Part shown: positions 1 to 64,000 of the stretch, piece after piece
How the letters are laid out: each line of letters opens with the position of its first letter
Position numbering within the stretch: position 1 is the stretch's first letter
Virus record (IMG/VR): IMGVR_UViG_3300021964_000012
Span: 124,001 to 188,000 of that record
Length of the DNA stretch: 64,000 nt
Direction: 5' to 3' (one strand)
Translations under genes and position numbers: made by a program
The notes under the pieces: model-generated
Databases searched by the model: none
What the model was told of the DNA's origin: nothing
Seen by the model: the letters and a program-made list of their open reading frames with translations, nothing else

Positions 1-812
1 CTGTGTGATCCCATACCACCTGCTGGTAGTATGCTTACTTCATTGTCTTTTTGTATTATACGTGTTTCTTTTACTTTATGCTCTGAATCTTTCATTAGTT
101 CACCGTCAGGCATTACATGATAGCCTTTTGGAATTGGCTTACACTTTTGACTCTGTCTACAGTAGTATTCTCCCAGACCGCACTTTTTATCTTCTTCAAT
201 TGATCCCATTGGTATTGAAACTGGTTGTTTGTTGCCTAGCACAGTGTTGAATATTTCAATAGCCTTGTTGATCATTGGCTTTGAATTCATTGGGTATAGA
301 TTAACAATGAGATCTTCTTTTTCATCGTCGCTCATGGTTGGCCATTTGCCACGTATTTCAGTAGCACTGGTCATGCCTGGTCCAAACTGCACTGTAGGTA
401 AGTAGGTCATGAACCCATGTTGTTTCATGTTTTCTGGCTTGTTTCGTTTTAATGGTTGTAAGTAACTTGCACTACCGTCTTTTTTAAAGCCACCTGGTAA
501 GGGTGCCACACCACTGTCCTTGTCACTACGTATGAATATTAATTGCGTTGTTTCTGGATCATACAAATCTGTGATCTCTCGTGGCTGGAAAGGTGATTTA
601 ACTTGCACAAATCTATGTGCAGGAATACCTGCTATCCCAGCAAGTGTTTTCTTTAGTTTGAACGGAAATGGTCTTGAGCTTTTGTCATCTGTGGCGGCAA
701 TAAACACATCAGCCTTAGGAAACTGTGCAACAGCCGCATCATACAATGCCTTATGTCCTGCATGGAACGGATGAAATCCTCCTGGTATAATAACTAATTT
801 TTTTAATGCCAT
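1..812 (-). CDS. HxGH-type nucleotidyltransferase (cytidylyltransferase-like), runs off the left edge
   Basis: Not in ORF track. Manual translation from ATG at 812: MALKKLVIIPGGFHPFHAGHKALYD... (HxGH motif), with a later SATEIR motif; frame stays open to the window edge. Confidence 0.75.
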   Translation of the reverse strand, partial: MALKKLVIIPGGFHPFHAGHKALYDAAVAQFPKADVFIAATDDKSSRPFPFKLKKTLAGIAGIPAHRFVQVKSPFQPREITDLYDPETTQLIFIRSDKDSGVAPLPGGFKKDGSASYLQPLKRNKPENMKQHGFMTYLPTVQFGPGMTSATEIRGKWPTMSDDEKEDLIVNLYPMNSKPMINKAIEIFNTVLGNKQPVSIPMGSIEEDKKCGLGEYYCRQSQKCKPIPKGYHVMPDGELMKDSEHKVKETRIIQKDNEVSILPAGGMGSH

Positions 813-820
813 CTTTTTTC

Positions 821-1216
821 CTAGTAGCTCATTGTTATTGGGCCAATTTCGCCATCAGTAAAATCAGTTACAACTGCTCTAACCCATGTAAATTTTCCAT
901 ATAGAGTAATGCTTTGGTCAGTTGTAATTAAACTAGAACCATCTGCACTATCATTTGGAAAAGTATATGCATCAAACCAATCTGTGGCTTGTGCGTATGG
1001 AATCTCGCCTGTTGGATCAGATGTCTTTGGATCAGTATCAAGGCTGGCTTGAACTATAACTGTTCCAGGAAAGTCATTGCATTGAAATCTAATCTGTTGA
1101 CTGTTGCCTTGTCCGCCATAGTAGCCTACACCTTTTTGTCTAGTTCCTAAAATGGTTGCAGGTGTGCCTAGCTCATGTGTGGTTTGTGCTATAAGTTCAA
1201 GGCTGCTAGATTTCAT
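821..1216 (-). CDS. hypothetical protein, possibly virion-associated
   Basis: 131-aa beta-rich ORF downstream of a late-type promoter. Confidence 0.5.
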   Translation of the reverse strand: MKSSSLELIAQTTHELGTPATILGTRQKGVGYYGGQGNSQQIRFQCNDFPGTVIVQASLDTDPKTSDPTGEIPYAQATDWFDAYTFPNDSADGSSLITTDQSITLYGKFTWVRAVVTDFTDGEIGPITMSY

Positions 1217-1218
1217 TT

Positions 1219-1398
1219 TTACTCTGCTTTTAATACTTCTACTAGAACAGGCCCAGGAGCACCTTCACTGGCAAGTTGTGTAATTACTTGCTCTAGTTGT
1301 GAAATTACATCTTGACTTAGTAATTCTCTACTAGGAGAATCGTCTTTAACCAGTTCGCTTACTGTGATTGCTATTGATGTTGAATTTATCTTTGCCAT
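1219..1398 (-). CDS. small hypothetical protein (59 aa), likely leaderless
   Basis: Manual translation MAKINSTSIAITVSELVKDD...VEVLKAE*; ATG lies 5 nt after ATAAATA. Confidence 0.6.
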   Translation of the reverse strand: MAKINSTSIAITVSELVKDDSPSRELLSQDVISQLEQVITQLASEGAPGPVLVEVLKAE

Positions 1399-1416
1399 GC
1401 TGTTATTTATCCATTC

Positions 1417-3711
1417 CTATTCTTGTGTTTCATTGACAGTTACAATACCATTTGTGTCTATGTAAGCATCACTGGGTGAGCCTTTAGGTTTAACATCAAG
1501 TGTTATTCTTGGACGTTTGCCTTTGAACCATACATCAGCAGTTACATGAACATTTTCCAGTTTTTCAAAAAGTATCTTTTTACTTAACGGCACTTTGATA
1601 ATTTCGTCAATCTTTCTGCCCAATGGTCTTGCACCCATTTTAGGATCATATCCAACGTCAACAAGATATTCTACCATTGCTTCTGTTACAATAATATTAA
1701 TATTTTTTTGTTTTAGGTTTGCTCTGAGTTCGTTGATAAACTTTGCAACAATTTTTTTGATTGCAAATGGTTCTAGTGTTTTGAACTTGACTATCAGATC
1801 TAATCTGTTGCGTAGTTCTGGCTTGAAAAAATCTTTTACTGCTTTGTCTTCACTGCCAGTACGTACAAGTTCTTGACCAAATCCAATATTGTTGTTTTCG
1901 TTGTCTCTAGCACCAAGATTTGATGTTAGTATAATAATACAGTTTTTTACATCAACAGTTTTGCCATTTGATCCTGTGATCTTACCTTCGTCCATCATTT
2001 GTAGAAATATGTTTGCTACATCTGGATGGGCTTTTTCAATTTCATCAAACAGCAGGACACTGTAGGGATTTTTACTAACATCTGAAATTAGTTTACCACC
2101 GCTGAGTGTGCTATCATCATAGCCGACAAAACCTGGAGGTGCGCCAAGCAAGCTGCTAACTGTGTGTTTGTCTTGATATTCGCTCATGTCATAACGCAAC
2201 AGATGCATTTCTAAATTGTTGCTCAACAGTTTAGCAAATTCAGTTTTACCTGTACCAGTAGGACCAAGAAATAAAAATGCTCCCATTGGACGATTTGGCG
2301 TGCTTATACCTGCATAGTTTACATAGAGCCTTTCTAGCACTTCGTCTACTACATGATCTTGTCCAAAAAGTTTTTCTTTGATGTTGTTATCTAGATTTTG
2401 TACTTTTTCACTAGCATCGCTCGCCACTTTTGTTTCTGGAATGTTTGCAATTCTTGAAACCTGTTTGTCAATTAAATCTTCTGTAATTACCAAACCTTCT
2501 TGATCTTTAACACGTTCAGTTGCACATGCTCCATCTACTAGGTCTATGCTCTTGTCTGGATTTTTTTTGTCGTGCATGTATCTAGTTGCTAATTCAACTG
2601 CTTTTTCAATGGCGCCTTTGTCTATTGCGACATTGTGAAACTTTTCTAATCTAGGACGCAATCCTTCTAATATCTTTACGGTGGTTTCTTTGTCAGGTTC
2701 ATCTATGCTGACTTTGTAAAAGCGCCTCATCAATGCACGATCTTTTTCAAAACTCTCGTAAAATTCTTCCCAGGTTGTACTTGCAATAACTTTGAGATTG
2801 CCTTTGGTAATTGCAGGTTTGATCATGTTGGAAAAATCCAAACTGCTTCCACCTGTTGAACCAGCACCTTTCATGGTATGTGCTTCGTCTATAAAAAGTA
2901 TACAGTTCTTTTTTGATTCTAAAGCTGAAATAATATCTTTGAGTTTTTCTTCAAATTCGCCACGGTACTTAGAGCCAGCAAGTAGACTGCCTATTTCCAA
3001 ACCCCACACCTCAAAGTTTTTAAGGAACTTTGGTATTTTATTGTCTTTTATTCTAGTTGCCAAGCCTTCTGCAATAGCAGTTTTTCCAACACCTGGATCT
3101 CCTACCATTAATACATTACTTTTAAAACGTTTAGCTAATACTGTAACTATTTCTTCGAGTTCTGTTTCTCGACCAATAACTGGTTCAAGTTTATCGTCTT
3201 TGGCAAGTTTGCTCACATTTATGCAGTGCTCTTCGAGTATTTCATTTGCGGTTGAGATGTCAATTCCGTCTTTGGATTTACCATTATATGTTTGTTGCCA
3301 GTGCATTACAAATTCTTGTTTGACAAGTCCATGTTTCAGCATATAGTAGGCCGCATGACTGTTGGTTTCAGCCATGATTGCTAACCACAGATCAATGGTT
3401 TCCATACTTCGTCTACCACCAAACATAACCTGTGTTAATGCTCTGTTGAAAACTCTTTCAAGTGCATTTGTCTTTTTTGGGTCTCCTTTAACTGGATTGC
3501 TGACCAGCATGGTTTGTGAATCAATATATAATTGTAAATCTGACACAATAGCATCAGAACTGGAACCAAAAGACTCAATGCATCTTTTGAATTTTGGATA
3601 CTGCACCATTGCTAATGTAAGGTGTTCGATTGTCACATAATCGTGTTTCTTGTCTTTCGCAAGTTTATGAGCAGTTGCAAGTATTTGTTCTATTTCAGGA
3701 CTGTGTTGCAT
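1417..3711 (-). CDS. clpA: ClpA-type AAA+ unfoldase
   Basis: Clp N-domain, two Walker A motifs (GDPGVGKT, GPTGTGKT), GSKYRGEFEE pore loop, ClpP-docking IGF loop (NNIGFG), no ClpB M-domain. Confidence 0.92.
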   Translation of the reverse strand: MQHSPEIEQILATAHKLAKDKKHDYVTIEHLTLAMVQYPKFKRCIESFGSSSDAIVSDLQLYIDSQTMLVSNPVKGDPKKTNALERVFNRALTQVMFGGRRSMETIDLWLAIMAETNSHAAYYMLKHGLVKQEFVMHWQQTYNGKSKDGIDISTANEILEEHCINVSKLAKDDKLEPVIGRETELEEIVTVLAKRFKSNVLMVGDPGVGKTAIAEGLATRIKDNKIPKFLKNFEVWGLEIGSLLAGSKYRGEFEEKLKDIISALESKKNCILFIDEAHTMKGAGSTGGSSLDFSNMIKPAITKGNLKVIASTTWEEFYESFEKDRALMRRFYKVSIDEPDKETTVKILEGLRPRLEKFHNVAIDKGAIEKAVELATRYMHDKKNPDKSIDLVDGACATERVKDQEGLVITEDLIDKQVSRIANIPETKVASDASEKVQNLDNNIKEKLFGQDHVVDEVLERLYVNYAGISTPNRPMGAFLFLGPTGTGKTEFAKLLSNNLEMHLLRYDMSEYQDKHTVSSLLGAPPGFVGYDDSTLSGGKLISDVSKNPYSVLLFDEIEKAHPDVANIFLQMMDEGKITGSNGKTVDVKNCIIILTSNLGARDNENNNIGFGQELVRTGSEDKAVKDFFKPELRNRLDLIVKFKTLEPFAIKKIVAKFINELRANLKQKNINIIVTEAMVEYLVDVGYDPKMGARPLGRKIDEIIKVPLSKKILFEKLENVHVTADVWFKGKRPRITLDVKPKGSPSDAYIDTNGIVTVNETQE

Positions 3712-3732
3712 AATTCTCCTTTGTGTTTATAT

Positions 3733-4527
3733 TTATTGACTGTGTTTCTTGATAGCACGAATTATTTCATCAGGAATCGATACAGGAATCTTTGTGTTTA
3801 TTTTTACAAATATATCTCCAGGATTGTGACCAATTCTCTTTACACCACAGGATGCAAGACGCATGACACTACCTGGATTGGTTCTAGGTGGGATATTTAA
3901 GTTAAAACTGCGTCCTATAATATCTGTAATTTTGATATTGCCTCCAACTACAAGTGTCCACAGGTTTACGTCTTGTTCACTATGCATATCGTTGCCATGA
4001 CGTTGCCAACGTGGATGTGGCTTCAAACGATAGTGTATAACCAAATCTAAACCACCTGGTCCAAGTTTTGGATAACGTATGTTTTCGCCATCAACAACTC
4101 CTGGAGGAACATCTACTTCGATGGTATTTTGTCCAGTCTGCATTTGTAGTGCAAGAGTTCTTTTTCCACCTTTCACTGCATCTTCTAAATCAATTGCCAT
4201 TGTTATTCTTGCATCTCTTGGACGCGGTGGTCGATTAGGATGCATACGTTGTCCAAAAATATTGAATATAGTATCAAAGTCAAAGGGTTGACCTTGTGTT
4301 TGAGAAAATCCAAATCCTTGTTTTTGTGGATCAGAGCTACCAGTTTGATCATAGTATGCACGTTTATTAGGGTCTTTGAGTATATCATACGCATTGCTTA
4401 TTTCTGCAAATTTGCTGGCATCTCCTCCTCGGTCAGGATGATGCTCTTTGGCTTTTTCTTTATAAGCTCGCTTGATTGTATCAGCAGTTGCACCTTTTGC
4501 AACGCCCAATATGGTATAAGGATTCAT
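3733..4527 (-). CDS. dnaJ: DnaJ-family co-chaperone (type II, CbpA-like)
   Basis: J-domain with HPD, G/F region, C-terminal domain (GDL/GDI motifs), no zinc finger. Confidence 0.9.
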   Translation of the reverse strand: MNPYTILGVAKGATADTIKRAYKEKAKEHHPDRGGDASKFAEISNAYDILKDPNKRAYYDQTGSSDPQKQGFGFSQTQGQPFDFDTIFNIFGQRMHPNRPPRPRDARITMAIDLEDAVKGGKRTLALQMQTGQNTIEVDVPPGVVDGENIRYPKLGPGGLDLVIHYRLKPHPRWQRHGNDMHSEQDVNLWTLVVGGNIKITDIIGRSFNLNIPPRTNPGSVMRLASCGVKRIGHNPGDIFVKINTKIPVSIPDEIIRAIKKHSQ

Positions 4528-4541
4528 AGTATATTGTATTA

Positions 4542-4946
4542 CTATTCTTTGCTTTTGTCAAGCTCTTTGGTCATTGCTTTTTCGTAGTAAACAATAACCT
4601 CATTTTGTTGATTTATGAAACGTCTTAGTTCACTGATATTAAGTGCTAGATTTTCGTATGTATCAATGCTCATTGCAACAAATGCTAATTCACCATTTTG
4701 CTCTGTGAACTCAGCAATAAACGCTTCTAGATTGTTTTTGTTAACAACATATACTTGTGTGTCAGTAAGATTAATCGGCTTTGGTCTTGCCACTATCGGT
4801 ACTGTCACTTTTTGTACTTTTGTCACCACCTTGACTTCCGGTTCCGGCATTATTCGGCTGCAACCAGAAAGGAAGATCACTAGTACTGCCAGTGTTGTTG
4901 CCAGTTTCCGCCATGAGCTCACGCCATAGTTTAGCTGTTGCACCAT
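4542..4946 (-). CDS. outer-membrane spanin (Rz1-like lipoprotein)
   Basis: Hydrophobic signal with lipobox LSGC, Pro-rich mature part, overlaps the 3' end of the i-spanin, next to the lysozyme. Confidence 0.7.
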   Translation of the reverse strand: MVQQLNYGVSSWRKLATTLAVLVIFLSGCSRIMPEPEVKVVTKVQKVTVPIVARPKPINLTDTQVYVVNKNNLEAFIAEFTEQNGELAFVAMSIDTYENLALNISELRRFINQQNEVIVYYEKAMTKELDKSKE

Positions 4947-5271
4947 TCATACGTCCTTCTAAATTTTCTGCATTAGAGATAGCATCTGCTAGTAGATCAA
5001 GTTTTCTTAATCTATTTCTTAGATTGTCTCCATATGCTTCTGCTTTTTGTAATTTTTCCTGTAAATTTTTACTAAGCTCTGCATTCTTTGCAGCTTCATC
5101 CTTTAGTAAGTTTACACTTTTTTCGCTTTGTTCAATTGCTACTTCTAGTTTAGCATTGTTTTCTGATAGAGTTTGTATTTTTTGTTGTGTGCTTGTGTAG
5201 TAAGACTTGGCGGCATAACCTACACCACCCAGTAATGCTACTACAACAACAAGAGCATAGACTTTAACCAT
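4771..5271 (-). CDS. inner-membrane spanin (Rz-like)
   Basis: N-terminal TM helix followed by a long coiled coil, directly downstream of the endolysin. Confidence 0.7.
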   Translation of the reverse strand: MVKVYALVVVVALLGGVGYAAKSYYTSTQQKIQTLSENNAKLEVAIEQSEKSVNLLKDEAAKNAELSKNLQEKLQKAEAYGDNLRNRLRKLDLLADAISNAENLEGRMNGATAKLWRELMAETGNNTGSTSDLPFWLQPNNAGTGSQGGDKSTKSDSTDSGKTKAD

Positions 5272-5716
5272 CTATCTCAACTGCTCGCATTCTTGCGACT
5301 AACCTATCTGCACGTTTGGTTACTTGTCTATACCAATTTGAATCAACCATTTCGTCAGCGGCTGCATTCCAATCTCTAGCATCAACTCCACGTTTCATGC
5401 CTTTGAACTTTGAAAGTCTTGGACGACCCATGTTGAACATCATGTTTGCAATTATTCTTTGGACTTCTTCTGGGAGTTCATCAAAGTCAGGATATAAGAT
5501 GTTGCAGTCTGAGATGACTGTTTGGACGTCGTTGTCAAAGGCTTCATTGCATCTATCTTCTGAGACAGGTGTTCCAACCGGTTGTCCATGTTCTGGATCA
5601 CTATCAATAACCAAATGACCAATACCAAAAGTAGGCAGCCCGAGATGGTCGAGGTATATTTCATTAACTGAGCCTTCGTCATATGCTATCTCTTCTCTAA
5701 GTTTGTCTATGTCCAT
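5264..5716 (-). CDS. phage lysozyme/endolysin (GH24, T4 e-like)
   Basis: DEG...IYLDHLGLPTFGIGHL catalytic E/D/T pattern; FNMG; SNWYRQV..RA. Confidence 0.92.
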   Translation of the reverse strand: MDIDKLREEIAYDEGSVNEIYLDHLGLPTFGIGHLVIDSDPEHGQPVGTPVSEDRCNEAFDNDVQTVISDCNILYPDFDELPEEVQRIIANMMFNMGRPRLSKFKGMKRGVDARDWNAAADEMVDSNWYRQVTKRADRLVARMRAVEIDG

Positions 5717-6377
5717 AGTTTTTTCCTTCTATTACATGGGTATTTATGTACTTTGCGGCCTCTAGATGTGCTTTTTCAAGTGGATGTCCGCCTGGTCCAA
5801 TAGGAAATTTTTTATGTTTTGCCCATTCTAAAAATGTATATCCGTAAAAATTTACAATATAATGGTTCACTTGTTTCTGTAAAGGTGTAACAAATTTTTC
5901 TTTTGAATACAACATCGGGTCCATACAAGTCATTATAAAGTCAATATTGTTTTGTTCCAGTAGGCAAATTGTACTATGTATTTGTTGTAGATTACGATGT
6001 AGATTCCATTTATCACTGTCTATGTGTTTGTAAAAATAATGGTTAAGTTTATCTTCGTGGCGTGGATGAGTAACTGCCCACCAACTGGTTTCTATATCAA
6101 TATAATCAAAACGTTCAAACCAACTCCAATTTATAATAAACAATGCATCTCTATATTTCTCAAGATACTTACATACACACATGCTTATCCAATGATTGCC
6201 ACGTCCGCCTATTGTCATGGAGTCATATTCGATGCCAAGTGTTTTTGCAACCAAGGCAGGCCAGGTGCTTAGACTGTGAGTATGATGTGATGCTATAGTA
6301 CACGATGTTGAGCAATCAGCCAGTTCGTCACCACGAGTGAAGCTGTCACCAAAAGCCAGTACTTTTTCATAAGGCAT
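5697..6377 (-). CDS. SGNH/GDSL-like hydrolase-fold protein
   Basis: AFGDSFTRG block I and C-terminal GHPL...H. Confidence 0.55.
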   Translation of the reverse strand: MPYEKVLAFGDSFTRGDELADCSTSCTIASHHTHSLSTWPALVAKTLGIEYDSMTIGGRGNHWISMCVCKYLEKYRDALFIINWSWFERFDYIDIETSWWAVTHPRHEDKLNHYFYKHIDSDKWNLHRNLQQIHSTICLLEQNNIDFIMTCMDPMLYSKEKFVTPLQKQVNHYIVNFYGYTFLEWAKHKKFPIGPGGHPLEKAHLEAAKYINTHVIEGKNYGHRQT

Positions 6378-6925
6378 TATCTACCTGCGTTTGCTAATAA
6401 ATTTTCTATATCTTTGGCACGTTTGCCTTTGTTATATATAGTTTTAGGAGCAATACCGGCTGCAGTTCTCATCTCATTGAGTTCAAACTGCTCACGTTCT
6501 CGGTAGGTTTTTGGGGAAGTAGGAACTAGCATGTTGAACTGTTCCACAGTAAAAGGCATTTCTTTGCCTCTGTAGCCCATGGTCCATCCATCACCTTCAT
6601 ACTCTGTAAGTGTGTTGAAATCATCTAACAGTGCGGCTAAGTTGTCAGCAGTATAGTTTCTACGTTTAAGTTCAATATATACGAGAAATCTATTTGGCTT
6701 TACTTCACCTGGGCTCATGTCAGCATCCAATACAAAGTCGTAGCCTTTTTCAAACCAGTTGATCAAGTCTACTGCGGCTTGTCTATCACGTACATAAAAA
6801 CTAGCAACAACTATCTCATCGTCATCGCCCATTTTAGATGAAAAGTCATCAATGTAGATGGTGCTTTTCATCATACCTGCTAGGTCTTTATAACCTAAAC
6901 CCTCTGTTAAATTAAACTTGGACAT
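6377..6925 (-). CDS. hypothetical phage protein
   Basis: ORF 6377..6961; more likely start MSKFNL at 6925, overlapping the upstream gene end. Confidence 0.55.
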   Translation of the reverse strand: MSKFNLTEGLGYKDLAGMMKSTIYIDDFSSKMGDDDEIVVASFYVRDRQAAVDLINWFEKGYDFVLDADMSPGEVKPNRFLVYIELKRRNYTADNLAALLDDFNTLTEYEGDGWTMGYRGKEMPFTVEQFNMLVPTSPKTYREREQFELNEMRTAAGIAPKTIYNKGKRAKDIENLLANAGR

Positions 6926-7487
6926 CGATGTTTGTATCCATTTCTTGTTGTGCATCTGCATCCATAACCTGTTGTTGATCTAAGTCTGCATTGTATGCAT
7001 CATCAAGATCCTGCAGATCAACTGTTTCATCTTCTAGTTCTATGCTACCAGTTCTTATGTCTGCCATGAGACTTTTTGGCATAATGATTTCAACCAACCA
7101 AACTGGCTTTTCAATTAGACGTGCAACCTTAGTACCTGCTTTAAAATCACTTGGTGATTTGACCTTAATTGGCACTTTCATTTTGGTTTTTTTCCATTTG
7201 ACTTCACAGTCAAAAGGCAATAAACGTATTGCTCCTCTTGGGTCTGGCATAAGTTTTTCTGGCCATAAAAAAGTACAACTTGTCTTGTACGGGCCTTGTT
7301 CAGGACCCGCTACTAGTTCACCAAGTTCCCAGTTGCGAAATGCAAATATATCAAGTTCATTGAGCACACGTTCAAAGTCAACCAATACACGCATGCTACC
7401 ATCACTCATGTAGATGCCTTTGATATTGTCTGCAACCATCCAATAGTCGGAACCATCCTTAAAAAATTCTGAATCATCTAGAGACAT
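6912..7487 (-). CDS. hypothetical phage protein with acidic C-terminus
   Basis: 191-aa ORF with GAGG RBS, downstream of CTAAATA late-type motifs. Confidence 0.6.
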   Translation of the reverse strand: MSLDDSEFFKDGSDYWMVADNIKGIYMSDGSMRVLVDFERVLNELDIFAFRNWELGELVAGPEQGPYKTSCTFLWPEKLMPDPRGAIRLLPFDCEVKWKKTKMKVPIKVKSPSDFKAGTKVARLIEKPVWLVEIIMPKSLMADIRTGSIELEDETVDLQDLDDAYNADLDQQQVMDADAQQEMDTNIDVQV

Positions 7488-7652
7488 TTGAGGCCTTTTG
7501 TTCTTACGTTAACAGTATTTAGTCCAATACTGAATTGTGGCCGCTAATATATTTAGCGAATAGTATTGTGATTTCACATACAGTATTTCTTATTTTTTTA
7601 TACTGTAAATATTATTGTGGGTAGCGAATAACCTCAACCTTTAGGAGATACA

Positions 7653-8375
7653 ATGTCTCGAGCTAAACGAAAAGCAAAATATCAAAGACAACTTCAACAA
7701 GACAACACAATAAACTTCAACCAAGCACTAAAACGCAAGCACATAGAACTTCTTCCGAAGTCGCGTAATCAAGAACAACTTATCTTAAACCTATTAGATC
7801 CACACACGAGTATCACTGTGGCAACCGGACCTGCAGGCACGGGTAAGACTTATCTTGCAATGTTAGCGGCTATAAAAGCATTTAAAGATGGTGCGTGTGA
7901 ACGTATTGTATTGACTCGTCCAGCAGTAGGTGTTGATGATGAAAAGCATGGATTTTTGCCCGGTGACTTGAACAGTAAAATGGAGCCGTGGACAAGACCT
8001 TTGTTTGATGTACTTCGTGAATTCTATACCACAAAAGAAATAGCACGTATGCTAGAAGAACAAACTATTGAAATATCGCCATTGGCTTTTATGAGAGGAC
8101 GTACATTCAAGGATGCCTGGATTATAGCTGATGAAATGCAAAATGCAACGCCTAGTCAAATGAAAATGCTAATGACAAGAATAGGCAAAAATTCAAAAAT
8201 AGTAATCACAGGAGACGTTGAACAAACGGATAGAACCGTACACAATAACGGTTTAATTGATTTATGCAAAAGACTAGAAACTGCTCGCAGTGGACTAGCC
8301 GTTTGTTACATGAGCAATCAGGATATACAAAGACATCCTATTATTGACACAGTATTGGAGATCTACGCAACTTAA
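7653..8375 (+). CDS. phoH: PhoH-family ATPase
   Basis: GPAGTGKT, GFLPGDL..K, PLAFMRGRTF, DEMQN, GDVEQTD, RHP motifs; AGGAG RBS. Confidence 0.95.
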   Translation: MSRAKRKAKYQRQLQQDNTINFNQALKRKHIELLPKSRNQEQLILNLLDPHTSITVATGPAGTGKTYLAMLAAIKAFKDGACERIVLTRPAVGVDDEKHGFLPGDLNSKMEPWTRPLFDVLREFYTTKEIARMLEEQTIEISPLAFMRGRTFKDAWIIADEMQNATPSQMKMLMTRIGKNSKIVITGDVEQTDRTVHNNGLIDLCKRLETARSGLAVCYMSNQDIQRHPIIDTVLEIYAT

Positions 8376-8379
8376 AAAT

Positions 8380-8482
8380 TGGCTCTGGGAGAAGGATTCG
8401 AACCTCCAAGGTTAAATATATTGCAGTACATTCAACCATACGGTTAACAGCCGTACGTGTTTACCAATTTCACCATCCCAGA
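8380..8482 (-). tRNA. tRNA-Asn(GUU), atypical class-II body with 11-bp variable arm (103 nt, CCA encoded)
   Basis: TCTGGGA TG GTG AAATTGGTAAA CAC G TACGG CT-GTT-AA CCGTA T GGTTGAATGTA CTGCAA TATATTTAACC TT GGAGG TTCGAAT CCTTC TCCCAGA G CCA; all stems pair; U1-A72, G73. Confidence 0.9.
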
Positions 8483-8488
8483 GTATTC

Positions 8489-9319
8489 TTATACTTTGTT
8501 GATCTTTTCTAGTGCAGGAATCATACGTGTCACACCTATGCCTCCGCCTACTCTTTGAAAGAAGTCAAACTCTAAAAACTTTTCTAGTTCTGCTTCGACT
8601 CTTTCCTTGCCAAACAACTTGAATAGTAGTTTACTATAAGCACCATCTGTAATACTATGGAATGTATCACGCATCATATCAACATCACATGAACGTTCTG
8701 CTGATCCAATAGTTTCCATACCACCTAGTATAACGTCCATCTTCTTTGCAGTATTTCCGTCATCGTTTCTGGCCATGTTCCAAAAAGGTGATGTTAGTTC
8801 AGGGAAGTTTGTAATAAGTGTTTGGCCAAACTCTTCTTCCATCTTAAGTTCGTGTTCTGCTTCCATTTCTGTATCAGCACCTAGTCCAAAATGTTGTTGC
8901 CATTCAGCATAGGTCTTTTCTGTAATATTACCAAATCCTAAGTATTCACATAGTTCATACTCCATGGATTTTAAATCATCTACACTGCCTGGCATTTCAA
9001 ATTCAAACATTGGAAATATTATATCATGTCTGCCTGGTATTGCATTAGGCTCTTGTCTATAGGAAGTGGAGACACAAAAAAACCCCTTACTGTCGGGGCT
9101 ACTTAATAATTCATGTTCCAACCACATCTGGCCGGTTTGCGGTAGTGGCCATACTTGGCCTGCGTAATTGTATGTTGCTACGTTGAATGGATCTTCACAT
9201 GCGGCTAGTATGCTCAATCTGTTTTGTGTGTGTACTTCAAGAAAACCTTTTTCCAAAAAAAATGACCTTAAAAGGCCAACTGTGGAAGTGAATTTGCTTG
9301 GGTCTATTAGTTGCGTCAT
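8489..9319 (-). CDS. class IIb aminoacyl-tRNA synthetase catalytic-domain-only protein (AsnRS-like / archaeal-type asparagine synthetase-like)
   Basis: Motif 1 (RSFFLEKGFLEVHT), motif 2 (SYRQE...RH...FPMFEFE), motif 3 (GGGIGVTRM), ETIGSAER; no N-terminal OB-fold anticodon-binding domain. Confidence 0.85.
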   Translation of the reverse strand: MTQLIDPSKFTSTVGLLRSFFLEKGFLEVHTQNRLSILAACEDPFNVATYNYAGQVWPLPQTGQMWLEHELLSSPDSKGFFCVSTSYRQEPNAIPGRHDIIFPMFEFEMPGSVDDLKSMEYELCEYLGFGNITEKTYAEWQQHFGLGADTEMEAEHELKMEEEFGQTLITNFPELTSPFWNMARNDDGNTAKKMDVILGGMETIGSAERSCDVDMMRDTFHSITDGAYSKLLFKLFGKERVEAELEKFLEFDFFQRVGGGIGVTRMIPALEKINKV

Positions 9320-9395
9320 TGCTTTTCCTTTTTTTACCTAAAAAAAATTTGCCCAAAAAAAAATTGGACGTTACTTGTTCATCGAGTTATTTATA
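9320..9395 (-). promoter_or_regulatory. late promoter TATAAATA, leaderless Met-Asn-Lys minigene (9371-9382) and putative attenuator leader
   Basis: Minus strand: TATAAATA ACTCG ATG AAC AAG TAA C GTCCAA T9 GGGC AAA T8 AGGT A7 GGA AAAGCA ATG. Confidence 0.6.
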
Positions 9396-9487
9396 ATAGT
9401 TTGCCTTTTCCTGACAAATATTGTACAGTTGGTTGTGGCTTGAACCATCTTTGTAATATTTTTTCTAACCAATGCATATCTTACCTC

Positions 9488-9955
9488 CTAAAACTTACCT
9501 AAAAATCTTGCTATATGATGTACCCATGGCAACAACATTATAGCCATAAATGTGTTAGCACCAGTGTGTGCAAGTGCTATTCGAAGTGTATCGCCTTTGG
9601 GCATGCCATCGCTCACAAAAAAACCGGCTAACCAAATGGTGCCGGTAGTTCCAATGTTTGCGCCTAACACTGCCGCTATGGCTGCAGGCAGAGGCAGTGC
9701 CCCTGAGGCCACCAGTGCAATTATTGCCGTTGTACTTAAACTTGAACTTTGCCAAAGCAGTGTCATTACAATACCACCTAGAAACATATAGATTGGATTG
9801 CCTAAAAAGAAGTTTAAGTGTTCCAAGTTACCCATAGACTTCATACCACCTGAGAACATTTTCAGCCCTATATAAAATACTACCAGTCCAACAAGAGCCG
9901 TCATTATGGGATTGCCTAAGTCCATCCTACATACCTTTTTAATAAGTTTGTTCAT
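9488..9955 (-). CDS. Na+/phosphate cotransporter (NptA/SLC34-like), single repeat
   Basis: QSSS signature, GANIGTT motif, several TM helices. Confidence 0.8.
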   Translation of the reverse strand: MNKLIKKVCRMDLGNPIMTALVGLVVFYIGLKMFSGGMKSMGNLEHLNFFLGNPIYMFLGGIVMTLLWQSSSLSTTAIIALVASGALPLPAAIAAVLGANIGTTGTIWLAGFFVSDGMPKGDTLRIALAHTGANTFMAIMLLPWVHHIARFLGKF

Positions 9956-10006
9956 TTATAGTTCCTTTTACAAACTCTATTTAAGCCTATAAATGTTACA
10001 GTTTTA

Positions 10007-10609
10007 TTACATTTGGGTAATTTGCTTATAAACTTCCAACCAATTTTTAACAATTGGATAGTCAACATCTGCATTCATGTTGTGTCCATGCTCCATTAGT
10101 ATTGGACGTAGTCCAAATCTCAAACCAGCAGTTGCATTTTCTGGTTTGTCTTCTAACCAGTAACAGTTTGAACCTGCATACTTGCTGAGTGCTTCATCTT
10201 TGTCTGCACCTGTATCCAAACACACAAGTTTGCTAAATGCAGTTTTACCAAACATCTTTTGCAGATTCATTTCTCTTAGTTTGTATGCATTTTCATCTAA
10301 ACTCAAACTTGTTATACAAATAAAAGTATAACCATGTTGTTCATGTAGTCTTTTAACCCAGTACATAGCATCTCTGAGCACTGGAAGAAAGCCTATTGCG
10401 GCACTTTCATTAAACTGTTTTATTAGTTTTTTAACTTGTTCTTTTGTGATACCGTAACGTTCAGCCATATCATATTTGAACTGGTATCCTTCTGTGGTCT
10501 CAAATCCATGTTGTATCATCCAACAATTAAATGCCCACTCCCAATCTAGTAGTACACCATCACAGTCTGTAAGTATTGTTTTTTCGTATTTGTTATATCT
10601 CATTTTCAT
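10007..10609 (-). CDS. HAD-superfamily 5'-nucleotidase-like protein
   Basis: DCDGVL motif I, ITS motif II, EDKPEN motif IV; start adjusted from 10684. Confidence 0.75.
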   Translation of the reverse strand: MKMRYNKYEKTILTDCDGVLLDWEWAFNCWMIQHGFETTEGYQFKYDMAERYGITKEQVKKLIKQFNESAAIGFLPVLRDAMYWVKRLHEQHGYTFICITSLSLDENAYKLREMNLQKMFGKTAFSKLVCLDTGADKDEALSKYAGSNCYWLEDKPENATAGLRFGLRPILMEHGHNMNADVDYPIVKNWLEVYKQITQM

Positions 10610-10617
10610 CTTTCTAT

Positions 10618-10830
10618 CTATATTAACATCGGCAACTTTGGATACGGTGTTGCTATACCGTTTTGTTGGTCCAAATAAGCACATATGAACTCTAGCATTA
10701 CTGAATCATGCATGGTTAAGTAGTAGTCTAATGCTTCGATACCTACTGCATCTTCATATACAAAATCGTCTACGTTATTCTTGCTAACGTAGTGTTCAAT
10801 TGCTAATCTTTCAGTTTGTATTGTAAACAT
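10618..10830 (-). CDS. hypothetical early protein
   Basis: 70-aa ORF with AAGGA RBS behind a sigma70-type promoter. Confidence 0.55.
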   Translation of the reverse strand: MFTIQTERLAIEHYVSKNNVDDFVYEDAVGIEALDYYLTMHDSVMLEFICAYLDQQNGIATPYPKLPMLI

Positions 10831-10856
10831 ATTTTTCCTTTTTGTTATTATACTTT

Positions 10857-10885
10857 ACAATAACACAGGAAAAGAATTATGTCAA
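10857..10885 (-). promoter_or_regulatory. sigma70-type early promoter
   Basis: TTGACA-17-TATTGT with extended -10 TG. Confidence 0.6.
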
Positions 10886-11030
10886 CCTTTTTCTACAATT
10901 TGGCAAAATTTATAAGTTTGAGGACGTTTAGATTCCAAGTCTTTCATGTAAACTTTTGCTTGCTCTTGTGAATCAAATTCAGCAACTGTTATTGGATCTT
11001 GTACTCTTGGTTCATAGACAATGCAATATT

Positions 11031-11270
11031 TCATTCTTGGTTCATTTCCCACATGTTATAAACATCAGCAAAGCCGCCATACATAGGTGAATATTCACTG
11101 ACGTTTTCTTCTCTCCACGCCATGATCTCGTCCCATTGCTCTTGAGTCAATTCATCGATATCTTCTATATCAAAGTGTGTGCTGATAGCATGCTCAACAC
11201 AACTTTGTGCTTCTCTTTCGAGATGTTCTTCGTCCTTGTACATCCTTGCCCAGTCGAATTTATTAGTCAT
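11031..11270 (-). CDS. hypothetical acidic protein
   Basis: 79-aa ORF coupled to neighbours, GAGG RBS. Confidence 0.55.
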   Translation of the reverse strand: MTNKFDWARMYKDEEHLEREAQSCVEHAISTHFDIEDIDELTQEQWDEIMAWREENVSEYSPMYGGFADVYNMWEMNQE

Positions 11271-11451
11271 TGTTTGCCTCCTCTAAGATTTGTTTTCTTC
11301 CTTCGACACCGATCTGTGAATCCATCATGGTTTTTACATGTTGTAGCATTGCACACGCCATCATCAGTATATCTTCTCTGCTATCACACATCATAATCTG
11401 TTGTTCTATTGGCTTGCATAATTCTCGCATGCGAGCTTTTACATCAGTCAT
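11263..11451 (-). CDS. hypothetical protein
   Basis: 62-aa ORF with GAGGAG RBS. Confidence 0.55.
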   Translation of the reverse strand: MTDVKARMRELCKPIEQQIMMCDSREDILMMACAMLQHVKTMMDSQIGVEGRKQILEEANND

Positions 11452-11993
11452 TTTGTTATCTCCTCTTGTGTTATATGCAATTGACTTTTCATGTCATCTG
11501 TATTAAGGTACGCCAAGTTTATAATACTAGTAAAACCAATTACACGGGCTTCTGCTTGTTCGATCAAACGTTTGGTTGCCAACATACTGCCGCCAGTTGC
11601 AACCAAGTCATCTGCTATTAACACTCTATTAGCATGTCCTAACAGTCCTTCTTGTAGCACCAATGTATCTTCACCATACTCAAGTGCATAGGTTTCCTGC
11701 AACAAACTACCTGGATACTTGCTTCCTTTTTTACGCACCATAACAAAAGGCACTCCTATTGTAGCAGCCAACACTGCTCCTACTACAAATCCTCTGCTTT
11801 CAATACCCACTATGTGTGTGATATCACCGTTACGGTTGAATTGATCTTGAATTACAACTGCCATTTCGGCAGCAACTTGATTCCAAATTGGTTGTGCGAA
11901 CAAACTGTTTACATCATAAAAGTTTACACCTTCTACAGGATAATCCTGCACAGTTCGCATGTAATCTGTTGGTTTAGTTTTTACTGAAGACAT
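11448..11993 (-). CDS. apt: adenine phosphoribosyltransferase
   Basis: DYPVEGVNFYD, GIESRGF, VRKKG, YALEYG, PRPP loop LIADDLVATGGS; start moved to ATG at 11993 (GGAGG RBS). Confidence 0.9.
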   Translation of the reverse strand: MSSVKTKPTDYMRTVQDYPVEGVNFYDVNSLFAQPIWNQVAAEMAVVIQDQFNRNGDITHIVGIESRGFVVGAVLAATIGVPFVMVRKKGSKYPGSLLQETYALEYGEDTLVLQEGLLGHANRVLIADDLVATGGSMLATKRLIEQAEARVIGFTSIINLAYLNTDDMKSQLHITQEEITK

Positions 11994-13101
11994 AAACACC
12001 CTCCCATTTTTCTCTACCTTGTTTTCTATCATTGCCTACACCTGGACGTGTGTTAAGCATCATTTTAATTGTTTCTATGTGTTTGAATCCTAGTTTTTCT
12101 GCCGTCTCAATCCATCTTTGTGTAACTTCATAGGGTTCTTTTCTGTCGTAACTTTTATAGTCTGCAATGTTGGTAGCGAAAAGTCCTTCTCTATTGAGTC
12201 CTCTATGTATGTGTTCAATGGTTGGGACAACGTATCCGTCAAACCATTGATCTTCTGTTTTAAATTGTACCATACACTGGGTTTCTTCATCGCTATACTT
12301 TTCCAAGTTAAAATAAGGAGGACTACTAAATGCTAAATCTACATCCTCGGGTTGATATTCTTCGCTAACACTTTGTACTATGGTACTTCTTACGCCTGTT
12401 GCTTCATCAATGATATCATTTAGATAATTAAGATATTTTACAGTTTCAGTATTAGGTTCAACACCTATGTAATCATACTTAAAATTACTACTACCTATTC
12501 CTAAAAGTCTACCACCATAGCCGCAACTGTAATCATACACTCTGCCCCAAAGCACAGGACATAAATGTTCTGCTATTGCTTTAGCATTTTGTGCCTTAAA
12601 GTTAGTAACATTTTCGCCTGTAACTAGTTCAAGTGCAGTTCTTAATTGTGTGGGTCTTAGCAGTCGTTCACCAGTTCTAAATTCAAAACAGATACGTATA
12701 GCACGTTTAAGTTTACGTTCATCATAGAATCTATCTCGCAAACTATTTGAACCTCTACCTTTAGGTTCTGCAGTCATCATGTTAGGAAACAAAAATCGGT
12801 TAATGGTTTGTCCTCGATTGTTTCCAAGTCCAATCTTGCCTTGTTCTACATTGTTATACGATAGTTTGCTGAATTTACGAACTGCTTCTACCAGTCCCTT
12901 GTGTGTAAAATACACAATAGGAACAAGATCAATTGAACGATATATGTCATATACACTTTCGATAGTGCCTTCAGGATCTTGATCATATTGTGCTTTGTCA
13001 AACGCATCAAGTTGGTTATAAACACTTTCATAACCAGTGAACTCATCACTTTCAATTTGTGATGGATCAATATTCCATATTTGATATAAATCTTGAATCA
13101 T
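11974..13101 (-). CDS. amino (N6A/N4C) DNA methyltransferase
   Basis: SAM motif YDYSCGYGGRL and catalytic SPPYF. Confidence 0.8.
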   Translation of the reverse strand: MIQDLYQIWNIDPSQIESDEFTGYESVYNQLDAFDKAQYDQDPEGTIESVYDIYRSIDLVPIVYFTHKGLVEAVRKFSKLSYNNVEQGKIGLGNNRGQTINRFLFPNMMTAEPKGRGSNSLRDRFYDERKLKRAIRICFEFRTGERLLRPTQLRTALELVTGENVTNFKAQNAKAIAEHLCPVLWGRVYDYSCGYGGRLLGIGSSNFKYDYIGVEPNTETVKYLNYLNDIIDEATGVRSTIVQSVSEEYQPEDVDLAFSSPPYFNLEKYSDEETQCMVQFKTEDQWFDGYVVPTIEHIHRGLNREGLFATNIADYKSYDRKEPYEVTQRWIETAEKLGFKHIETIKMMLNTRPGVGNDRKQGREKWEGVYVFSKN

Positions 13102-13107
13102 AAGTGT

Positions 13108-13135
13108 ATTATAACACTTTTATGTAGTTTGTCAA
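13108..13135 (-). promoter_or_regulatory. sigma70-type promoter giving a leaderless methyltransferase mRNA
   Basis: TTGACA-16-(TGT)TATAAT-ACACTT-ATG, no SD. Confidence 0.7.
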
Positions 13136-13761
13136 GACAGATAGTCTATGATTTTATCTGCAATTATTTGATGTGTTTTTGGACCAGGATGTATATTGTC
13201 AACTGGGGCAAAATCTATTTGCATTTTACGCATGCTATCGTCAAGATTAATCCACAAACTTTGATCAGTGTGTAGATCTATATCCTGTATCCAATCTACC
13301 ATGCCATTGATATAAATCACTTTAGTTTCATATACTTTTGCTAGATTATTCAGTATCACACAGTATTCACTAAGATCTTTGAAATTTTGATAATCGCCAT
13401 TTAGTAATAGAAGTGTTTTTTTAAATTTTGTGTGAGTTTCAGCATCGATACTTATTGATTCAGACTGGTAAGGTGCATTACTCCTGTCGTTTGCAAACCA
13501 CCAAACGTTTTTTTCAGGACTGAGCCATAGTCTACTTACTTCACTCCACTGTACAAATACCATTGAATAATCTTCACAATCTATGCTGTTAGCGGCAGCA
13601 TGAAATATTCTTTTATTACTGTTGCCTTTTATTGCAAAGTTATCGTATTCCCAGTTAAAATGATTGCAAACCAATTGCGGATACAAATATATATTTCTTT
13701 CATGTTTGTGAAATCCATCACCTTGTGTAAAACTGCATCCGTGAAAAGCAACCTTTGTCAT
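13132..13761 (-). CDS. SGNH/GDSL-like hydrolase-fold protein
   Basis: FHGCSFTQG, GNSN, DNIHPG..H motifs. Confidence 0.55.
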   Translation of the reverse strand: MTKVAFHGCSFTQGDGFHKHERNIYLYPQLVCNHFNWEYDNFAIKGNSNKRIFHAAANSIDCEDYSMVFVQWSEVSRLWLSPEKNVWWFANDRSNAPYQSESISIDAETHTKFKKTLLLLNGDYQNFKDLSEYCVILNNLAKVYETKVIYINGMVDWIQDIDLHTDQSLWINLDDSMRKMQIDFAPVDNIHPGPKTHQIIADKIIDYLS

Positions 13762-13985
13762 TCTTGAAACTCTAGTACTTCGATCATATCACACAGTTTT
13801 TCCTGTGCTAAACGTTTGTTTGATGCTGGTACCCATGCCTGCCCAATGCCAGTATGTTCGTCTACTTTGTTTAGTTCTAGTGTGATACGTTCCTTACCAG
13901 TCTTACGCATCTTTAGTGGTCGCGGAGCAGTAAATTTAAGTATGAATACTTGTTCACGTGGTTTAAATTGTACAACTTCACCCAT
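13758..13985 (-). CDS. hypothetical protein
   Basis: 75-aa ORF with GGAG RBS. Confidence 0.5.
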   Translation of the reverse strand: MGEVVQFKPREQVFILKFTAPRPLKMRKTGKERITLELNKVDEHTGIGQAWVPASNKRLAQEKLCDMIEVLEFQE

Positions 13986-14084
13986 TATTTTTTCTCCATA
14001 AGATATAGTCTAGCACTACGTGGTGAATAGTTGTTGATACAAATATATTTTACTAAAAATTTCCTATATTCGAATAGTAAGACA

Positions 14085-15008
14085 TCATCCATTGATCTGC
14101 GAAAGCTCCACCATTGTTGCACTTAGATTAATTTCTGGATCTGCTACAAAACTGTGATTAACAAGTCCTGTACGTATTGCCATTATGGCACTGTCTTGTC
14201 CTTCTGGAGTTGTACTAAACAATTCCAAGTTATCATACATCCAGCGAAACACATCTTCCATCTCTTCTGGACGTACAGTTGCACACATTAATTTTCTTGC
14301 TTCTACTATTTTTCCTGCCTTAAACAAGTTAACTGCATCAACACGCCAGTCGCTGATGTTTCCTTCATCGCCTTTGACATTTGCAAGTCGACCATTTGTA
14401 CTGTTCATTTGACACAAGTTCAAACACTTACGCAGATCAGGATAGGTGCTACGTACATAAGTGTCTAGTATATCAATGTCTATTTCAACATGTTCTGCAA
14501 CCAATACAGTTGCAACTCTCGCTGTAAATTCTGTTCGGTCTACTTTCTCAATATGAAAACCTTGACACCTTGAATGTAATGCAGGAATAACTCTGTTTGG
14601 ATAGTTGCAAGTCAGTATAAATCTTGCACTTGCATGATAGGTTTCCATAACGCCACGTAGTGCCGCTTGTCCGTTTGGCGATATATAGTCAGCCTCATCT
14701 AATAACACAATCTTAAAGTCGCCAAACGGCATAGTTTGTACAAATCCTGTAATCTTGTCACGGATTGTGTCAATTGAATTCTCTCTTGATGCATTTATTT
14801 CTAGTACATCAAAGTCATCTATTTCAAGTTGTTTGATCAGTATCTTTGCCAGTGTTGTTTTACCTACACCAGGTGCACCACTGAATAACAAATGAGGAAT
14901 AGCACCTTCATCTATCCAAGTTTTAACCTGTGCTTTTTGTTCGTCATCACGGAACACATATCCGTCAATGTCATTTGGCCTATACTTTTCAGTCCACAGT
15001 TGCTTCAT
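14085..15008 (-). CDS. sliding-clamp loader subunit (RFC small / T4 gp44-like)
   Basis: WTEKYRP, GAPGVGKT, EINAS, DEAD, SRC motifs. Confidence 0.93.
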   Translation of the reverse strand: MKQLWTEKYRPNDIDGYVFRDDEQKAQVKTWIDEGAIPHLLFSGAPGVGKTTLAKILIKQLEIDDFDVLEINASRENSIDTIRDKITGFVQTMPFGDFKIVLLDEADYISPNGQAALRGVMETYHASARFILTCNYPNRVIPALHSRCQGFHIEKVDRTEFTARVATVLVAEHVEIDIDILDTYVRSTYPDLRKCLNLCQMNSTNGRLANVKGDEGNISDWRVDAVNLFKAGKIVEARKLMCATVRPEEMEDVFRWMYDNLELFSTTPEGQDSAIMAIRTGLVNHSFVADPEINLSATMVELSQING

Positions 15009-15030
15009 ACAATACTCCTAGTTAGACTTT

Positions 15031-15059
15031 ATTATATTATGATTAGCGAGGTAAGTCAA
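15031..15059 (-). promoter_or_regulatory. sigma70-type promoter for the clamp loader
   Basis: TTGACT-17-TATAAT, then AGGAG RBS. Confidence 0.7.
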
Positions 15060-16734
15060 CCAGTTCTGGAAAAACATCTAATAGTTTTACATTGTAGATT
15101 TTATCTCTTTGTTCAATCTCTTTCCAAAATAGTTTAGGATTAAACGTTTCGTTATTGTCCATGGCATGTATAATTGCCATATAACCAGTTGTACTTTTTC
15201 CATAAGGATCAAGTGGGCGTAACCATTCTACATGTTTTTGAAATTTTTCTCGGATTAGATCTTTGAGATACTCAGGAGCAGTTGTAACACGCAGATATTG
15301 CTTGTTGGTTAGTAGGTTCACAATCCATTGGTCAGCATCTATTAATCCTTGCTCTACCCAATTTCGATGAAAGTCTGGCATATGTAATGCGTTCAGAATT
15401 GTAATTGTTGATTGAACATTAAAGAATATATCTGGGCGTTTTTGTTTAATTTGTTTGGTAAAATCGACAATCTTGTCCCAGGTGTATGATCCAGGGCGTA
15501 AATATAACGCACGATCGTATTCAGCATCAAGACTTGCAAATACAATAATATTTTTAAAGTTTTGCCACAACTTAAAAATATCTCTTGAACCTAATCCAGA
15601 ATAAGTCATGTTTGTAATATACATTAGTTTTATATCGTGTCTTTTTTTCTCATCTAGTTTTTCAACAAAATCATATGTTTCTTTCATCATTAAAGGCTCA
15701 CCACCTTCGAATATGATCTGATTAAAATGATCTATATGTTTAAAATATTGTTCTAGTAAATCTGGATTACTTGCTACAAAGGCTTTATCAGGAACAGTCA
15801 TTCCTAGTAACTTTTCCACACTGTAAAGACTACTCGAAAACTTAGTCTGACACATTCTACATTGCAGATTACATAAATTGTTTGGTTTATAGTTCAGTAA
15901 CTTTATTTCAAATTTTTCAAGACTTCCATCATTATTTGTGCTTAAAACACTTGGAAATTCTTGTATGAAGTCTCTATTATAGGCCGTTCTTGCAGTATCA
16001 CCTTTATATTTTTGATCTTTTAAATAGCAAGTTTTACAAGCCTCTAGTTCTTTGCCTTCAAGCATATCAAGTCTAAGTTGGCGTGTATTTTTATTGTTCC
16101 ATATATCTTCAAGAGTTTCGTTGTTTGCATTTCCTAAAGCGGTGTCTGTAGATATGTAACAACAAGGGTTCACCTTATTATCTTGTGTGACATACTGACT
16201 TATCCACGGTAAAACACAAAATGTTTTACTTTCTAAAAATAGGTGCCTTGCTCTATCTGGCAAATTCTCTAAGAGAACACTGTTATTTCCTAGCCCACTA
16301 AAAGTTTGATAGATTGAAATATCTTTATATGTATTTGTATAATCACCTGAAGCTTTGTATAAATTGATTAGCACAGGGTCAACACTTGTGTTTTTATGAA
16401 CCCAAAGATATTCTTCTTCTAAATTAGGATTAGTTGAAATAATAATTGTAAAAAAATTACTAATATCAAGTTCGTTTAACATTGTCTGCACACTTTGTAG
16501 TACAGTGTTAGATTGTAATTCTTTATAAAAATCTTTTGTTATTGTCAATACAATGCGATGGTGTTCTTGATATGTAGTTTTGTAATTTTTTTTTAATTGA
16601 TTATAAAGCTCGAATAGATTATTTTCGTATAAGTCACAATCAATTACATCAAGAACTGTGTATGTTTCTTTTAGTTCATTTATCCATTGTTCTATTGTTG
16701 GGAGATTACTACCTTTGGTAAATGTCAATGGCAT
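15043..16734 (-). CDS. radical SAM protein with SPASM/twitch-like domain
   Basis: CNLQCRMC, GGEP, FCVLPW..PCC, CKTC. Confidence 0.85.
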   Translation of the reverse strand: MPLTFTKGSNLPTIEQWINELKETYTVLDVIDCDLYENNLFELYNQLKKNYKTTYQEHHRIVLTITKDFYKELQSNTVLQSVQTMLNELDISNFFTIIISTNPNLEEEYLWVHKNTSVDPVLINLYKASGDYTNTYKDISIYQTFSGLGNNSVLLENLPDRARHLFLESKTFCVLPWISQYVTQDNKVNPCCYISTDTALGNANNETLEDIWNNKNTRQLRLDMLEGKELEACKTCYLKDQKYKGDTARTAYNRDFIQEFPSVLSTNNDGSLEKFEIKLLNYKPNNLCNLQCRMCQTKFSSSLYSVEKLLGMTVPDKAFVASNPDLLEQYFKHIDHFNQIIFEGGEPLMMKETYDFVEKLDEKKRHDIKLMYITNMTYSGLGSRDIFKLWQNFKNIIVFASLDAEYDRALYLRPGSYTWDKIVDFTKQIKQKRPDIFFNVQSTITILNALHMPDFHRNWVEQGLIDADQWIVNLLTNKQYLRVTTAPEYLKDLIREKFQKHVEWLRPLDPYGKSTTGYMAIIHAMDNNETFNPKLFWKEIEQRDKIYNVKLLDVFPELVDLPR

Positions 16735-17092
16735 CTGCTAGAGTATCGTCATGTCCAGGGTCTTGATCGCTTAAAAGTAAAATGTCTTTGTTATCAACCT
16801 TACGTATGGTTGTTTCACCGTTTTCATCTTCAATCTTAACACCTCTACTCCAACGACCGTGTGCAATCATAATCCATTGTCCTGGAACTACGTCAGTCTG
16901 ATCAGGACCAATTGCATATACTTTGCCCCATCTTGGACGAATCCCATGACCTTTGCCGTCGTCGTCTAATAATATAATACCACTTTGTAATTTTCTTTCT
17001 TTGAAAGCCATTTCTTCTACAATTACGTCATCACGTAAAGCACGAAACCTATTTCTATTAACCTTGTATGCGTCATGATTAAGTGTAGCCAT
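16709..17092 (-). CDS. groES: GroES co-chaperonin (Cpn10)
   Basis: ALRDDVIV...SGIIL mobile loop, GKVYAIGP, ..DIL; no GroEL in window. Confidence 0.8.
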   Translation of the reverse strand: MATLNHDAYKVNRNRFRALRDDVIVEEMAFKERKLQSGIILLDDDGKGHGIRPRWGKVYAIGPDQTDVVPGQWIMIAHGRWSRGVKIEDENGETTIRKVDNKDILLLSDQDPGHDDTLADAIDIYQR

Positions 17093-17649
17093 TATATTTT
17101 TTTAACTCCTTCTGCTTGTTTTGCACGTTCTTTTGGTGGGACAATTGCTTCTTGTTTGATTCGTTTTGCACGGGCTATAGCATCAGCAAGTCCGCCCACT
17201 GGCGTAGATTTAGTTTCTTCTGCTTTTTCTAAATTTGATTCAATGTTGTTTAAATCGTTAATATCAACATCTGCAGATTTAACTTTTTCTTTTGTTGCAA
17301 CTTTTGGTTTTGTAACTTTGGTCTTAGATGCTTTTGGTTTTTTAGCAACAGTTTTCTTTGGTTTTTCAACAACCAAATGAACAGGATCAACTATAACTTC
17401 ATCTGCAACTGCGGCTGCAAGTTTGGTCTTGCTCTCTGATGGAACAACATCTTGCGGTCCAATTTGTTTGCTGTACTGACGTTTTTTTTGATTTATACGA
17501 CTGTCAATAGATTTATTTTTGTTGTTAATTATATCACCACGAGCATTTACACCCATATTACCAACTGCTCTAACATTTTCATTTTGTAACAACAGACTGC
17601 CGAGGTCTATTGATTTACCTTGCGAACTTCTGTACATTTTTCCAGCCAT
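17092..17649 (-). CDS. hypothetical protein with Lys-rich linker
   Basis: 185-aa ORF, AVGNMGVNARGD N-terminal motif, AGGAG RBS, late-type GATAAATA upstream. Confidence 0.6.
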   Translation of the reverse strand: MAGKMYRSSQGKSIDLGSLLLQNENVRAVGNMGVNARGDIINNKNKSIDSRINQKKRQYSKQIGPQDVVPSESKTKLAAAVADEVIVDPVHLVVEKPKKTVAKKPKASKTKVTKPKVATKEKVKSADVDINDLNNIESNLEKAEETKSTPVGGLADAIARAKRIKQEAIVPPKERAKQAEGVKKI

Positions 17650-17682
17650 TTACAACTCCTATTAACTGCGTAGTTAATATAT

Positions 17683-18156
17683 TTATCTGAGAAATTCACC
17701 AGGGTCTAAATCATAGTACATGCTATCAATCTTGTGTACACCAAGTAGATAAAGCACATAACTTGCAACACTAGATCCTCTGCCTACACCCCATATTATG
17801 TTATTATCTCTCATAGTATCCACAAGATACTTTAAATATTTTAATAAATTAAATAAATTTCTTTCTTGAAACATCAACAGTTCTTCGCCCGCACGTTGTA
17901 TTTCAGCATCTGTCTTACAACAATCAATTACGTGTTGGGCAATATCTAGCTGTTGGTATTCTTCGGGCATTAGCCAATTGCGTTGATTCATCATATCATA
18001 TTCATCAACGCTCAATGATATGTCAGTTTCAGGAACTGTATTTTCTAATTGTACTGTACTATCCACAGTAATACCCGCAGTTGATTTCTCTGTCATTATC
18101 AAATCAACTACGTCTTCTATGTTGTATACTATTTCACTGAATTTATTTTTTATCAT
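17683..18156 (-). CDS. DNA polymerase III alpha (DnaE) fragment, split gene
   Basis: WGVGRGSSVASYVLYLLGVHKID..YDL...FL palm segment; ends before the PDIDID motif. Confidence 0.8.
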   Translation of the reverse strand: MIKNKFSEIVYNIEDVVDLIMTEKSTAGITVDSTVQLENTVPETDISLSVDEYDMMNQRNWLMPEEYQQLDIAQHVIDCCKTDAEIQRAGEELLMFQERNLFNLLKYLKYLVDTMRDNNIIWGVGRGSSVASYVLYLLGVHKIDSMYYDLDPGEFLR

Positions 18157-18784
18157 TAGGTTTAAATTCTACTACATTTTCACCAATGTTGTCAACCTTT
18201 TCGACTTGTTTTTCAAGTTTTACTTCAATCACTGGTTCTTCTGCCTCGCCGTCATCCCAATCTAAATCTAAACTTTTCCATGTAGGATTATTTAATGTAA
18301 CAACTTTTTTACCTGCTTTTGGTATTGTAATACAACCCGGTCCAGTATCTGTCCACCATCCTGTGTTTTCAAATGGGCCTACAGTTTCTTCATCATGATG
18401 CAAATAACTAATACCGCCTCCCATTGTACTTCGTATGCTGATATCAAGTATGTCCATTACATCTTCGGTAACTGCTTGTAGTTTACAATATAATGCTAGG
18501 CCAACTATTTGATCAGCAGGTTCGTCTGGTAACACAATGGTTCGAAAATCTACTTCTTCATATTTTTTAGTAAGGCTTTTGTGTGCTTTACCAAAAATTA
18601 TAGCATCTGAAAACTGTTCATATAAAATATACTTGCATCTTTCCATTGCAATATTTTGATCAACTTGATTTGTTGATTTTGTTATTATTTGTAAATCAAC
18701 ACTATACGTATTCATTATAACTCCAGTGTCAAAGTACACGCCAGTGGTAAATGTTGGACTCCAACCTATTCTTACATAACTCAT
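18143..18784 (-). CDS. hypothetical phage protein
   Basis: 213-aa ORF in a coupled operon. Confidence 0.6.
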   Translation of the reverse strand: MSYVRIGWSPTFTTGVYFDTGVIMNTYSVDLQIITKSTNQVDQNIAMERCKYILYEQFSDAIIFGKAHKSLTKKYEEVDFRTIVLPDEPADQIVGLALYCKLQAVTEDVMDILDISIRSTMGGGISYLHHDEETVGPFENTGWWTDTGPGCITIPKAGKKVVTLNNPTWKSLDLDWDDGEAEEPVIEVKLEKQVEKVDNIGENVVEFKPNDKK

Positions 18785-19017
18785 GATATATCTATTTTAT
18801 CCTCAAAGTCGTTGTTGTCTCCAGAACGTGCTTTAACCTGCTTTTCTGTGAGTTTGTTGCGATAGGTATTGATTGCAAGGCTCACTTGATTGATAAGTGA
18901 ACTGTTGCCCATTCGCATTGCAATAGTTAGTTTTCCATTTAGTTCGGTAATTTTATCCAACAGTTCTGACTCACTGAGGTCGTCAATTTTACCAATCAAT
19001 GGATGTTCCATCGACAT
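18781..19017 (-). CDS. small coiled-coil hypothetical protein
   Basis: 78-aa ORF coupled to mazG. Confidence 0.55.
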   Translation of the reverse strand: MSMEHPLIGKIDDLSESELLDKITELNGKLTIAMRMGNSSLINQVSLAINTYRNKLTEKQVKARSGDNNDFEDKIDIS

Positions 19018-19424
19018 TAGATGTCACCGTCTTTTCTGTTTTCACTATAGTGTGCATCAAAGTCACCGCCTGGGTAACGTGCTTTAAGTTTATCAATATT
19101 CATTTGTATAACAATATTTGGATCTACATCAAGTGCCATACATCCTTGCATCCAATACCACATGATGTCACCGAGTTCTCTTTTCATATGATAGATGTTT
19201 TCATCATCAAGTGGCTTGCCTTGAAATATGATCTTTTTCACTATCTCAGTAAACTCACCTGCTTCTGCACCCATTCCGCAACTTGCAGTAAGCAGTCGTG
19301 GCATATCAGCCATGCGTTGATTGTTTAGAGATGCCCAGTTGTGTGTGAACGCATCATTACTTTTGCTTTCATCACTGGTTACTGCATCCACAAATTCTTT
19401 GTACTTGTTTAGATCTATTTTCAT
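19017..19424 (-). CDS. mazG: MazG-like NTP pyrophosphohydrolase
   Basis: EAGEFTEIVKK...ELGDIMWY...NIDKLKARYP. Confidence 0.9.
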   Translation of the reverse strand: MKIDLNKYKEFVDAVTSDESKSNDAFTHNWASLNNQRMADMPRLLTASCGMGAEAGEFTEIVKKIIFQGKPLDDENIYHMKRELGDIMWYWMQGCMALDVDPNIVIQMNIDKLKARYPGGDFDAHYSENRKDGDI

Positions 19425-19475
19425 AAAAAAACTCCTTTACTCAATAATTATACAGCAAAGGAGTTAGTATGTCAA
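19425..19475 (-). promoter_or_regulatory. perfect sigma70 promoter nested in a 12-bp terminator hairpin that also holds the mazG SD
   Basis: TTGACA(19470-75)-17-TATAAT(19447-52); AACTCCTTTGCT/AGTAAAGGAGTT stem followed by a U-tract. Confidence 0.75.
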
Positions 19476-19490
19476 TTATTATTTTGCTCG

Positions 19491-20399
19491 TTATGCAAAA
19501 GCGGCACCGTTGTTACCTATCACAAACCATTTGCTGTTTATGTACATTAGAGTGCATGCTTCGCCAATGTTAGCAAAAGTAATAGTTCCAGTTCCAGATG
19601 CTTTCCATCCTGCATTGGTAACTGTTGTAACCATGTCGCCACTGTCAGCATACATAGCAAGTACTTTAATTTGTCCTTCAACACCTGCAGCCAATGTGCT
19701 TGTTTCAGCAGCCGCTGTTGAAAAATAACTTGCGGTTTTGGTCAAATCAGCGGCGCCAGCATCTGCTAGATCTTCTGAGCCTGTTAATTTTATTGGATTA
19801 GTTAATGTGTCTCTTGGTCTTGTAAGTTCGCTTAGAAATATGCTTGTTCCGCCGTCGTCTGTGTGAAATTGGAATTCATATGTGCCTGTTTCTGCAAATG
19901 TAATAACGTTTGAACTAATGCCTTGTATGCCTACTATGCTTTTTGCACTTACACCGTTTCCTACTGCACTTGGCAGTGTCACAGTGTGAGCTACGTTAGC
20001 AACTGTAATTACAACTGTAATAAATGATTGGTTTCCTGCGGCTGGTATATTTGAAAATGCTAGTGTAATTGATCCTGAAGTTGTTACACTGTACCAGTTA
20101 CCTCCGCTATAATCAATTGCTGCAGAACCTGATATTGCTCCAAGAGCCACTCTAGTTGCTCTATAGCCTTGTATTTTGGTGTTTTTTATTACTGCACCAG
20201 ACATATCGTTATCAAGTGTTGTGCCTGTTAATGCACTTTTAAAAATGCCTTTTGCTTGTAGATCGTCAATTTCAGTCTCTGCATATTCAAAATTGGTTTT
20301 GATGTTTGTGAAGTTATCACGAAATCCTTGACTGTCATTGTCCTGTCCAGCAACTGGATAGGTTGTATCTATGTTGTTTGGATTGATACTACTTGCCAT
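19491..20399 (-). CDS. virion structural protein (tail fibre/baseplate-associated)
   Basis: N-terminal YPVAGQDNDSQGFRDNF; G/T/A/S-rich beta structure; in the structural cluster. Confidence 0.65.
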   Translation of the reverse strand: MASSINPNNIDTTYPVAGQDNDSQGFRDNFTNIKTNFEYAETEIDDLQAKGIFKSALTGTTLDNDMSGAVIKNTKIQGYRATRVALGAISGSAAIDYSGGNWYSVTTSGSITLAFSNIPAAGNQSFITVVITVANVAHTVTLPSAVGNGVSAKSIVGIQGISSNVITFAETGTYEFQFHTDDGGTSIFLSELTRPRDTLTNPIKLTGSEDLADAGAADLTKTASYFSTAAAETSTLAAGVEGQIKVLAMYADSGDMVTTVTNAGWKASGTGTITFANIGEACTLMYINSKWFVIGNNGAAFA

Positions 20400-20413
20400 G
20401 TTTTTATCTCTTT

Positions 20414-23400
20414 CTATGTTCCTAAAATATTCTTCTTGGGGAATACGAGGTATTTATCATATGAATCCGTCTTGCCGTAAACATCTACAGGGCTGGTAAA
20501 CCTTAGACTGTTGCCATCAAAGGTAGTTGGATTTCCACTTGGTGTTGGATTAGCAGTCTGGTCTGTATTAAATGTAGTGCTTAATGGTGGTGATGGATTC
20601 CAATTTCCGCCATCTGTTGAATCTTCATTTGGTACCCAATTTGCAGTAAGTTGATTGTCCAGTATGTATCTATCGCTGATAAAATCAACTCTATTGAGTA
20701 TTTCACCGAACTGTGTGCGAATGTTATAACTTATTCGATCTGATTCACCTGGTTTTGTATAACAAATCACCCATGCTTTAGTAAAGCCTAATACTCTACC
20801 GTTGGTTTGTTTTGATGTCATCCATAAAGGCAATATTGTATTTGTTTGTCCAATTGTATCAACAACCCTGTCTCGCATGTTTATCAAACTGTTTGGGTAA
20901 ACAGTTTGTGTAGTTACTGCAAGTTCGTCAAGTGGTGTTAAAAATTGATCATAAAATGTTAGCAACTGCTCGTAGTGTGCATTTATATCAAGATCACCAG
21001 ACGCTTGTGGTTTTGGAAATATACAAGCAATACCGTTGTTTTCTGGATTGAAAGGATCTGTTGGATTCTTTAATGCATATCCATAGCAACAACAGATTTG
21101 ATGATTTAATCCAGTATCTTTTTTGCCTTTGTCATTTAGATAAAGTGCGTCAAAGTTTATTTCAAGTCCAACATGCACAAATCCCATTGCAATATAAGGC
21201 ACTGTTGGTATGGTATCGTTTATGTTAGTAAGGCGTTTCCATCTATCAACCATTTTATTTCCGTTGATGTCGGTTAGATTGTCAAACCAAGTGCGAAACT
21301 TAAGGTTACCAACTCTTGGACTAGCCGATGGCAATCCTTCAATTTCAAATTTATTCAGACTGACTGCATAAGCACAAACTAGTGTAGCCATTGCACTTCC
21401 TAAACTATGACTGCATATACGTAATTTTGTTTTTGTTGTGTTTTCTAGAGCTTGTTGTAGTGTTATTCCGGGAACATCACTACCTCTTGTGTATCCCGGA
21501 GCAGATGCACTTGCTGGGACACCTAGTCCTTGGAATGCCTTCAGCCAGCCACTTCCAATTTGTCCTTGGCCTAGCGGATTATCAACTTTATTGGCCGCAT
21601 CAACATCTAGTTTAACATTGCCTTCTCCCAATGTACCACGAATTACAATATAAGCATGATCACCTTGTTCAACTAGAAAGGCAAAAGGTTCAATATACCT
21701 TTGTACATTGCCATTTTCTTCCTTACCGGTGTAGTATTCACTATAGATAATGTTATTTGCAAGTGCTGCGGCTTCCAGTTGTGTTTTAAAAAGGTCGTAT
21801 CTAACATTATCACTATAGGTATCACACTCGTTCCTAGGTGACCATGTAAAAGTTCCTGATGGGTCATCGCCTGCAGGATCTCCCGGGCTTCCGGCAGCGG
21901 CCCAATCTTTTGACATTTGGCTGGCAACAGTCGCTAGTAAGTTTGCATTAAGTGCTGGTTCTAGATAGTCAACGCCTTGATTAGCTAATCCTACTTTAGC
22001 AGTGATTGTTTCGTTACTCAGTCTGTCTGGGTGATCAACACCGTCTACTGTTAATTCTACTGGCCATTTTATACTCTGGGGCGGCGATTGCCCTAGTTTA
22101 TTAACGCCGGTATCAATAACATCACTATAAACAACTTCATATTCGACAGTACCATCTGCGTTCAATGCTTGTGCAGTTTTTATTTCCCCTAGTATCAGTT
22201 TCTTTTCAAAATGATTCTGTGTAAGTGCATTTACATATTCTTCTAGTGTTGCAGTATCTAAACTGTAGGCATGATTATACACTACATTTTTTGCCACACC
22301 AAAGTAGGGATCATCTGCTCGATAAACTCTTGATGGCGGTATTATGTCAGTGTTTTGAATTAGACTTCTTATAAAAGTTCTATCATTTTGATCAGGCATT
22401 GCTTTGATATAGATTCCGTTGTATGGAGAATTGTACTCTCTATCTACAGTGATACGGAACGTTCTACTAACACTAACCAAGCCGTCACTGCTGTATGCAA
22501 CCACAGTGAAGTCAAATGCTTTATCAAATGTTGTTTCTCCACTTATTAATCTTGTGCTAACTTCTTTATCAAAAGTGGTTGTTCCGCTATCAATTGCAAA
22601 GGTATTAAAACTAACACGCCCACTGATGTTTCCGCTTGATAGTAACTCTAATCCCTGAGGTAGAAGATTGTATTGTCCAGGAGTATCTGGATAACTGCCT
22701 GCTTTCAATTTGAATTGTAGTGTCCGTCCGCTTGGGTTTGAGGCTTTTACTGCTAGTCTTGATACTGCACCGTTATCGATTGTTCCTAGTGAATATACAG
22801 GTGCTAGTTCAGTACCAGGAACAAAAGTTCCTGTCAACCAAGTAACCGCATTCTCTATGTTTCCTATGACAGTAATATTGTAATCATAGGGTTCACTTTG
22901 AACTTCAGGACGATTTGCTTTGGCAATAATAATGCTAAAGTTAAATGTTTGTTCAGTTGCACCTTGATCTGGAAAATAACCACTTAACCATCCTGTTAGT
23001 GTATTAAATGTTATGCCCGGAGGAAGGTCGCTACTATCGCCAGTTACAATTGAAAATTCAATTGGATCATTATCGCAATCAAATCCTTTGATTTGATAGG
23101 CAAAGAAGTTATCATGTCTAAATGTTCCGATTGTTCCGGCAGATACTGCCGGAGGTCCAACAATAGCAGGTGGATAGTTTTCAATATATGGTGTGCTGAG
23201 TGGCGATAGATCAGCAGTTAGTATGTCAGTGTCAGCAGTGAAATCGAGTGTATCCGCAGTTAAACTATCTCTACTTACTACATACATTGTAAATGTTCTT
23301 AGATTTTGATCTTTACCATCACTGATTCTCAGTGTAAATTCATAGTTTTTGTTTATACTTCTGTTTGGAAAATCAAACGGATATAGATCAAATGCACTAG

Positions 23401-23950
23401 CATCAAAGCCGCTCGTAGCACTGTCTGGTAGATTGCTTATTGGTGATATGTGACCAGATATCAATCCGGTTGTTGCATTTAGTGTTAACCCAGGTGGCAA
23501 TTCACCGTTATCAACTTCGATAGTAACTGTATCATTTGGATCACTGTCTGTAAACCCAATTGTGATGTTTACATTATCACAGTCAAAAAATGTACCCAAA
23601 CTACCAGCCGGTGTTGTGAAAGTAGGTGCGTCCTGCCCAGTGACTGTTAGGCTAAATGTTCTATCATTGATACTCAATCCATCTGGCGAGGTTGCACGTA
23701 TTGCAAAAGTGCTTGTTACATTTTCACTGACTTCGGTCGGTGTTCCTCTCAGCGTCACAAAGGCTTGCGGGACACCTTCAATCAGTCCGTTTGATGTTAC
23801 TTGAACACCTTCTGGAAGTCTGCCAGCAATTAAAGTATATGTAAGTGTACCGCCGTCTGGATCAACGGCTTCTATTGGTCTTTGGAAAAATAAATTTTCT
23901 GCAATAGTTCCAAGATCTCCTGCTGGTGTTACCCATACTGGTTGTGCCAT
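20414..23950 (-). CDS. large Ig/cadherin-repeat virion protein (baseplate wedge-like) with an internal class-3 lipase domain
   Basis: Repeated LPxGLxL..G.ISG Ig-like units; internal IRGT, SHSLG, SPRVGN, DTIPTVP and NH motifs. Confidence 0.7.
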   Translation of the reverse strand: MAQPVWVTPAGDLGTIAENLFFQRPIEAVDPDGGTLTYTLIAGRLPEGVQVTSNGLIEGVPQAFVTLRGTPTEVSENVTSTFAIRATSPDGLSINDRTFSLTVTGQDAPTFTTPAGSLGTFFDCDNVNITIGFTDSDPNDTVTIEVDNGELPPGLTLNATTGLISGHISPISNLPDSATSGFDASAFDLYPFDFPNRSINKNYEFTLRISDGKDQNLRTFTMYVVSRDSLTADTLDFTADTDILTADLSPLSTPYIENYPPAIVGPPAVSAGTIGTFRHDNFFAYQIKGFDCDNDPIEFSIVTGDSSDLPPGITFNTLTGWLSGYFPDQGATEQTFNFSIIIAKANRPEVQSEPYDYNITVIGNIENAVTWLTGTFVPGTELAPVYSLGTIDNGAVSRLAVKASNPSGRTLQFKLKAGSYPDTPGQYNLLPQGLELLSSGNISGRVSFNTFAIDSGTTTFDKEVSTRLISGETTFDKAFDFTVVAYSSDGLVSVSRTFRITVDREYNSPYNGIYIKAMPDQNDRTFIRSLIQNTDIIPPSRVYRADDPYFGVAKNVVYNHAYSLDTATLEEYVNALTQNHFEKKLILGEIKTAQALNADGTVEYEVVYSDVIDTGVNKLGQSPPQSIKWPVELTVDGVDHPDRLSNETITAKVGLANQGVDYLEPALNANLLATVASQMSKDWAAAGSPGDPAGDDPSGTFTWSPRNECDTYSDNVRYDLFKTQLEAAALANNIIYSEYYTGKEENGNVQRYIEPFAFLVEQGDHAYIVIRGTLGEGNVKLDVDAANKVDNPLGQGQIGSGWLKAFQGLGVPASASAPGYTRGSDVPGITLQQALENTTKTKLRICSHSLGSAMATLVCAYAVSLNKFEIEGLPSASPRVGNLKFRTWFDNLTDINGNKMVDRWKRLTNINDTIPTVPYIAMGFVHVGLEINFDALYLNDKGKKDTGLNHQICCCYGYALKNPTDPFNPENNGIACIFPKPQASGDLDINAHYEQLLTFYDQFLTPLDELAVTTQTVYPNSLINMRDRVVDTIGQTNTILPLWMTSKQTNGRVLGFTKAWVICYTKPGESDRISYNIRTQFGEILNRVDFISDRYILDNQLTANWVPNEDSTDGGNWNPSPPLSTTFNTDQTANPTPSGNPTTFDGNSLRFTSPVDVYGKTDSYDKYLVFPKKNILGT

Positions 23951-23960
23951 CTGGACCTAC

Positions 23961-26201
23961 CTATAATTTCAACATACACTCGACGAGCTTTTCACCTTCG
24001 TCTGCGTTATCTTCAAGTGCAATACCTATCAAGTGTCCTTCTGAGTTCTTACTTGCTCTTCCCATGATGTCAGAATACACCAGTTGTCCTTTTTGCACTG
24101 ATCCAAAAATTCTTACTGGAACACGACCAACTAAAGCCACCGGTAAACCAGCTGTTAAATCACTGTTCATGAGATATGCTGGATCAGTTGAGATAACTCC
24201 AGCTGGATAATCTCCTAAACCACATATAGTGATTTCGAGAGGACCACCAATTGATATCACTGTACCTGGATCATAATCATGATCTGAAAGATAGTTTTCT
24301 GCTAAGTCAGCATATCTTGCTTGAGTTGCAGTTAGTGTGGCTATATTAGCACTAAAACTAGCATTGCTATCTCTAAAAATTATTGTACTAGGCGTACTAG
24401 CATCAGTAGCATTTGATGCTACAGTAAATGTACCACTTTCGCTGTTAACACTACCACTAATACCGTTTCCTGAAGTTGCTCCTTGTTGGACATAAGCCCC
24501 TGTTGTATCTGTGCCTAAAGCGACTGAATCGGCTGCAATTGTTGTAGCAAATGATACATTACCTAAATTGGTCATTGTACCTGAACCAGTAACATCACCC
24601 GTTAGAGTAATTGTTGGATCAGCAGTTAGTGTTGTCGCAATACTTGCAGTATCGCCTGCGTTGGTAAATGTGGCACTGCCTGTTACGTTTCCTGTTAGTT
24701 GCACGGTTACCGCACTTGATAAACCACCAGCAGTACCTGTTGTGTTTTGGTTAAGTGTTGCCACCCTAGCGGCAGCAACTGTACCTGTTGTTATATTTGA
24801 TCCATTTAAAGCACTCAATAATGCACCTGATCCAGCAAAGGATGCGGCAGTTATATTGCCTGTTGCATCTACGTCGCCAGCTGTAGTAATGTTGCCACCA
24901 CTTACATTGCCTGTGGCCGAAATAGTTGTACCTGCTGTTATTCCATTTGTAGCGTCAACATTGTCAGCCTGTACCTGTCCTGTAGTAGTAACGTTACCAC
25001 CACTTACGTTACCAGTTGCTGATATTGTTGTACCAGCAGTAATGCCATTGGTTGCGGCAAAGTTGTCACCTGCCACTTGACCAGTTGCACTGATTATACC
25101 AGTTACTGCTGAGCCAGTTGATCCAACATCCAAAACTGTTGTACCAGCAACACCTACTGTTGTATTTGCATTATTTGCAACAAATACATTTGATGTTCCA
25201 TTTACTATTGTATTTGCGTTAGGTAGGTTTGATAATTGACTTCCGTCGCCAAGTATATAGGTACCTGAAATATTACCTGTTGCAGTGATGTTTGCAGTTG
25301 TCATTGGAACTATAACGTCAATTGTGGTTCCGTCAGTTTGAAATACCAGTGTTCCACCTGATGTGATTTCTACATTACCACCTGAACTTGAAATACCAAC
25401 AATCGATGTTCCGTTGGCAATTTGTGTAACTGCTACGTTTGATGCTGCTGTAACGTTGGATAAAAATCCTCCGTCGCCAATAAAAAATCCGCCAGTGCTT
25501 TCTACATTTCCTGTTGCACTCATGTCACCTGTTGCAACAACACCTGAGCTGTTTACATTGCCTGCATCTACGTTTCCTGTAGCAGTAACTGAACCTCCAG
25601 TGATAATGTTACCACCAGTGACGTTGCCTGTTGCGTCAACAAATCCTGAAGTAATTAGATTACCAGCAGTAACATTTCCTGTGGTTACTTTGTTACCACC
25701 AATAACAACATCATTTAGTGCTATGATGTTTCCGCCTTGGACGTTTCCTCCACTTGTAATGTTGCCAGTGGCATCAATAATAACACTGTTAACTTCTTGG
25801 TATCTTAGTGTGCTGTTTCCAAGATATCTTGTTGCATTTGTATCAGGAAGTAAATTTGAACCAATTGTACCATTCACAATCAGTTGATCGCCAATGGTAA
25901 AATCTTGTGTAATAGTTAAACTGTTTCCAACATCAAGGTCAGTTGCAATGGTTACGTTTCCACTAATGCTTGTTTCTGTTCCAGAAAATGTAACCACATT
26001 AGAACTTCCAGCAATGCTAATAGTCACATTAGCACTGTCAGCAACAGACACATTTGAAGTACCGTTTATAATTTCTGTTGGAGTGATAGTAGTGTCAAAA
26101 AGTGATTTGAAGTTATCATTACATTTAATGTATGCAGTTCTTAGGCCGTCACCGGTACCATCGTTTGCGGTTGCACCAACATTGATTATTTCTCTTGCCA
26201 T
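23961..26201 (-). CDS. tail fibre protein with GNVTGGN-type repeats and C-terminal chaperone-like domain
   Basis: N-terminal INVGATANDGTGDGLR; low-complexity G/N/T/V repeats; C-terminal ARYADLAENY...GVIST.PAYLMN...GRVPV. Confidence 0.75.
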   Translation of the reverse strand: MAREIINVGATANDGTGDGLRTAYIKCNDNFKSLFDTTITPTEIINGTSNVSVADSANVTISIAGSSNVVTFSGTETSISGNVTIATDLDVGNSLTITQDFTIGDQLIVNGTIGSNLLPDTNATRYLGNSTLRYQEVNSVIIDATGNITSGGNVQGGNIIALNDVVIGGNKVTTGNVTAGNLITSGFVDATGNVTGGNIITGGSVTATGNVDAGNVNSSGVVATGDMSATGNVESTGGFFIGDGGFLSNVTAASNVAVTQIANGTSIVGISSSGGNVEITSGGTLVFQTDGTTIDVIVPMTTANITATGNISGTYILGDGSQLSNLPNANTIVNGTSNVFVANNANTTVGVAGTTVLDVGSTGSAVTGIISATGQVAGDNFAATNGITAGTTISATGNVSGGNVTTTGQVQADNVDATNGITAGTTISATGNVSGGNITTAGDVDATGNITAASFAGSGALLSALNGSNITTGTVAAARVATLNQNTTGTAGGLSSAVTVQLTGNVTGSATFTNAGDTASIATTLTADPTITLTGDVTGSGTMTNLGNVSFATTIAADSVALGTDTTGAYVQQGATSGNGISGSVNSESGTFTVASNATDASTPSTIIFRDSNASFSANIATLTATQARYADLAENYLSDHDYDPGTVISIGGPLEITICGLGDYPAGVISTDPAYLMNSDLTAGLPVALVGRVPVRIFGSVQKGQLVYSDIMGRASKNSEGHLIGIALEDNADEGEKLVECMLKL
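24882..25067 (-). repeat. tandem 34-codon intragenic duplication in the tail fibre
   Basis: ATNGITAGTTISATGNVSGGN(V/I)TT occurs twice with synonymous divergence. Confidence 0.7.
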
Positions 26202-26243
26202 TGGGATCCTCTAACTTACTGTTATGAGTATTTATGGCTTTTA

Positions 26244-26705
26244 TTAGTTAAGATCGACCCAAGAAGAACCAGTGTATCCTTGAAATTTTGTTCCGCTAGT
26301 CACAAAGATTATCATGCCAGCAACAGGAGAAGTGATAGCGGCATCTCTAGCAGTAGCATCGGCGTAGGTTGGAAGAGTAAATGGGCCACTGCTTATCACT
26401 CCAACAGTGCCGATATATGCACCCAATGGACGTACATTAGCATTACCAATGTATCTTGTATTGTTAGCATCAGGAATAACATCTTGTGCTATACGTATTG
26501 TGCCTGTACCGTCTGGTGCAAGAACTATATCACCATTGGTATTATAACTTGAAATAGTTTGCCCATTCATTGCAATGTTGGAACTTACACTATTGGCTCC
26601 GTAGAGTTCAGTGAAATTATCGTTGACTTTGTCCATTGCACTACGGAGATTGTCACCGGTACCGTCGTTTGCTGATGTTCCTAAATTGATTGTTTGCTGT
26701 GCCAT
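26244..26705 (-). CDS. short baseplate/tail-fibre-like protein
   Basis: INLGTSANDGTGDNLR..KVNDNFTELY (T4 gp9/gp10-like N-terminal motif); CATAAATA upstream. Confidence 0.7.
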   Translation of the reverse strand: MAQQTINLGTSANDGTGDNLRSAMDKVNDNFTELYGANSVSSNIAMNGQTISSYNTNGDIVLAPDGTGTIRIAQDVIPDANNTRYIGNANVRPLGAYIGTVGVISSGPFTLPTYADATARDAAITSPVAGMIIFVTSGTKFQGYTGSSWVDLN

Positions 26706-26738
26706 CTATACATCCTTTAATACTTGTGTATTTATGTC

Positions 26739-27047
26739 TTAGACTGCGAAGCTTTCTCCACAACCACAACTGGCAACTGCATTTGGATTGATAACTTTTA
26801 GATAGTTACCGCCTAATTCGTTTACCCAATCAACTGTGCAACCTAGCACAAACATTTCTGCTATTGGATCTACAACCAGTATATCATTGATAGGTTCGCT
26901 CCACTTAACATCTGGCCATTTTGATTTATGATCCCAAACATATGTAAAGCCACTACATCCGCCGCCCTTCACGCCAAGAGTAACATAGTCACCCTCAGGT
27001 GTTACCGACTTTAAATATTCGCTTGCTTTTTCAGTTAACTTTAACAT
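26739..27047 (-). CDS. iscA: A-type Fe-S carrier protein (IscA/HesB)
   Basis: GGGCSGFTY and NPNA..CGCGESF. Confidence 0.92.
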   Translation of the reverse strand: MLKLTEKASEYLKSVTPEGDYVTLGVKGGGCSGFTYVWDHKSKWPDVKWSEPINDILVVDPIAEMFVLGCTVDWVNELGGNYLKVINPNAVASCGCGESFAV

Positions 27048-27214
27048 TACTTCTCACGTTTGTAAATTGTCCATGCACCGTATGCAATAGCCGCATAGGC
27101 TGCTAGTTTAGCAAATGGGCCTGCTATAAGCACAATTATGCCTACACCAATTAAGATTGCACCATCTAATGATGTGCGTTCTTCTAGTCTGCTTGTGATA
27201 AATTTTTTAATCAT
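27047..27214 (-). CDS. small two-TM membrane protein (55 aa)
   Basis: Manual translation MIKKFITSRLEERTSLDGAILIGVGIIVLIAGPFAKLAAYAAIAYGAWTIYKREK; AAGGAG RBS; ATAAATA upstream. Confidence 0.65.
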   Translation of the reverse strand: MIKKFITSRLEERTSLDGAILIGVGIIVLIAGPFAKLAAYAAIAYGAWTIYKREK

Positions 27215-27240
27215 GTCGATCTCCTTGAACTATATTTATT

Positions 27241-27723
27241 TTATACATTTTCGTATTCAAAGTTCTGACATTCCTCACCTTTTTCTAGCAGTATTGCACC
27301 GTTACGTAGATGAAACCGTTCAGCCATCTGTGTAAGTGGGGATAATGTTACAAATCTTGTACAACCTTTGGTTTCTTTAATATGCTTTGCGGCTTCTAGT
27401 ATGATTTCTCTACCGGCTCCTTTTGAATAACTCCATACAGTATAAAATACAGCCGTATCTGGTGTGGTGTTAGTACTGCTCCATGATTCTGTACTCATCC
27501 AATCTAACTGTTGTTCTGTTAGAGGAACCTGGTTGGTATATCCAACACAGATTACTGCACGTTTGCCTTCTTCTAGTGGCAGTGCATACTGTGCATATTG
27601 GTCTTCATATAAGGCATAAACTTCTCTGCCACACATAATACGCCAATCTGCTGGAAGATGTGGACGCACTGGGTCCTCCGCAACAACCTCAGCTACATCT
27701 TGTAAATTCAATCTTGATAACAT
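27241..27723 (-). CDS. hypothetical protein, possibly GNAT-like
   Basis: FYTVWSYSKGAGR...FVTLSP..MAERFHLRNG. Confidence 0.55.
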   Translation of the reverse strand: MLSRLNLQDVAEVVAEDPVRPHLPADWRIMCGREVYALYEDQYAQYALPLEEGKRAVICVGYTNQVPLTEQQLDWMSTESWSSTNTTPDTAVFYTVWSYSKGAGREIILEAAKHIKETKGCTRFVTLSPLTQMAERFHLRNGAILLEKGEECQNFEYENV

Positions 27724-27743
27724 TTTTTACCTTTTACAGTTTA

Positions 27744-27962
27744 TTAGAGTCGACGTGTAATACGACCTTTACTTAGATCATATGGTGAAACCTCAAGTTC
27801 TACAGTATCACCTAACAAGACTTTTATCTTGTACATACGCATTTTACCATTTATTTGAGCAATAACTTCGTGTTTAGGTTCTTTTAACGCAACCCTAAAC
27901 ATGCCACCACGCATTAGCTCAGTAACTGTGCCTTCAAATTTTATTAATTCTTCTTTAGCCAA
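27744..27962 (-). CDS. infA: translation initiation factor IF-1
   Basis: [14 protein letters not shown]...[28 protein letters not shown]; TTG start after AAGGAG gives 72 aa. Confidence 0.93.
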
Positions 27963-28219
27963 TTGGTCTCCTTGGTTCCTTGTAAACGGTCCCAACGAAA
28001 ACTTCTCCAGCCACCTACTGTTGTATCCCATACCACTTGTGTATCAGGATTAACTTTTCGGTCTGCTTTCTCCTCAACTTTTGGCATGATATTTTCTTGT
28101 AAGGTTGCCTTCATTTTCCGAAGTGAACCATCTGCTTTCAGAAATTCAATTTCAACAACGCCGTTGATTAATGCATCAACAACTGTCTTTTGATTTTCTA
28201 CTTCTGTATATTTAACCAT
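27944..28219 (-). CDS. SH3/Sm-like beta-barrel protein (WYL_2-like)
   Basis: [16 protein letters not shown]...VWD....WRSFR. Confidence 0.7.
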
Positions 28220-28508
28220 TTAATGCCTCCAAATTTACCTTAATTAAATCATCGTAGGTCCAGTTCACAGGTGCGGCCCCACCAAAACTGCCTGTTTTAA
28301 TTCCTTTGCTGAAACTCACACCACGCCATTCACGTTGTTCACGACGTAGTTCTTTGTGTAAAAATTCAGGCTTTACACCATGACGTTTGGTCATGTCATA
28401 CATTGCCAAGTGTTTACCGTACTTCATTGCCAGCATGCTTGCTTCAGCTTCGGTCATACTAACACAATCGTTTTTACCACATATAGTTACACTATAAACA
28501 CGTTTCAT
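28212..28508 (-). CDS. hypothetical protein
   Basis: 98-aa ORF in a coupled operon. Confidence 0.5.
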   Translation of the reverse strand: MKRVYSVTICGKNDCVSMTEAEASMLAMKYGKHLAMYDMTKRHGVKPEFLHKELRREQREWRGVSFSKGIKTGSFGGAAPVNWTYDDLIKVNLEALNG

Positions 28509-28684
28509 AACTTACTCTCTATTTCTTTCTTTCGGTTGGTAATATACTTGAGAATTGTTTCTAATTCTTTCTCATCGATGTTCCAACGAGCTTTTGTATC
28601 TACAACTTTTAAAACTGCTTCTTCATATCGAAGACAGGCAAACAAGGCAAGTTCGATTCCGTCTGGTTTGTTTGTGCTTGCCAC
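28505..28684 (-). CDS. small hypothetical protein (59 aa)
   Basis: GTG start after GAGG; fills the gap between coupled genes. Confidence 0.5.
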   Translation of the reverse strand: MASTNKPDGIELALFACLRYEEAVLKVVDTKARWNIDEKELETILKYITNRKKEIESKL

Positions 28685-29076
28685 TAGCCTCTCCTCATAC
28701 GTGCAATTTCTTTTGCATCATTTGAATCTTTGCGTACAGGCACCATGTTGCTCTTGTGCAACATACCTATACCTGCTAATTCATTACCAGTATAGACATT
28801 TTCTGTTTTCTTTGCAGTACTGCCAACTATGTTGTTACTGCATCTATAACTGCCTTGATGCTCTCTGTAATTTGGAATACTGAAGATACCTTTGCGATTG
28901 CCTTTAGCATCAGTTGGAAGTTTTGCCTTAAGTTGATCGGGAGCAATACCTCTAGAACGTAACCATTTATCATGTGCCATATCTGTTGCAATTTGCTTGG
29001 CGCTTTTTTGCTTTTTGGATTTTTTACGTGAATATTTTGTAGTGGTCATGTACGGACCAACTAAATGCATTGACAT
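28684..29076 (-). CDS. basic hypothetical phage protein
   Basis: 130-aa ORF, YTG...GIGMLHKSNMVPV motif; GGAGG RBS behind an early promoter. Confidence 0.65.
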   Translation of the reverse strand: MSMHLVGPYMTTTKYSRKKSKKQKSAKQIATDMAHDKWLRSRGIAPDQLKAKLPTDAKGNRKGIFSIPNYREHQGSYRCSNNIVGSTAKKTENVYTGNELAGIGMLHKSNMVPVRKDSNDAKEIARMRRG

Positions 29077-29102
29077 ACTACCTCCTGCTGTATTAATTGT
29101 TT

Positions 29103-29130
29103 ATTGTAACACACTAAACAACAATGTCAA
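29103..29130 (-). promoter_or_regulatory. sigma70-type early promoter
   Basis: TTGACA-16-(TGT)TACAAT. Confidence 0.65.
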
Positions 29131-29136
29131 CCACTA

Positions 29137-29472
29137 TTAGCCACGATCTAGTAGATCAATTTTGTTTGGAACATCTTTCCATTCGGCGGCGTCTGCAGGA
29201 CGCCGGCTTTCGTCTACTTCGGTGATTTCTACAAATGATGGCAACTTTGCAAGTTCTGCATTTAGATGAAGCCATGGATCGTTTGGTTCAATATCAGTGT
29301 CGGCCACAATAGCATCTACAGGACATTCTGGAACACATACTGCACAGTCTATGCACTCATCTGGGTCTATAACCATAAAGTTTGGACCAATTTTAAAACA
29401 GTCAACTGGACAAACAGTCACACAGTCTTGATGCAAACATTTAATGCAATTTTCAGTCACTACATAAGTCAT
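29137..29472 (-). CDS. fdxA: dicluster ferredoxin (FdxA type)
   Basis: CIKC...[11 protein letters not shown] and [16 protein letters not shown], with C-terminal extension. Confidence 0.92.
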
Positions 29473-29909
29473 TAATCGTCCTTGTTAAGAGTATCCCACA
29501 TTTGTTTTTTTTCTAAGAGATTGCGTTCTAGCTCAATGTATTTTTGTCTAATATCTCTTAGCTCTTTGAATTCTGCTTCGAGTGCTATGTTTGGTTCAAG
29601 TATTGCCATGCGTTCTTGTAAACTGTGCAAAGTGTCTTTGAGACTGACGCCATTAATTTCTATATCAGCATCTTCGCCAGTTATTCTCATCTTCCCATCG
29701 ATGTCATGACTCATTGAAAATATATTGCTGGTTGCAATATCCTCTGATGCTGGTAATATATAAGGACTTGGGTGGTAGGTACATCCAACATCATAGTCAT
29801 ATTCTAGATCTTCAATTGCTTCATAATCAGATAAATCCCCTGATAACGTGTTGTTCTCAATATGTGTTACCAAACCATTAGCATCAATGGTAAGTTTTTC
29901 ACCGCTCAT
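29472..29909 (-). CDS. hypothetical protein with C-terminal coiled coil
   Basis: 145-aa ORF. Confidence 0.55.
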
Positions 29910-30085
29910 TATATAGCGGCTTTTTCTTCTATGATTTCTTTACGGCGTTCTTTAACTGCTTTGCCTATTTCTTGAAGAGCGGCTCTTGCTCTGGTTGCGG
30001 CAGCCTTTACTTTCTTTTCAGTAAACTTTTTATTTTCTGCAATGTAGTTTTCCATTTGCTCTACTAGTGTATCGTGTGCTGACAT
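29909..30085 (-). CDS. histone H1-like (Hc1-like) small basic protein (58 aa)
   Basis: Manual translation ...ENKKFTEKKVKAAATRARAALQEIGKAVKERRKEI...; AGGAG RBS. Confidence 0.65.
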   Translation of the reverse strand: MSAHDTLVEQMENYIAENKKFTEKKVKAAATRARAALQEIGKAVKERRKEIIEEKAAI

Positions 30086-30107
30086 TGAAATCTCCTAAAG
30101 TAGTCAG

Positions 30108-30389
30108 TTAGTGTAAAATCACGTTCTTTGGAATTGATAGATGACTATCGTCAATTTTTTCAAAACCCATTTGTTCAATTTGATCATAAAAGTTATCTGG
30201 TAATTCAAATACTTTATCATCTTGTTCAATTGCTTTTTCTTGTTCAACGCCAAGCAAACGCATTAGACCTCCGACGTGAACATGTCGAACTCCGTTATCA
30301 AACAAAGTAGCACAAATTGCAATAACAAGTCCAGCTATCGCATCATTGTCACCAAACATTGAGTCTATTTCTGCTTTGCTCTTAAACAT
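30108..30389 (-). CDS. hypothetical protein, likely leaderless
   Basis: ATG at 30389 lies 5 nt after ATAAGTA. Confidence 0.55.
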   Translation of the reverse strand: MFKSKAEIDSMFGDNDAIAGLVIAICATLFDNGVRHVHVGGLMRLLGVEQEKAIEQDDKVFELPDNFYDQIEQMGFEKIDDSHLSIPKNVILH

Positions 30390-30425
30390 GCTCTTACTTA
30401 TATGCAAATGCACGATATTGATAAT

Positions 30426-30809
30426 TTACCAGCTCAATCCAAAAGTTTCAAAACCACCAAAAGGCAAACTAGCTATCCAAGCAATTGAGAGTAAGATCAT
30501 TTTAATGGGCCACCAAAATATATAAAACATGCTACCCCACCAACTCATGGTATCACTTACACTCCAAATCAATGTACCAACAAACACCCAAACTCCTATT
30601 AGTGCTAGGATCCATACTGCATCACTTTCAGTTTCACCTCCTGATGAGTACGAAACTGATTGATTATTTTGTTGCTCCCGCATCATCTGCATCTGTTCTT
30701 GATGTATCTTTTCGTTGCTTTGTCTAAGTCTACAGGCGGAACACAATCCACTGCTGTCAGCTGAATGAGTATTACATCCGTAGCAATAACTGTTTCCGCC
30801 TAGTGCCAT
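30426..30809 (-). CDS. membrane protein with N-terminal CxxC..CxxC
   Basis: CYGC/CSAC plus two hydrophobic segments. Confidence 0.5.
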   Translation of the reverse strand: MALGGNSYCYGCNTHSADSSGLCSACRLRQSNEKIHQEQMQMMREQQNNQSVSYSSGGETESDAVWILALIGVWVFVGTLIWSVSDTMSWWGSMFYIFWWPIKMILLSIAWIASLPFGGFETFGLSW

Positions 30810-31201
30810 TAGTCAATCTCCAACTCTGTTGTGTTAACATCTACAAATCCTGCTTGTTCAAGTATAGCAGTTGGTGTAATAGAATTATCTACCTTACGTG
30901 AACGTATTTCAGCAATAGAAATAGGTTTCTTATACTCGCCACGTTTGGCTTCTTTATTCTTTTCATATAATTTTTCTGTGATAGCATAACCTGCATCAAA
31001 ATCTTTTTTACCCCAATTCAAACTTTCTAAATGCTTTAGTGCTTCTAGTTTTGTCATAGGTTCTGGAAGTTCGATAAGATTGATGTTTTCACAATTGTTC
31101 TTGATCAATATCTTTGTTCTACTCACAATGTCATTGGCAAACCTAACTTTTGTTATGCCATGTTGCGATGCAGTCCCTGCGACTGTGAATTTCTTTTCCA
31201 T
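30809..31201 (-). CDS. hypothetical phage protein
   Basis: FTVAGTAS..G.TKVRFAND motif, 130 aa. Confidence 0.55.
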   Translation of the reverse strand: MEKKFTVAGTASQHGITKVRFANDIVSRTKILIKNNCENINLIELPEPMTKLEALKHLESLNWGKKDFDAGYAITEKLYEKNKEAKRGEYKKPISIAEIRSRKVDNSITPTAILEQAGFVDVNTTELEID

Positions 31202-31203
31202 TT

Positions 31204-31875
31204 TTATAGTACCTTTACTCTGTTAATTGTTGTAGTATCATTCGTGTGCTTTGTAACAGTGCCACGAACTTTCACTGCATCCCCTATTTCAAGTTTATCT
31301 CTGTAGTAGAAACTGGTCTTGTAACCATCTTTTGTAATAGCATTATAACGGAATGTACCCCAATCTGTCAACCAAAATCTACTGACTGGTTTGAGTTCAA
31401 CATCAATTCTTTCTTTGATATTACCATATGTTCCATACACATAATCTTTGGTTAGTTGTTCTTCTTTTATTGCACGTTCATACTGGACAATCTGTGAATT
31501 CACAATACCAATAAGCATTCTATCCTGTGGCACAACAAACTCGTCGAGTTCAACTGCACGGCTTAAACTTTGCTGAAAATCTGATAATTTTCTTGTTATA
31601 GCAGTTACCATTAATCTACTGCTTATAAACTTTCTTACTTCTGCTCCTTTGCATCTATCTTCTACAGAGATCTTACCGCCAAGTGCAAGTGCATTTCTTG
31701 CCACAGTTCTGTTAGCTTCGCGAACACATTCACCATTGGCATTGAACTCGTCTTCTTTATAATAACCCTTGTTAATTCTTTGAGCATAAACTGCCGCGGC
31801 CCAAATGTCATAAGCAGTGTGTACTACCTTTTGTGCGTCTTTCATTTTTCCAACCTTGAAACTATACATCTTCAT
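31204..31875 (-). CDS. hypothetical protein with C-terminal OB-fold-like region
   Basis: GD.VKVRGTVTKH...TTINRVK ending. Confidence 0.55.
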   Translation of the reverse strand: MKMYSFKVGKMKDAQKVVHTAYDIWAAAVYAQRINKGYYKEDEFNANGECVREANRTVARNALALGGKISVEDRCKGAEVRKFISSRLMVTAITRKLSDFQQSLSRAVELDEFVVPQDRMLIGIVNSQIVQYERAIKEEQLTKDYVYGTYGNIKERIDVELKPVSRFWLTDWGTFRYNAITKDGYKTSFYYRDKLEIGDAVKVRGTVTKHTNDTTTINRVKVL

Positions 31876-32059
31876 CCCCTAAAAATCTTGCTTCAATACC
31901 CTTAATGTGCTTGCACATTCTATAGGCAGGACATGAACATTCCCAACCTCTATCCAGTAGAGTTACAGTATATTGATCACCTTTACTGCCCACAACTGGC
32001 CATTCAACACCAACGGCCCAATGCCCTTTTGTTACCATGTTTTCTGTTGGATGTGCCAT
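31862..32059 (-). CDS. SWIM zinc-finger protein
   Basis: GSKGDQYTV...WECSCP....CKHI. Confidence 0.75.
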   Translation of the reverse strand: MAHPTENMVTKGHWAVGVEWPVVGSKGDQYTVTLLDRGWECSCPAYRMCKHIKGIEARFLGDEDV

Positions 32060-32427
32060 TAGGCTGCCAACCAGTTTGTTGTTAACTTGTCCTCATCAAC
32101 TTCCAACCAACCAATGCTATCACAAAACCATGCACCGTCATTGGCAACAAGTATATCACCAACACTAACAGTTGTCATCTTAGGAGCAATTCTTTCAATA
32201 CGGTCCTTCTGGTAAGTTCCACTTACTTCAAATGCATGGTCAATATCATCAGCAACAATGTTACCAACATGTGTGTAACAACCATTTGCAAGACCAATTT
32301 TTGGCTTACCGTTACGGCTTTCGATATAACTCTTAGCCTTAACATGACAATCCCAACCTTCTTTGTTGATAAGATCGGATAAATCTTTGTCTATAACGAT
32401 TTGAAAAACTTTGATTAACTGTGCCAT
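32059..32427 (-). CDS. early protein, YodL-like
   Basis: VSVGDILV...WFCDSIGW; first gene behind the early cassette. Confidence 0.55.
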   Translation of the reverse strand: MAQLIKVFQIVIDKDLSDLINKEGWDCHVKAKSYIESRNGKPKIGLANGCYTHVGNIVADDIDHAFEVSGTYQKDRIERIAPKMTTVSVGDILVANDGAWFCDSIGWLEVDEDKLTTNWLAA

Positions 32428-32433
32428 TTAGCA

Positions 32434-32492
32434 TCTCCTTGTTTCTAACTGTATATACAGCTTAACACAAAATGCTCTAAAGTCAACCTTTT
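32434..32492 (-). promoter_or_regulatory. early promoter/leader cassette
   Basis: AAAAGGTTGACT-16-TAAGCT-GTATATACAGTTAGAAACAAGGAGA. Confidence 0.65.
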
Positions 32493-34372
32493 TCTAGAAA
32501 AAGAGTTGTTTTTTCTGTGGAATATTCTACACGAGCCTGCCATTTTTTGTTTTTACGTGTACTGTTCATCCACTGTGGCCAGGTCACAACCAAGCCTTTT
32601 GCTGGATATGCTCTGTGTATTCGATAGTCAGTAGGGCGAATATTGAGGTCTTCTTTACCAAGTGCATATTCAAACACGTTGGCTCCTAGTGTTATTTCTG
32701 TCACTGGCTCATGTGCAAATATAGTTTGCTGCCGTTCTTGTATGTACATTAAATCTAAGATTAGTTTATCATCTGGAGCAAAGTGTTGTGCTACTGTAAG
32801 TATATCTTGGAAAGTTTGTGAACGATTGGTTATTCCTAGATCTTCAATTACAGGTGCATAGGTTAAACCTGCTAAGAACATATTGAATTCTAAGCGATCA
32901 GCATAACCTTGCCATTTTGTCAGCCATTTGTGTGCCGCACAATCTTTGTTTTCTAATCCCCAGTCTAACATATACTCATAAAACTTTTCAAATGGTACGC
33001 CGTGACGTTTGTTTAGATATCGTGTAATAATCTGTGTAAAACCATTGGCATCCATCATTGAAGTGTACCAAGTCCATAACCATAGTTTCTTCATTTGTTC
33101 TGCAGGCAAATCTTTTGTGCCTGTGAGTGTTTCTTGATATTCATCTACTATATTAGAAAAATAACTTTTAAGGGTGGTTTGTGTAATACCGTGTTTTTTC
33201 TTGTATTCAGGTTCATTCATCTCTGAGTTTTCAAGAATAGTCACAGGATATGCTTCTACAATAATATCTCTGCTCAACAGATCACACAAGCCTGTAGTCC
33301 ATGACTTCCAGGTTTCTCCGGGCAAGCCAATTATTAATTCTGTGTTTATGCTTAACCCTTCTTTGTGAGCAGTGTCTGCTACTTTCTGCATGGCTTCTTC
33401 TTTGAGATTTACACGTTTAATATGCTTCAGAACTTCTGGATTGGTACTTTGCAACGCCATAGTAAAACGTCGCATCATATCGGCTTCCATCAGTTTAACT
33501 GCCATGTCGACCAACTGCACTGTGGCATTTTTACTCCAGTTGGTATCAAACAACACTGGAAATCCATACTTCTTTTTTGTGCGAATAAGCATATCTGTGA
33601 TTTCCATATCTCTATCTTTGAATATACCAAAATTAGCATCTGTGTTTGTTATTAGTTCTAGTTTGTTTCGGCCTATCCATTCTAGTTCAGCTTCAATGCG
33701 TTCTAGGTTAAACTTCTTTACTTTAGAAAAGGTTGTACCTCCCCAGTCACAGAAGGTACACATAAACGGACAACCTCTGTTGGTTTCCAATACTGCATTC
33801 CAAATTTTACCTGGATACATGTCAGGCAAATGATCAAACAGTCCCATCAGATAAGGCGATGGTACTGCTGACAAATCCATTATACGTTGACTTGGACCTG
33901 TTAACACTGTCTTGCCGTTACGGTTGATGCTGATACCAGGCACCATTTCTTCGTCTTGTTTGCCGACAAAACTTTGCAACAATCCAGTAAAACTTATTTC
34001 ACCTTCTTGGTGTATGAGATAATCAATATAGGGTTTGTCTGCAAAAAAGTTTTCTGACTTGTTTGGTGTTTCTGCGCCACCAATAATTATTTTACATTCT
34101 GGATAACGAGCCTTTACGGCTTTAGCCAAAGCCTGATTGTAACTTACGTTCCATACGTAACTGCTTAGTCCAACAACCGCAGGGTCAACCATCTTATCCA
34201 CCAGCATGTCGATTGGCTCTTTTACACTGTACAAACCTGCAAGACAATAGTTGTCAAGTATATGAGGTTGTGTAGTTGCATAGGCCCAAACAACACCAAC
34301 ACTATATGGAAAGTAATAATAGTTGCTACCTGGCAACTCCAGACTCATTTGTGCCATGTAAACATTCTTCAT
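32483..34372 (-). CDS. cobalamin-binding radical SAM enzyme
   Basis: N-terminal B12-binding domain (VGLSSYVWN, IIGG), ETNRGCPFMCTFC, ELIIGLPGET; ATG at 34372 lies 5 nt after ATAAGTA. Confidence 0.88.
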   Translation of the reverse strand: MKNVYMAQMSLELPGSNYYYFPYSVGVVWAYATTQPHILDNYCLAGLYSVKEPIDMLVDKMVDPAVVGLSSYVWNVSYNQALAKAVKARYPECKIIIGGAETPNKSENFFADKPYIDYLIHQEGEISFTGLLQSFVGKQDEEMVPGISINRNGKTVLTGPSQRIMDLSAVPSPYLMGLFDHLPDMYPGKIWNAVLETNRGCPFMCTFCDWGGTTFSKVKKFNLERIEAELEWIGRNKLELITNTDANFGIFKDRDMEITDMLIRTKKKYGFPVLFDTNWSKNATVQLVDMAVKLMEADMMRRFTMALQSTNPEVLKHIKRVNLKEEAMQKVADTAHKEGLSINTELIIGLPGETWKSWTTGLCDLLSRDIIVEAYPVTILENSEMNEPEYKKKHGITQTTLKSYFSNIVDEYQETLTGTKDLPAEQMKKLWLWTWYTSMMDANGFTQIITRYLNKRHGVPFEKFYEYMLDWGLENKDCAAHKWLTKWQGYADRLEFNMFLAGLTYAPVIEDLGITNRSQTFQDILTVAQHFAPDDKLILDLMYIQERQQTIFAHEPVTEITLGANVFEYALGKEDLNIRPTDYRIHRAYPAKGLVVTWPQWMNSTRKNKKWQARVEYSTEKTTLFLEKG

Positions 34373-34406
34373 ATTCATACTTATGTTAATTTATTTTATT
34401 CAAAAG

Positions 34407-34433
34407 AAAAGCCACCCTAGGGTGGCTTTTTTT
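34407..34433. terminator. bidirectional intrinsic terminator
   Basis: AAAAGCCACCC-TA-GGGTGGCTTTTTTT. Confidence 0.85.
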
Positions 34434-34450
34434 GTGCTCTAAAGATATAA

Positions 34451-34711
34451 TTAAGCAGTTCTTGATGCTAAAGCTCTGTAACCAGCGGCAATAACTTCTC
34501 TAGGTGCTTTTGTGCCCATTGTATAAACCTTGGACTTGTTGCCTTTTCTACCTACAGTGTTTAAGAACACTGGGTAACCAGCAAATTTAATTGCTTGAAT
34601 AGCAGCACCAGGATTTGATACGTTGAATTTTGACTTGATGTCAGCTGATGTTAATCTCTCACCTGACTGTAGGGCTTCAAGGATTGCACCTTGTTTACTG
34701 TTAGTTCTCAT
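34451..34711 (-). CDS. small winged-HTH-like protein
   Basis: ILEALQSGERLT..I..F.VSNP...; 86 aa behind a sigma70 promoter. Confidence 0.55.
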   Translation of the reverse strand: MRTNSKQGAILEALQSGERLTSADIKSKFNVSNPGAAIQAIKFAGYPVFLNTVGRKGNKSKVYTMGTKAPREVIAAGYRALASRTA

Positions 34712-34771
34712 TTAGATTTACTCCGTATATCTAGTTTAAATTGTTGTCGGCCTTTCCAACAACATGTACAC

Positions 34772-34799
34772 AGTATAGCACCTATCTAGAAGAAGTCAA
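34772..34799 (-). promoter_or_regulatory. sigma70-type early promoter
   Basis: TTGACT-16-(TGC)TATACT. Confidence 0.6.
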
Positions 34800-35300
34800 C
34801 TATTTGTTAGCCTTTTTGTAGTTTTTGGTACGATAAAACAAATGATCGTCGATTCGGGCTACATAGTTAAAGTCATGTCTCCACTTAGGACGTACATTTT
34901 GTGCATGATACCACATGCTACCTTCACTGATATCTGTACCTAGGTTCCACAGGGTATAGGCATCTTTTGCAACTACGAGAGCATTTCTCCATGTGGTTGG
35001 TTCTTTGGGCTCATCTGATAAACCATCACAGTACCATGAGAACTGACACTTGTTCTTAAGCATCACAGTTTTACCATGTTCTTTTTTCCACCATCTGGAA
35101 GTTAGTCCTTGTTCAACAACTCCACAAATTGTGTCAGGATATCTTTTACTTTTAACTCTGTTCAACACCACATGCGATACTGCAATCTGTCCTGCAGTGC
35201 TTTGGTTACGTGCTTCAAAGTAGATATTTTTAGCAAGACAACTCCATTCTGCTGGTGATGCAAATAAAAATTGTAATGTTAATAATGTTTCTTTAATCAT
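34800..35300 (-). CDS. cell-wall hydrolase (SleB/Hydrolase_2 family)
   Basis: CLAKNIYFEAR..GQIAVSHVVLNRV..YP.TICGVV, CQFSW, IDDHLFY. Confidence 0.9.
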   Translation of the reverse strand: MIKETLLTLQFLFASPAEWSCLAKNIYFEARNQSTAGQIAVSHVVLNRVKSKRYPDTICGVVEQGLTSRWWKKEHGKTVMLKNKCQFSWYCDGLSDEPKEPTTWRNALVVAKDAYTLWNLGTDISEGSMWYHAQNVRPKWRHDFNYVARIDDHLFYRTKNYKKANK

Positions 35301-35336
35301 AATGTTCTCCGCTTAGATAATATATATTTAAAGATA

Positions 35337-35642
35337 TTATGCCGCAACCTTTCCTGTAATCAATGACTTATCTAACTTAACCTGTGTGCTACCAATTGAA
35401 GCACCAGTGTTTTGAAATACCAACACGGTTCTTGGATTAACTTTGTAAACCTTACCAAACTTTTTAATACCACCGTATGTCCACTCGATGGTATCACCAA
35501 TTTTAACCGCAAACTTGTTAGCTTTCATTTTACCTAAGAAAGTAATGTGTCTGTTATACTCACTTGCCAATACGTGCATGTCAGAAGTATCTGTAATTTT
35601 TCTCATTGCTTCTAATGCTAATTCTAATTCTTTTGAGTACAT
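35337..35642 (-). CDS. hypothetical early protein (SH3-like C-terminus)
   Basis: KIGDTIEW...GKVYKVNPRTV; first gene behind the early cassette. Confidence 0.6.
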   Translation of the reverse strand: MYSKELELALEAMRKITDTSDMHVLASEYNRHITFLGKMKANKFAVKIGDTIEWTYGGIKKFGKVYKVNPRTVLVFQNTGASIGSTQVKLDKSLITGKVAA

Positions 35643-35649
35643 AAACTAT

Positions 35650-35708
35650 CTCCCTGTTTCTAAGTATACATATATAATAACACACTATACGTCGTTGTCA
35701 ACCTTTTT
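35650..35708 (-). promoter_or_regulatory. early promoter/leader cassette
   Basis: AAAAAGGTTGACA-16-TATTAT-ATATGTATACTTAGAAACAGGGAGA. Confidence 0.75.
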
Positions 35709-35761
35709 CTGTGTTTTGGTTTATTTGTATGGTATTAAATGTTTAGATAATTACTAATATC

Positions 35762-37315
35762 ATGCGAATATTAGTACTAGGAAATAACACAAAAGATACT
35801 GACGATCAAGTCAAAGAGCTTGCAGAGAAGGCTGGTACATATAATCACGGGCTCGTTGAAACAACAGATCAAGATTTCTCACAACACGGATATTACCACA
35901 CCACATTAATAGATTTATCACCTGGTGAAATAATGAAATTTGTACACCAGTTTGATGAAGTGATGGTGTTAGATCAACCAGCAAGGAGTTGGGATAGTCA
36001 AAAGCCAAGACTTAGCACCTATAAGTTGATCACTTCCCTAGAAAGACAGAGCAATAGACTAGGTCTTAAAGTTAGCGGTACTGATAATGACAGTTTTGTT
36101 GATATGAAGTATTGGACAGATTTGTTCAAATCAAATCGAAGTTTTTGTGCTTATCCATGGATAGTACATAGTCAAGACAAGGTTGATGCTAATAAATTAA
36201 ATCTTTGTGCTCGAAGTTCGCACGAAGTCACTTCATTAAAAGATCTTGGCAACTGGCAAACAAATCCTGCCTTTACAAAAATTAGAGAAAAAATGAAACG
36301 TGGCGAAAAACTTCCAGGCACATGTCGTGTATGTTACAAATACGAAGATCGTGGATTAACAGGATATAGAACACACGACAGCCTAGACTGGATTGCACGT
36401 TTAGGACTAAAAAATATTAAAGATTTTGACAAGATAGATAGTCCGTATTATTATGAGCTTAGACTTAGTAACCGATGCAACCTAATGTGTCGAATGTGTA
36501 CACCTCAACACAGTCATCTACTAAAGCAGGAGTTTGAAGAAAATCCTGGTTTGGTCAATAGTGGCCAGATGGACGATCCAACCCAAAGTTGGACAGATAC
36601 CGGTGTAGTTGACATAGAAAAATTAACATCTAAACATAAAGTTTACCTAACCGGCGGTGAGCCAATTATTATGCATGAAGTCTATGCATTCATGCGACAA
36701 TGCATAGACTTAAGAAAAACTGATTTTCTTTTTACCCTTGGAACAAATGCTCAACGATTAAATCCATTGTTCTTAAATCTTGCTAGTAAATTTAGCAATA
36801 TGCACTTCAGTGTAAGTATTGATGGTTATGGAAAAGTAAATGATTATATAAGATGGAAAAGTGATTTTGATACCATAATTAAAAATTGTCATATTCTAAT
36901 CAATCAAGGACACCAAATAACATGGAATCATGTTCCAACCATATGGGGAGTACATCGAACACACGAATTGTTTGAATACGTCAGCGAACATTTTCCTAAG
37001 GTTCCTCTCTATTTACAATACAATCGTGTTGAAATTACCAGTGCATTTAAAAGTCCGCTCATTGAGGAGACAATCGAAAGCATGGAACGATGTAAAAAAA
37101 CAATATTGTACACTAGTGACGGCAAAGACTGTACCAGTGGAATTGATGCTTTTTATGATCACTATAGTAGATATAAAGTTAACAAAGATGATTTAAAAAA
37201 GTTTTTTACATGGAATGATTTAATGGACAAAGCCAGAAATATATCAATGGCAGATTATATCCCAGAGCTAGACAGATGCAGAACAATGCTAGAGGTGAAC
37301 CAGAATGCAATTTGA
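35762..37315 (+). CDS. radical SAM protein with SPASM/twitch-like domain
   Basis: CNLMCRMC, GGEP, FCAYPW, CRVC, SIDG. Confidence 0.85.
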   Translation: MRILVLGNNTKDTDDQVKELAEKAGTYNHGLVETTDQDFSQHGYYHTTLIDLSPGEIMKFVHQFDEVMVLDQPARSWDSQKPRLSTYKLITSLERQSNRLGLKVSGTDNDSFVDMKYWTDLFKSNRSFCAYPWIVHSQDKVDANKLNLCARSSHEVTSLKDLGNWQTNPAFTKIREKMKRGEKLPGTCRVCYKYEDRGLTGYRTHDSLDWIARLGLKNIKDFDKIDSPYYYELRLSNRCNLMCRMCTPQHSHLLKQEFEENPGLVNSGQMDDPTQSWTDTGVVDIEKLTSKHKVYLTGGEPIIMHEVYAFMRQCIDLRKTDFLFTLGTNAQRLNPLFLNLASKFSNMHFSVSIDGYGKVNDYIRWKSDFDTIIKNCHILINQGHQITWNHVPTIWGVHRTHELFEYVSEHFPKVPLYLQYNRVEITSAFKSPLIEETIESMERCKKTILYTSDGKDCTSGIDAFYDHYSRYKVNKDDLKKFFTWNDLMDKARNISMADYIPELDRCRTMLEVNQNAI

Positions 37316-37841
37316 ATTTTTTACAGGCGTTCCTGGCAGTCGCTGGAGCGGAATAGCAGGTGAGATAAAACTAGCACCTGAATATGACACATCAGACCGT
37401 GCACCACACAGAGTGTATACACACCATGAATTCGCAGGACACAAAGAAGCATATTTTGGTACAGGTATGGAGTTTTCGTGCAACCTTGACAAAGAGAATC
37501 TTGCGGCTCCATTTGCAAAAAACACAACTACATTGACCAAATTGCTAATGTCTCACGAATGGCCATACTATTTTGATGAAATTGTAGAGCAGTACCCTGA
37601 CGCACCAATTACACTTGTATATCGTAACAACGAAGCCTCAATGGACTGGTGGCTTGAAGCAGGTGGATTCAACATTACCTATCCCAACTACGAATTCTAC
37701 TGTGATACCACTGGCATGTGGGAACAAATAGAAAAACAGAACAAACTAATACTTGACTTTGGACAGAAACACATGCTACAATGGAAACAACATCACACTC
37801 ACAGTGATATTTTTATTGCAACTTATCGAGGTAAACCATGA
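37305..37841 (+). CDS. hypothetical protein, possibly sulfotransferase/P-loop-like
   Basis: N-terminal TGVPGSRWSG; GAGG RBS. Confidence 0.55.
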   Translation: MQFEFFTGVPGSRWSGIAGEIKLAPEYDTSDRAPHRVYTHHEFAGHKEAYFGTGMEFSCNLDKENLAAPFAKNTTTLTKLLMSHEWPYYFDEIVEQYPDAPITLVYRNNEASMDWWLEAGGFNITYPNYEFYCDTTGMWEQIEKQNKLILDFGQKHMLQWKQHHTHSDIFIATYRGKP

Positions 37842-38518
37842 ATCATAAAATACTCAACAAACTAGAACAGATGATCCATATATCACCTCAACTTTTACGC
37901 AATGCAAATACCATGCGTCAAGCAATACAGGCTACATTCAACGTTACCGTAGAGGATGTTGAATATGCAAACATTGGACAACTAGTGGATAGGATCGATG
38001 ACAAAGTCCTTGAACATTATTTTGCCAACGTTTGGCAAGGTGAAATGTCAAAATACAAGTACAGTGGTCCTGCATTAATAGATGAAATAAACAAACTAAA
38101 ACCTAGACGTGTGCTAGATATTGGATGTGGGTATCATGAGTTTCGAGGCAAGATAGACAATATCATAGGTATTGATCCTTATAATACAAAAGCAGACATG
38201 ATGATAAAACTACTGGATTATCATCCTCAAGAACGTTTTGATGCAGTACTAGCACTAGGCTCAATTAACTTTGGATCAACAGATAAAATATTTGCTGAAC
38301 TAGAACATGCAGTCAGTTTGTGCAATCCAGGTGCAGTACTATTTTTTAGAGCAAATCCAGGACTGCCACACGATAAAACAGAATCAAGTTGGATCAGTTT
38401 CTATCCCTGGGACGCAAACTTTGTGGTAAACTGTGCTAATCAACTGGGTGTAGACATATTGGATCTACGTACAGACAGTCATAAAAATCGACTGTACTTT
38501 GTTTGGCGTACTAAGTAA
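37838..38518 (+). CDS. class I SAM-dependent methyltransferase
   Basis: VLDIGCG, GIDP, FDAVLALGSINF. Confidence 0.8.
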   Translation: MNHKILNKLEQMIHISPQLLRNANTMRQAIQATFNVTVEDVEYANIGQLVDRIDDKVLEHYFANVWQGEMSKYKYSGPALIDEINKLKPRRVLDIGCGYHEFRGKIDNIIGIDPYNTKADMMIKLLDYHPQERFDAVLALGSINFGSTDKIFAELEHAVSLCNPGAVLFFRANPGLPHDKTESSWISFYPWDANFVVNCANQLGVDILDLRTDSHKNRLYFVWRTK

Positions 38519-38613
38519 AAAGACACTTAGAAGCAACGCCTGAATGTAAAAGAGTTCGCTTCTAATATCCCCTAATTTTTTAAAGGCACTGCCGTTATGG
38601 CCGTGGATTCGTT

Positions 38614-40053
38614 GTGGCGGAAATTTATGCCCTTGTGGCAGGTACATTGTATGGACTACTAATAGGTATTATACCCGGAGCAGGTGCTACCACTGGCTTG
38701 ATATTCTTGTTTCCTTTTATGATGATGTTTCCAGATCCTTATCTAGCAGTAATATTTGTAATGGCAGTGGTAGCAGCCTCAACAACAGGTGATACTTACA
38801 CTGGTGTGTTGCTAGGAATACCCGGTGCTAACAGTGCAGCCGCTACCATGGTAGATGGATTTCCACTTGCACTTCAAGGTCGTGCAACCTATGCTATCAG
38901 TGCCGCAGTAACAACATCAACTGTTAACGGATTACTATGGGGTAGTTTGGTTTTCTTTTTATTGCCTTGGTATACAGGACTTATAATGATATTTGGTGTT
39001 CCTGAGCTGTGGGCTTTTACCTTGCTTGCACTGGTAACAGTGACCTTTGTAAGTAACCGATGGTGGATACGTGGATTAATTGCATTATGCACAGGAATAT
39101 TTGTTGGAATGATAGGCGTGGATCCAAATACAAATGCTGATCGTTTTACATTTGGTTGGGAATACTTAGGCGATGGCGTGCAAATATTGCCAATGATTGC
39201 AGGCTTGTTTGCCATACCAGAGTTATTGGATGGACTTAAAAACAGACACACAACTGCTTCAGCAACAACTACAAATGGAACACAGACTCGTGAAGGAATC
39301 TTAGCAGTATGGAGCAATCGTTGGTTAGCACTACGTGGAGGATTCATTGGTGCATTTATTGGTATACTTCCAGGACTAGGTGGAGCAATGGCAGACTGGA
39401 TGGCATATGGTCAGGCAGTTGCTACAACAAAGAATCCTTCAGTGCCTTTTGGCAAAGGCAACATCAGAGGAGTAATTGGGCCAGAAGGTGCTAACAATGC
39501 ACAAAAAGCAACATCAATGATTCCTACAGTTTTATTTGGAATACCTGGAGCTCCTTTTGCGGCTATTATTATTGGTTTGTTTATGTACTTGGACTTTGAG
39601 CTTGGTACTATTGATCTAGCACAAGACGATCAATTCTTTGATAGTATGCTTTATGGATTCATGTTGGCAACACTGTTGGTTGGTGCTCTATGCTTATGGT
39701 TAACAAAATATATTGCCATGATTGCGACTGTGCCTTACAAATACTATTTTCCTCTACTGTTAACGTTTATAATAGCGGCATGTGTACAATACACAGGTGG
39801 ATGGGAAGATTATGCTATATTGATCGTCTGCTCCATAGTAGGAATCAGTGCAAAGAAATTCAAGTTCTCAAGACCTGCAATGCTATTTGGTTTTATACTT
39901 GCAGAAAGAGTTGAGGCTTTAACTATACAGATGCACGGTCTGTATACATTCGACAGACTGTTAACTCGTCCTATATTTTGGACATTGTTAGCAGTTGTAA
40001 TAGCTGTGTTAATTTGGGGTTTAACCAAACGCAGTAAACTAGATTATGCATAA
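38614..40053 (+). CDS. tctA: tripartite tricarboxylate transporter large subunit TctA
   Basis: GIIPGAG, GIPG..AAATMVDGFPLA.QG, GILPGLG, PEGANNA, GIPG; polytopic; GTG start. Confidence 0.88.
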   Translation: MAEIYALVAGTLYGLLIGIIPGAGATTGLIFLFPFMMMFPDPYLAVIFVMAVVAASTTGDTYTGVLLGIPGANSAAATMVDGFPLALQGRATYAISAAVTTSTVNGLLWGSLVFFLLPWYTGLIMIFGVPELWAFTLLALVTVTFVSNRWWIRGLIALCTGIFVGMIGVDPNTNADRFTFGWEYLGDGVQILPMIAGLFAIPELLDGLKNRHTTASATTTNGTQTREGILAVWSNRWLALRGGFIGAFIGILPGLGGAMADWMAYGQAVATTKNPSVPFGKGNIRGVIGPEGANNAQKATSMIPTVLFGIPGAPFAAIIIGLFMYLDFELGTIDLAQDDQFFDSMLYGFMLATLLVGALCLWLTKYIAMIATVPYKYYFPLLLTFIIAACVQYTGGWEDYAILIVCSIVGISAKKFKFSRPAMLFGFILAERVEALTIQMHGLYTFDRLLTRPIFWTLLAVVIAVLIWGLTKRSKLDYA

Positions 40054-40068
40054 CATAGGAGAAATAGA

Positions 40069-41112
40069 ATGCGTAAATTACTACTAACACTAGCATTATT
40101 GCTAGGCTACACTAGTTCAGCAGTTGCTGATTATACGTTTGTTGTACCTCAAAGAGCAGGACAAGGAACAACTGTTTGGGCAGAAATTATTGCCAAAGAA
40201 CTAGAGCCTTTTTTAGGTGAAAAGATTAAAATTAAAATGTTACCGGGTGCAAGAGATATTCCTGGATTTAACAAATGGCACAATGATCTAAGATTAGATG
40301 ACAAAACTGTGATGGTATCTCATGGCGGTAATGGTGTTTCATTTTTACAAGAGAAAGTAGACTATGACTATAGACAGTACGATAGTGTTGGCATGATGAA
40401 TTTAAATATCATTGCCGGTAAACGCAAGGGTGCTGACATGGACAAGCCAGTATTTCCAGCAGGTTCTGGAATGGTGCCTGAGGCTTTTGCAATGGCGTTG
40501 CTTATATGTGGTCCAGACAAAACAGTTGATGAATACATAGCATGTTTCAAAAAAAATGTTACTTGGGTTAAAGGAATGAAAACATCAGAAAGACGTTTAG
40601 CATTCAAACGTGGTGAATTAACAGGCACACGAGAGAATCCAGCAACTTACAAAAAACACGTTGCACCAGACGAGAATGCAGAACTTTGGTTTCATCATGG
40701 ACTACTACAAGCAGATGGTTCTCATGCAGACGATCCAAACTTTCCAGGATTACAAATGGAAATCCTTTATGAAGTATATTGGAAACAGGCTCCTAAAGGT
40801 GAATTCTACGATGCTTACAAGCTGGTAAAATCATTCCGTGATGGATTACAAAAAGCATTATGGGTAAACAAAGGAAACCCAAACAGAGATAAACTTGCGG
40901 CGGCACTTACTGCAATGAGCAAGGACCCAACTGCAATTGCTAACCTGATCAAAAAGAACGGTAAGTATGATTGGTACATTGGAAAAGCAGGTGATGCACA
41001 ACGTGATAAACTGTTGACCTTTGTTACAGAAAAATCACTTAAAAACCTAGTAAAGTTCAATAAAGAAGCACTAGGACTTAAGAGTATATACAAGGAAGGC
41101 TTAGTAAAATAA
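40069..41112 (+). CDS. tctC: periplasmic solute-binding protein (TctC/Bug-like)
   Basis: Signal peptide, FVVPQRAGQGT (cf. VPxxxGGxxD), PGA; directly after tctA. Confidence 0.65.
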   Translation: MRKLLLTLALLLGYTSSAVADYTFVVPQRAGQGTTVWAEIIAKELEPFLGEKIKIKMLPGARDIPGFNKWHNDLRLDDKTVMVSHGGNGVSFLQEKVDYDYRQYDSVGMMNLNIIAGKRKGADMDKPVFPAGSGMVPEAFAMALLICGPDKTVDEYIACFKKNVTWVKGMKTSERRLAFKRGELTGTRENPATYKKHVAPDENAELWFHHGLLQADGSHADDPNFPGLQMEILYEVYWKQAPKGEFYDAYKLVKSFRDGLQKALWVNKGNPNRDKLAAALTAMSKDPTAIANLIKKNGKYDWYIGKAGDAQRDKLLTFVTEKSLKNLVKFNKEALGLKSIYKEGLVK

Positions 41113-41777
41113 TGGAAAGCAACTGGGACAAACTAAAGCCTAGAACTGACTACCATTTTGATCCTTTTAAAACAGACCCGGCATACGACAGTATGCGATA
41201 TGTCGGGCGTTTTATTGGTGATTGGAGTCAAGAACTAGATGCAACAATTGAATCAAGTAAAGAAATTACTTGGCGTAATAGAAATCCAAAAGACGGAACA
41301 AGCAAAGATATTGTAGCCGAAGAATATGATTTGATTCGTTCTGGTGCCGATGCTGACCTGGTGCTCACCAACCTTGAATATGAATTACTGCCTGTGTTTC
41401 GACGAATGACAGATACATTACATTTATCAGGTGGTGATAAAAAAGAAATACAAAGTCGAGTGCATGTTCAATATCCTGGACAAGTATGGAACTTGCACAT
41501 TGATAAACTTGAAAAATGGTTACCTGAAGATCCACATAGTGTATATCGATTTATGGTTATGCTAAATGATTGGGAACCTGGACACTTCATACAGTATGGC
41601 AACTTTGTACACACAGGCTATCGTGCTGGTGAAATATACAGTTTTGATTGGTATAATACTCCACACTGCACGGCTAATGCTGGTTTAGGCCCACGTTGTA
41701 CACTGTTAGTTACAGGTGTAGCAACAGATAGCACACTGCGTATGTTTAGCAAATACAATAATAAAATAGAAATATAA
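41112..41777 (+). CDS. 2OG-Fe(II) oxygenase/cupin-like protein
   Basis: HID...PHCTANAG..R..L.VTG (HxD...H). Confidence 0.7.
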   Translation: MESNWDKLKPRTDYHFDPFKTDPAYDSMRYVGRFIGDWSQELDATIESSKEITWRNRNPKDGTSKDIVAEEYDLIRSGADADLVLTNLEYELLPVFRRMTDTLHLSGGDKKEIQSRVHVQYPGQVWNLHIDKLEKWLPEDPHSVYRFMVMLNDWEPGHFIQYGNFVHTGYRAGEIYSFDWYNTPHCTANAGLGPRCTLLVTGVATDSTLRMFSKYNNKIEI

Positions 41778-41779
41778 CA

Positions 41780-42019
41780 ATGTCAAAAGAAAACAACCGA
41801 GTGATAGTCTGCATTAAATATGCAAGTGCAGTCGTTATACTTGTTGCAATGGTACTGCATGTTGCAGGCATAACTCCATGGAACAGCATACTACAAATGA
41901 TAGGTGCTAGTGGTTGGATTTATGTAGGATATAAATGGAATGAGAAAGCAATCATACTAAACTTTTTACCACAGTTTGCTATTATCGTTCCTATGTTAAT
42001 TTGGATGTATCTATTATGA
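41780..42019 (+). CDS. small three-TM membrane protein
   Basis: Hydrophobic; PWN...GW.YVG..W.EKAII motif. Confidence 0.6.
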   Translation: MSKENNRVIVCIKYASAVVILVAMVLHVAGITPWNSILQMIGASGWIYVGYKWNEKAIILNFLPQFAIIVPMLIWMYLL

Positions 42020-42034
42020 GAACTAAGTAAAAAC

Positions 42035-42709
42035 ATGGACAACATATTCATTATATTCTCGCCCGGAAGTGGTGGGAACCATCTTGCTAATATATTAAGC
42101 ACTGCTGATAATTTTGTCAGCAGGTGTACTGTTGAAGATTATGATCACCATCCAACGCCGGAGCAACAAAGCCGTGCTTATGCAAATGCACATTATTCTA
42201 AAATTGATAATCTTGATCCTGATATTGTAAAAAATTTACCACCAACGACCAATGTCTTATGCGGTCATTTTTACAGCTATAATCGTCTAGAATTGTTAGA
42301 ATTAACTAATAAATTTGTGAACAAAGTTATTGTTGTATTAGAACCACCTATTTCAGGACTTGCCTACAAAAGATATATGTATCACAATGATAAAATTCGA
42401 CCACAACTTTACAATGAGCAGCGTTTGATTTATTCAACACATTTTATTAAAAAATATTTTAATCAAAAAACTGTGTCTATTTCATGTGAAGCAATTTTTG
42501 AACACAAATTAGACAGGCTATATTCCATTATCGAAGATAAATTAGATCTTGAGGTTGACAAAAATATGTGTAATCAAATACACAAAAAATGGCACTGGCC
42601 GGTTAATCTTGAACAGAGCAACCGTCCCAAAATTCCCCAACATCCTTTATATCATGATATAAAGGATGACATCCTTACTTTAAAGCCACTTGTCAGAGGT
42701 AAAATCTAA
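42035..42709 (+). CDS. sulfotransferase-like hypothetical protein, likely leaderless
   Basis: FSPGSGGNHLAN P-loop-like start; ATG 5 nt after CTAAGTA. Confidence 0.5.
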   Translation: MDNIFIIFSPGSGGNHLANILSTADNFVSRCTVEDYDHHPTPEQQSRAYANAHYSKIDNLDPDIVKNLPPTTNVLCGHFYSYNRLELLELTNKFVNKVIVVLEPPISGLAYKRYMYHNDKIRPQLYNEQRLIYSTHFIKKYFNQKTVSISCEAIFEHKLDRLYSIIEDKLDLEVDKNMCNQIHKKWHWPVNLEQSNRPKIPQHPLYHDIKDDILTLKPLVRGKI

Positions 42710-43431
42710 TGTATTCAATCAACCAACCATGGGATTCACTGGACATATGTGTTGTTGGGCGTACCTATCCGCCACATGCTTTTGATTCATTAGAAGATGT
42801 AGAATACAAAACTCAATTGCAAAAAATAGCCACTGAAACTGAAGAAGATTTTTGTAATTTAATTAATACTTTACATAAATTTAATGTACACACCATACGT
42901 CCATATGTTTCAGTGCTGCCAGACATTAATGACATCGCAAGTCCAGAAAGTATGAAACCACGTCGTGGATTGCGTATGATTGGCAATGACTTTTATTTTT
43001 ATCCTAATAATTATGTAATAGAAACTTCAAATTGGAACAAGTCAGTGTATGAAAACCTAAAAGGTTCTAGTTGGCCAAAAGAATTTACTGCTTACGAACA
43101 ATTGCCTGATTGGATAAAACAAGAATGCACAGATATTTTAAACTTTACATATGATCCAGATGCAGATATAATCCTTGATGAAACAAATTGGTGGCAACCA
43201 ATTGTTAATGTAGTCGAAGGTGCAGGTAATGCAATTGTAAACGAAAAACCTGAAGAAATTACCAAACCAAATGATATACTTGTCATAGACTCAAAAAATA
43301 TTATTGTAAGCAAAAATTCTGAACATCTCAATTATCACGACTGCACAGTTCATGTTTGTGAGTTTCGACACAAGAACTTTTGGAATTGTGACATATATGA
43401 TTTAACATTAGATATTAATAGAACGGCGTAA
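42709..43431 (+). CDS. degenerate amidinotransferase-like protein
   Basis: N-terminus (WDSL..CVVG, ETEED..L, RP, PR) parallels 60248..61180 but lacks the C-terminal GGxHC catalytic motif. Confidence 0.55.
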   Translation: MYSINQPWDSLDICVVGRTYPPHAFDSLEDVEYKTQLQKIATETEEDFCNLINTLHKFNVHTIRPYVSVLPDINDIASPESMKPRRGLRMIGNDFYFYPNNYVIETSNWNKSVYENLKGSSWPKEFTAYEQLPDWIKQECTDILNFTYDPDADIILDETNWWQPIVNVVEGAGNAIVNEKPEEITKPNDILVIDSKNIIVSKNSEHLNYHDCTVHVCEFRHKNFWNCDIYDLTLDINRTA

Positions 43432-43435
43432 AAAA

Positions 43436-43882
43436 ATTAAAATACTAATATTTGGACTACCAGGCAGTGGTAAAAGCACACTTGCAAAACCTTTTGCTGA
43501 ACTAATTGGAGCAGTATGGATAAATGCTGATCAAGTTAGAGAAAGATACAATGACTGGGATTTCTCACCTAAAGGTAGAATACGGCAAGCACAACGTATG
43601 CGTCACCTAGCAGATGGTGTGGTAATGGCTGGTAAGATCGCGATTACAGATTTTGTGTGCCCAACAGATCAAGCACGTGAAGAGTTTGATGCTGACTATA
43701 CAGTATGGATGGACACAATTGAACAAGGCAGATTTGAAGATACCAACCGTATGTTTCAAAAACCTAAACACTACGACTATCATGTGGCAAAATGGTTTGA
43801 CGATACACCATTACAACTGATGGAAGTTGTGCAAAACTATCAACTGAAAAAAACAGGCGAACCACTTGGAGTAAAAAAATAA
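43436..43882 (+). CDS. cysC: adenylylsulfate (APS) kinase-like protein, apparent ATT start
   Basis: (I)KILIFGLPGSGKSTLA...NADQVR..DWDFS..GR; in-frame TAG at 43409 and no ATG/GTG/TTG before the P-loop. Confidence 0.75.
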   Translation: MKILIFGLPGSGKSTLAKPFAELIGAVWINADQVRERYNDWDFSPKGRIRQAQRMRHLADGVVMAGKIAITDFVCPTDQAREEFDADYTVWMDTIEQGRFEDTNRMFQKPKHYDYHVAKWFDDTPLQLMEVVQNYQLKKTGEPLGVKK

Positions 43883-44295
43883 TGTTTGATTCACAAAAAC
43901 CTACAACACAGATGTTAGGTAGATGGCAACCTTGGCATGATGGTCACACTGAACTGTTCAAACGAGCATTAGCCGAAACTGGACAGGTATGTATTATGGT
44001 CCGTGATGTGGGTGGAATAGTTGGCAGAGATGCAGGTGCTGGTCGTACAAACATACAGGAAGACAATCCGTTTAGTCAAAAAGAAGCAGAAGCACAAATT
44101 GAAATTGGCCTGCGTGAAGCAGGCTTCACACTAGGTGTTGAATATGTTATACTGCCTGTTCCAAACATAGTAGACATAAGTTATGGTAGAGGTGTTGGCT
44201 ACACATTTACAGAACACGACTTAGGCAAGAGTGTTGAATCTATTAGTGCTACAAAAATACGTGCAGAAATGAGAGCTAGTGGAACTCTTAAATAA
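43882..44295 (+). CDS. HxGH nucleotidyltransferase (cytidylyltransferase-like)
   Basis: GRWQPWHDGH, DNPF, ISATKIR. Confidence 0.8.
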   Translation: MFDSQKPTTQMLGRWQPWHDGHTELFKRALAETGQVCIMVRDVGGIVGRDAGAGRTNIQEDNPFSQKEAEAQIEIGLREAGFTLGVEYVILPVPNIVDISYGRGVGYTFTEHDLGKSVESISATKIRAEMRASGTLK

Positions 44296-44830
44296 AAGTA
44301 AATAGTTTATAATGATCATCTAGATTCATATTGGTATCAACTGGATGTCCATCATGTGTTTTAAACACACTTTCAAAACAATAACTGTAACGTAACCAAA
44401 AATTATAAACATCTGGTGTGTTGTTAGCCCATCCTTTTTCACGTAACAGATTATCTGATTCTTTGCTCAATCTACAAGTTGGCACGTTTAATGCTTGTTC
44501 AACAGAGATCTTTCCTGCTAGTACACAATCACGAACGGTACTAGCAGGAATCATATGTTCAAATATGCCATTGCCTTTTAAGCCAACTTCAACATAGTGG
44601 GCTCCGATGTTTTCTTTTATAGCATAGTTGTGATAACGTCTCAGATAATAGTCTATTTCATTTCGTATTTCACGCAGTGCCTGTGCATCGTGTTCTATAG
44701 TTCTATACTCTTGTGCAAGTTCTGTTATCTTCAGAGTACAACGTTTTCTAAGGCTATCGTATGTATCAAAACTTCTTCTGGTTTTGGAATACACAGGTTG
44801 TATAAAACTTTCTAAATTTTCTTTTAACAT
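44288..44830 (-). CDS. hypothetical protein with His-Me/HNH-like EHxIP motif
   Basis: IFEHMIPAS. Confidence 0.5.
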   Translation of the reverse strand: MLKENLESFIQPVYSKTRRSFDTYDSLRKRCTLKITELAQEYRTIEHDAQALREIRNEIDYYLRRYHNYAIKENIGAHYVEVGLKGNGIFEHMIPASTVRDCVLAGKISVEQALNVPTCRLSKESDNLLREKGWANNTPDVYNFWLRYSYCFESVFKTHDGHPVDTNMNLDDHYKLFTFI

Positions 44831-45886
44831 CTACGCCGCCGTAAACAGTAAAGGTGATTGATTGGTGTCTAACTGCATTACACTTCCGCTTGCACTTGGA
44901 AGATTTAGTGTTCCGCCATTGTACATATACAGTTCACGTAAAAAGTCTCCCATTATACTTGATTGCCATACATGTCCAGGCATTGTATGTTTCTTCTGTG
45001 TATCAGCTTTTGATTTATATAAACTGGTATTCATCACAGTTAAACTGGTTGGATATGATATTGCACACTTTTCAAGCACATCAATCATCCAACCTTCAGG
45101 AAGTTCGCCTGTATAGTCCATACAATGTATTGTATATAAACCAATAAACAAATCCTGTGATATTTCTTCATCGTCTGGGTAGACAGTGGAGATAGCATTT
45201 AATATTTTGTGCATGAGTTTGCCGCTTTTATCTGCATTCATTATTTTTTCAGCAAAGTTAAAGTGTGAAAAGAAATGCTTTCCACTGCCTTTGTTTTTGC
45301 TTTTACGTGTTGCTTTATCTTCAAGGTCAACATCATTATTATTAAAGGCCTGTTCGCATACGTATGCTTGAACAACTTCAGCACTTCTATCGCCAAGAGC
45401 ATGCCGTGTAAGCCTATTACGATAGAAGTCTTTTGGTTCTAATGCTTTTACATTGGTGTTGCATTCTTCAAATGCATAACTTGCAAAACTTGGACGATCA
45501 TCTTCGACTATTGTGATTGGCACTTCTTCATAACCTAAGATAGCACTGGCAACGATTCTATGTTGTCCATCATATACACCTACTGTAGATTCCATGTTGT
45601 TAATATCATCTGTAACTGCACTTGCAGGAGCACACAATTGCGGATTATACCTGGTAATTATTTTGATAATATGCTTGTAATCAATATCACGTTGAACTGT
45701 GTAATCCAGTGCTAGGTTAGCAATTGGATACATAAAAGATCCATGTGCAAACTTTTTGCCTGTGTTTTCTATACGTGCTTTTTCTGCATCAATTTTGTTT
45801 TGTGCAAAATTATATTCTGTTGCTAGGGTAGTTTTTACTTCTTTAACAACATCGCTTAAAAATCGTATTTCTCTGATTGCTCTCAT
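44831..45886 (-). CDS. ParB/Srx-like DGQHR-domain protein
   Basis: LDYTVQRDID...YDGQHRIVA. Confidence 0.7.
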   Translation of the reverse strand: MRAIREIRFLSDVVKEVKTTLATEYNFAQNKIDAEKARIENTGKKFAHGSFMYPIANLALDYTVQRDIDYKHIIKIITRYNPQLCAPASAVTDDINNMESTVGVYDGQHRIVASAILGYEEVPITIVEDDRPSFASYAFEECNTNVKALEPKDFYRNRLTRHALGDRSAEVVQAYVCEQAFNNNDVDLEDKATRKSKNKGSGKHFFSHFNFAEKIMNADKSGKLMHKILNAISTVYPDDEEISQDLFIGLYTIHCMDYTGELPEGWMIDVLEKCAISYPTSLTVMNTSLYKSKADTQKKHTMPGHVWQSSIMGDFLRELYMYNGGTLNLPSASGSVMQLDTNQSPLLFTAA

Positions 45887-46458
45887 TATGCTGCCTCCTC
45901 AAAAAGATTATTAATAATTTTAATATGTGCAGGTACAGGTGCTACATTTAAACACATTTGCTCAAACGTATCTACTTCATATGCCCACCATTTATTTGAG
46001 CGTCTTGGATTACCATCTAAGGTAAAAGGAATTTCTATATTAGATGATTTAGGAATGTTGCAATATGAATGGTACGGGATTCTAAAATAGTAAAATTTAT
46101 TTTGTTTTCTTTCATAAACTTGTACTAGTAGGTCACCTGTTTTGTTGCGAATTCCTTGTACAGGTGCTGAGTATTGTGTACCATATGTACAAGTACGTAC
46201 AGTAGATAATTTTGCATCACTTCCGCAACTTAGATCTGCATGGTTCTGACTTATAACTTTTGTTCCAGATAAGTTAGCTATCGCATGTTCGAATGCTGTA
46301 CTTACTTCGATTAAACCTGTTTTTAAAAGTGTATCGACTGTGGTAATATCCATTCTATTAATTTTTGGAATATAATTTTTGAATGCACTGAAATGTGCAA
46401 TTTGTAAATTTAGATTATCTGCGATTGTAGCCATTTTGTCACTCCGTATGTTTAACAA
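45886..46458 (-). CDS. hypothetical protein, possibly PD-(D/E)XK nuclease
   Basis: AFE...ADLSCGSDAK pattern; first gene behind an early promoter. Confidence 0.45.
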   Translation of the reverse strand: MLNIRSDKMATIADNLNLQIAHFSAFKNYIPKINRMDITTVDTLLKTGLIEVSTAFEHAIANLSGTKVISQNHADLSCGSDAKLSTVRTCTYGTQYSAPVQGIRNKTGDLLVQVYERKQNKFYYFRIPYHSYCNIPKSSNIEIPFTLDGNPRRSNKWWAYEVDTFEQMCLNVAPVPAHIKIINNLFEEAA

Positions 46459-46500
46459 TTAAACTAGTCCAGGTGCAATACCTTTTCTAGAAGTTAACTT

Positions 46501-46530
46501 ATAATAACACAATTGAAGGCTGTGTCAACC
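46501..46530 (-). promoter_or_regulatory. sigma70-type early promoter
   Basis: GGTTGACA-16-(TGT)TATTAT. Confidence 0.7.
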
Positions 46531-46762
46531 TATTTTTTACTACCTGCAATTCTTTCCCACAGTTTCCGTACACCATAGTTTTGTCTAGGCACGAACATCA
46601 ACTGTGGTTTTTGACATTCCAGATACAGTGGACTTTTCTTTGACAGGTTGTCCGTTATGCTCTTTTGATTTGTTGGTAGTGGCACTTAACCATCCTTTGC
46701 TAGGTTCAAAAGCAAAGCCATTATATCGTGTACTCACTGGCACCCAAAGTCTTGGATCTGCT

Positions 46763-46981
46763 TTAAGCATATTTACTCCAATACTCGTTCCATGCATCAT
46801 CGCAGATATCTCTTACAATGTCATCAAACATTCCAAAGATTACATTGCTTTCATTAGACATACTTTCTTCTAATTTAGTATATAACTCTGATACATGTTC
46901 ACATTCTGCAACCATGTCTTCTGTGAGATGCTCGTATACTTTATCTTCTACTTCCATAATAAAACTTTTTAACTTTGACAT
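46763..46981 (-). CDS. small acidic early protein
   Basis: 72-aa ORF behind the early cassette, AGGAG RBS. Confidence 0.6.
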   Translation of the reverse strand: MSKLKSFIMEVEDKVYEHLTEDMVAECEHVSELYTKLEESMSNESNVIFGMFDDIVRDICDDAWNEYWSKYA

Positions 46982-46986
46982 ATCGT

Positions 46987-47042
46987 CTCCTATTTTCTAA
47001 CTGTTATATACAGTATAGCCGAAAAAGACAAAAAGGTCAACC
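46987..47042 (-). promoter_or_regulatory. early promoter/leader cassette
   Basis: GGTTGACC-17-TATACT-GTATATAACAGTTAGAAAATAGGAGA. Confidence 0.65.
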
Positions 47043-47276
47043 ATATTTTAGTATAAAAGCAAAAAAATCTGCATCATTACTGAAAAAGAATGCATAAGCA
47101 CCTGGTGTGTTAGTTGAACTTGATGTGAGAATTTGCCACTTCCATCCTGGAGATAGCTCTTGTTTACACCAATCTACTACAGCATCAATCTTGCCGGTGG
47201 GAAGATGCAGTGTTTTTGCATGTGGATAACCTTCTTCAATTTTGATTACCCTGGTGTATTCTTCAATCAATTCCAT
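47037..47276 (-). CDS. hypothetical protein
   Basis: 79-aa ORF, WC...W.W...Y.F.F....F.LKY pattern. Confidence 0.55.
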   Translation of the reverse strand: MELIEEYTRVIKIEEGYPHAKTLHLPTGKIDAVVDWCKQELSPGWKWQILTSSSTNTPGAYAFFFSNDADFFAFILKYG

Positions 47277-47694
47277 GATACAATGCTTCGTCTAAATAGT
47301 CTACAGGCAAATTCCAATCACTATAACCTTGTTGCAAAAGGTCAATATAACCAGCACTTGGTGCACTGTACACCAATGGTGGATTCATATCATATGCCAT
47401 AAAGGTATCCCCATCTTGTTCTAACCACATCTTGGTATAGTAGTAAGGGAATCCTTCAAAATGATCTAGTGTCTCTTCGCAAGCAGGCGTGATGTTCCAC
47501 AGGCATCCTGGTACACGATGGCCAGGTGCAGGTTCTATTGTGGCATGATGACAGAACACCAATCGCCAGTCTCTAACTGTATAGGCTCCAAGAGGTATGG
47601 CATCTGGACAACGGTACTTCATTGCCTCTAGTGCCATGTTAGCACCATAAGCAAAGTACAGTCTAGTTGGTTTTTGTAATAGATTTAATTTCAA
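47263..47694 (-). CDS. gamma-glutamylcyclotransferase (AIG2-like)
   Basis: LYFAYGANM...RCP, LDHFEG.P.YY. Confidence 0.85.
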   Translation of the reverse strand: MKLNLLQKPTRLYFAYGANMALEAMKYRCPDAIPLGAYTVRDWRLVFCHHATIEPAPGHRVPGCLWNITPACEETLDHFEGFPYYYTKMWLEQDGDTFMAYDMNPPLVYSAPSAGYIDLLQQGYSDWNLPVDYLDEALYHGID

Positions 47695-47829
47695 TATTGT
47701 TTCCTGTTAGTTGTGCAATAGCTTCTTGTTCCGATTCGGCCAACACAGTCTTTTCATTTATCTGTCTGTAACTACTTGGTGGACAACAATGATCTTTCTG
47801 TTCACTGTATATTACGAGATACACGTTCA

Positions 47830-48417
47830 TCAGATTGGCTCATATTCAAAATAATCTAATTCTTCAGCAAAGTGTCTTTTGATACATTTTACAAATTCTG
47901 TGCTCAATTCACTTACGTGCAAGTTTGAAGTGCGACTATGTACTGTGTGATCTAGTGGAACCGTACTGTTAAACAATTCCTGTATCTTGTAAAAATCTTC
48001 TGCAAGTGATTCATATGGTACTAATAGATCTACATCTTTTATATACTTCAGTTGATCATGATGTGATCTTACTTCTGGATTTTCAAAGATATAATCACAG
48101 AACGGTACAATACCAAGACGCCAGTACTTTTGATGTCGTTTTGCCATTTTATAGTTTTCACTTGTTTCTAAATTTTTTTTTAAAGTTTTTGTGTATTTGT
48201 AATCTGCCCAGTTATACAAACTCAAAATTCTTCTGTAGGTGTTTCTTGGTATGGCGAAAGTTTTATCATAATGAAGTTTATTGTATTCAGCTAAACTGTT
48301 GTGTCCAATTTCCACAAAAACATTAGCATGATTTTCTCGTGCCCAATGTGTTATACTTGCTCCTGCTGATTTAGGAATATGAACAAACCCTACTTTCATT
48401 GTTGTTTTTGTCTCCAA
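47830..48417 (-). CDS. sulfotransferase family protein
   Basis: FVHIPKSAGASI (5'-PSB loop), RN...R.LS (3'-PB), YESL.EDF. Confidence 0.75.
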   Translation of the reverse strand: METKTTMKVGFVHIPKSAGASITHWARENHANVFVEIGHNSLAEYNKLHYDKTFAIPRNTYRRILSLYNWADYKYTKTLKKNLETSENYKMAKRHQKYWRLGIVPFCDYIFENPEVRSHHDQLKYIKDVDLLVPYESLAEDFYKIQELFNSTVPLDHTVHSRTSNLHVSELSTEFVKCIKRHFAEELDYFEYEPI

Positions 48418-48596
48418 CGTGCATACATATCAAATATGGTTATGGATATCCATATGCCTAGCAATGCATTGAGAATAAAAGCAGGTCCACTGGCTATTAG
48501 TTGTTTTACATGTATAAACAAAAACATTGTGGTAATGAATACCATTACTTGATCAGTGATTGTTAACTTCGGTATTTCGTTCTGCACGTAGGGCAT
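48396..48596 (-). CDS. small membrane protein
   Basis: Two hydrophobic segments. Confidence 0.45.
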   Translation of the reverse strand: MPYVQNEIPKLTITDQVMVFITTMFLFIHVKQLIASGPAFILNALLGIWISITIFDMYARWRQKQQ

Positions 48597-48753
48597 CCTC
48601 TAGTTCAGTTATTCTTTTTTCCAATGCTACAATTCTTTTGGAAGCTTCAATTGGATTCATTATTACATCTTTTAGTTTACAATCTTCTTGACGCATTTTC
48701 CACAATATCCAGTCGTAGAATCTTTCTGGTTCTCTATCATCTTGTAAAGTCAT
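48553..48753 (-). CDS. hypothetical protein
   Basis: 66-aa ORF with coiled-coil C-terminus. Confidence 0.45.
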   Translation of the reverse strand: MTLQDDREPERFYDWILWKMRQEDCKLKDVIMNPIEASKRIVALEKRITELEDALRAERNTEVNNH

Positions 48754-48896
48754 CTTTTATCTTCCTATTCATTATTTCATGTTCATCTGGATTGTTACGT
48801 CTCCATTCTCTTTCTTTATACCAGTCATGTACAAAATGACATGCTATTAATCCAACAACCAGTACTACTGTTGAGATAGAGATATAAATTATGTAT

Positions 48897-49118
48897 TCAA
48901 CCAATTAGATCTCTGACGAAAACACATGCTCCATACCCGTATAATAACACAACTGGTGTAATGATTACATAGTTTGGATCATGAAACTTCTTTAGTATTT
49001 TTAACATTACTTCCCTCTTTGTTTTTGTTTTTTCTAAATAAACTGGCCAGTTAAGCATGACGTAGAAAACTGCTACTATTGATCCTAAGCCTAGACCTAA
49101 AATATAACCTGTGCTCAT
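48897..49118 (-). CDS. small membrane protein
   Basis: Two hydrophobic segments. Confidence 0.45.
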   Translation of the reverse strand: MSTGYILGLGLGSIVAVFYVMLNWPVYLEKTKTKREVMLKILKKFHDPNYVIITPVVLLYGYGACVFVRDLIG

Positions 49119-49227
49119 TTAATCGTGGTATCCGTCATCTTCGTCGAGTACTTTAATGTCTTTGACTTCAGACTGTGATTCTGGAAACAGTTCTAATTGT
49201 TCTGGTTCTCTTGGATCATCCATCTCG

Positions 49228-49479
49228 CTACTCCTTGTTGTTGTCTTTAAATGGAAAAATTTTAGTATGTTCTTCTTGTGGATCTCTTTCCCAACTGATC
49301 TTTGCCCATGCTCTTTCGTGAAAATAGTACAATGCCATTTTGGTTATTACTTCTATGCTTGCTATTGCTCCTGCCAATTGCCATGTGCCAGTAATAATCC
49401 AACTTATTAAAAATGTGTCAGAGGTAGCAACAATACGCCAACTGAAAGTTTTAGCAAGACTCCGTTTGTAAGTTGCTAT
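49228..49479 (-). CDS. DUF2061-like membrane protein, apparent ATA start
   Basis: Not in ORF track: (I)ATYKRSLAKTFSWRIVATSDTFLISWIITG...KMALYYFHERAWAKISW; ATA 7 nt after AAGGAG. Confidence 0.7.
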   Translation of the reverse strand: MATYKRSLAKTFSWRIVATSDTFLISWIITGTWQLAGAIASIEVITKMALYYFHERAWAKISWERDPQEEHTKIFPFKDNNKE

Positions 49480-49597
49480 TGGCTTTCTCCTTGTTTCTGT
49501 TGTAAGAACCTTTGCCTTTGCGATTTACAACCACTGAGGATCGCAATGTTCTAACTGCTTTGGCTATTGGATTCTTCACTGTTGTTTTCTTTTTCAT
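49451..49597 (-). CDS. arfA: ArfA-like alternative ribosome-rescue peptide (48 aa)
   Basis: Not in ORF track: MKKKTTVKNPIAKAVRTLRSSVVVNRKGKGSYNRNKEKANSNLQTESC; KGKGSYxR is the ArfA signature. Confidence 0.6.
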   Translation of the reverse strand: MKKKTTVKNPIAKAVRTLRSSVVVNRKGKGSYNRNKEKANSNLQTESC

Positions 49598-49829
49598 TTT
49601 CTGACTTTTTCTTCAATGCTCTTGAGAGTGCTGGTGCAGGAATATCTTCAGTTACTGAGATGTGCATTCTTGGATTTTCTTCTTGTAAAAGTTGTGCCAT
49701 TTTTTCTGCACGTTCTCGTCTTGTAAAAACATGTACTACACTATCTTCCATATCTCTCATCAAATAGTAGTTTTTTTCGTTCAGAATAGAATTTTTTGGT
49801 TTGGTAAGATAAACTTTTATTGCATACAA
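49551..49829 (-). CDS. hypothetical protein
   Basis: 92-aa ORF, TTG start. Confidence 0.5.
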   Translation of the reverse strand: MYAIKVYLTKPKNSILNEKNYYLMRDMEDSVVHVFTRRERAEKMAQLLQEENPRMHISVTEDIPAPALSRALKKKSENEKENNSEESNSQSS

Positions 49830-50171
49830 TTAATTGGCCACACTTTTATCAACGGCTGTATCTAATACATACCAATCGTTTAGAACTGCCAACAGGTCTC
49901 TGTTACTCTGATCATTAACATATATTCTTCCGTCCCTGGGCAAGTTTTGTTCGACCTCTCGCGGAGTATGACCTTGTGCTAGAAATTGATCAGTTACACA
50001 TTCATACACGTAAAACTCGCCATCGCGTACTTCTATTCTACATGGCACTAGTTTTGCAACAAATTCTTTTAGAAGTTTTTCATACATTCTATTTTTCATC
50101 TGAGTATCTCTGTACCACATTATACCAGTGGATAGTATAAACAGTACTATTCCTATTATTACATATTCCAT
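49830..50171 (-). CDS. hypothetical membrane-anchored protein
   Basis: N-terminal TM, FLAQG motif. Confidence 0.55.
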   Translation of the reverse strand: MEYVIIGIVLFILSTGIMWYRDTQMKNRMYEKLLKEFVAKLVPCRIEVRDGEFYVYECVTDQFLAQGHTPREVEQNLPRDGRIYVNDQSNRDLLAVLNDWYVLDTAVDKSVAN

Positions 50172-50226
50172 CGTACACCTATTTATTTTATTGTATTATA
50201 CGACCGTGTTGATAATTTGCAACTGT

Positions 50227-50502
50227 TTAGGACAAATAATAGTAGGCCATTCCGGCTACGGCTACCAAGGTCATCACACTGTTGGTGATAATAAGACTCC
50301 ATTCACGCCACATGCAACTCACTATCAACCATACCACACCACCAGCTATTAGTACTACCGGTCCAATAGGATACAATTCAGGAAAAGCACTGTTGATAAA
50401 ACTTCCAACCACAAGTGTAGCCGTGGCTATCCATTTCAAATAAAAATCAATCTTCATGTGCAGTCCTTTCAAATGCTTCAATCTCAGCTTGTTTACGTTC
50501 AA
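50227..50502 (-). CDS. small three-TM membrane protein, paralogue of 41780..42019
   Basis: KW.AT...YP.G....G..W..V..W.EWSLII. Confidence 0.55.
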   Translation of the reverse strand: MNVNKLRLKHLKGLHMKIDFYLKWIATATLVVGSFINSAFPELYPIGPVVLIAGGVVWLIVSCMWREWSLIITNSVMTLVAVAGMAYYYLS

Positions 50503-50765
50503 TCATGAGATCAATTGTTCGCACTGCAATAACTGTCTCAGGCTTGTTTACTCGCTTGATACTTTCGACAACACCTTCAAGTTCTGCAATATCATGCAGT
50601 AATTCATTTATCATTGAGACACCTCTTGATAAGCATTGTATGCTTCAATTGTTCGATTACTAAAAGCATACGGGTTACGTTGAATAAAGATTAACAATTC
50701 TTTCATTGTTAAACCTAAAAAATCACACTCTCTTTTGAGAACTGTTGTTGCACCACGAATAGTCA

Positions 50766-51134
50766 TTACGCTGCCTCCTTAGACTTTGTGCAAACATAAG
50801 GCTTGTTCCATTTACCAACATTGATATCTGTGTAATGACTAACATGGAAATAGTCGCTTTGGATATCTGACTTATCAAACCAGTCTGGACCTTTCATGGC
50901 GGCTAACAATTCGTTTAGGAAATCTTTAGCAACACCTGTGTAATGTCTATCAATATGGTAAACATTTACACTGGTAAAATCGTTGTGATCAAAATCAATT
51001 GGGCCACTTTGTAGGTTAACTACTAAACTAAAGTGATGCTTTACTGCAATAGTACCCTTCATATTGTACTTTTTAAGAACTGCTTTGATTGCTGGGCTTA
51101 ACTTTGCTTTTGTTTCTTGACTAACATATGCCAT
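50766..51134 (-). CDS. hypothetical early protein
   Basis: 122 aa, WFDKSDIQSDYFH...GKWNKPY; first gene behind the early cassette. Confidence 0.65.
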   Translation of the reverse strand: MAYVSQETKAKLSPAIKAVLKKYNMKGTIAVKHHFSLVVNLQSGPIDFDHNDFTSVNVYHIDRHYTGVAKDFLNELLAAMKGPDWFDKSDIQSDYFHVSHYTDINVGKWNKPYVCTKSKEAA

Positions 51135-51139
51135 CTAAC

Positions 51140-51198
51140 TCTCCTATTTTCTAACTATACATATATAATAACACACTATATGATATTGTCAACCTTTT
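51140..51198 (-). promoter_or_regulatory. early promoter/leader cassette
   Basis: AAAAAGGTTGACA-16-TATTAT-ATATGTATAGTTAGAAAATAGGAGA. Confidence 0.75.
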
Positions 51199-51346
51199 TA
51201 TATAAAAAGAATAATAAAATTAGATTATTGCTCGATAGTAAACAATAATATTGTTTCAAATTCGATTGTTGCTATTTAAGCAAGACTGTTTTTACAAAAA
51301 ACGGCTCTAAAATAGCCAAAAAACCTGGTTTTTCAATTTTTCCTTG

Positions 51347-51456
51347 TATAAATAAAAATGTAGCAAGAAATTGTTACAAGGCACCTGGGAAAGACCAAGT
51401 GACGGCGGAAATAGACCGCGGTATTGCTCCCCTCAAGCATATAACATTAATAGGAG
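51347..51456 (+). promoter_or_regulatory. late promoter TATAAATA followed by a four-hairpin structured leader
   Basis: TGTAGCAA-GAAA-TTGTTACA; CACCTGG-GAAAGA-CCAAGTG; GCGG-AAATAGA-CCGC; TGCT-CCCCTCA-AGCA; then AGGAG. Confidence 0.55.
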
Positions 51457-51462
51457 AAAAAA

Positions 51463-51621
51463 ATGGCAAAAAAGCTATCTAAGACTCTTGTGGCTATGTT
51501 TCAAAACATGTTTGATTCAAGAAGTGCCCAAGAAAAATATCTAGCACAGAGTGCAGACTTGTGCGAGTTAGAAATGAGAATGAAAAAACTACATACTACA
51601 TTTGGAAGGTTCGGTATATAA
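51463..51621 (+). CDS. small protein, DUF3563-like (52 aa)
   Basis: Manual translation ...EKYLAQSADLCELEMRMKKL...; AGGAG RBS. Confidence 0.55.
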   Translation: MAKKLSKTLVAMFQNMFDSRSAQEKYLAQSADLCELEMRMKKLHTTFGRFGI

Positions 51622-51622
51622 A

Positions 51623-51835
51623 ATGACTGCTTTAGTATTAAACACAAAAACTTTTTTACAAGATTTACTAGTAGGCTGGAGTCTTGCTACTGGTAAAATC
51701 AAAGATTCATATAAGAAGGTATCTCATATTGCTGAGAGAATTGGTACTGCACGAGCAGCATCACATTTAGCCAGCATGGGACATTATGAAATTGCAAAAT
51801 CATTGATGGAATATAATGAAAAAGAAGGAAAGTAA
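51623..51835 (+). CDS. small hypothetical protein
   Basis: ATG coupled to the upstream stop; G.ARAA..LA.MG.YE.AK motif. Confidence 0.55.
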   Translation: MTALVLNTKTFLQDLLVGWSLATGKIKDSYKKVSHIAERIGTARAASHLASMGHYEIAKSLMEYNEKEGK

Positions 51836-51981
51836 GATGAAAAATTTTTTACAAGCAACCACAGGCGTATTTGCACTTTTAGTAATTCTTGGTGCAGTAG
51901 GCATGGTAAGCACTGTATCAGTTGTAGCATAATGTGGCCATATACCGACGAGGAAAATGAGTTTCTCAGTTAAGTACATGT

Positions 51982-52212
51982 ATGAAAAGTATTTTAATAG
52001 TAGTAGTAATGTTGTTAAATGTGCAACAGGATCTATACATCATTCAAAAACCTAGCTTCGGGAGTGTACCCGAATGTTCTTATTTTGTACAACTGTATTC
52101 ACAACTGATTATCAGTAAGGCAAGGATAGAGTATCCAGAGCATGAGTTAGACAATATCTATTGTGTTCCAAAAGAAAGTCTTGATCAGTTATACCAACAA
52201 GCTCATATTTAA
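51982..52212 (+). CDS. small secreted hypothetical protein, likely leaderless
   Basis: Signal-like N-terminus, two Cys; ATG 5 nt after TTAAGTA. Confidence 0.55.
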   Translation: MKSILIVVVMLLNVQQDLYIIQKPSFGSVPECSYFVQLYSQLIISKARIEYPEHELDNIYCVPKESLDQLYQQAHI

Positions 52213-52254
52213 AAAAGGTAGAGGTTTTGCCAAAAGGCCTTGCTCTACCTTTTT
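52212..52254. terminator. bidirectional terminator between convergent genes
   Basis: AAAAAGGTAGAG...CTCTACCTTTTT inverted repeat. Confidence 0.75.
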
Positions 52255-52280
52255 CAGTGAGTAGCTATATTATATGTGAT

Positions 52281-52514
52281 TTATTTTGATTTGTATATAT
52301 GATATAGTACCCATATAGCAACTAAGCCAACTAGGCCTTGTGCTGAGAAACCTGCTATAATGTTTTGCACATTAGCAATTACATTAATGTCAGGCCAGAA
52401 TGGAACATTGTTTCCGCCAACTAATACCTCAAGCACAATGCCTAGAGCTAGTAAACTGACAGCAACTTCTGTTAATGAGTTTGCCCATCCTTTTATGTTT
52501 TTTAAGATATCCAT
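52281..52514 (-). CDS. small two-TM membrane protein (holin candidate)
   Basis: Two TM helices, AAGGAG RBS, CTAAATA late-type motif upstream. Confidence 0.55.
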   Translation of the reverse strand: MDILKNIKGWANSLTEVAVSLLALGIVLEVLVGGNNVPFWPDINVIANVQNIIAGFSAQGLVGLVAIWVLYHIYKSK

Positions 52515-52636
52515 AGAAATATCTCCTTCTGTTGTTAACTGGTTTAAAACCAGCATAGTATTTAGGTCCAGGTTCTATTATGTAATAACATATGTTATTA
52601 TCGCTAAATACTATCATAAGAAACTAGAGTGATATT

Positions 52637-53692
52637 ATGCTTATCAAACAAATTATTATGGAAAACGAACAAAGTAAACGTATTGACTTTATCGTTGATC
52701 AATTAAAACAGAATCCTGAAGTTATGAAAAAAGTGTATCGTTTGGTTAAAAGCGAACAGGATTTAGTAGCAAATAAATCACCTGAAGACATGCTTAAACC
52801 AGAACTTACAAAACCAGAAACAGATTATACCAACAGAGGTGTACTAGGTGAATTTATCAAAGCACTTAACAACACTCCTGGTGACTACGATGACCTTGCT
52901 AGTTTTTTATCCACCTATGGTAAAGTTAGTTATGTAGATGAAAAAGCACTTATGTCTCCTGGATATAGTGGTTGGAGTTCATGGCTACGTGGAAACGGCA
53001 ATGTAAGCGAAGATTTTATCAATGCATTATACAAGAACTTATTCAGTGTTCAATTAAACATACAAGGTTCAAATAGAGGTCCCGGCGAAGTTGGACTTGC
53101 TCTCTTGTCACCTAACATAAAATTTGCATCATTAGGCGACTTATCTATAAACGGTGTAGAAGTCGAAGTAAAAGGTGAAATGAGCACCGGCGGAGGCAGA
53201 CTGAAAAACAATATCAACGACTTTGGCAAACCAAACCTACAAGCAGTATACAATAAATTTAAGATTCCAAAAGAATCTATTCCGCCACGTTTACCAAGTG
53301 GTAATGCGGGTGCTAGAGACCGACACTTCCAAGATATTGCACTACAATTAGATCAAATTGCTGTAGGTGCAGGTCAAGCCTATATGGATGAATTGTTCAA
53401 CAGTACATTTATCAATGGCGATCAAAGCATGATAAACAAAATAGTATCTGACTACGATAGGATGGACAAAGCAAGCATAAGTCTTCTTGCAATGAAAATT
53501 GCATACAGCAGTTATGCCAACATTCTCAAAGGCAAAGGATTTTCAATGTTCTTATTTTTAAAACTCAAAGGCGAAAAGAGTTTGGCTTTTGATGTTGATG
53601 ATTATGAAGGCTTTTTAGAATACTTTAGACTAGGAAGTCTAGACTTTGCCGACACACAAAACGGCCCAGCTGTTCAAGCAAGTATGGTATAA
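52637..53692 (+). CDS. hypothetical late protein with PD-(D/E)XK-like motif
   Basis: GPGEVGLALLS...GDLSING.EVEVKG; CTAAATA upstream. Confidence 0.55.
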   Translation: MLIKQIIMENEQSKRIDFIVDQLKQNPEVMKKVYRLVKSEQDLVANKSPEDMLKPELTKPETDYTNRGVLGEFIKALNNTPGDYDDLASFLSTYGKVSYVDEKALMSPGYSGWSSWLRGNGNVSEDFINALYKNLFSVQLNIQGSNRGPGEVGLALLSPNIKFASLGDLSINGVEVEVKGEMSTGGGRLKNNINDFGKPNLQAVYNKFKIPKESIPPRLPSGNAGARDRHFQDIALQLDQIAVGAGQAYMDELFNSTFINGDQSMINKIVSDYDRMDKASISLLAMKIAYSSYANILKGKGFSMFLFLKLKGEKSLAFDVDDYEGFLEYFRLGSLDFADTQNGPAVQASMV

Positions 53693-53697
53693 AGATA

Positions 53698-53734
53698 GCC
53701 GGCCCTTCTATCATTTAAGTATGTAAGGGCCGGC
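53698..53734. terminator. GC-rich hairpin between convergent genes
   Basis: GCCGGCCCTT...AAGGGCCGGC. Confidence 0.65.
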
Positions 53735-53744
53735 CTAGGGGATT

Positions 53745-54533
53745 CTATCTACATTGTCTTTGATTGACTACACTGATTCTAGCCTGTCCAATTCTATCTG
53801 CATCTTCTGGTGATACTACTAAACTTATTCTGCTGCGTAGTTCTAACCAACCATTGATTTTTACACCATTGCCCATTGGATGAACCATTTTCTTTTGTGC
53901 TTGCCTATTGCTCTGTGTTCTGCCACTCAGCTCTGGTATATCCCAACAACCCAAGTTTCTACCGTTTAACGTGACTTGTAGTTGTGGTCCAGGACGTACC
54001 AAACCAAATAGCACTTTTTCACCACGTATTCTATCAAATTGAAAACTACTGTGTCCAGCACCCCAATGTTCTTCTGTGTACAGTGTTGCCCAATGTGTTG
54101 CCGCACGCGAATCACTGGCATTCCTGAGTATACTATCCAACTGTCTTAGATAGTTTTGGTTCCATCTTACAACAAAACCAATGTCTGCTACAACCTGCCT
54201 ATTTCTCACACTTAGTCTAACTGGATTAGTAAGCACATCAAATGCTCTATGAGGAAACTGGCTTAGTACTGTATCAACTTGACCATCATGGTATTGGTTG
54301 TTTTGTTGCTCTTGTCTGTATATTTGTCCAATAGTCTTACCATGATTATAGTTTATGGTTTCAGTAGGTTTGGGCTTTGACAATTGTAATATGCCAGTTA
54401 ATACTCCAGCAGGTGAAGGTTTTAATAATTCGTTGAACCAATCAGCTGTTGCTCTGTTGCTAGTACCACAACCAATTAATGTTGCAATAATACCTATTAA
54501 GAATAACTTATACATATGTAAAACTCCAATCAC
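53745..54533 (-). CDS. putative lipoprotein/secreted protein
   Basis: Hydrophobic signal with LIGC lipobox-like site. Confidence 0.55.
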   Translation of the reverse strand: MIGVLHMYKLFLIGIIATLIGCGTSNRATADWFNELLKPSPAGVLTGILQLSKPKPTETINYNHGKTIGQIYRQEQQNNQYHDGQVDTVLSQFPHRAFDVLTNPVRLSVRNRQVVADIGFVVRWNQNYLRQLDSILRNASDSRAATHWATLYTEEHWGAGHSSFQFDRIRGEKVLFGLVRPGPQLQVTLNGRNLGCWDIPELSGRTQSNRQAQKKMVHPMGNGVKINGWLELRSRISLVVSPEDADRIGQARISVVNQRQCR

Positions 54534-54680
54534 TCATTATCACACTAATTAGTATCAGCACAAAAACAATACCAATTGCAATTACACTCAACTTAAACAC
54601 TGCGTCAAGTATTGTGGGAAAAAACTTTATCAGCACATAGGCTATAGCAACAAATCCTGCAATCTGCAATAAGGTTTCCA

Positions 54681-54956
54681 TTATGCTACCTCTGCGGCTT
54701 TTTTATCATCAAGCTCGTAACCATCTTGCCATAGTATCCATGCACCATCATGGTTGTCAAAACCATATTCATCTGCAAAATCCATTGAACTGCTGTGCAT
54801 TACTCTATCTGCTAAACCTCTAGTTTTGATTATATAATTTACCATTTCAGCAGTTTTTGCAAAACCAACACAATTAAGTTCCATAGCAACATCATCTCTA
54901 CCACCGTAAAACTTAATACCACCGTTTTCAGCACTTATAAAATCTATCTTTGACAT
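54681..54956 (-). CDS. hypothetical early protein
   Basis: SSSMDFADEYGF motif; first gene behind the early cassette. Confidence 0.65.
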   Translation of the reverse strand: MSKIDFISAENGGIKFYGGRDDVAMELNCVGFAKTAEMVNYIIKTRGLADRVMHSSSMDFADEYGFDNHDGAWILWQDGYELDDKKAAEVA

Positions 54957-54961
54957 CTAGC

Positions 54962-55020
54962 TCTCCTTGTTTCTAACTATACATATATAATAACACATTA
55001 TAAGCACCTGTCAACCTTTT
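54962..55020 (-). promoter_or_regulatory. early promoter/leader cassette
   Basis: AAAAGGTTGACA-16-TATTAT-ATATGTATAGTTAGAAACAAGGAGA. Confidence 0.75.
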
Positions 55021-55062
55021 TGTTTGTTTTGGTACAATAAATAAGTTATAAGGAGCTAATAC

Positions 55063-55548
55063 ATGGGACAATTCAACAATAAAATTATGGCTGAGTTTAA
55101 TCCACCTAGAAAGTGGACACTCGGCAGAGATCTATCTTATACGACTAATGAACTAACAGTAGATGAAATCAAAGCACTCAAAGGTGTAGGTGTAAAAGTT
55201 AAAAGAGAAACCAACAAGACAGAAACTATCACAGTACCAAAAGGATTTGTGACAGATCTAGCCAGTGTGCCTCGTGCCATGTGGTGGTTAATAGCACCAT
55301 TTGATGTTGCACGAGCCGCTATAATACACGACCTCTTATACAAAGTAATAAGACAGTATCGTTGGAAAAAGAAAGATGCAGAAGATAAAGATCTAGTTAA
55401 AGCCGCAAAAATTGCCGCAGACAAAGTTTTTTTGCTTGGTATGCAAGATGCTGATCCTAAAATACCTGGCTATAAGATCTATCTAAGTTGGAAAGCAGTT
55501 GATCTGTTTGGCAATGGAAGTATAAAGCCAACAAAAGATAACATTTAG
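55063..55548 (+). CDS. DUF1353-family protein
   Basis: VPKGFVTDLASVPR...AAIIHDLLY...ADKVFL..M; ATAAATA upstream. Confidence 0.85.
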   Translation: MGQFNNKIMAEFNPPRKWTLGRDLSYTTNELTVDEIKALKGVGVKVKRETNKTETITVPKGFVTDLASVPRAMWWLIAPFDVARAAIIHDLLYKVIRQYRWKKKDAEDKDLVKAAKIAADKVFLLGMQDADPKIPGYKIYLSWKAVDLFGNGSIKPTKDNI

Positions 55549-55739
55549 TTTTTCACTAGTCCTGCTTTAAGAGCTTTCTTAGCCATTCTATAACTGAGTC
55601 TTGCAGTGTTACGTCTTGCACTTCTATACTCTTCACTTGGCCTTCCGCCTGGCTTTACTCCTTCAGGTTGATATCTGTGCATGAAATCACTTACGCAGTT
55701 GAATCTTCCTTGCCATATGTGTCCGTTACCTTGATACAT
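55545..55739 (-). CDS. small basic hypothetical protein
   Basis: 64 aa, AGGAG RBS. Confidence 0.5.
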   Translation of the reverse strand: MYQGNGHIWQGRFNCVSDFMHRYQPEGVKPGGRPSEEYRSARRNTARLSYRMAKKALKAGLVKN

Positions 55740-55859
55740 GTCGTCTCCTATTTAAAATAATATACTAATGGTAGTACTATTGCAAAAAATGCAAACAAGT
55801 GCCATAACTTTACAGTTGGATACACTACTTTATCTTTTGGTGCTTCGTTAAAAAAATCT

Positions 55860-56762
55860 TTATCCATTGTTGCAATTCCTTCTGGTGTTTATACAATGAA
55901 ACATAAAACGTCTGCGATACGTAGATGTTTCTATTTGTTTTTTATTAAAAGTGCAATTTTTTTGCCAACTCCAATGTTGTATATACCATCCATAATAATC
56001 TAATACCTGTACCCAAAAAGGTAGGTTAGTCTCTACACGTAAACACGGTAAATTTTCTTGCCAACCAGTTCCGCCATAATGATAGCCATCATCAAAATAA
56101 TGCACAAGCATTGGTTCTTTGTGATTATAACTCTTATCGTTGATGCACTCGAACATCGGTAAGCCTCTTATTTGGTCAGTGATTAATATATCTTTTACAC
56201 CTGCACGATTGACATTCTTGAAAAATTCAACATGACAATTGGTCCAACTTAGACATTGAAAGGCACACACAGTATCAAATTGTTGTAGATAATCTACAGT
56301 CAAATTGTTTACATCTTTTACTTCAAATTTAACTTTGCTTTTAAAATGCGTTTTAATTTTATTGCAAATATCAATGTTTTCTGCATGCACATCTGCTGCG
56401 GTTACAGTTTTTGCACCTAGTTTTTCCATAACAAAAGCAAGGTCACCATTACCGCAACCTATGTCTAGTACATGTTTTCCTTTGAAACATTCTGCATAAG
56501 GAAGTAATTGTGTACCTGCTTCTATATAAGCTCTGTATTCTTTGGGATAGTTGCCAAACATTTCATCTTGCCCTGCTTCTAAACTACCAAGTCTTTTGAT
56601 GTCATATGGTGCTATTCGCAAGGACTTACGATTGTATAAACTTTCTGTAAAGTCAAAATAACCAGTTGGCCACAGATCGTTTGCAGTGTCCTGATCTATA
56701 TCAAGCACTGTTTCTGGTTCTCTTATTAGGTCATACACAAATATGTCTTCGAGGGACTTCAT
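55860..56762 (-). CDS. class I SAM-dependent transferase (CmoB-like)
   Basis: FKGKHVLDIGCGNG, FDTV; coupled to the cmoA-like gene. Confidence 0.7.
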   Translation of the reverse strand: MKSLEDIFVYDLIREPETVLDIDQDTANDLWPTGYFDFTESLYNRKSLRIAPYDIKRLGSLEAGQDEMFGNYPKEYRAYIEAGTQLLPYAECFKGKHVLDIGCGNGDLAFVMEKLGAKTVTAADVHAENIDICNKIKTHFKSKVKFEVKDVNNLTVDYLQQFDTVCAFQCLSWTNCHVEFFKNVNRAGVKDILITDQIRGLPMFECINDKSYNHKEPMLVHYFDDGYHYGGTGWQENLPCLRVETNLPFWVQVLDYYGWYIQHWSWQKNCTFNKKQIETSTYRRRFMFHCINTRRNCNNG

Positions 56763-57427
56763 TTAATTGCAATTGCTCCAATAAACATATGGTTTTGCCA
56801 TATACGTTCATAAGCAGTAAATCCTGCATCAGTTAGAGATACTTGTATCTCTTTCCATGTATTTGGTTTAAGCATATGTCTCAGTTGTTTTTCTTTCAGC
56901 ATTATTTCTTCACTGCTAAAGTTTTTACTTTTGTAATCATAGTAGTTAAAAGTAAGCATGTCTTGTATTGCGGTATTCCTGCACATTATTTTTTCTGCAA
57001 AAATAAATGCACCGCCTGTGTTTAGTCCGTTGTATATATTTTTTAGAACTTCTAATCTATCTTTTTTTGGCATAAACTGTAGTGTAAAAAGACTGGTAAT
57101 CAAACTACAATTAACAAATTTATAATCGCGTACATCAGCATGTATAAATTCATATTGTGAATGCTTTTGTAAATCTTTTTGAAATCCTTCAGCAATTTCT
57201 ATACCAATATAGTTACCTTGCTTACAATGGTCCTTGTTAGAAATGTATAAGAGGTCAGTAAGTTTGCCAGTACTACAACCTATATCAACTATGTTAGTAT
57301 CATCTTCAACAAAATACCTACTGAAGTCTACTACGTCTTGTAATAATTGATCATAGTTCCTGATGCTTAGTTTTATATGTTCGTCAAACCCTCCTTGTAC
57401 ATGTGCGAAAGTAAAATCTTCAGCCAT
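56759..57427 (-). CDS. cmoA: CmoA-like (carboxy-SAM synthase family) protein
   Basis: FTF...FD.HI..SI..Y, DIGCSTG, FTLQF, GGAFIFAEK, AGF. Confidence 0.75.
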   Translation of the reverse strand: MAEDFTFAHVQGGFDEHIKLSIRNYDQLLQDVVDFSRYFVEDDTNIVDIGCSTGKLTDLLYISNKDHCKQGNYIGIEIAEGFQKDLQKHSQYEFIHADVRDYKFVNCSLITSLFTLQFMPKKDRLEVLKNIYNGLNTGGAFIFAEKIMCRNTAIQDMLTFNYYDYKSKNFSSEEIMLKEKQLRHMLKPNTWKEIQVSLTDAGFTAYERIWQNHMFIGAIAIK

Positions 57428-57429
57428 TG

Positions 57430-58446
57430 CTATTCAACATAGTTATTATAAAATTCATGACTGGCAAGATTCTTACACTTGCTTTCGCACTGTATATCCC
57501 AGTTATCTGCAAAGGTGGCTGCCCATTCGTTAACTGCGTGATTCCAATAGAAGTCACTATGGGCACGTAGTTTTTGTTTCTTGTAGCCTTGCTCAAGTAA
57601 TGTGGTCATATCAGGGCGAGTATTAGGATCATGGTCAACTAATATGTCTTCTCTAGATACACTGTAGTGCAATGCTGGACGTACTCCACGCCATGAATCA
57701 ATTATGCGAGAACATCTATCGTCGGTGGTGTTAATATACTCGCCTGAAGCGACCCAGTGATGGTGTATGTCAAGCACAAGTGCAACGTCTTTGGCAAGTT
57801 CAAGCGAGGCTTCAAGCCCCCATTTGTTTTCGTCGTTTTCAATTGTGATAGTATTTCTCGCCTCCGGAGATAGTCTTGGGAGGATTGCTTTAATACCGGC
57901 TGGACCTTGTCTACCGGATATATGGACGTTGCATTTAAAGTCTTGAAATTTGCGGCCGTAGCCCATCCATCGGATAATGTCAACATGATATTCAAACTCC
58001 TCTATACTGCGTTCTACTATGTCTGGATTGTCACTGGCAAGCACTGTAAACTGTCCAGGATGAAAACTAAGACGTACTCCTAGTTCTCTTGCTAACTCAC
58101 CTACACGAGCATATCCTACTGCTAGTTCATCACGTATATCTGGTTGTTGCCAAAAGTAACGCCAGTCTGGTTGTGTATACATAGGCAACTGATTACTGCC
58201 AATACGACACATACGTAAGCCAGGCTTGAGATTACCTACATATTCGACAAGATTGTATGCACTTTGCATATTGTGCGTCATGATATCATACAGTCTTTGT
58301 TCTGCTTCATTAACAGTCTGTCTATTAAGCCATGCAACTGTTGTACACTTTTCTGTAAGTGGACGTTGAATTTCTTCTAGTAGTTTAGGTTTCTGTGTTT
58401 GATCTGGATGTAGATATTTGCAACAAAAGCCGACACGTGCAGTCAT
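57430..58446 (-). CDS. uvsE: UV-damage endonuclease
   Basis: RLSFHPGQFTVLAS, NVHISG, IENDE, LDIHHH, HYS, AHSD, ESK.K. Confidence 0.9.
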   Translation of the reverse strand: MTARVGFCCKYLHPDQTQKPKLLEEIQRPLTEKCTTVAWLNRQTVNEAEQRLYDIMTHNMQSAYNLVEYVGNLKPGLRMCRIGSNQLPMYTQPDWRYFWQQPDIRDELAVGYARVGELARELGVRLSFHPGQFTVLASDNPDIVERSIEEFEYHVDIIRWMGYGRKFQDFKCNVHISGRQGPAGIKAILPRLSPEARNTITIENDENKWGLEASLELAKDVALVLDIHHHWVASGEYINTTDDRCSRIIDSWRGVRPALHYSVSREDILVDHDPNTRPDMTTLLEQGYKKQKLRAHSDFYWNHAVNEWAATFADNWDIQCESKCKNLASHEFYNNYVE

Positions 58447-58459
58447 GTATATCTCCTAA

Positions 58460-59005
58460 TTACATAAGTAATTGTAACACGTTTTCGTAAGTATCGCAAG
58501 ATATATTTTCAATATTTTCAAAACTTTTGTCTAAACCATCAGGATGATCAATAAACACAAATTGGGTATTAGGATTGTTTTTAATAACTGCACGAACTGC
58601 CGCTTCATAACTTTTTGCTAGAAACTTTGCTTTACGATCGGTTACAGTTATTTCCTGTAGATCAAATCCAAGACACAGTACAATCTCGCTGTGGCTACAA
58701 AGATGCAGTGCAATCACATCTTCTTGTTTAGGAAAATCATCTGGAAAGTCACCATCAAAAATCTTTACACCTTTTGGACGATTTAATTCAATATAAGACT
58801 TTTGTGGAATATAAAAATTACAGATTCCATGAAAAGCACGGCGAATTAAATCTTTTGATTTTGTATTATCTGCACACAAAACATTATTTGTATTATAACT
58901 TCGCCAGGTTTTCCAAGATCCCCATGTGGATCCTATTTCTTCTAGTTTTTTAGAATCAATTGTAGGATTAGCATAATCCTCACTTATTACCCAACATGCT
59001 TCCAT
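58460..59005 (-). CDS. hypothetical protein
   Basis: 181-aa ORF, LGFD motif. Confidence 0.55.
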   Translation of the reverse strand: MEACWVISEDYANPTIDSKKLEEIGSTWGSWKTWRSYNTNNVLCADNTKSKDLIRRAFHGICNFYIPQKSYIELNRPKGVKIFDGDFPDDFPKQEDVIALHLCSHSEIVLCLGFDLQEITVTDRKAKFLAKSYEAAVRAVIKNNPNTQFVFIDHPDGLDKSFENIENISCDTYENVLQLLM

Positions 59006-60255
59006 TATTGCGACTTTAACTCATGCCATCTAAAAGCGCCAAGACACAACCATGCAAATGTTCCACCAGGAACAAAAGCAGTATTGAAAACCAAATCTCC
59101 TTTTGCACCACTATATCCGGGAGTTTCTGTTCCGTGTGATATTCTGTTTCTACCGAGCACCAATTTGTTTACCCATGTGGTTCCATCTTTGTCTACTTTT
59201 ACTTGTTCTTTATTATTGGTTATTAAAACTAAATCTTGTGCTTTTGTTGTTCCAATTTGTGCCGTATTAAGACTGCGTTTTCCTATATCTACAGTGATTT
59301 CATTATCCCAAATACTAAGAGCCGCAGTAGGAGCTTGTGTGTTGATTCCAACTCTGGTATTGTCAGCATTCAGTGTTGTGCCAACTTTAAGACTTCTAAG
59401 TGTCCCAACTGATTCAAGGCTACTGTTTTTTATTCCAGAACCTAGTTGATTGCCTTGTACCAATGGTAAGTTGTTAATTTGTACATTTTCAATTGAAATA
59501 CCTTTTACAATATCTTGCTTGATTGTATCTGCGACACTACCAACAAAATCACCTTTGAGTTCAGCAATAGCTTGATCCTTTATAACAGAACCTAATTCTT
59601 TAAATGCAAGATTATCTGTTGCTATTCTTCCTTTTATTACCAGGTCACGATCTATAACTAACGAGCCGTGTATTGTACTGTCACCGCCGATATCTGCTCC
59701 ACCAGTGGATCCAATAGTATAACTATTCAAATGTCCTTTTACCGCAACCACTCCGTCAGCAAATTCGACTTCTCTATTTAAATCGTTGGTTAGTAGTTCA
59801 CGATTTTCTATTAGAACGTCTTTAATTTTATCTTTGACATTTACATCTTTTAATGCACGTGATAAACGTTCGGTAGTTTCCCTGCTTATCTGATTTTGTA
59901 TTTTTTCAACCCATGCCTGATTTGACAGAAGACTTTCTACACTTCCTGATACTAAATTTTCAACTGCATGATCTACTGCCTGGGTAAGCAAAGTGGTATC
60001 AACCATGTTTTCAATGTTAGGAACAAATCCTTTATCAAATAAATCTTGAACACTTGTTTTGACAGTATCAACCAAATCAGGAACAGTTTGAATATTACTG
60101 AAACGTGCAGTTATACGTTTCTGTACAAAATCTATAATTTTGTTTTCTAATTCAATAACCCATTCAGGACTGTTAATAGCCTGACTTACCTGTAGTTCAA
60201 CTTGACGTTTCACTTCAGATTTTACTAATTTTTCAATTGCATCTTCTTTAAGCAT
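59005..60255 (-). CDS. putative virion fibre/structural protein
   Basis: Coiled-coil N-terminus; SSLESVGTL..L.V, RVGINT..P, KGD.VFN...W.C motifs typical of fibre proteins. Confidence 0.55.
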   Translation of the reverse strand: MLKEDAIEKLVKSEVKRQVELQVSQAINSPEWVIELENKIIDFVQKRITARFSNIQTVPDLVDTVKTSVQDLFDKGFVPNIENMVDTTLLTQAVDHAVENLVSGSVESLLSNQAWVEKIQNQISRETTERLSRALKDVNVKDKIKDVLIENRELLTNDLNREVEFADGVVAVKGHLNSYTIGSTGGADIGGDSTIHGSLVIDRDLVIKGRIATDNLAFKELGSVIKDQAIAELKGDFVGSVADTIKQDIVKGISIENVQINNLPLVQGNQLGSGIKNSSLESVGTLRSLKVGTTLNADNTRVGINTQAPTAALSIWDNEITVDIGKRSLNTAQIGTTKAQDLVLITNNKEQVKVDKDGTTWVNKLVLGRNRISHGTETPGYSGAKGDLVFNTAFVPGGTFAWLCLGAFRWHELKSQ

Positions 60256-61180
60256 ATGGCCTCGATTCTCTCCAGGTATCAAGTGTTACACAATGATGTC
60301 CTCCACCAAGTGTGCGTGAATGCCGTAGGGTATGAGGAATAACTGTGAAACCTTTTTTCTCTAGTACTTTACTTAGCTCTAATTGTGCCGTATCCATTAT
60401 AACTGTGGTGGGATTCACTACCAACATGTTAAGTCCAATCCATTTACTTGCATAAGGATATTGATAGAATACACTTGCCACAACATCCTCAACCCAGATA
60501 ATTTCCCAATCTTTCATACACTTTGGCAAATAACGTTTGCTTTTCACTCTTGGTTTATTGCATATTGCAAGTCCTTGACGTAGTGGAACTATGGTACTAT
60601 CAATATGTACTCCAGCATAAAAGTTTACTTTTTCAATGTTTATATGTGGATATTGTTCACACAACCATTCGTAAGCAGCTTGGTTACCACTTTCGCTTTC
60701 TAAGTATACCCAATCATTTCCTAATCTACAGATATTAGCCGCATCTAAAACCATTCCAGAATTCAGTGGCATTTGCTTTATAGTATTATCTTTAAGCATA
60801 GCGCCGTAGCATAACTGCTCCATTTGTCGGCAAGGATACATCATTGCTGGATTAAGGATTTCTCTGCCTGCAATTAAAAATCTATCTCGTGGACAATAAT
60901 TGTACATTCCACCAAGCCCTTGAAAGTTTAAGGTATTGTTTGGACGATTAACTTTTACATCTTGTTTAATTAATATTTCTGCTAGTGAGTCTAAATCTTC
61001 ATTTGCTTCTTCAATAATCCAGTCTGGTACTGGCCCGCTTGGCACCGGTGTTTCTTTCCAAAGAGTTTTTTCACTTTCATTTGCAAACACTGGGTCCTCA
61101 TTGGGCCAGTTTGCCCAATCTGCAACACCAACATAACATTCTTTAAGTTGGTCCCATTCGTTAAAACTTCTTATTTTCAA
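60248..61180 (-). CDS. glycine/inosamine amidinotransferase family protein
   Basis: NEWDQLKE..VG, CPRD, DAAN, HIDST, GGGHHCVTLD (catalytic D/H/C). Confidence 0.88.
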   Translation of the reverse strand: MKIRSFNEWDQLKECYVGVADWANWPNEDPVFANESEKTLWKETPVPSGPVPDWIIEEANEDLDSLAEILIKQDVKVNRPNNTLNFQGLGGMYNYCPRDRFLIAGREILNPAMMYPCRQMEQLCYGAMLKDNTIKQMPLNSGMVLDAANICRLGNDWVYLESESGNQAAYEWLCEQYPHINIEKVNFYAGVHIDSTIVPLRQGLAICNKPRVKSKRYLPKCMKDWEIIWVEDVVASVFYQYPYASKWIGLNMLVVNPTTVIMDTAQLELSKVLEKKGFTVIPHTLRHSRTLGGGHHCVTLDTWRESRPYA

Positions 61181-61692
61181 TCAATTACTCCAGTAATTTG
61201 TAGTGTATATCTAGATGTTTTTCCAACATTGGCTGCAAGATGCGGAGTGTCATTTTTCCATACTATGTAATCGCCAGCACGCCAGTCTGTGATTACTGTG
61301 TCTTCAATTTCACTTACATGGCCACTTTGCCAATCTTCTAAATAAATTATGGCTCTGTGAATATCACCTTGCCAGTTGTGTAGTTCGCGAAATCTTGCGT
61401 AGGTATCTCCATGCATTGGTAAACAACAACCTGGATTCATTCTATACACACTCCAACTAAAATAGCGCCAGTCAAATACATTACGTATTAGATGCATCCA
61501 TTCAGGTTCTTCTTGTCGCATGTCATACATGTCACCTGTGAATTTGGTCTGTGTGTAACCGAGGTTACGCCATTCCTTTAAACTTACAGGATCATTGAAT
61601 GGTTCGTTGATGTACATTAGGTCTTTGAATGCATCCATCCATACAGGATAGGTGTGACCACTATACCAGTTTTTTTGTTCTTGTATTTCCAT
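61177..61692 (-). CDS. 2OG-Fe(II) oxygenase/cupin-like protein
   Basis: LPMHGD...PHLAANVG..RYTLQITG. Confidence 0.75.
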   Translation of the reverse strand: MEIQEQKNWYSGHTYPVWMDAFKDLMYINEPFNDPVSLKEWRNLGYTQTKFTGDMYDMRQEEPEWMHLIRNVFDWRYFSWSVYRMNPGCCLPMHGDTYARFRELHNWQGDIHRAIIYLEDWQSGHVSEIEDTVITDWRAGDYIVWKNDTPHLAANVGKTSRYTLQITGVID

Positions 61693-62905
61693 AGTGTATT
61701 ACTTTGTACTTGTTGGTTTTTGTAGGCAGTGTACGCCATGGGTCTACAATTGTAGATCCATTGGGTATGTCGCAGTAGAAATTACTCATTACTGCAATAT
61801 GGCCAGTGTAACCATATGTAATGTTTCTGTTATGTGCATAGAGTATTATTGATGGTTCGTTAATTTTGTCAACACAATTCGTATTATCGTCGGCTAGTGG
61901 ATCAACATAGGTAATTTTTTGTCCTTGTTGTTCAATGTAGTATCCAACCAGTGTGCTATAACTTCCAATACAGAATGGTACGTCTGGCTTGTATGCTTTG
62001 CCGTGTATAACAATTGGTTTTCCATCTGCATGCTCTATTAAAAAATCTGCTAGGTTCTTTGCTTGTACTTCTCTGGCACCCATTATAGTATCAAACATGT
62101 CGTAACCAATGTTGTATTCCTGTGCTAGCCAACGCAGAGCAATATTATCTCTTGGATGGCATGCTCCTGCATCTCCCATGCCGGCAGTCATATACTTTGG
62201 CCCCATAATACGCATTGTACTTTGTGCTAGAGCATCAGTAACAACATCAACGTTGATATTACCTATCTTAAGTGCAAAGTCCTGTATCATATTTACAAGC
62301 CCTACTTTAGCACTAATAAATGTGTTGTAGAATATTTTAATTGCTTCACATTCGTCCCAAGTTCCTGTAACATATCTTGGATCATTTTTCATCAATGGTT
62401 TATATAGATTGATAAGATCTTCCATCTCACTTGGATTGCCTGTTTCTGTTCCTATCATTACCATTTCAGGATTTGCAAAATCCCATTTTACACTACCCAT
62501 TGCAATTAAATATGGATTGTACAAAAATTGATGCTTGTTATCCAACAGGGTATAGAAGTGTCTACGTGTTGTACCAGGTAAGACTGTTGATATCAATACT
62601 ATACGTTTTGGTTTGGTTGCATTTTCATTCACCATTTGAATTGCATCTTTAACTGCATCATGACCAAAGTCTCGTGGTTCCATATGTGAACTTGGCACAC
62701 TGCCATCATAGCCTTCTGCATGGGGCGTTTGTACTGCAATAAATATCCAGTCACTGTTGTCTATCATTTCTTTTGGTGTGTTGCAAACTTTTACACTGTC
62801 GCTGGTACGTGGGTAAATATCATAACCATGCACACTATATTTTTCAGCCATAACTTCAGCACAATCAAGACCAAGTTTTCCCAAGCCTATAAATCCAATT
62901 TTCAT
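61661..62905 (-). CDS. ugd: UDP-glucose/GDP-mannose 6-dehydrogenase
   Basis: GLGKLG Rossmann fold, AVQTP, STVLPGT, K..YN, G.GDAGACHPRD, AYKP. Confidence 0.88.
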   Translation of the reverse strand: MKIGFIGLGKLGLDCAEVMAEKYSVHGYDIYPRTSDSVKVCNTPKEMIDNSDWIFIAVQTPHAEGYDGSVPSSHMEPRDFGHDAVKDAIQMVNENATKPKRIVLISTVLPGTTRRHFYTLLDNKHQFLYNPYLIAMGSVKWDFANPEMVMIGTETGNPSEMEDLINLYKPLMKNDPRYVTGTWDECEAIKIFYNTFISAKVGLVNMIQDFALKIGNINVDVVTDALAQSTMRIMGPKYMTAGMGDAGACHPRDNIALRWLAQEYNIGYDMFDTIMGAREVQAKNLADFLIEHADGKPIVIHGKAYKPDVPFCIGSYSTLVGYYIEQQGQKITYVDPLADDNTNCVDKINEPSIILYAHNRNITYGYTGHIAVMSNFYCDIPNGSTIVDPWRTLPTKTNKYKVIHYGNTRTKKLV

Positions 62906-62926
62906 TTTTTAATGGAACCTTTCTAA

Positions 62927-64000
62927 ATGTCTATTCCTACTAATAATTTATACAATTTTGTAGCCCAGGCCTTAGAAAACAGGTATCTGATAAAATACTT
63001 TTATCCCTGGGGACAAAAAGGATTTGCAAATATTACCTGTAATGATGAGGACAAACATCCTAATTACTTCAGTGACCTCTTATTGGATAAGCCTACTGTG
63101 ATGTGTCACGACCAGGAACCATTGGATTTTGACTTATACAACGATAATGCCCTTAGTGAACAAATACACAACATGAATCCACATATTTTACGAGAATACG
63201 AAGGTCACAAAACTGATAAAAGCAGACGTAACTCTTGGCACGATTTAAATCTTAGATGGCATCTACCTAACGATAGCAGTAACTTTTGGGTTCTATTACA
63301 TAGTGAACTGAATTCTCCTGAAATTGCAAAGTATGAAAACACAGGTTTGTTTAAATGTGCGTATTGGTGGGCACATGCACCTATTGCAATTGATTGGTTT
63401 AGATTTGCTCGTTATGATAACAGACTAAAACGACAAAGTCAAGACATAAAGGCAAACTTTTTACTCTATGCTCGAGAAACTACAGGAAAACGTGCATATA
63501 GGAAAAATTTTTTAACACAATTAAAAAATACAGATAGTGTGCAACTAGGTAGTTTTAACAAATATCCTATATCTAGCAATAGCAGTGCAATATACGACCC
63601 AGACGACTTTGCATACACAAACTGTAGTATTGTATTAGAAACTGTAAATGATAGAATACATCTTACAGAGAAAACACTTCGTCCACTTGCATGTGGACAT
63701 CCTTTCTTGTTGGTAAACGGTCACGGCGCCTTAGAAAAAATAAGGTCGTATGGATTCAAGACATTCCATCCATTCCTTGATGAAAATTACGATCTAGAAC
63801 CAGATCGAGACAAACGTATGGCAATGGTAATAGCAGAAATCGACAGAATAGACACCTCAAGTGAAAAGTATCAACAGTGGATATGGAACGGTTGCCAAGA
63901 AATTGCGGACTATAACAAACGTTTATTCTTTGATGATAAATTTATATGGCGTGTTAAGACTGAACTTCAGCGTACTGTTAGAGAACACGGTATGCCAACT
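62927..64000 (+). CDS. hypothetical glycosyltransferase-like protein, runs off the right edge
   Basis: Not in ORF track. ATG at 62927; IVLET..LTEKTLRPLACGHPF...GFKTF..DENYD. Confidence 0.55.
   Translation, partial: MSIPTNNLYNFVAQALENRYLIKYFYPWGQKGFANITCNDEDKHPNYFSDLLLDKPTVMCHDQEPLDFDLYNDNALSEQIHNMNPHILREYEGHKTDKSRRNSWHDLNLRWHLPNDSSNFWVLLHSELNSPEIAKYENTGLFKCAYWWAHAPIAIDWFRFARYDNRLKRQSQDIKANFLLYARETTGKRAYRKNFLTQLKNTDSVQLGSFNKYPISSNSSAIYDPDDFAYTNCSIVLETVNDRIHLTEKTLRPLACGHPFLLVNGHGALEKIRSYGFKTFHPFLDENYDLEPDRDKRMAMVIAEIDRIDTSSEKYQQWIWNGCQEIADYNKRLFFDDKFIWRVKTELQRTVREHGMPT

What the first reader, a model, noticed from the sequence alone, without database searches (positions are those of the whole stretch)
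1396..51984. Recurrent leaderless late genes: TAA(A/G)TA + exactly 5 nt + ATG
Seen at 1398(-) ATAAATA-ACAGC-ATG, 9382(-) TATAAATA-ACTCG-ATG, 30389(-) ATAAGTA-AGAGC-ATG, 34372(-) ATAAGTA-TGAAT-ATG, 42035(+) CTAAGTA-AAAAC-ATG and 51982(+) TTAAGTA-CATGT-ATG, none with an SD in the spacer. Known: T4 gp55 late promoters are a lone TATAAATA box with transcription starting a few nt downstream. Inference: the phage routinely uses leaderless late mRNAs and a relaxed late consensus, which also corrects several predicted starts.
Basis: partly seen in the sequence, partly recalled or inferred. Interest (0 to 1): 0.6.

Follow-up and report, generated by a model that had tools for sequence, protein, structure and literature searches.

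The report
Phage promoters fused directly to start codons
In this 328-kb uncultured marine jumbo phage and its relatives, a minority of genes carry a promoter box (late-type TAAATA/TAAGTA, or a host-type -35/-10 pair) so close to the ATG that the mRNA should begin at the start codon with no ribosome-binding leader; phage T4 and the nearest cultured relative PA5oct lack this layout, and no transcript ends have been mapped yet.

Summary
All six pattern matches are at the stated coordinates. In the window alone the count is not above chance (6 against 3.3 in shuffles). Genome-wide the signal is real: TAA[AG]TA is followed by an ORF-opening ATG after exactly 5 nt 20 times, against about 2.5 at other spacings.

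Three relatives (GC 41-50%) show the same pattern. Spacings peak sharply at 4-7 nt, almost none fall at 9-15 nt, and a broad hump at 16-30 nt holds normal Shine-Dalgarno leaders.

TAAATA(C) sits in front of tail sheath, portal, baseplate, tail fibre and terminase genes, and the genome encodes a gp55-family late sigma. It is therefore a relaxed T4-type late promoter. TATAAATA itself is not enriched.

- The base before the ATG is a pyrimidine in 82/96 cases.
- A third of these genes head divergent units.
- Some follow terminators by about 20 nt.
- The class is conserved between orthologues.
- Full TTGAC-N17-19-TAnAAT promoters show the same fusion at their own canonical 6-nt spacing.

Together these make leaderless mRNAs the best explanation, for both late and early genes. 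About 6% of genes are of this kind, so "routinely" overstates it. Two of the six sites fail: 9382 opens a 3-codon ORF, and 51982 is a doubtful ORF. No transcription start data could be obtained.

The parts
1396..1409 (-). Late-type box TAAATA (1404-1409), 5 nt (acagc), then the ATG (1398) of a 59-aa gene at 1219-1398.
   Evidence: Pattern match. The gene was called by my coding model. Orthologues in G001 and G002 align from residue 1 and carry TAAATA + 7 nt + ATG.
30387..30400 (-). Late-type box TAAGTA (30395-30400), 5 nt (agagc), then the ATG (30389) of a 93-aa gene at 30108-30389. The ORF listing gives a GTG at 30413 instead.
   Evidence: The G001 orthologue sits behind a terminator and carries TAAATA + 8 nt + ATG.
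34370..34383 (-). Late-type box TAAGTA (34378-34383), 5 nt (tgaat), then the ATG (34372) of a 629-aa B12-binding radical SAM protein at 32483-34372.
   Evidence: The G002 orthologue aligns from residue 1 (MKNVY against MHNVY), which favours 34372 over the ATG at 34378.
34407..34430 (-). Intrinsic-terminator-like hairpin (10 pairs plus a T run) that ends 23 nt upstream of the TAAGTA box of the 34372 start.
   Evidence: Transcripts from upstream should stop here, so the downstream gene needs a promoter within the next ~30 nt.
42024..42037 (+). Late-type box TAAGTA (42024-42029), 5 nt (aaaac), then the ATG (42035) of a 224-aa gene at 42035-42709.
   Evidence: It is the only start candidate in its ORF. 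No family match.
9380..9395 (-). Full TATAAATA octamer (9388-9395), 5 nt, then ATG-AAC-AAG-TAA. This is a 3-codon ORF, not a gene. It probably acts as a late promoter with a ~60-nt leader for the aaRS-like gene at 8489-9319.
   Evidence: The leader folds no better than shuffles.
51971..51984 (+). TAAGTA, 5 nt, then the ATG of a 76-aa ORF (51982-52212). Doubtful as a gene.
   Evidence: Coding score -2.05, and no tblastn match in G001, G002 or G004. No PHROG match.
13102..13135 (-). Host-type promoter TTGACA-N16-TATAAT (13108-13135), 6 nt (acactt), then the ATG (13101) of a 375-aa gene at 11974-13101. This is a leaderless early-type fusion.
4528..4561 (-). Host-type promoter TTGACA-N17-TACAAT (4533-4561), 5 nt (atact), then the ATG (4527) of a DnaJ-like gene at 3733-4527.
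26229..26234 (-). TAAATA(C) late box 27 nt upstream of the SD-led start of the 746-aa tail-fibre-like gene at 23961-26201. It is an example of the leadered class.
3730..3735 (-). TAAATA late box 18 nt upstream of the SD-led start of the ClpA-like gene at 1417-3711 (leadered class).
26729..26734 (-). TAAATA(C) late box 23 nt upstream of the SD-led gene at 26244-26705. Further leadered-class boxes lie at 5741-5746(-), 7516-7521(-), 17680-17685(-), 27233-27238(-), 35325-35330(-), 52605-52610(+) and 55038-55043(+).

Best explanation
TAAATA(C), with a TAAGTA variant, is the -10-like box of this phage's late promoters. It is read by host RNA polymerase carrying the phage's gp55-family sigma.

As in T4, transcription should begin about six bases after the box. 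In most late genes this gives a 12-25-nt leader with a Shine-Dalgarno site. In a conserved minority (about 23 genes here, four of them credible in the window) the ATG sits 4-7 nt after the box, most often 5. The A of the ATG is then the first transcribed base, and the mRNA is leaderless and translated without an SD.

The same fusion occurs at host sigma70-type promoters, at their own canonical 6-nt spacing. Leaderless expression is therefore a general habit of this phage clade, not of late genes only.

Shown: the motif, its spacing law, its gene association, its conservation, and the sigma gene. Inferred: the transcription start and the leaderless translation.
For: 1. Sigma. A 296-aa gp55-family protein matches phrog_12791 at 1e-73, phrog_234 at 1e-23 and T4 gp55 at 5e-8. 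T4 pocket residues N13, Y97 and T99 are kept. It is 66-68% identical in three relatives.
2. Promoter nature of the box.
- TAAATA is 12.7-fold enriched in -30..-1 of starts.
- 21-43% of all its copies lie at -36..-4 of gene starts, far more than any other A4T2 anagram.
- No conserved positions lie further upstream.
- It precedes baseplate wedge, tail sheath, portal, tail fibre/spike, terminase and virion proteins.
3. Spacing law, pooled over four genomes. There are 96 starts at 4-7 nt (45 at 5), 13 at 9-15 nt and 127 at 16-30 nt. This is what one expects if leaders too short for an SD do not work. The 5-nt gap equals the T4 distance from box to +1 (PMC2988020; P23 sequence in PMC7892883).
4. 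The base at -1 is a pyrimidine in 82/96 of these starts (23/23 in this genome, 43/45 at spacing 5), against 45% of other genes (Fisher 6e-15). This fits the known preference of bacterial RNA polymerase for a pyrimidine at -1 and a purine at +1. It has no obvious meaning for translation.
5. A promoter is required at these places. 33/96 of these genes head divergent units, against 10% of other genes (p 2e-9). Some intergenic regions are ~43 bp long and hold two back-to-back boxes, each 5 nt from its ATG. Terminator hairpins end 20-23 nt before the ATG or box.
6. Conservation. The terminase orthologues of about 35 of 75 related loci keep TAA[AG]TA-N5-ATG while the spacer and the upstream context differ. 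The class is shared by 16/30 orthologue pairs, against 13/366 for other genes (p 5e-13). Spacers drift between 4 and 7, and protein alignments start at residue 1.
7. Independent class. TTGAC-N17-19-TAnAAT promoters have the first ORF-opening ATG at 5-7 nt in 16 cases (12 at exactly 6), at 8-18 nt in 3, and at 19-39 nt in 58.
Against: - No transcript 5' end was seen. The only RNA data are assembled contigs of metatranscriptomes, mostly from 90-95% relatives. Some cross the sites at 34372 and 30389, which could mean read-through or DNA carry-over.
- gp33 and gp45 homologues were not found by sequence.
- In T4, A(-8) sits in a specific pocket (PMC7892883), so a G there (TAAGTA) is unexpected even though T99 is conserved.
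- The raw pattern count in this AT-rich genome is only about 2 sd above shuffles.
- Gene calls and start choices come from my own simple caller.
- The host is unknown, so its capacity for leaderless translation is unknown.
Confidence: 0.75

Rival explanations
1. The box is a promoter, but transcription starts at a fixed point inside or just after it. The mRNAs then carry very short leaders of 1-8 nt rather than none. Translation would still be SD-independent, but not strictly 5'-AUG-dependent.
For: Spacers vary from 4 to 7 nt, so a rigid start point would leave 0-2 extra bases. Published work often counts UTRs under 10 nt as 'leaderless' (PMC8244752).
Against: The pyrimidine is found at -1 of the ATG at every spacer length. 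At spacing 7, the 6th base after the box is mostly C, a poor start base. The sigma70-type class peaks exactly at the canonical 6 nt.
Confidence: 0.12
2. TAARTA-N5-AUG is an RNA-level signal rather than a promoter. It could be a re-initiation or coupling context in which TAA is the upstream stop codon. It could be a weak non-canonical SD (UAAG pairing with the 3' end of 16S rRNA). It could be the operator of a translational regulator.
For: In 14/96 cases the TAA is the stop of the upstream gene, and 26 more have a co-directional gene within 30 nt. RNA-library contigs cross two of the window sites. UAAG is complementary to the CUUA-3' end of an E. coli-type 16S rRNA (from general knowledge, not tested here).
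Against: - 33/96 genes head divergent units, and others follow terminators.
- The same box occurs 16-30 nt upstream of genes that have their own SD, where it cannot be a ribosome site.
- TAAATA lacks the G needed for the UAAG pairing.
- Of 19 starts with TAA at -11, 17 are followed by NTA, so the stop codon alone does not explain the motif.
- The pyrimidine at -1 and the parallel sigma70 fusions are not explained.
Confidence: 0.06
3. The pattern is a compositional accident of an AT-rich genome with TAA stops and A-rich start contexts.
For: The window count is not significant. This genome is only 2 sd above shuffles. PA5oct and T4 hold similar raw counts with no enrichment.
Against: - The spacing-specific peak is significant.
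- Relatives with GC 47-50% show 5-fold excess over shuffles.
- The class is conserved between orthologues.
- There is the -1 pyrimidine bias and the anagram control.
Confidence: 0.02

Closest known systems
Phage T4 late promoters (gp55-dependent TATAAATA box; Geiduschek & Kassavetis 2010, PMC2988020; Shi et al. 2021, PMC7892883)
   Same: - A gp55-family sigma is encoded.
- The promoter is a lone AT-rich -10-like box with no -35 element.
- The core TAAATA is identical, and a C often follows it, as in T4 P23.
- The box lies in front of virion genes.
- The 5-nt distance from box to inferred +1 is the same.
   Different: - Positions -13/-12 are relaxed (A at -12 in only 52%), and the full octamer is not enriched.
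- G is tolerated at -8 (TAAGTA).
- The sigma is 296 aa against 185, with an insert of about 110 aa and H95 replaced by F.
- gp33 and gp45 were not detected by sequence.
- T4 shows no excess of TAAATA-N4-7-ATG: 16 against 20 in the control.
'TA-led' leaderless genes of bacteria, with the -10 box about 10-12 bp upstream of the start codon (Zheng et al. 2011, PMC3160421; Deinococcus-Thermus, PMC12340547)
   Same: The genomic signature is the same: a -10-like box at a fixed short distance from the ATG, no SD, and a separate population of leadered genes. The sigma70-type fusions found here (TTGAC-N17-19-TAnAAT + 6 nt + ATG) are this kind exactly.
   Different: Here the layout is in a virus. It is used with a phage-specific late sigma as well as with the host sigma. 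It covers a small share of genes (about 6%) in a genome that otherwise relies on strong SD sites.
Leaderless phage transcripts: lambda cI from PRM, and Thermus phage phiYS40 middle/late genes (Sevostyanova et al. 2007; recalled from memory, paper not held)
   Same: Phage genes expressed from mRNAs that begin at the AUG. As I recall, the leaderless phiYS40 transcripts are its later (middle and late) genes.
   Different: phiYS40 infects a host phylum where leaderless genes are common, and it does not use a gp55-type sigma. Lambda cI is a single regulatory case. I could not read the phiYS40 paper, so this comparison is a lead, not a test.
Pseudomonas phage PA5oct (Arenbergviridae), the nearest cultured relative (Lood et al. 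2020, PMC7318152)
   Same: Terminase is 53% identical, ClpA-like about 38%, and gp55-like 39%. Transcription depends on the host RNA polymerase according to that paper. TAAATA boxes are visible in front of its structural genes.
   Different: It has no peak of TAAATA or TAAGTA at 4-7 nt from ATGs. Its terminase has an ordinary leader. The paper reports only sigma70-like promoters.

Membership tests
T4-type (gp55-dependent) late promoter | The phage encodes a gp55-family late sigma factor. | tested here: met
   G000 319713-320603(-): phrog_12791 at 1e-73 and phrog_234 at 1e-23. T4 gp55 matches at E 1.5e-5 (tblastn) and 5e-8 (BLASTP), with N13, Y97 and T99 conserved.
T4-type (gp55-dependent) late promoter | An 8-bp TATAAATA box at -13..-6. 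| tested here: not met
   The full octamer has 13 copies against 17 for the reversed control. Only the 6-bp core TAAATA (-11..-6) is enriched, with A at -12 in 52% and no preference at -13. Variation at -13/-12 is known in T4 relatives such as Aeh1 (PMC2988020).
T4-type (gp55-dependent) late promoter | No conserved -35 element. | tested here: met
   No position from -40 to -3 relative to the box exceeds 50% in 61 gene-proximal copies.
T4-type (gp55-dependent) late promoter | Located in front of late (virion and packaging) genes. | tested here: met
   Baseplate wedge, tail sheath, portal, tail fibre/spike, terminase and virion structural proteins. True timing of expression was not measured.
T4-type (gp55-dependent) late promoter | Co-activator gp33 and sliding clamp gp45. 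| tested here: inconclusive
   T4 gp45, PF02916 and T4 gp33 gave no match in the genome. Both proteins diverge fast, and the tool warns that an empty answer shows nothing.
T4-type (gp55-dependent) late promoter | Transcription starts about 6 nt after the box. | not testable with these tools
   Only assembled RNA-library contigs were available. Indirect support comes from A at the 6th base in 57% and a pyrimidine at the 5th in 59% of gene-proximal boxes, and from the -1 pyrimidine rule in the ATG-fused class.
Leaderless (TA-led) genes | A -10-like promoter box at a fixed distance of about 10-12 bp from the start codon. | tested here: met
   The first T of the box lies 10-13 nt from the ATG, most often 11. 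Sigma70-type boxes lie 6 nt from the ATG.
Leaderless (TA-led) genes | No Shine-Dalgarno site between the promoter and the start. | tested here: met
   Spacers of 4-7 nt hold no SD, while most other genes show a purine-rich peak at -11..-8.
Leaderless (TA-led) genes | The start codon is AUG. | tested here: inconclusive
   96 ATG against 6 GTG/TTG candidates at 4-7 nt. Since 92% of all called starts are ATG anyway, the test has little power.
Leaderless (TA-led) genes | The mRNA 5' end coincides with the start codon. | not testable with these tools
   One read-laying run on contigs of four metatranscriptomes gave no information on starts or ends.
Translational coupling / termination-reinitiation | The stop codon of a co-directional upstream gene overlaps or abuts the start region. 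| tested here: not met
   The TAA of the motif is the upstream stop in only 14/96 cases. 33/96 have a divergent neighbour, and 19/96 have a gap over 30 nt.

The most novel reading that the evidence does not exclude
A whole clade of uncultured marine and salt-marsh jumbo phages (several hundred IMG/VR contigs share the terminase) runs a two-track translation programme. A conserved set of genes, including terminase, several radical SAM enzymes and small proteins, is made from true 5'-AUG mRNAs launched by both host-sigma and gp55-type promoters. This would let those genes escape whatever happens to SD-dependent initiation during infection. TAAGTA would be a box variant favoured at such fusions. 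If so, it would be the first gp55-type late system wired for leaderless expression, and a sign that the unknown host, or the phage, supports efficient leaderless translation.
Probability: 0.15. Interest if true: 0.75.

Novelty: new variant of a known kind. Interest (0 to 1): 0.55.

Why it matters
1. It gives a concrete, testable rule for annotating starts in a large group of uncultured jumbo phages. Where the box lies 4-7 nt upstream of an ATG, that ATG is the start (for example 34372 rather than 34378, and 30389 rather than the GTG at 30413).
2. It defines the late promoter of the PA5oct-like lineage as (A)TAAATA(C). The PA5oct paper did not report this.
3. It would extend leaderless gene expression to T4-type late transcription. 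The independent sigma70-type fusions show that the host of these phages can probably translate 5'-AUG mRNAs, which is a clue to host identity and to how phage genes stay translatable late in infection.
4. The strict gap in the spacing distribution (almost nothing at 9-15 nt) is a clean natural illustration that very short leaders do not work.

Tried and rejected
- T4's exact octamer. TATAAATA is not enriched, so a strict T4 consensus was rejected.
- RNA evidence. Eight metatranscriptome runs hold 5-18% of the words of window 29000-38999. Four were laid on window 29500-35499, within the 6,000-letter limit. Only short contigs appeared, mostly 90-95% alike, and no starts or ends could be read.
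- Searches for T4 gp45, PF02916 and T4 gp33 were empty and are inconclusive.
PF00562 is absent while the controls ring. PF00940 is absent, but no control rang, so that result is inconclusive.
- Phage-encoded helpers of SD-less translation. Ribosomal protein S21 and IF3 were not found.
- PA5oct and T4 as carriers of the same layout. Neither has a peak.
- The GTG/TTG test for AUG dependence had too little power.
- A preference of TAAGTA for the ATG-fused class is only a trend: 9/23 against 7/39, p 0.08.
- The 3-codon ORF at 9382 as a leader-peptide attenuator. The leader folds no better than shuffles, z -0.03.
- Megablast of window 20414-26201 against phage records found no match.
- The large protein searches were not used, because the family scans sufficed.

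Full report
**What the window is.** The window is bases 124001-188000 of a 328,292-bp virus record with direct terminal repeats and 37% GC. My simple coding-potential caller finds 387 genes, 316 of them on the minus strand. The nearest cultured relatives are distant. Pseudomonas phage PA5oct (Arenbergviridae) has 53% terminase identity, and Sinorhizobium phage Phosso and Agrobacterium phage Atu_ph07 follow. At least 597 IMG/VR stretches encode a relative of the terminase. The 80 best kept are 69-100% identical to it. Related sequence turns up in marine and salt-marsh metatranscriptome runs.

**The observation.**
- In the window the count (6) is not above dinucleotide shuffles (3.3 +/- 1.7).
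- In the whole genome it is only about 2 sd above them (24 against 15.5 +/- 4.0).
- The signal lies in the spacing. Given the 372 real copies of TAA[AG]TA, an ATG follows after exactly 5 nt 24 times, against a mean of 7.1 for the other spacings 0-30.
- For ATGs that open ORFs of at least 50 aa the figures are 20 against 2.5.
- At the fixed position -11..-6 of called starts, TAAATA and TAAGTA rank 2nd and 4th after the SD hexamer AGGAGA. Of 19 starts with TAA at -11, 17 continue with NTA, so an upstream stop codon alone is not the cause.
- Two of the six sites fail as genes. 9382(-) opens ATG-AAC-AAG-TAA. The 76-aa ORF at 51982(+) has a negative coding score and no homologue in three relatives.

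**What the motif is.** Most genes have an ordinary SD, seen as a purine peak at -11..-8.
- TAAATA is 12.7-fold enriched in the 30 nt before starts.
- It falls into two classes: 16-30 nt upstream with an SD in between, or 4-7 nt upstream with none.
- Of the 15 anagrams of A4T2 it is the rarest in this genome. It is also by far the most concentrated upstream of genes, with 21-43% of all copies in four genomes.
- The extended consensus is (A)TAAATA(C). Nothing is conserved further upstream. A purine, mostly A, is favoured at the sixth base after the box.
- The leadered class precedes baseplate wedge, tail sheath, portal, tail fibre/spike and virion proteins. The ATG-fused class includes terminase, a virion protein, a gp25-like baseplate protein and radical SAM enzymes.
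- The genome encodes a 296-aa gp55-family sigma that keeps T4's N13, Y97 and T99. Its own gene sits behind a TTGACA-N16-TATAAT promoter.
- No RNA polymerase beta-like domain was found.
- The T4 octamer TATAAATA is not enriched.

The box is therefore best read as a relaxed T4-type late promoter. Relaxation at -13/-12 is already known among T4 relatives (PMC2988020).

**Why leaderless.** In T4 the box occupies -13..-6, so five bases separate it from +1 (PMC2988020; P23 sequence in PMC7892883). With the same geometry, the A of an ATG placed 5 nt after the box is +1. Five further lines agree.
1. Pooled over this genome and three fully fetched relatives (GC 41-50%, terminase 71-74% identical), candidate ATGs lie at 4-7 nt 96 times, at 9-15 nt 13 times and at 16-30 nt 127 times. 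That is a sharp peak, a gap where a leader would be too short for an SD, and a hump of normal leaders. In the GC-richer relatives the raw pattern is 5-fold above shuffles.
2. The base before the ATG is a pyrimidine in 82/96 fused starts (23/23 here), against 45% elsewhere (p 6e-15). This holds at every spacer length. Bacterial RNA polymerase shows this preference at -1/+1 (established knowledge), and the preference has no role in an mRNA that lacks that base.
3. A promoter is needed exactly there. 33/96 fused genes head divergent units, against 10% of other genes. Some related loci have ~43-bp intergenic regions with two back-to-back boxes, each 5 nt from its ATG. Terminator hairpins end 20-23 nt before the box or ATG at window 34430-34407 and at genome 218827-218800.
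4. The layout is conserved while its surroundings change. About 35 of 75 terminase orthologues keep TAA[AG]TA-N5-ATG with differing spacers and upstream genes. 16/30 orthologue pairs share the class, against 13/366 for other genes. Spacers drift between 4 and 7, some genes switch to the leadered form, and protein alignments begin at residue 1.
5. Host-type promoters behave the same way at their own spacing. After TTGAC-N17-19-TAnAAT the first ORF-opening ATG lies at 5-7 nt in 16 cases (12 at exactly 6, the canonical distance from the -10 hexamer to +1), at 8-18 nt in 3, and at 19-39 nt in 58. Two such fusions are in the window, at 13101(-) and 4527(-).

**Limits.** No 5' end was observed.
Some of them cross the sites at 34372 and 30389. 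That could be read-through, DNA carry-over or assembly, and it decides nothing.
- gp33 and gp45 were not detected.
- T4 gp55 reads A(-8) in a specific pocket (PMC7892883), so the G of TAAGTA is unexplained.
- All gene calls are my own. The host is unknown.

**Comparison and novelty.** The promoter kind (gp55-type) and the expression mode (a -10 box next to the ORF, giving a leaderless mRNA) are both known (PMC3160421, PMC12340547). Leaderless phage transcripts are also known. I did not find the combination described.
- T4 shows no excess: 16 against 20 in the control.
- PA5oct shows no peak, and its paper reports only sigma70-like promoters.
- Full-text searches for leaderless jumbo-phage or gp55 promoters returned nothing comparable.

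I therefore rate it a new variant of a known kind. It covers about 6% of genes, not the routine mode, and it is shared by early-type and late-type promoters.

**Verdict.** The best explanation is promoters fused directly to start codons, giving leaderless mRNAs, at confidence 0.75. Interest is 0.55.

Noticed in passing
window 13102-13135(-) and 4528-4561(-); 16 sites in four genomes: Complete host-type promoters (TTGAC-N17-19-TAnAAT) lie 6 nt (sometimes 5 or 7) from an ATG, with no SD. The leaderless layout is therefore not limited to late genes. The window examples drive a 375-aa gene of unknown function and a DnaJ-like gene.
   Followed up: yes
window 8383-8482(-): Rfam finds a tRNA (56 bits) with anticodon loop CUGUUAA, that is GUU (Asn). 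It carries a 29-nt insertion in the variable region, and ARAGORN misses it. It lies directly downstream of a 276-aa class II aminoacyl-tRNA-synthetase core (PF00152, window 8489-9319).
   Followed up: partly
window 9371-9395(-): One of the genome's 13 full TATAAATA octamers is followed after 5 nt by a 3-codon ORF (Met-Asn-Lys-stop) and a T-rich ~60-nt leader, in front of the aaRS-like gene. The leader's predicted fold is no better than shuffles.
   Followed up: partly
window 15043-16734(-), 32483-34372(-), 35762-37315(+); genome 261580-262782(-), 60928-61884(-): There are at least five radical SAM paralogues, one of them with a B12-binding domain, which is many for one phage. Several belong to the ATG-fused promoter class.
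   Followed up: no
window 1417-3711(-): A 764-aa ClpA/ClpB-like AAA+ protein (phrog_4871, E 1e-235), about 40% identical to those of Atu_ph07, Phosso and PA5oct.
   Followed up: no
window 31342-31371(-): A perfect 12/12 sigma70 consensus (TTGACA-18-TATAAT) lies inside the gene at 31204-31875, about 140 nt upstream of the next start (31201).
   Followed up: no
window ~50500-52300: This stretch holds only short, weakly coding ORFs on both strands, and includes the doubtful ORF at 51982. It may be non-coding. Rfam finds nothing there.
   Followed up: partly
genome 61903-63340 (L014 9403-10840, minus strand): Three tRNA genes (Thr-TGT, Trp-CCA, Arg-ACG). A TAAGTA + 4 nt + ATG start (genome 61884) follows the tRNA-Thr by 18 nt.
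   Followed up: no
L032, L033 (related loci): Intergenic regions of ~43 bp between divergent genes consist of little more than two back-to-back boxes (TAAATA and TAAGTA), each 5 nt from its ATG.
   Followed up: partly
whole genome: Strand bias is strong: 316 of 387 called genes lie on the minus strand. The relatives show the mirror image or the same bias.
   Followed up: no

Follow-up and report, generated by a model that had tools for sequence, protein, structure and literature searches.

The stretch of DNA analysed here (the window) comprises 64,000 nucleotides, positions 124,001 to 188,000 of IMG/VR virus record IMGVR_UViG_3300021964_000012, and carries on its minus strand a compact cassette in which a synthetase-like gene is followed at once by an unusually shaped asparagine tRNA. 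Listed in ascending coordinates, that is, against the direction of transcription, its features are the following:

8380..8482, minus strand: a 103-nt tRNA with a GUU anticodon, U1-A72, G73, an encoded CCA (the gene ends in GCCA), a 3-bp D stem and an 11-bp extra arm capped by CUGCAA, on a leucine-tRNA-like body; this copy has A37.
8489..9319, minus strand: a 276-aa class IIb (Asp/Asn/Lys-type) synthetase catalytic core with no anticodon-binding domain, belonging to a distinct family that also occurs in bacteria and giant viruses.
9322..9330, minus strand: an A-rich ribosome-binding site (AAGGAAAAG) 2 nt upstream of the ATG; AAAGGAAAA is conserved in the cassette leaders.
9340..9369, minus strand: a conserved leader element, namely a 6-bp hairpin (GTCCAA/TTGGGC with a U-rich loop, 9369-9351) followed by AAA and U8 (9350-9340), which looks like an intrinsic terminator.
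9371..9382, minus strand: a Met-Asn-Lys-stop minigene (ATG AAC AAG TAA), present here but not conserved, and probably a chance ORF in the A-rich start of the leader.
9388..9395, minus strand: a TATAAATA box resembling a T4 late promoter; an (A/G/T)ATAAATA box sits at this position in most cassettes.

A preliminary description made from the sequence alone had placed the box, the minigene, the enzyme and, 6 nt after its stop, the tRNA at these positions, and we find all four exactly there, so that the observation itself stands. It had read them as a self-regulated asparagine module in which a private synthetase/tRNA pair, or an Asn-supply unit, is switched on when Asn-tRNA runs short, the extra arm replacing anticodon recognition; as detailed below, this interpretation is only partly supported, since the enzyme and the tRNA do form a conserved unit in phages, whereas the Asn-codon minigene is not supported and the private-synthetase reading is weakened.

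The tRNA is missed by ARAGORN, which finds none in the window, yet the Rfam tRNA model (RF00005) scores 56 bits against a threshold of 29 at 8383-8482 on the minus strand, with a 29-nt insertion in the variable region, and the minimum-energy fold is a five-armed cloverleaf with an 11-bp extra arm (z = -3.4). Across 44 distinct copies the acceptor, D, anticodon and T stems are 100% paired and 17 pairs show compensatory changes, a result reached by 0 of 500 shuffles. In 91 distinct copies U1-A72 and G34-U35-U36 are invariant, G73 being invariant in the 44 aligned copies, whereas position 37 is U in 67 copies, C in 6 and A in 18, that is, a pyrimidine in 80% of them. The variable region is 12-39 nt long and forms either a short arm capped by a GNRA-type loop or a 10-11-bp arm capped by C(U)GCAA; the short variable loop and purine 37 of an ordinary bacterial tRNA-Asn are therefore not features of this group, even though the window's own copy has A37. 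The 3-bp D stem with its GAAAUUGGUAGAC-type D arm and the extra arm often capped by GCAA match bacterial tRNA-Leu, and two patescibacterial tRNA-Leu genes are the best non-family hits of the covariance model (60 and 56 bits, against 42 or less for other tRNAs); the molecule departs from tRNA-Leu in its GUU anticodon, in G73 instead of A73, in U1-A72 instead of G1-C72, in an extra arm that reaches 11 bp and in a position 37 that is mostly U. It is thus a leucine-type class II body that carries the asparagine identity set, for GUU plus G73 is sufficient for bacterial Asn identity and U1-A72 is the GatCAB determinant (PMC9976931).

Whether relatives of the enzyme co-occur with such tRNAs and with an upstream Asn-codon minigene had been proposed in advance as the test of the module, and the two halves of that test gave opposite answers. 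IMG/VR holds at least 597 contigs that encode relatives, and the protein database more than 8000 clusters. Of the 81 phage loci with enough downstream DNA, 80 carry a GTT tRNA after the gene, in 78 of them starting 4-10 nt after the stop; conversely, when IMG/VR was scanned with a pattern taken from the tRNA, 116 of 117 assessable hits had the enzyme gene just upstream, the one exception being a degenerate 5' fragment inside a tRNA cluster. The pairing extends across T4-like cyanophages and a PA5oct-like jumbo phage. In the nearest isolated relatives, Prochlorococcus phages P-SSM2, P-SSM5 and P-SSM7, a 'tRNA ligase' (T4-GC 194, about 67% protein identity) is already annotated directly before an 85-88-nt tRNA-Asn(GTT), which is the only tRNA reported for P-SSM2; those copies have a short extra arm, no encoded CCA and no hairpin leader, and the gene is listed in one table of Sullivan et al. 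2010 without analysis (PMC3037559).

The leader, in contrast, offers no evidence for Asn sensing. An ATG is present in only some leaders, many having none at that place while others encode Met-Thr, Met-Lys-Lys or Met-Glu-Lys, and an Asn codon appears only in the window's closest relatives and in one further locus, L058 (loci are numbered with the prefix L). A T-box or riboswitch was likewise ruled out, as no Rfam cis-regulatory hit lies above threshold at 8200-9600 and the leader is only about 70 nt long. What is conserved is the ATAAATA box, the hairpin and the U-run: in 24 leaders the U-run is invariant and 4 of 5 stem pairs show compensatory change, although the fold alone is not significant. 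TATAAATA occurs only twice in the window against about 7 expected, and neither the box nor the four-codon minigene, which is not conserved, exceeds chance on its own; conservation of the box in the cassettes together with its lack of recurrence in the window does not allow it to be assigned either way as a T4-type late promoter, and the cassette seems to bring its own signal.

The enzyme matches only Pfam tRNA-synt_2 (PF00152), the class II Asp/Lys/Asn core (E 4.5e-16, residues 14-271), with no second Pfam domain, and falls far below every NCBIfam synthetase cut-off (TIGR00457, asnS, 36.5 bits against 342.6; NF003037, 35.8 against 414). The AlphaFold (AF2) model is confident (pLDDT 96) and superposes best on AsnRS and AspRS catalytic domains, which fill the top Foldseek hits (TM 0.75-0.79; 0.76-0.79 to T. 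thermophilus and P. horikoshii AsnRS), archaeal AS-AR not being among the 50 listed. Profile alignment to E. coli AsnRS reaches 96.7% probability (E 4e-10) over AsnRS residues 141-455, the 276-aa protein beginning at the catalytic core and lacking the N-terminal OB-fold anticodon-binding domain. The class IIb core is present, with motifs 2 and 3 intact and the motif-1 proline replaced, and the pocket is AsnRS-like: Leu-Glu after QxxQ where AspRS has Lys-Gln, Glu in FEFE and Arg in SAER. Charging of tRNA-Asn was not assayed. A family profile hits AsnRS at 1e-15 but archaeal AS-AR (3p8t) at only 1.7e-7 over a partial stretch, and the protein is not a sequence member of the AS-AR or the AsnA family; there is no Pfam AsnA hit at E up to 1, NCBIfam asparagine synthetase A (NF005055) scores 18.4 bits against a cut-off of 389, and alignment to E. 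coli AsnA has 3.7% probability (E 0.011). Two local motifs, Cys-Glu and GGGIGxS/TRL (motif 3), nevertheless resemble E. coli AsnA, with the same motif-2 loop length.

A search of 1.84 billion cluster representatives finds only 688 relatives, mostly 260-300 aa long. Outside phages, members occur in giant-virus bins and in a pithovirus, and a scan of GTDB genomes finds 414 loci, including complete patescibacterial chromosomes, Bacteroidota (Moheibacter, Aureispira, Chitinophagales), Midichloriaceae and other Alphaproteobacteria, which are 55-61% identical to the window protein (53-61% for the homologues in bacteria and giant viruses) and which PGAP names 'amino acid--tRNA ligase-related protein'; searches for the sequences numbered P0228 and P0194 in viral contigs gave nothing. 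None of these cellular or giant-virus loci has a tRNA-Asn-like gene nearby, the only genome-collection loci with the tRNA being six marine bin contigs that fall in or beside the phage clade. On the protein tree the tRNA-bearing genes form essentially one clade, within which short and long extra arms interchange at least nine times without matching protein changes, which makes recognition of the distal extra arm by the protein unlikely. Nor do the phage proteins show an extra basic surface or an added RNA-binding domain; they are more acidic than the tRNA-less ones (median net charge -19.5 against -12). Phage and cellular proteins share about 100 residues conserved at 90-95% or more, including all active-site motifs, and only five minor clade-specific positions separate them, so that a neofunctionalised phage enzyme was rejected and both groups should catalyse the same reaction.

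The gene context of the family (hereafter X) outside phages points to pyrimidine synthesis. Two family members are fusions: P0124, PyrD followed by the family domain, is found on seven contigs beside an OMP-decarboxylase gene, and P0136, the family domain followed by OMP decarboxylase (PyrF), lies beside PyrE and PyrD. Of 88 genome and giant-virus loci, 17 have PyrD, PyrE or PyrF within 2 kb, and these cover several lineages: Chitinophagales and Aureispira have a genuine class 1A PyrD just upstream (483 bits, cut-off 301); Midichloriaceae have X, then a short PyrD-like gene, then PyrE; the alphaproteobacterial loci L107 and L170, which fall in the same large clade as the phage group, have X-PyrF; and giant-virus locus L090 has PyrD. 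Only about a fifth of cellular loci show such neighbours, however, the others lying next to PEPCK, DnaX or Dus. Phage-type loci that carry the tRNA also have a short (229-233 aa) DHO_dh-like gene near X (L094, L109, L221, L235, L238, L239 and L247), whereas canonical PyrD/E/F queries found no pyr genes in the window or in most phage flanks, and PyrD was not found in P-SSM2 or P-SSM7.

Some of these observations may be explained by assuming that the locus is a mobile two-gene cassette of marine phages, transcribed from its own ATAAATA-type promoter through a hairpin/U-run leader, whose first gene is a synthetase paralogue that has lost its anticodon-binding domain and, like AsnA, HisZ or EpmA, most likely works in metabolism rather than in tRNA charging. 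In this view the enzyme adenylates a carboxyl group of an aspartate derivative at or just before the dihydroorotate step of UMP synthesis, the most probable reaction being ATP-driven, irreversible ring closure of N-carbamoyl-L-aspartate to dihydroorotate, that is, AsnA-type adenylation of the beta-carboxyl followed by attack of the ureido nitrogen as an internal nucleophile; the product would feed PyrD, PyrE and PyrF of the host, or of the phage where a PyrD-like gene is present, and so raise pyrimidine supply. The family behaves like other synthetase paralogues that moved into metabolism: it travels with the three enzymes that act after dihydroorotate and keeps an ATP site and a pocket for an Asp/Asn-like ligand, and AsnA and archaeal AS-AR, synthetase cores that adenylate the aspartate beta-carboxyl, provide the precedent. 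The tRNA, presumably cut out of the same transcript, carries everything that host AsnRS, or non-discriminating AspRS with GatCAB, needs for charging, and may simply be a co-transcribed asparagine tRNA that arose from a tRNA-Leu gene.

We hold this reading tentatively, with a probability of roughly 0.4. Our data demonstrate the anatomy of the cassette, the linkage, the covariation, the pyrimidine gene context and the shared conserved residues, whereas the reaction, the processing of the tRNA and the identity of the enzyme that charges it are inferred. Dihydroorotate formation was not assayed, and carrier genomes were not scanned for pyrC, asnS or gatCAB. The AsnRS-like pocket, in a family far closer to AsnRS than to AsnA or AS-AR, fits alpha-carboxyl activation of Asn equally well, and a purely metabolic enzyme accounts neither for the near-obligate reciprocal linkage to one peculiar tRNA nor for its retained class II body and the pyrimidine at position 37; why the two stay together is unexplained.

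The private pair, taken without the minigene, is possible but doubtful. Here the core would activate asparagine and load it on the cassette's own tRNA, recognising the acceptor end (U1-A72, G73) and perhaps the base of the extra arm, while the class II body keeps host class IIb enzymes away. The reciprocal linkage, the AsnRS-like pocket, the structural hits, a class II body otherwise unknown for tRNA-Asn and covariation of the first two extra-arm pairs all speak in its favour; against it stand the orthologues that share the conserved residues yet live without such a tRNA in pyrimidine operons and fusions, the acidity of the phage proteins, the arm-length changes and the retention in the tRNA of the full set read by ordinary host enzymes. 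Moreover, class IIb enzymes normally depend on the anticodon, without which the enzyme could not easily tell this tRNA from tRNA-Gln, which also has U1-A72 and G73. No protein-RNA complex was modelled.

An asparagine-supply cassette is equally doubtful. The enzyme would be a third lineage of synthetase-derived, ammonia-dependent asparagine synthetase, alongside AsnA and AS-AR, with the tRNA adding decoding capacity for AAY-rich phage genes and host AsnRS charging it. The precedent of AS-AR, the wide distribution of the family without a partner tRNA (giant viruses included), the local AsnA-like motifs and the 6.2% of Asn codons in the window's ORFs are consistent with this, and the architecture, a stand-alone core of about 280-330 aa as in those enzymes, fits; yet the gene context points to dihydroorotate and UMP synthesis and not to asparagine, the PyrD and PyrF fusions and PyrD/PyrE/PyrF neighbourhoods go unexplained, and with asparagine formation unmeasured the architecture does not settle the matter. 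Midichloriaceae belong, moreover, to the Rickettsiales, which lack AsnRS, so that free Asn would be of little use to them, although this point was not tested here.

A tRNA-dependent metabolic or RNA-modifying role, whereby the enzyme acts on the resident tRNA-Asn in cells and on the cassette one in phages, either to anchor or modify an Asp/Asn-derived intermediate on the way to a dihydropyrimidine ring or to aminoacylate a tRNA nucleoside as GluQRS does, is the least likely, for although some phage loci combine a PyrD-like gene, X and the tRNA, X sits beside a tRNA dihydrouridine synthase in 8 patescibacterial loci, the GUU anticodon is invariant while positions 32, 37 and 38 vary as if it were read by a protein rather than tuned for decoding, and Glu-tRNA in haem synthesis, GatCAB and GluQRS offer precedents, there is no direct evidence, the product keeps a free alpha-carboxyl, which argues against a tRNA ester intermediate, the Dus neighbourhood may be a single inherited arrangement and no such pathway is known. 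That enzyme and tRNA truly work together, be it as a minimal, anticodon-blind AsnRS with its own class II-shaped tRNA or in such a tRNA-dependent step, is unlikely overall but not excluded.

The cassette is abundant, hundreds of marine phages carrying it, and has borne the label 'tRNA ligase' since 2005, but in the literature searched we found no paper on the family and no description of the hybrid tRNA, which finders such as ARAGORN miss or mislabel. Recruitment of synthetase cores lacking anticodon domains to metabolism (HisZ, with a phosphoribosyltransferase), protein modification (EpmA/PoxA) or tRNA modification (GluQRS) is established; those paralogues derive from different parent synthetases, and none is coupled to a dedicated tRNA gene or fused to pyrimidine enzymes. 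Should X provide an ATP-driven route to dihydroorotate, it would be a new enzyme in a textbook pathway and a new kind of viral nucleotide-supply gene; should it instead charge the tRNA, it would be a compact natural orthogonal pair. Finally, a cyanophage origin of the window is not supported, since megablast found no near match and its clamp loader is closest to that of Pseudomonas jumbo phage PA5oct (55%).

While the cassette recurs in cyanophages, the window's clamp-loader protein is closest (55%) to that of Pseudomonas jumbo phage PA5oct and then to that of Agrobacterium phage Atu_ph07, not to cyanophages, and megablast of the first 25 kb finds no close relative. Since the identical enzyme occurs on a 328-kb contig, the window probably comes from an uncultured marine jumbo phage. 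The same stretch encodes an adenine phosphoribosyltransferase (NF002636, 158 bits, above its cut-off) 2 kb from the cassette, i.e. another nucleotide-salvage gene, together with further cargo. The positions are as follows:

1417-3711 (-), 15043-16734 (-), 35762-37315 (+) and 57430-58446 (-), other cargo: a 764-aa ATP-dependent protease-like AAA protein, two large radical-SAM-domain proteins and a UvdE UV-endonuclease
11448-12032 (-), adenine phosphoribosyltransferase
14085-15008 (-), clamp-loader protein

For the long-arm tRNA (8380-8482, minus strand) and its relatives in loci L004-L083, automatic annotation of these phages will be wrong: ARAGORN either misses the long-arm tRNA altogether or, by shifting the anticodon, mislabels relatives as tRNA-Glu(ctc), Asp(atc), Gly(acc), Asn(att) or a stop-decoding tRNA (anticodon tta). 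In the P-SSM2 record (AY939844.2, locus L002) the tRNA-Asn feature lies about 2 kb away from where the tRNA really is (annotated at 5789-5874, against 3777-3864 by ARAGORN, in locus coordinates), the coordinates apparently not having been updated with the sequence version; in P-SSM7 (locus L001) a "hypothetical protein" CDS (PSSM7_126) is annotated at 2732-2854 on top of the tRNA-Ile and tRNA-Arg genes and is probably spurious; and protein P0026, which is 96% identical to the window enzyme, is named "transposase [bacterium]" in NCBI nr, which looks like a misannotation. A 5' fragment of the cassette tRNA, comprising the acceptor, the D arm and the start of the anticodon arm, sits without the enzyme inside a cluster of other tRNA genes in locus L282 (about 2554-2600), and looks like a decayed copy.

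With regard to the protein-coding neighbors, a short (229-264 aa), very divergent DHO_dh-like protein family recurs next to the enzyme in Midichloriaceae and in phage contigs (loci L094 at 1249-1938, L109 at 3837-4538, L171 at 2836-3630, and L221, L235, L238, L239 and L247), its members being 37-41% identical to one another. The Pfam DHO_dh score passes the gathering cut-off of 27 bits in L094 and L171 (46 and 42.9 bits, respectively) but not in L109 (23.5 bits), and it has not been established whether this family represents a real dihydroorotate dehydrogenase. Among the nearest neighbors of the enzyme gene, two cellular loci, which were not individually identified, have a large Amidase-family gene (best E 2.5e-151), possibly GatA. 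In Patescibacteria, a tRNA-Gln(UUG) gene lies 0.1-2.7 kb downstream of the enzyme gene (loci L100, L101, L112, L133, L136, L157, L159 and L164). In L164 the order is tRNA-dihydrouridine synthase (DusB-like), enzyme, DnaX and tRNA-Gln, and both Dus and DnaX also recur as nearest neighbors in the wider set (8 and 11 loci, respectively); tRNA-Gln, for its part, shares U1-A72 and G73 with the phage tRNA.

Follow-up and report, generated by a model that had tools for sequence, protein, structure and literature searches.

The window analysed here, a 64,000-nt stretch of the IMG/VR virus record IMGVR_UViG_3300021964_000012 (positions 124,001 to 188,000), contains on its minus strand a tRNA gene (8380–8482) located immediately downstream of a gene for a 276-aa protein (8489–9319). 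The two genes are separated by a 6-nt spacer (8483–8488) between the stop codon and tRNA position 1, which implies a single transcript cut by RNase P. A convergent PhoH gene (7653–8375, plus strand) ends 4 nt from the 3' end of the tRNA. Near PhoH lies a 155-aa ORF (9488–9955, minus strand) matching only the first part of the Na+/Pi cotransporter family (Pfam, 2.3e-16), which may be a fragment or a short phosphate-related auxiliary gene. The rest of the window carries T4-like cyanophage accessory and structural genes, including two radical-SAM-domain proteins (15043–16734, minus strand; 35762–37315, plus strand), a 764-aa ATP-dependent protease homologue (1417–3711, minus strand) and a UDP-glucose dehydrogenase (61661–62905, minus strand); this is an accessory-gene-rich region of a large cyanomyovirus.

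The tRNA comprises 100 nt followed by an encoded CCA. It consists of a 7-bp acceptor stem UCUGGGA/UCCCAGA, with U1 (8482) paired to A72 (8384) and discriminator G73 (8383); U8 G9 and a tRNA-Leu-type D arm (8457–8475) with the 3-bp stem GUG/CAC and loop AAAUUGGUAAA; a 5-bp anticodon stem UACGG/CCGUA with loop CUGUUAA (8444–8450) and anticodon GUU (8446–8448), reading the Asn codons AAC/AAU; a 31-nt variable region; and a T arm GGAGG-UUCGAAU-CCUUC with a 5-bp stem. The variable region forms an extra arm (8410–8437) with an 11-bp stem GGUUGAAUGUA/UAUAUUUAACC, including two G-U pairs, in which the 5' strand occupies 8427–8437, the loop CUGCAA 8421–8426 and the 3' strand 8410–8420; it is flanked by U (8438) and UU (8408–8409).

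The Rfam tRNA model (RF00005) matches this sequence over its full length (model positions 1–71) at 56.0 bits, against a gathering score of 29 (E 2.3e-9), and treats the arm as a 29-nt insertion. The minimum-free-energy fold is exactly this five-arm cloverleaf (-33.1 kcal/mol, z -3.44), and 1 of 200 shuffles folds as well. Rfam finds no other tRNA in the 64-kb window, while ARAGORN finds none at all. ARAGORN also miscalls long-arm relatives (in loci L009, L039 and L183; L numbers denote the viral and cellular loci retrieved for comparison) as tRNA-Glu(ctc), tRNA-Asn(att) or tRNA-Asp(atc), so Rfam and a purpose-written parser were used instead. Standard annotation will therefore under-report or mislabel this family, which exposes a blind spot in tRNA finders. 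Scans for a promoter or terminator role of the arm showed nothing specific.

The observation made in the sequence-only reading, a tRNA with an Asn anticodon, a Leu-like class II body, U1-A72, G73 and an exceptionally long variable arm, is thus confirmed in its coordinates and anatomy. Only an incidental detail did not hold: the C preceding U1, which could also pair with G73, is not conserved among relatives (A 50, U 38, C 3, G 1), and an eighth acceptor pair is rejected.

A megablast search of the region against phage records found nothing, and blastn with the tRNA returned only a chance T-arm match. However, tblastn detected the enzyme in Prochlorococcus phages P-SSM7, P-SSM2 and P-SSM5 at 65–67% identity, annotated as "tRNA ligase," and in each of them a GUU tRNA of 85–86 nt follows within about 10 nt. 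At least 597 contigs in IMG/VR encode a relative, and all 8000 scored protein candidates from the 90%-identity cluster database were hits. Of 155 related viral loci with enough downstream sequence, 154 have a GUU tRNA after the same 265–276-aa gene, in both enzyme clades, and the spacing is mostly 4–12 nt across the 149 loci measured. Five apparent exceptions (L033:2485–2584, L042:3381–3480 and L043–L045) represent a sub-lineage with a one-base bulge in the 5' strand of the T stem (GCAUGG/CCUGC) and lower Rfam scores (41.9 bits, relatives scoring 41.9–52.8 bits), and only L047 lacks the tRNA. More distant phage-type members, L168 and L204 (57 and 59% identity, respectively), keep the arrangement, whereas scans around huge-phage and distant homologues at a permissive threshold found no nearby tRNA. 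A pattern search of viral contigs for the tRNA independently of the enzyme was too unspecific, with none of the hits examined being a family member. The only literature mention found is a table row in Sullivan et al., 2010, "T4-GC 194, tRNA ligase" (PMC3037559); literature searches found no functional or structural description.

Among 94 distinct tRNA sequences, U1-A72, G73, U8 G9 and the GUU anticodon are invariant. The D arm keeps a tRNA-Leu-type architecture throughout and matches genuine tRNA-Leu genes in L233 and L240 almost base for base. Every helix of the tRNA covaries. In the window's clade, 96.3% of cells are paired and 16 pairs show changes on both sides; on both measures none of 500 shuffles reached the observed value, and slid registers gave 36–62% paired. 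In the P-SSM clade, the figures are 99.8% and 13 pairs. Covariation of the extra arm, which had been set beforehand as a test, is seen at its base, while its interior varies between A-U and G-U.

The extra arm always folds as a hairpin in the cyanophage members, but its size is free: the variable region ranges from 13 to 38 nt, with stems from 3 bp upward, and short arms are often capped by GNRA loops. In L168 the variable region has only about 7 nt and the arm is absent. In the window's clade, the long arms keep the loop GCAA and the 3' strand UAUUUA (within 8410–8426 in the window) unchanged in 34 sequences, while the 5' strand drifts between A and G, which points to sequence-level selection on one strand or to a recent common origin. 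The P-SSM clade has a different conserved apical motif (YNGCG). The flanks of the anticodon are unusually variable. Position 37 is U in 82 variants, A in 10 (including the window) and C in 2, and position 33 is C in 9. On a maximum-likelihood tree of 118 enzymes, the arm-length class changes at least 19 times, and loop types switch between nearly identical enzymes, indicating that the arm and the loop flanks evolve, or recombine, independently of the enzyme.

Related cyanophage contigs carry other over-long tRNAs with class I anticodons that are not next to the enzyme: a 91-nt (+CCA) tRNA-Ile(UAU) with a variable region of about 25 nt (L021:3950–4043, L081:3864–3957) and an 82-nt (+CCA) tRNA-Trp(CCA) with a 12-nt variable region (L039:3105–3189, L048:1155–1239). 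Extra arms on non-Leu/Ser/Tyr tRNAs thus seem to recur in this phage group. Conversely, the tRNA annotated as Leu(UAA) in P-SSM7 (L001:2871–2943) is only 73 nt long and has a short variable loop, being a class I-shaped tRNA with a Leu anticodon and A73, the mirror image of the class II-shaped tRNA-Asn in the same genome. A tRNA-Ser with anticodon ACU (unmodified A34 in the gene) lies in a cyanophage tRNA cluster (L084:373–462).

The product of the upstream gene is a stand-alone class IIb aminoacyl-tRNA synthetase catalytic core without an anticodon-binding domain. Pfam detects only the class II (D/K/N) synthetase core (PF00152, 4.5e-16), and the protein belongs to PHROG 29758 (8.9e-130), a family of unknown function. 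The AlphaFold2 model, built from an alignment that left out three sequences from annotated records, is confident (pLDDT 89, pTM 0.87), and Foldseek matches AsnRS and AspRS (TM 0.72–0.77), the nearest solved folds being AsnRS (1x54, TM 0.77) and archaeal/eukaryotic-type AspRS catalytic domains at 16–19% identity. Motif 2 (YR.E...GRH) and motif 3 (GGGIG.TR) are invariant. In profile alignments to solved structures, the segment QTGQMWLE lines up with QSSQLYLE of AsnRS, whereas AspRS has QSPQLYKQ, and MFEFE lines up with HVEAE of AsnRS, whereas AspRS has LDVEM. The AspRS lysine and aspartate at these sites clamp the substrate carboxylate and are replaced in AsnRS, which is taken, by analogy, as support for a putative Asn-type pocket. 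The protein is strongly acidic (pI 4.65, net charge about -20) and has no additional RNA-binding domain.

No NCBIfam model comes near its cut-off. The phage protein scores 36.5 bits against the asnS model TIGR00457 (cut-off 342.6), lacking the N-terminal OB-fold of canonical AsnRS, 18.4 bits against the asparagine synthetase A model NF005055 (cut-off 389) and 14–16 bits against EpmA/PoxA (EF-P lysyl ligase). Cellular homologues score 15.8–29.2 bits against the two asparagine synthetase A models (cut-offs 322–389) and at most 33.5 bits against EpmA/PoxA (cut-off 286.9). Structures of AsnA, archaeal AS-AR and EpmA are not matched by the family profile even at E<=10.

The enzyme family also exists in cells. 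An exhaustive search found 171 clusters at 50% identity below 1e-30, nearly all of them stand-alone proteins of 265–300 aa, and a scan of species-representative genomes gave 414 hits. True cellular copies, at 55–62% identity, occur in Patescibacteria (CPR bacteria), including complete 0.7-Mb chromosomes, in Weeksellaceae, Chitinophagales and Saprospiraceae among Bacteroidota, and in Rickettsiales and other lineages. Complete cellular genomes carrying the family include CP174359 and OZ246403. This extremely conserved protein (L184–L259; for example, L251:2462–3298 and L239:2109–2990), named by NCBI only as "amino acid--tRNA ligase-related protein," has invariant stretches such as EVHTQNRLSILAACEDP and two invariant cysteines. 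Its genes sit among housekeeping genes (Dus and dnaX, PEPCK and GldB/GldC, and pyrimidine genes); a search for conserved neighbours as a functional clue found only such lineage-specific genes. In Patescibacteria it lies between Dus and dnaX, with tRNA-Gln(UUG) 0.1–2.5 kb downstream in at least 10 loci. No adjacent GUU tRNA was found at the cellular loci. Cellular and phage enzymes share every motif, with no fixed differences between the two groups; the chemistry is therefore almost certainly the same, and the coupling to a special tRNA is a phage invention. Contigs at 59–81% identity that do carry the phage-type enzyme plus the long-armed tRNA (L180–L183, L185, L204), binned as Legionellales, Flavobacteriaceae, Bacteroidetes, Neomarinimicrobiota, Poseidoniia and Chloroflexota MAGs, are probably cyanophage DNA mis-binned into marine MAGs. 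Among them, L182 has the longest arm seen (38-nt variable region, 107-nt tRNA before CCA).

In comparison with known systems, the anticodon GUU, G73 and U1-A72 are shared with canonical bacterial tRNA-Asn, charged by AsnRS or by non-discriminating (ND) AspRS plus GatCAB, but that tRNA is class I, with a 4–5-nt variable loop, a 4-bp D stem and A37, and canonical AsnRS has an OB-fold that reads the anticodon. A37 is present in the window, but 84 of 94 relatives have U37 or C37. Bacterial tRNA-Leu shares U8 G9, the 3-bp D stem, the D loop AAAYUGGYAGA and an extra arm, but differs in having A73 and a Leu anticodon; G73, U1-A72, GUU and an arm of 7–38 nt characterize the phage tRNA. Allo-tRNAs and tRNA-Sec also combine a long arm with an anticodon outside Leu, Ser and Tyr, but have 8/4, 9/3 or 8/5 acceptor/T helices and Ser identity, whereas the tRNA described here is 7/5 and has no Ser-type acceptor stem. 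Archaeal AS-AR and bacterial AsnA are likewise stand-alone class IIb cores of about 270–330 aa without an anticodon-binding domain, but are not linked to a tRNA gene. The closest precedent is the selC* tRNA-Cys of Desulfobacterales with CysRS* (Mukai et al., 2017, as reviewed in PMC7609411), where a synthetase paralogue lacking the anticodon-binding domain is encoded beside a long-armed tRNA, which keeps the discriminator of its amino-acid family, and charges it through the acceptor stem. CysRS*, however, is a class I enzyme of a cellular system, and its tRNA has an 8/4 structure.

The interpretations offered in the sequence-only reading are partly supported. Of its three proposals, that the tRNA is the dedicated substrate of the adjacent enzyme has the best support; a nuclease-resistant replacement tRNA is not excluded, and insertion of Ser at Asn codons by SerRS is disfavoured. 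The preferred explanation, with a probability of about 0.45, is a co-transcribed synthetase-tRNA pair supplying Asn-tRNA for AAY codons. The tight, nearly universal linkage argues that the tRNA and enzyme work together, and so do the AsnRS-type pocket residues, the missing anticodon-binding domain and the invariance of the acceptor-end elements while neighbouring pairs covary. In this view, RNase P releases the tRNA a few nucleotides after the stop codon, and the enzyme would activate asparagine and load it onto the tRNA by reading the acceptor end (U1-A72 and G73) and the class II, tRNA-Leu-like core, not the anticodon. This would provide an Asn-tRNA supply independent of the host route, whether AsnRS or non-discriminating AspRS plus GatCAB. 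Since arm length is uncoupled from the enzyme, the arm is more likely a shape feature, or insulation from host class IIb enzymes, which approach tRNA from the variable-loop side, than a length-specific handle. The tRNA, its conservation and covariation, its linkage to the enzyme gene, the enzyme fold (as modelled) and motifs, and the independence of arm length from enzyme phylogeny rest on the analysis itself, while co-transcription, charging by this enzyme, Asn as the amino acid, use on the ribosome and the role of the arm are inferred. Several facts speak against this explanation: the protein is acidic, its cellular homologues show that the basic function of the family does not need a dedicated tRNA, huge-phage homologues lack a nearby tRNA, and a pyrimidine at position 37 and C33 are poor for decoding. 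Moreover, GUU, G73 and U1-A72 are exactly the bacterial set for host AsnRS or ND-AspRS plus GatCAB, so host charging would explain their invariance equally well.

The main rival, less probable and doubtful on present evidence, is that the enzyme does not use tRNA, being an AsnRS-derived ammonia-dependent asparagine synthetase, working like AS-AR or AsnA, or another amino-acid ligase. The tRNA would then be charged by host enzymes, and the two genes would travel together because both raise the Asn-tRNA supply. The occurrence of the family in many cellular lineages with the same motifs and no attached tRNA, the acidity of the protein, the host identity set in the tRNA (PMC1635274) and the independent evolution of arm length and loop flanks support this possibility. 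It does not explain, however, the Leu-type class II body or why the linkage is so tight and nearly universal while other phage tRNAs move around, and the family does not match AsnA or AS-AR models or structures any better than AsnRS or AspRS. Free Asn would be useless for translation if the host lacks AsnRS; literature searches on whether Prochlorococcus or marine Synechococcus have their own AsnRS or asparagine synthetase found nothing usable. A long arm faces class II synthetases and might also hinder host AspRS or AsnRS.

It is less likely that the tRNA is mainly a defence-evading replacement for host tRNA-Asn, with altered loop flanks and an unusual body making it a poor substrate for host tRNA-targeting nucleases and the anticodon-blind enzyme keeping it chargeable, although this is compatible with the preferred explanation as its selective reason. 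Six loop types occur around the invariant GUU (CUGUUUA, UUGUUUC, CUGUUAA, CCGUUUA, CUGUUUC, and CUGUUCA), with rapid turnover of positions 32, 33, 37, and 38; they switch between nearly identical enzymes (for example, L127 and L128, L020 and L031) and recur in both clades. This pattern fits diversifying selection or frequent recombination, and the other over-long tRNAs of the phage group agree with this possibility. However, no nuclease targeting tRNA-Asn is known in these hosts, the loop in the window is the canonical CUGUUAA, and the variation could equally reflect relaxed decoding constraint. Still more improbable is a role of the charged tRNA outside the ribosome, as an aminoacyl donor or scaffold for tRNA-dependent amidation or modification of a phage or host molecule, for which phage Mu Mom, using Gly-tRNA to modify DNA, is a precedent (PMC13219725). 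Pyrimidine-37 and C33 would agree with such a role, but the strict invariance of GUU is best explained by codon reading or an anticodon-reading synthetase, the T arm and acceptor look standard, and no conserved candidate transferase sits next to the pair, the neighbours differing between P-SSM2, P-SSM7 and the window. Charging by host SerRS or LeuRS, suggested by the long arm with G73 and by the Leu-like D arm, is very unlikely, since the arm falls to 3–4 bp in many close relatives and is absent in L168, the U1-A72/C2-G71 acceptor stem is not Ser-like, G73 instead of A73 argues against LeuRS, the linked enzyme is AsnRS-like, and proteome-wide substitution of Asn by Ser or Leu in an abundant lytic phage is implausible.

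A bolder and rather doubtful extension of the preferred explanation, which the data do not rule out, is that cyanophages carry a natural orthogonal pair, in which an anticodon-blind, domain-stripped AsnRS charges a class II-shaped tRNA(GUU) insulated from host class IIb synthetases by its Leu-type core and extra arm. Since charging would no longer depend on the anticodon loop, positions 32, 33, 37, and 38 would be free to diversify under pressure from host tRNA-targeting defences. The same family would then be an unrecognised minimal AsnRS, or Asn-forming enzyme, in CPR bacteria, Bacteroidota and Rickettsiales.

Overall, the tRNA is real and conserved, and apart from bare database annotation it has not been described. 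It differs from known tRNA-Asn in its class II body, and the putative pair differs from the known synthetase-tRNA pair lacking an anticodon-binding domain in its class IIb enzyme and viral setting. Even if the enzyme proves tRNA-independent, a tRNA whose variable region ranges from 7 to 38 nt and whose position 37 is usually a pyrimidine challenges standard rules of tRNA design. If the pair works as proposed, it would be the first class II-shaped tRNA-Asn and a minimal synthetase that does not read the anticodon, and it would offer a compact natural orthogonal pair for genetic-code engineering. It would also assign a function to a widespread, highly conserved cellular protein family, and, being carried by some of the most abundant viruses in the ocean, would show how a virus can make one step of decoding independent of its host.

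What the first reader, a model, noticed from the sequence alone, without database searches (positions are those of the whole stretch)
8489..9319. Synthetase paralogue reduced to its catalytic core
Seen: class II motifs 1-3 are intact, but motif 1 starts near residue 18, leaving no room for an anticodon-binding domain. Known: core-only class II paralogues have non-canonical jobs, for example archaeal AsnRS-like asparagine synthetase, AsnA and EpmA/PoxA (EF-P lysylation). Inference: adjacency to a matching atypical tRNA hints that this one still acts on tRNA.
Basis: partly seen in the sequence, partly recalled or inferred. Interest (0 to 1): 0.7.

Follow-up and report, generated by a model that had tools for sequence, protein, structure and literature searches.

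The report
Synthetase-like enzyme with private tRNA
A marine giant phage carries a two-part cassette, a stripped-down asparagine-tRNA-synthetase look-alike followed six bases later by an odd leucine-shaped tRNA with an asparagine anticodon. In bacteria the same enzyme family sits with late pyrimidine genes in genomes that lack the first three pyrimidine steps, so it is probably a new route to dihydroorotate, not a true synthetase.

Summary
ORF 8489-9319 (-) is a 276-aa class IIb (Asp/Asn/Lys) catalytic core with no anticodon-binding domain. A 103-nt tRNA(GUU) follows it after 6 nt.

The pair is a conserved cassette: 76 of 79 related viral loci, plus P-SSM2, P-SSM5 and P-SSM7. The tRNA is odd. 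It has a tRNA-Leu-type body and a variable arm of 3 to 11 bp. U1-A72, G73 and G34U35U36 are invariant, but position 37 is a pyrimidine in 32 of 42 variants.

The enzyme is not a member of AsnRS, AsnA, archaeal AsnA or EpmA. It belongs to a separate, widespread family whose pocket motifs are AsnRS-like.

The tRNA-linked phage genes form one derived clade inside a cellular family. Cellular members lack the tRNA and lie beside pyrD and pyrE-pyrF in several phyla. Their genomes mostly lack:
- ATCase (present in 3 of 42, against 95 of 121 and 14 of 14 in controls)
- dihydroorotase
- often carbamoyl-phosphate synthase (present in 5 of 21)

Best reading: an ATP-dependent enzyme that makes dihydroorotate, probably from asparagine, borrowed by phages as a nucleotide-supply gene. 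The role of the private tRNA remains unresolved. No biochemistry was done, and I found no literature on this.

The parts
8489..9319 (-). Core-only class IIb synthetase-like enzyme, 276 aa. Its pocket motifs are AsnRS-type: LPQTGQMWLE, F102-x-M-x-E106-x-E108, ETIGSAER209 and PFWNM. Its motif 3 is GGGIGVTR265.
   Evidence: (PHROG 29758, E 9e-130, function unknown).
8483..8488 (-). 6-nt spacer between the stop codon and the tRNA 5' end. The spacer is 4-10 nt in relatives, which implies co-transcription and processing (inferred).
8380..8482 (-). 103-nt tRNA(GUU) with encoded CCA. It has U1-A72, G73, a 3-bp tRNA-Leu-type D stem and D loop, an 11-bp variable arm with a 6-nt loop (about 8408-8435), and the anticodon loop CUGUUAA.
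   Evidence: (109.5 bits with model R1).

Best explanation
The ORF belongs to a distinct, widespread family of catalytic-core-only, AsnRS-like adenylate-forming enzymes. I argue that the family's cellular job is to feed dihydroorotate dehydrogenase (PyrD). It would be a non-homologous replacement of the first pyrimidine steps: carbamoyl-phosphate synthase, aspartate transcarbamoylase and dihydroorotase.

The pocket is AsnRS-like, and many carrier genomes lack carbamoyl-phosphate synthase. The most likely reaction is therefore L-asparagine + bicarbonate/CO2 + ATP -> dihydroorotate + AMP + PPi. It would run through an N-carboxy-asparagine adenylate that ring-closes. This is inferred by analogy with TsaC/Sua5 threonylcarbamoyl-AMP chemistry (my own knowledge, not tested).

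A clade of marine T4-like phages, including this 328-kb phage and cyanophages P-SSM2, P-SSM5 and P-SSM7, acquired the gene. They carry it as an auxiliary nucleotide-supply gene whose product would be finished to UMP by the host's PyrD, PyrE and PyrF.

In that clade alone the gene is fused into a cassette with a private tRNA(GUU). The tRNA keeps the features that host AsnRS, or non-discriminating AspRS plus GatCAB, are known to read (GUU, G73, U1-A72). It has mostly lost the purine at position 37 that decoding tRNAs carry. I infer that host enzymes load it with Asn and that it serves the enzyme's need for asparagine, or buffers translation against the drain on asparagine.

Shown:
- the anatomy of the gene and the tRNA
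- conservation of the cassette
- the family tree
- gene neighbourhoods
- presence and absence of pathway genes

Inferred:
- the reaction
- that the phage copy has the same activity
- everything about the tRNA's role
For: Family identity:
- The family is one clade on a long branch, apart from AsnRS, AspRS, LysRS, EpmA and AsnA. The tRNA-linked genes form one nested clade with SH-aLRT 95.
- Cellular members follow taxonomy. One Absconditabacterales gene has in-frame TGA at a motif 3 glycine, so it is a genuine code-25 chromosomal gene.

Neighbourhood:
- PyrD and fused PyrE-PyrF lie within 3 kb in at least 12 of 71 cellular loci.
- They occur in at least 4 different gene orders, in Bacteroidota, Alphaproteobacteria, other Pseudomonadota, Myxococcota and Chlamydiota.

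Presence and absence in genomes that carry the family:
- PyrB is over its cut-off in 3 of 42. That compares with 95 of 121 sampled Flavobacteriales, where the only family carrier lacks PyrB, and with 14 of 14 control genomes.
- PyrC (multimeric type) is over its cut-off in 0 of 10 and 4 of 22. The dimeric type is in 0 of 5.
- CarB is found in 5 of 21, against 14 of 14 controls.
- PyrD is found in 26 of 37, and OMP decarboxylase in 6 of 10.
- One carrier without PyrB is a complete 3.2-Mb chromosome (G001).

Pocket: four signature blocks match AsnRS and not AspRS, AsnA, LysRS or EpmA.

Not the Asn-tRNA route: all 10 carrier genomes tested have canonical AsnS or at least recognisable gatB (fragmented in one), and 5 of the 10 have full AsnRS.

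Phage context: the gene lies among nucleotide and phosphate genes (APRT, PhoH, a Na/Pi-transporter-like gene). All residues invariant in the family are kept in the phage copy.

Cassette: relatives lose homology exactly at 8379 and 9320. The flanks differ between phages.
Against: - No biochemistry was done. The reaction is a proposal only.
- Class II synthetase-type enzymes are known to adenylate carboxylates of bound acids. An N-carboxy-amino-acid adenylate has no precedent in this fold that I know of.
- Chlamydiota, CPR, DPANN and Dependentiae carriers mostly lack a clear PyrD.
- Three carrier MAGs do have PyrB and PyrC. This may be redundancy or bin contamination.
- Most of the genomes are MAGs, so absences are soft.
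- The phage itself has no PyrD or OMP decarboxylase. The hosts of P-SSM2 and P-SSM7 presumably have the normal pathway, so the benefit is assumed.
- The metabolic reading does not by itself explain why a tRNA(GUU) is welded to the gene.
- A second, independent case of an ordinary tRNA-Asn 205 nt downstream of a divergent cellular member (L156) hints at a real tRNA(Asn) tie.
Confidence: 0.45

Rival explanations
1. Minimal orthogonal asparaginyl-tRNA synthetase. The core-only enzyme activates Asn and charges the adjacent tRNA(GUU). It would recognise the tRNA by its acceptor end or long variable arm instead of the anticodon, much as catalytic-domain-only PylRS works with tRNA(Pyl). This would give the phage its own Asn-decoding capacity.
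For: - All class II motifs are present and the pocket is AsnRS-type.
- The gene-tRNA cassette is conserved and mobile.
- The tRNA has the AsnRS identity set: GUU plus G73.
- The motif 2 loop is strongly conserved.
- In L156 an ordinary tRNA-Asn lies downstream of a distant member.
Against: - The tRNA link is confined to one derived clade. About 65 cellular loci and two huge phages lack it.
- Cellular members coexist with full AsnRS in 5 of 10 genomes. No long-armed tRNA(GUU) was among the best model hits there, which were all tRNA-Leu.
- Position 37 is a pyrimidine in 32 of 42 tRNA variants, which is poor for decoding.
- The invariant anticodon cannot be read by an enzyme with no anticodon-binding domain.
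- The variable arm ranges from 3 to 11 bp, so it is not a fixed handle.
- The phage-clade proteins are very acidic, with pI 4.5-4.95. This is weak evidence.
- This reading leaves the pyrimidine-operon context and the loss of PyrB, PyrC and CarB unexplained.
Confidence: 0.2
2. tRNA-independent asparagine synthetase (AsnA-like or archaeal AS-AR-like): Asp + NH3 + ATP -> Asn. The neighbouring tRNA-Asn would simply raise Asn-decoding capacity, forming an 'asparagine supply module'.
For: - There is precedent: core-only Asx-type paralogues act as Asn synthetases (Roy et al. 2003; Blaise et al. 2011; reviewed in PMC9437257).
- NF005055 and PDB 3p8t match weakly.
- The phage is fairly Asn-rich: 6.0% of codons are AAT or AAC.
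Against: - Scores are far below the family cut-offs. NF005055 scores 18 bits against 389, and no AsnA family match appears.
- AS-AR and AsnA are not among the 50 best fold matches.
- Half of the carrier genomes lack AsnRS, so free Asn would be of no use for translation there. Several already have AsnB.
- It does not explain the operons with pyrD and pyrEF, or the missing PyrB, PyrC and CarB.
Confidence: 0.12
3. The enzyme works on the aminoacylated tRNA. Host non-discriminating AspRS plus GatCAB, or host AsnRS, load the private non-decoding tRNA. The synthetase-like enzyme then takes Asn from it, or transforms tRNA-bound Asn or Asp. The tRNA would thus act as a biosynthetic scaffold in hosts that make Asn only on tRNA.
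For: - U1-A72 (a GatCAB determinant, from my own knowledge), G73 and GUU are invariant even though the body is Leu-type.
- Purine 37 is lost.
- The enzyme lacks an anticodon reader.
- The cassette is inherited as a unit.
Against: - This is purely inferential.
- Cellular members need no dedicated tRNA.
- The host of this phage is unknown (no psbA).
- Host AsnRS and Asn-synthetase status could not be tested.
- The complex prediction tool did not fold the RNA-protein job.
Confidence: 0.12

Closest known systems
Asparaginyl-tRNA synthetase (AsnRS), catalytic domain
   Same: - It has the same class IIb fold. The best Foldseek match is P. horikoshii AsnRS 1x54, and the best profile hits in PDB are AsnRS at about 1e-15.
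- The pocket blocks are the same: Q-x-G-Q-x-x-x-E, F-x-M-x-E-x-E, E-x-x-G-x-x-x-R and an (A/P)F(Y/W) block.
- The motif 2 R...RH and the motif 3 Arg are shared.
   Different: - It has no anticodon-binding OB domain or hinge.
- The motif 1 Pro is replaced by an invariant Gln.
- It lacks the 2-3-residue AsnRS insert before the E-x-x-G block.
- It has an extra conserved helix motif (DG-x-Y-x-x-x-L-F-x-x-F-G-K-x-R-V-x-x-E-L) before motif 3.
- It scores 36 bits against the 343-bit cut-off of TIGR00457.
- It sits on a separate long branch.
- It coexists with true AsnRS.
Archaeal asparagine synthetase AS-AR (AsnRS2; PDB 3p8t, 1nnh) and bacterial AsnA
   Same: These are core-only, roughly 290-330-aa class II paralogues of the Asx group with a metabolic job that does not involve tRNA. 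The general logic of 'a synthetase core turned into a biosynthetic enzyme' is what I propose here.
   Different: - Sequence similarity is only marginal: 3p8t at E 2e-6 with the family profile, NF005055 at 18 bits, and no PF03590 match.
- E. coli AsnA differs at all pocket blocks.
- The genomic context is pyrimidine genes, not asparagine genes.
- The phage clade has a dedicated tRNA.
PylRS catalytic-domain-only enzymes with tRNA(Pyl) (pylS-pylT)
   Same: A roughly 270-aa class II core is encoded next to a structurally unusual, dedicated tRNA, and the enzyme cannot read the anticodon.
   Different: - It belongs to a different subclass (IIc).
- PylRS is a proven synthetase with a stop-codon suppressor tRNA.
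- Here charging is unproven, the anticodon is a sense anticodon that is strictly conserved, and most family members have no tRNA partner.
TsaC/Sua5 (threonylcarbamoyl-AMP synthase)
   Same: The proposed chemistry is the same: amino-acid amine + CO2/bicarbonate + ATP gives an N-carboxy adenylate, which cyclises readily. This rests on my own knowledge and is an analogy only.
   Different: - The fold is unrelated (YrdC).
- The product is used for tRNA t6A37, not pyrimidines.
- There is no sequence relationship.

Membership tests
Class II aminoacyl-tRNA synthetase superfamily, subclass IIb core (Pfam PF00152) | Match to tRNA-synt_2 above the gathering score, and an antiparallel-sheet catalytic fold | tested here: met
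   59.2 bits against a cut-off of 25. The AF2 model has pLDDT 96.9, and Foldseek gives probability 1.00 to AsnRS, AspRS and LysRS cores.
Class II aminoacyl-tRNA synthetase superfamily, subclass IIb core (Pfam PF00152) | Motifs 1, 2 and 3 with their invariant Pro, Arg and Arg | tested here: inconclusive
   The motif 2 Arg (R88) and motif 3 Arg (R265) are present. The motif 1 helix and strand are present, but the Pro is an invariant Gln (Q32).
Asparaginyl-tRNA synthetase (TIGR00457 / NF003037) | Full-length equivalog score; N-terminal anticodon-binding OB fold | tested here: not met
   36.5 and 35.8 bits against cut-offs of 342.6 and 414. Only model positions about 292-396 align. There is no N-terminal domain.
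Asparaginyl-tRNA synthetase (TIGR00457 / NF003037) | Aminoacylation of tRNA(Asn) | not testable with these tools
   The RNA-protein complex job was not folded. An enzyme assay is needed.
Archaeal-type asparagine synthetase A (NF005055) | Equivalog score | tested here: not met
   18.4 bits against a cut-off of 389. PDB 3p8t matches at E 1.8e-6 over about 100 residues only.
Bacterial AsnA (aspartate-ammonia ligase) | Family match and AsnA pocket residues | tested here: not met
   No AsnA family appears in the Pfam or NCBIfam lists at E up to 1. E. coli AsnA differs at every signature block and sits on a very long separate branch.
EpmA/GenX (EF-P lysine ligase, TIGR00462) | Equivalog score; LysRS-type pocket | tested here: not met
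   14.1 bits against a cut-off of 286.9. The pocket has the Asx-type Arg (R209), not the LysRS/EpmA pattern.
Transfer RNA (Rfam RF00005) | Score over the gathering threshold; cloverleaf supported by covariation | tested here: met
   56 bits against a threshold of 29. 17 of 24 pairs have compensatory changes in 42 variants. The MFE fold is a cloverleaf with an 11-bp extra arm.
Canonical bacterial tRNA-Asn | Short variable loop, purine (t6A) at position 37, Asn-type D arm | tested here: not met
   The variable arm runs from 11 to about 29 nt. Position 37 is U or C in 32 of 42 variants. The D arm matches tRNA-Leu of several bacteria apart from one base at D-loop position 13 (A or G in the cassette tRNAs). 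GUU, G73 and U1-A72 are kept.
De novo pyrimidine pathway (proposed new member upstream of PyrD) | Gene clustering with pyr genes, and complementary distribution with the enzymes it would replace | tested here: met
   Catalytic activity itself was not tested.

The most novel reading that the evidence does not exclude
A synthetase-derived enzyme makes dihydroorotate directly from asparagine, CO2 and ATP. It would replace carbamoyl-phosphate synthase, aspartate transcarbamoylase and dihydroorotase in many bacteria, archaea and phages. In marine T4-like phages it is coupled to a non-decoding, Leu-shaped tRNA(GUU). That tRNA would act as a scaffold on which the host's AspRS and GatCAB build the asparagine that the enzyme consumes.
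Probability: 0.12. Interest if true: 0.95.

Novelty: new variant of a known kind. Interest (0 to 1): 0.8.

Why it matters
The de novo pyrimidine pathway is regarded as near-universal. Suppose this family really replaces its first three enzymes in Weeksellaceae, Chitinophagales, Saprospiraceae, some Proteobacteria and Myxococcota, and perhaps in Chlamydiota, CPR and DPANN. That would be a new central-metabolism route, and a new chemistry for the class II synthetase fold. Automatic annotation would currently be scoring these organisms as pyrimidine auxotrophs.

For phage biology, it would add an abundant auxiliary metabolic gene. More than 8000 near relatives were found in ocean and estuary data. 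In cyanophage genomes it has stood as 'tRNA ligase' since 2005-2010.

The welded tRNA is of interest in its own right. It has a tRNA-Leu body re-fitted with the tRNA-Asn identity set, a variable arm of very different lengths, and usually no purine at position 37. It is either a naturally orthogonal synthetase-tRNA pair or a tRNA used outside decoding. Either result would interest people who work on tRNA identity and on genetic-code engineering.

Tried and rejected
- **RNA-protein complex:** Complex prediction on the dimer plus the tRNA was counted but not folded. It gives no evidence either way.
- **ARAGORN:** it finds no tRNA in the window, a false negative for the 103-nt tRNA. It also misses most long-armed copies.
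- **Megablast:** a search of the region against phage records found nothing.
- **Distant viral members:** The search for related loci with the 74-sequence alignment failed for lack of conserved stretches. With a 10-sequence alignment it only returned the same close relatives. A scan with the huge-phage homologue gave 2 loci. Distant viral members therefore remain poorly sampled.
- **A true archaeal AS-AR sequence:** I looked among 151 DPANN genomes and found none over the cut-off. AS-AR pocket residues could not be compared directly.
- **Cyanophage origin:** this was rejected as a given. G000 has no psbA, so the host is unknown.
- **Sole AsnRS of reduced genomes:** rejected. Each of the 10 carrier genomes has AsnS or at least recognisable gatB; in G009 gatB is in fragments.
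- **Antisense ORF cluster:** an ORF cluster seen in 18 loci lies antisense within the family gene itself (e.g. L096:3031-3378 against the gene at 2959-3846), so I read it as an artefact.
- **Metatranscriptome contigs:** they cover the cassette, but they cannot prove transcription or tRNA processing.
- **Literature:** searches found only the label 'tRNA ligase' (T4-GC 194) in PMC3037559. Nothing was found on function, on the tRNA, or on a synthetase-like pyrimidine enzyme.
Full report
**1. What is in the window**

The window is part of a 328,292-bp virus record with direct terminal repeats. The phage is T4-like by its tail and baseplate hits, and it carries a large ATP-dependent protease, radical-SAM proteins and a UDP-glucose dehydrogenase. 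It has no psbA. Its DNA is found mainly in estuary and marine metagenomes. The host is unknown.

ORF 8489-9319 on the minus strand encodes 276 aa. Its database matches are:
- Pfam tRNA-synt_2 (class II D/K/N) over nearly the whole catalytic-domain profile
- PHROG 29758, function unknown, at E 9e-130
- only faint, partial matches to curated equivalogs: asnS 36 bits, AspRS 31, archaeal AsnA 18, EpmA 14, all hundreds of bits below their cut-offs

An AlphaFold2 model built on 74 diverse relatives is very confident (pLDDT 96.9). It superposes on the catalytic domains of P. horikoshii AsnRS, on several AspRS and on LysRS, with TM 0.72-0.79 on the query. Alignment shows that residue 13 onward corresponds to the motif 1 helix of AsnRS and AspRS. 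The anticodon-binding OB fold and the hinge are simply absent. The one nuance is that the motif 1 proline is an invariant glutamine.

**2. The tRNA**

ARAGORN reports no tRNA in the window. Rfam's tRNA model scores 56 bits at 8383-8482 (-). With its encoded CCA the gene is 103 nt (8380-8482) and begins 6 nt after the stop codon.

It folds into a cloverleaf with an 11-bp extra arm and a 6-nt loop.

Among 79 related IMG/VR loci with enough downstream sequence, 76 have the same tRNA 4-10 nt after the stop. So do cyanophages P-SSM7, P-SSM2 and P-SSM5.

The 42 distinct sequences give 17 of 24 base pairs with compensatory changes. Across these 42 sequences:
- U1-A72, G73 and G34-U35-U36 are invariant.
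- CCA is encoded in all but the cyanophage copies.
- The variable arm ranges from 3 bp with a GNRA loop to about 11 bp.
- Position 37 is U in 30, C in 2 and A in only 10.

A covariance model of this tRNA finds tRNA-Leu as its best match in eight of ten bacterial and archaeal genomes, and as the best match identified in a ninth. In the tenth the top hit (L197) was not called a tRNA by ARAGORN. The D arm matches bacterial tRNA-Leu apart from one base at D-loop position 13, which is A or G in the cassette tRNAs.

So this is a Leu-shaped tRNA that has been given the tRNA-Asn identity set. It usually lacks the purine at position 37 that decoding tRNAs have. That last statement about purine 37 rests on established tRNA knowledge.

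**3. The cassette**

The flanks differ between phages. The gene sits near PhoH here, near gp23 and gp3 in P-SSM7, and near a lipase in P-SSM2.

Metatranscriptome contigs of related strains lose homology exactly at 8379 and 9320. The gene and the tRNA therefore travel as one unit.

Those RNA-library contigs cover both parts. They cannot prove transcription.

**4. The family is much wider than the phages**

More than 8000 near relatives exist in the 5.8-billion-protein collection, and there are 688 clusters at the 50% level.

A scan of one genome per species found 76 loci. They lie in Weeksellaceae/Moheibacter, Chitinophagales, Saprospiraceae, Alphaproteobacteria and other Pseudomonadota, Myxococcota, Chlamydiota, Dependentiae, CPR and DPANN. 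Several are on megabase contigs.

One Absconditabacterales copy has in-frame TGA at a motif 3 glycine, as expected for code 25. These are therefore real chromosomal genes.

In a maximum-likelihood tree:
- The family is a single group on a long branch, apart from AsnRS, AspRS, LysRS, EpmA and AsnA.
- Its cellular sub-clades follow taxonomy.
- All tRNA-linked genes form one nested clade (SH-aLRT 95). The closest relatives of that clade lack the tRNA.

The tRNA model finds nothing next to the gene in about 65 cellular loci or in two huge phages. The exception is an ordinary tRNA-Asn 205 nt downstream in one divergent MAG locus, L156.

**5. What the cellular members say**

Ten carrier genomes were tested. 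All have canonical AsnS or recognisable gatB, and five of them have full AsnRS; in one AsnS-less genome, G009, gatB is present only in fragments. The protein is therefore not the housekeeping AsnRS.

An all-against-all comparison of flanking ORFs found two neighbours shared across phyla. Pfam names them dihydroorotate dehydrogenase and a fused orotate phosphoribosyltransferase-OMP decarboxylase. They occur within 3 kb in at least 12 of 71 loci, in at least four different gene orders.

The genomes that carry the family have this pathway content:

| Enzyme | Carrier genomes | Comparison |
|---|---|---|
| Aspartate transcarbamoylase | 3 of 42 over cut-off | 95 of 121 sampled Flavobacteriales, where the single carrier is one of those without it; 14 of 14 controls |
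| Dihydroorotase | 0 of 10 and 4 of 22; 0 of 5 for the dimeric type | 11 of 14 controls over cut-off for the multimeric type; 1 of 14 (E. coli) for the dimeric type |
| Carbamoyl-phosphate synthase large subunit | 5 of 21 | 14 of 14 controls |
| PyrD | 26 of 37 | 14 of 14 controls |
| OMP decarboxylase | 6 of 10 | 14 of 14 controls |

One ATCase-less carrier is a complete 3.2-Mb chromosome.

This is the classical signature of non-orthologous displacement. The late pathway is kept, the early pathway is gone, and a new gene sits in the late-pathway operon.

**6. What the active site says**

Four blocks that distinguish AsnRS from AspRS are of the AsnRS type:
- LPQTGQMWLE matches Q-(T/S)-G-Q-x-x-x-E, as against QSPQLFKQ.
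- F-P-M-F-E-F-E matches F-W-M-L-E-P-E, as against F-T-Q-I-D-V-E.
- E-T-I-G-S-A-E-R matches E-I-I-G-G-S-Q-R.
- PFWNM matches AFYM.

E. coli AsnA, EpmA and LysRS differ at all of these. The ATP-binding residues are intact: motif 2 Arg and Arg-His, the stacking Phe, and the motif 3 Arg.

The family also has a conserved helix motif of its own before motif 3.

The enzyme therefore most likely binds asparagine (or aspartate in reverse orientation) and ATP, and forms an adenylate.

**7. Mechanism proposed (inference)**

Many carriers lack carbamoyl-phosphate synthase, so carbamoyl phosphate cannot be the general donor.

Dihydroorotate is formally asparagine with a carbonyl bridging its alpha-amino and side-chain amide nitrogens. 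I therefore propose Asn + CO2/bicarbonate + ATP -> dihydroorotate + AMP + PPi. It would go through an N-carboxy-Asn adenylate that ring-closes. The analogy is threonylcarbamoyl-AMP made by TsaC/Sua5, which cyclises readily (my own knowledge). ATP-driven closure of another Asp-derived intermediate is not excluded.

In the phage the gene would be an auxiliary metabolic gene. It would feed host PyrD, PyrE and PyrF while bypassing the feedback-regulated early steps. It lies among APRT, PhoH and a phosphate-transporter-like gene. The phage itself has no PyrD or OMP decarboxylase.

**8. The tRNA remains the open part**

An enzyme without an anticodon-binding domain cannot be what keeps GUU invariant.

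Three features fit loading by host AsnRS, or by non-discriminating AspRS plus GatCAB:
- U1-A72 is kept on a Leu-type body.
- G73 is kept.
- Purine 37 is lost.

These determinants are taken from established knowledge. They also suggest that decoding matters less for this tRNA.

I rank the readings of the tRNA in this order:
- (a) It supports the enzyme's asparagine economy.
- (b) It forms a true minimal AsnRS-tRNA pair with the enzyme.
- (c) It is a tRNA-bound substrate scaffold.

None of these could be tested here.

**9. Known or new**

In the literature held here, the gene appears only as 'tRNA ligase' (T4-GC 194) in a gene table for P-SSM2 and P-SSM7 (PMC3037559). Reviews of synthetase paralogues and of jumbo phages do not mention it. 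I found no paper on a synthetase-like pyrimidine enzyme or on the long-armed tRNA(GUU).

**10. Verdict**

The most informative evidence, however, points away from both tRNA charging and asparagine supply, and towards a new entry into pyrimidine synthesis.

My confidence in that main reading for the phage gene is moderate (0.45), because everything beyond genomics is inferred.

Noticed in passing
L166 (NC_006883.2, P-SSM2) 3814-3902; annotated tRNA at locus 5825-5910: The RefSeq tRNA-Asn feature of P-SSM2 (PSSM2_199) is annotated about 2 kb away, inside a CDS. The covariance model places the tRNA directly after the 'tRNA ligase' gene, where the locus-tag order also puts it. The annotated coordinates look shifted.
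   Followed up: partly
L130 and L139 (Absconditabacterales MAGs), e.g. L130:2992-3810: The family gene has in-frame TGA codons. One falls at a conserved glycine of motif 3 (GG*GIG read as G). This fits genetic code 25 in these bacteria.
   Followed up: partly
G009:C3:82188-83607: In one carrier genome without AsnS, gatB appears in four or five fragments with stops. This may be a pseudogene or long-read indel errors. If it is real, the route to Asn-tRNA in that organism is unclear.
   Followed up: no
window 9488-9955 (-), 11448-12032 (-), 7653-8375 (+): Three genes lie next to the cassette: a 155-aa fragment-like Na/Pi-cotransporter-related protein, an adenine phosphoribosyltransferase, and PhoH. 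Together they form a nucleotide and phosphate auxiliary-gene neighbourhood.
   Followed up: partly
window 1417-3711 (-), 15043-16734 (-), 35762-37315 (+), 61661-62905 (-): The window also holds a 764-aa ATP-dependent protease (PHROG 4871), two large radical-SAM-domain proteins and a UDP-glucose dehydrogenase. Several ORFs of 350-1180 aa have no PHROG match at all.
   Followed up: no
G000:C1 about 61,900-63,340: By ARAGORN the whole 328-kb phage genome has only three other tRNAs: Thr-UGU, Trp-CCA and Arg-ACG. They are clustered far from the cassette.
   Followed up: no
L156:4021-4095 (MAG C24_maxbin.066): An ordinary 75-nt tRNA-Asn lies 205 nt downstream of the most divergent family member sampled (43% identity). 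The context looks cellular (phosphorylase, subtilase). This may be a second, independent association with tRNA(Asn).
   Followed up: partly
window 8408-8435 (variable arm) and alignment A2 columns 46-74: Long-armed variants share a GCAA-containing loop and a conserved UAUUUA on the 3' strand of the extra arm. Short-armed variants (85-88 nt) lack both. The meaning of this conserved sequence is unknown.
   Followed up: no
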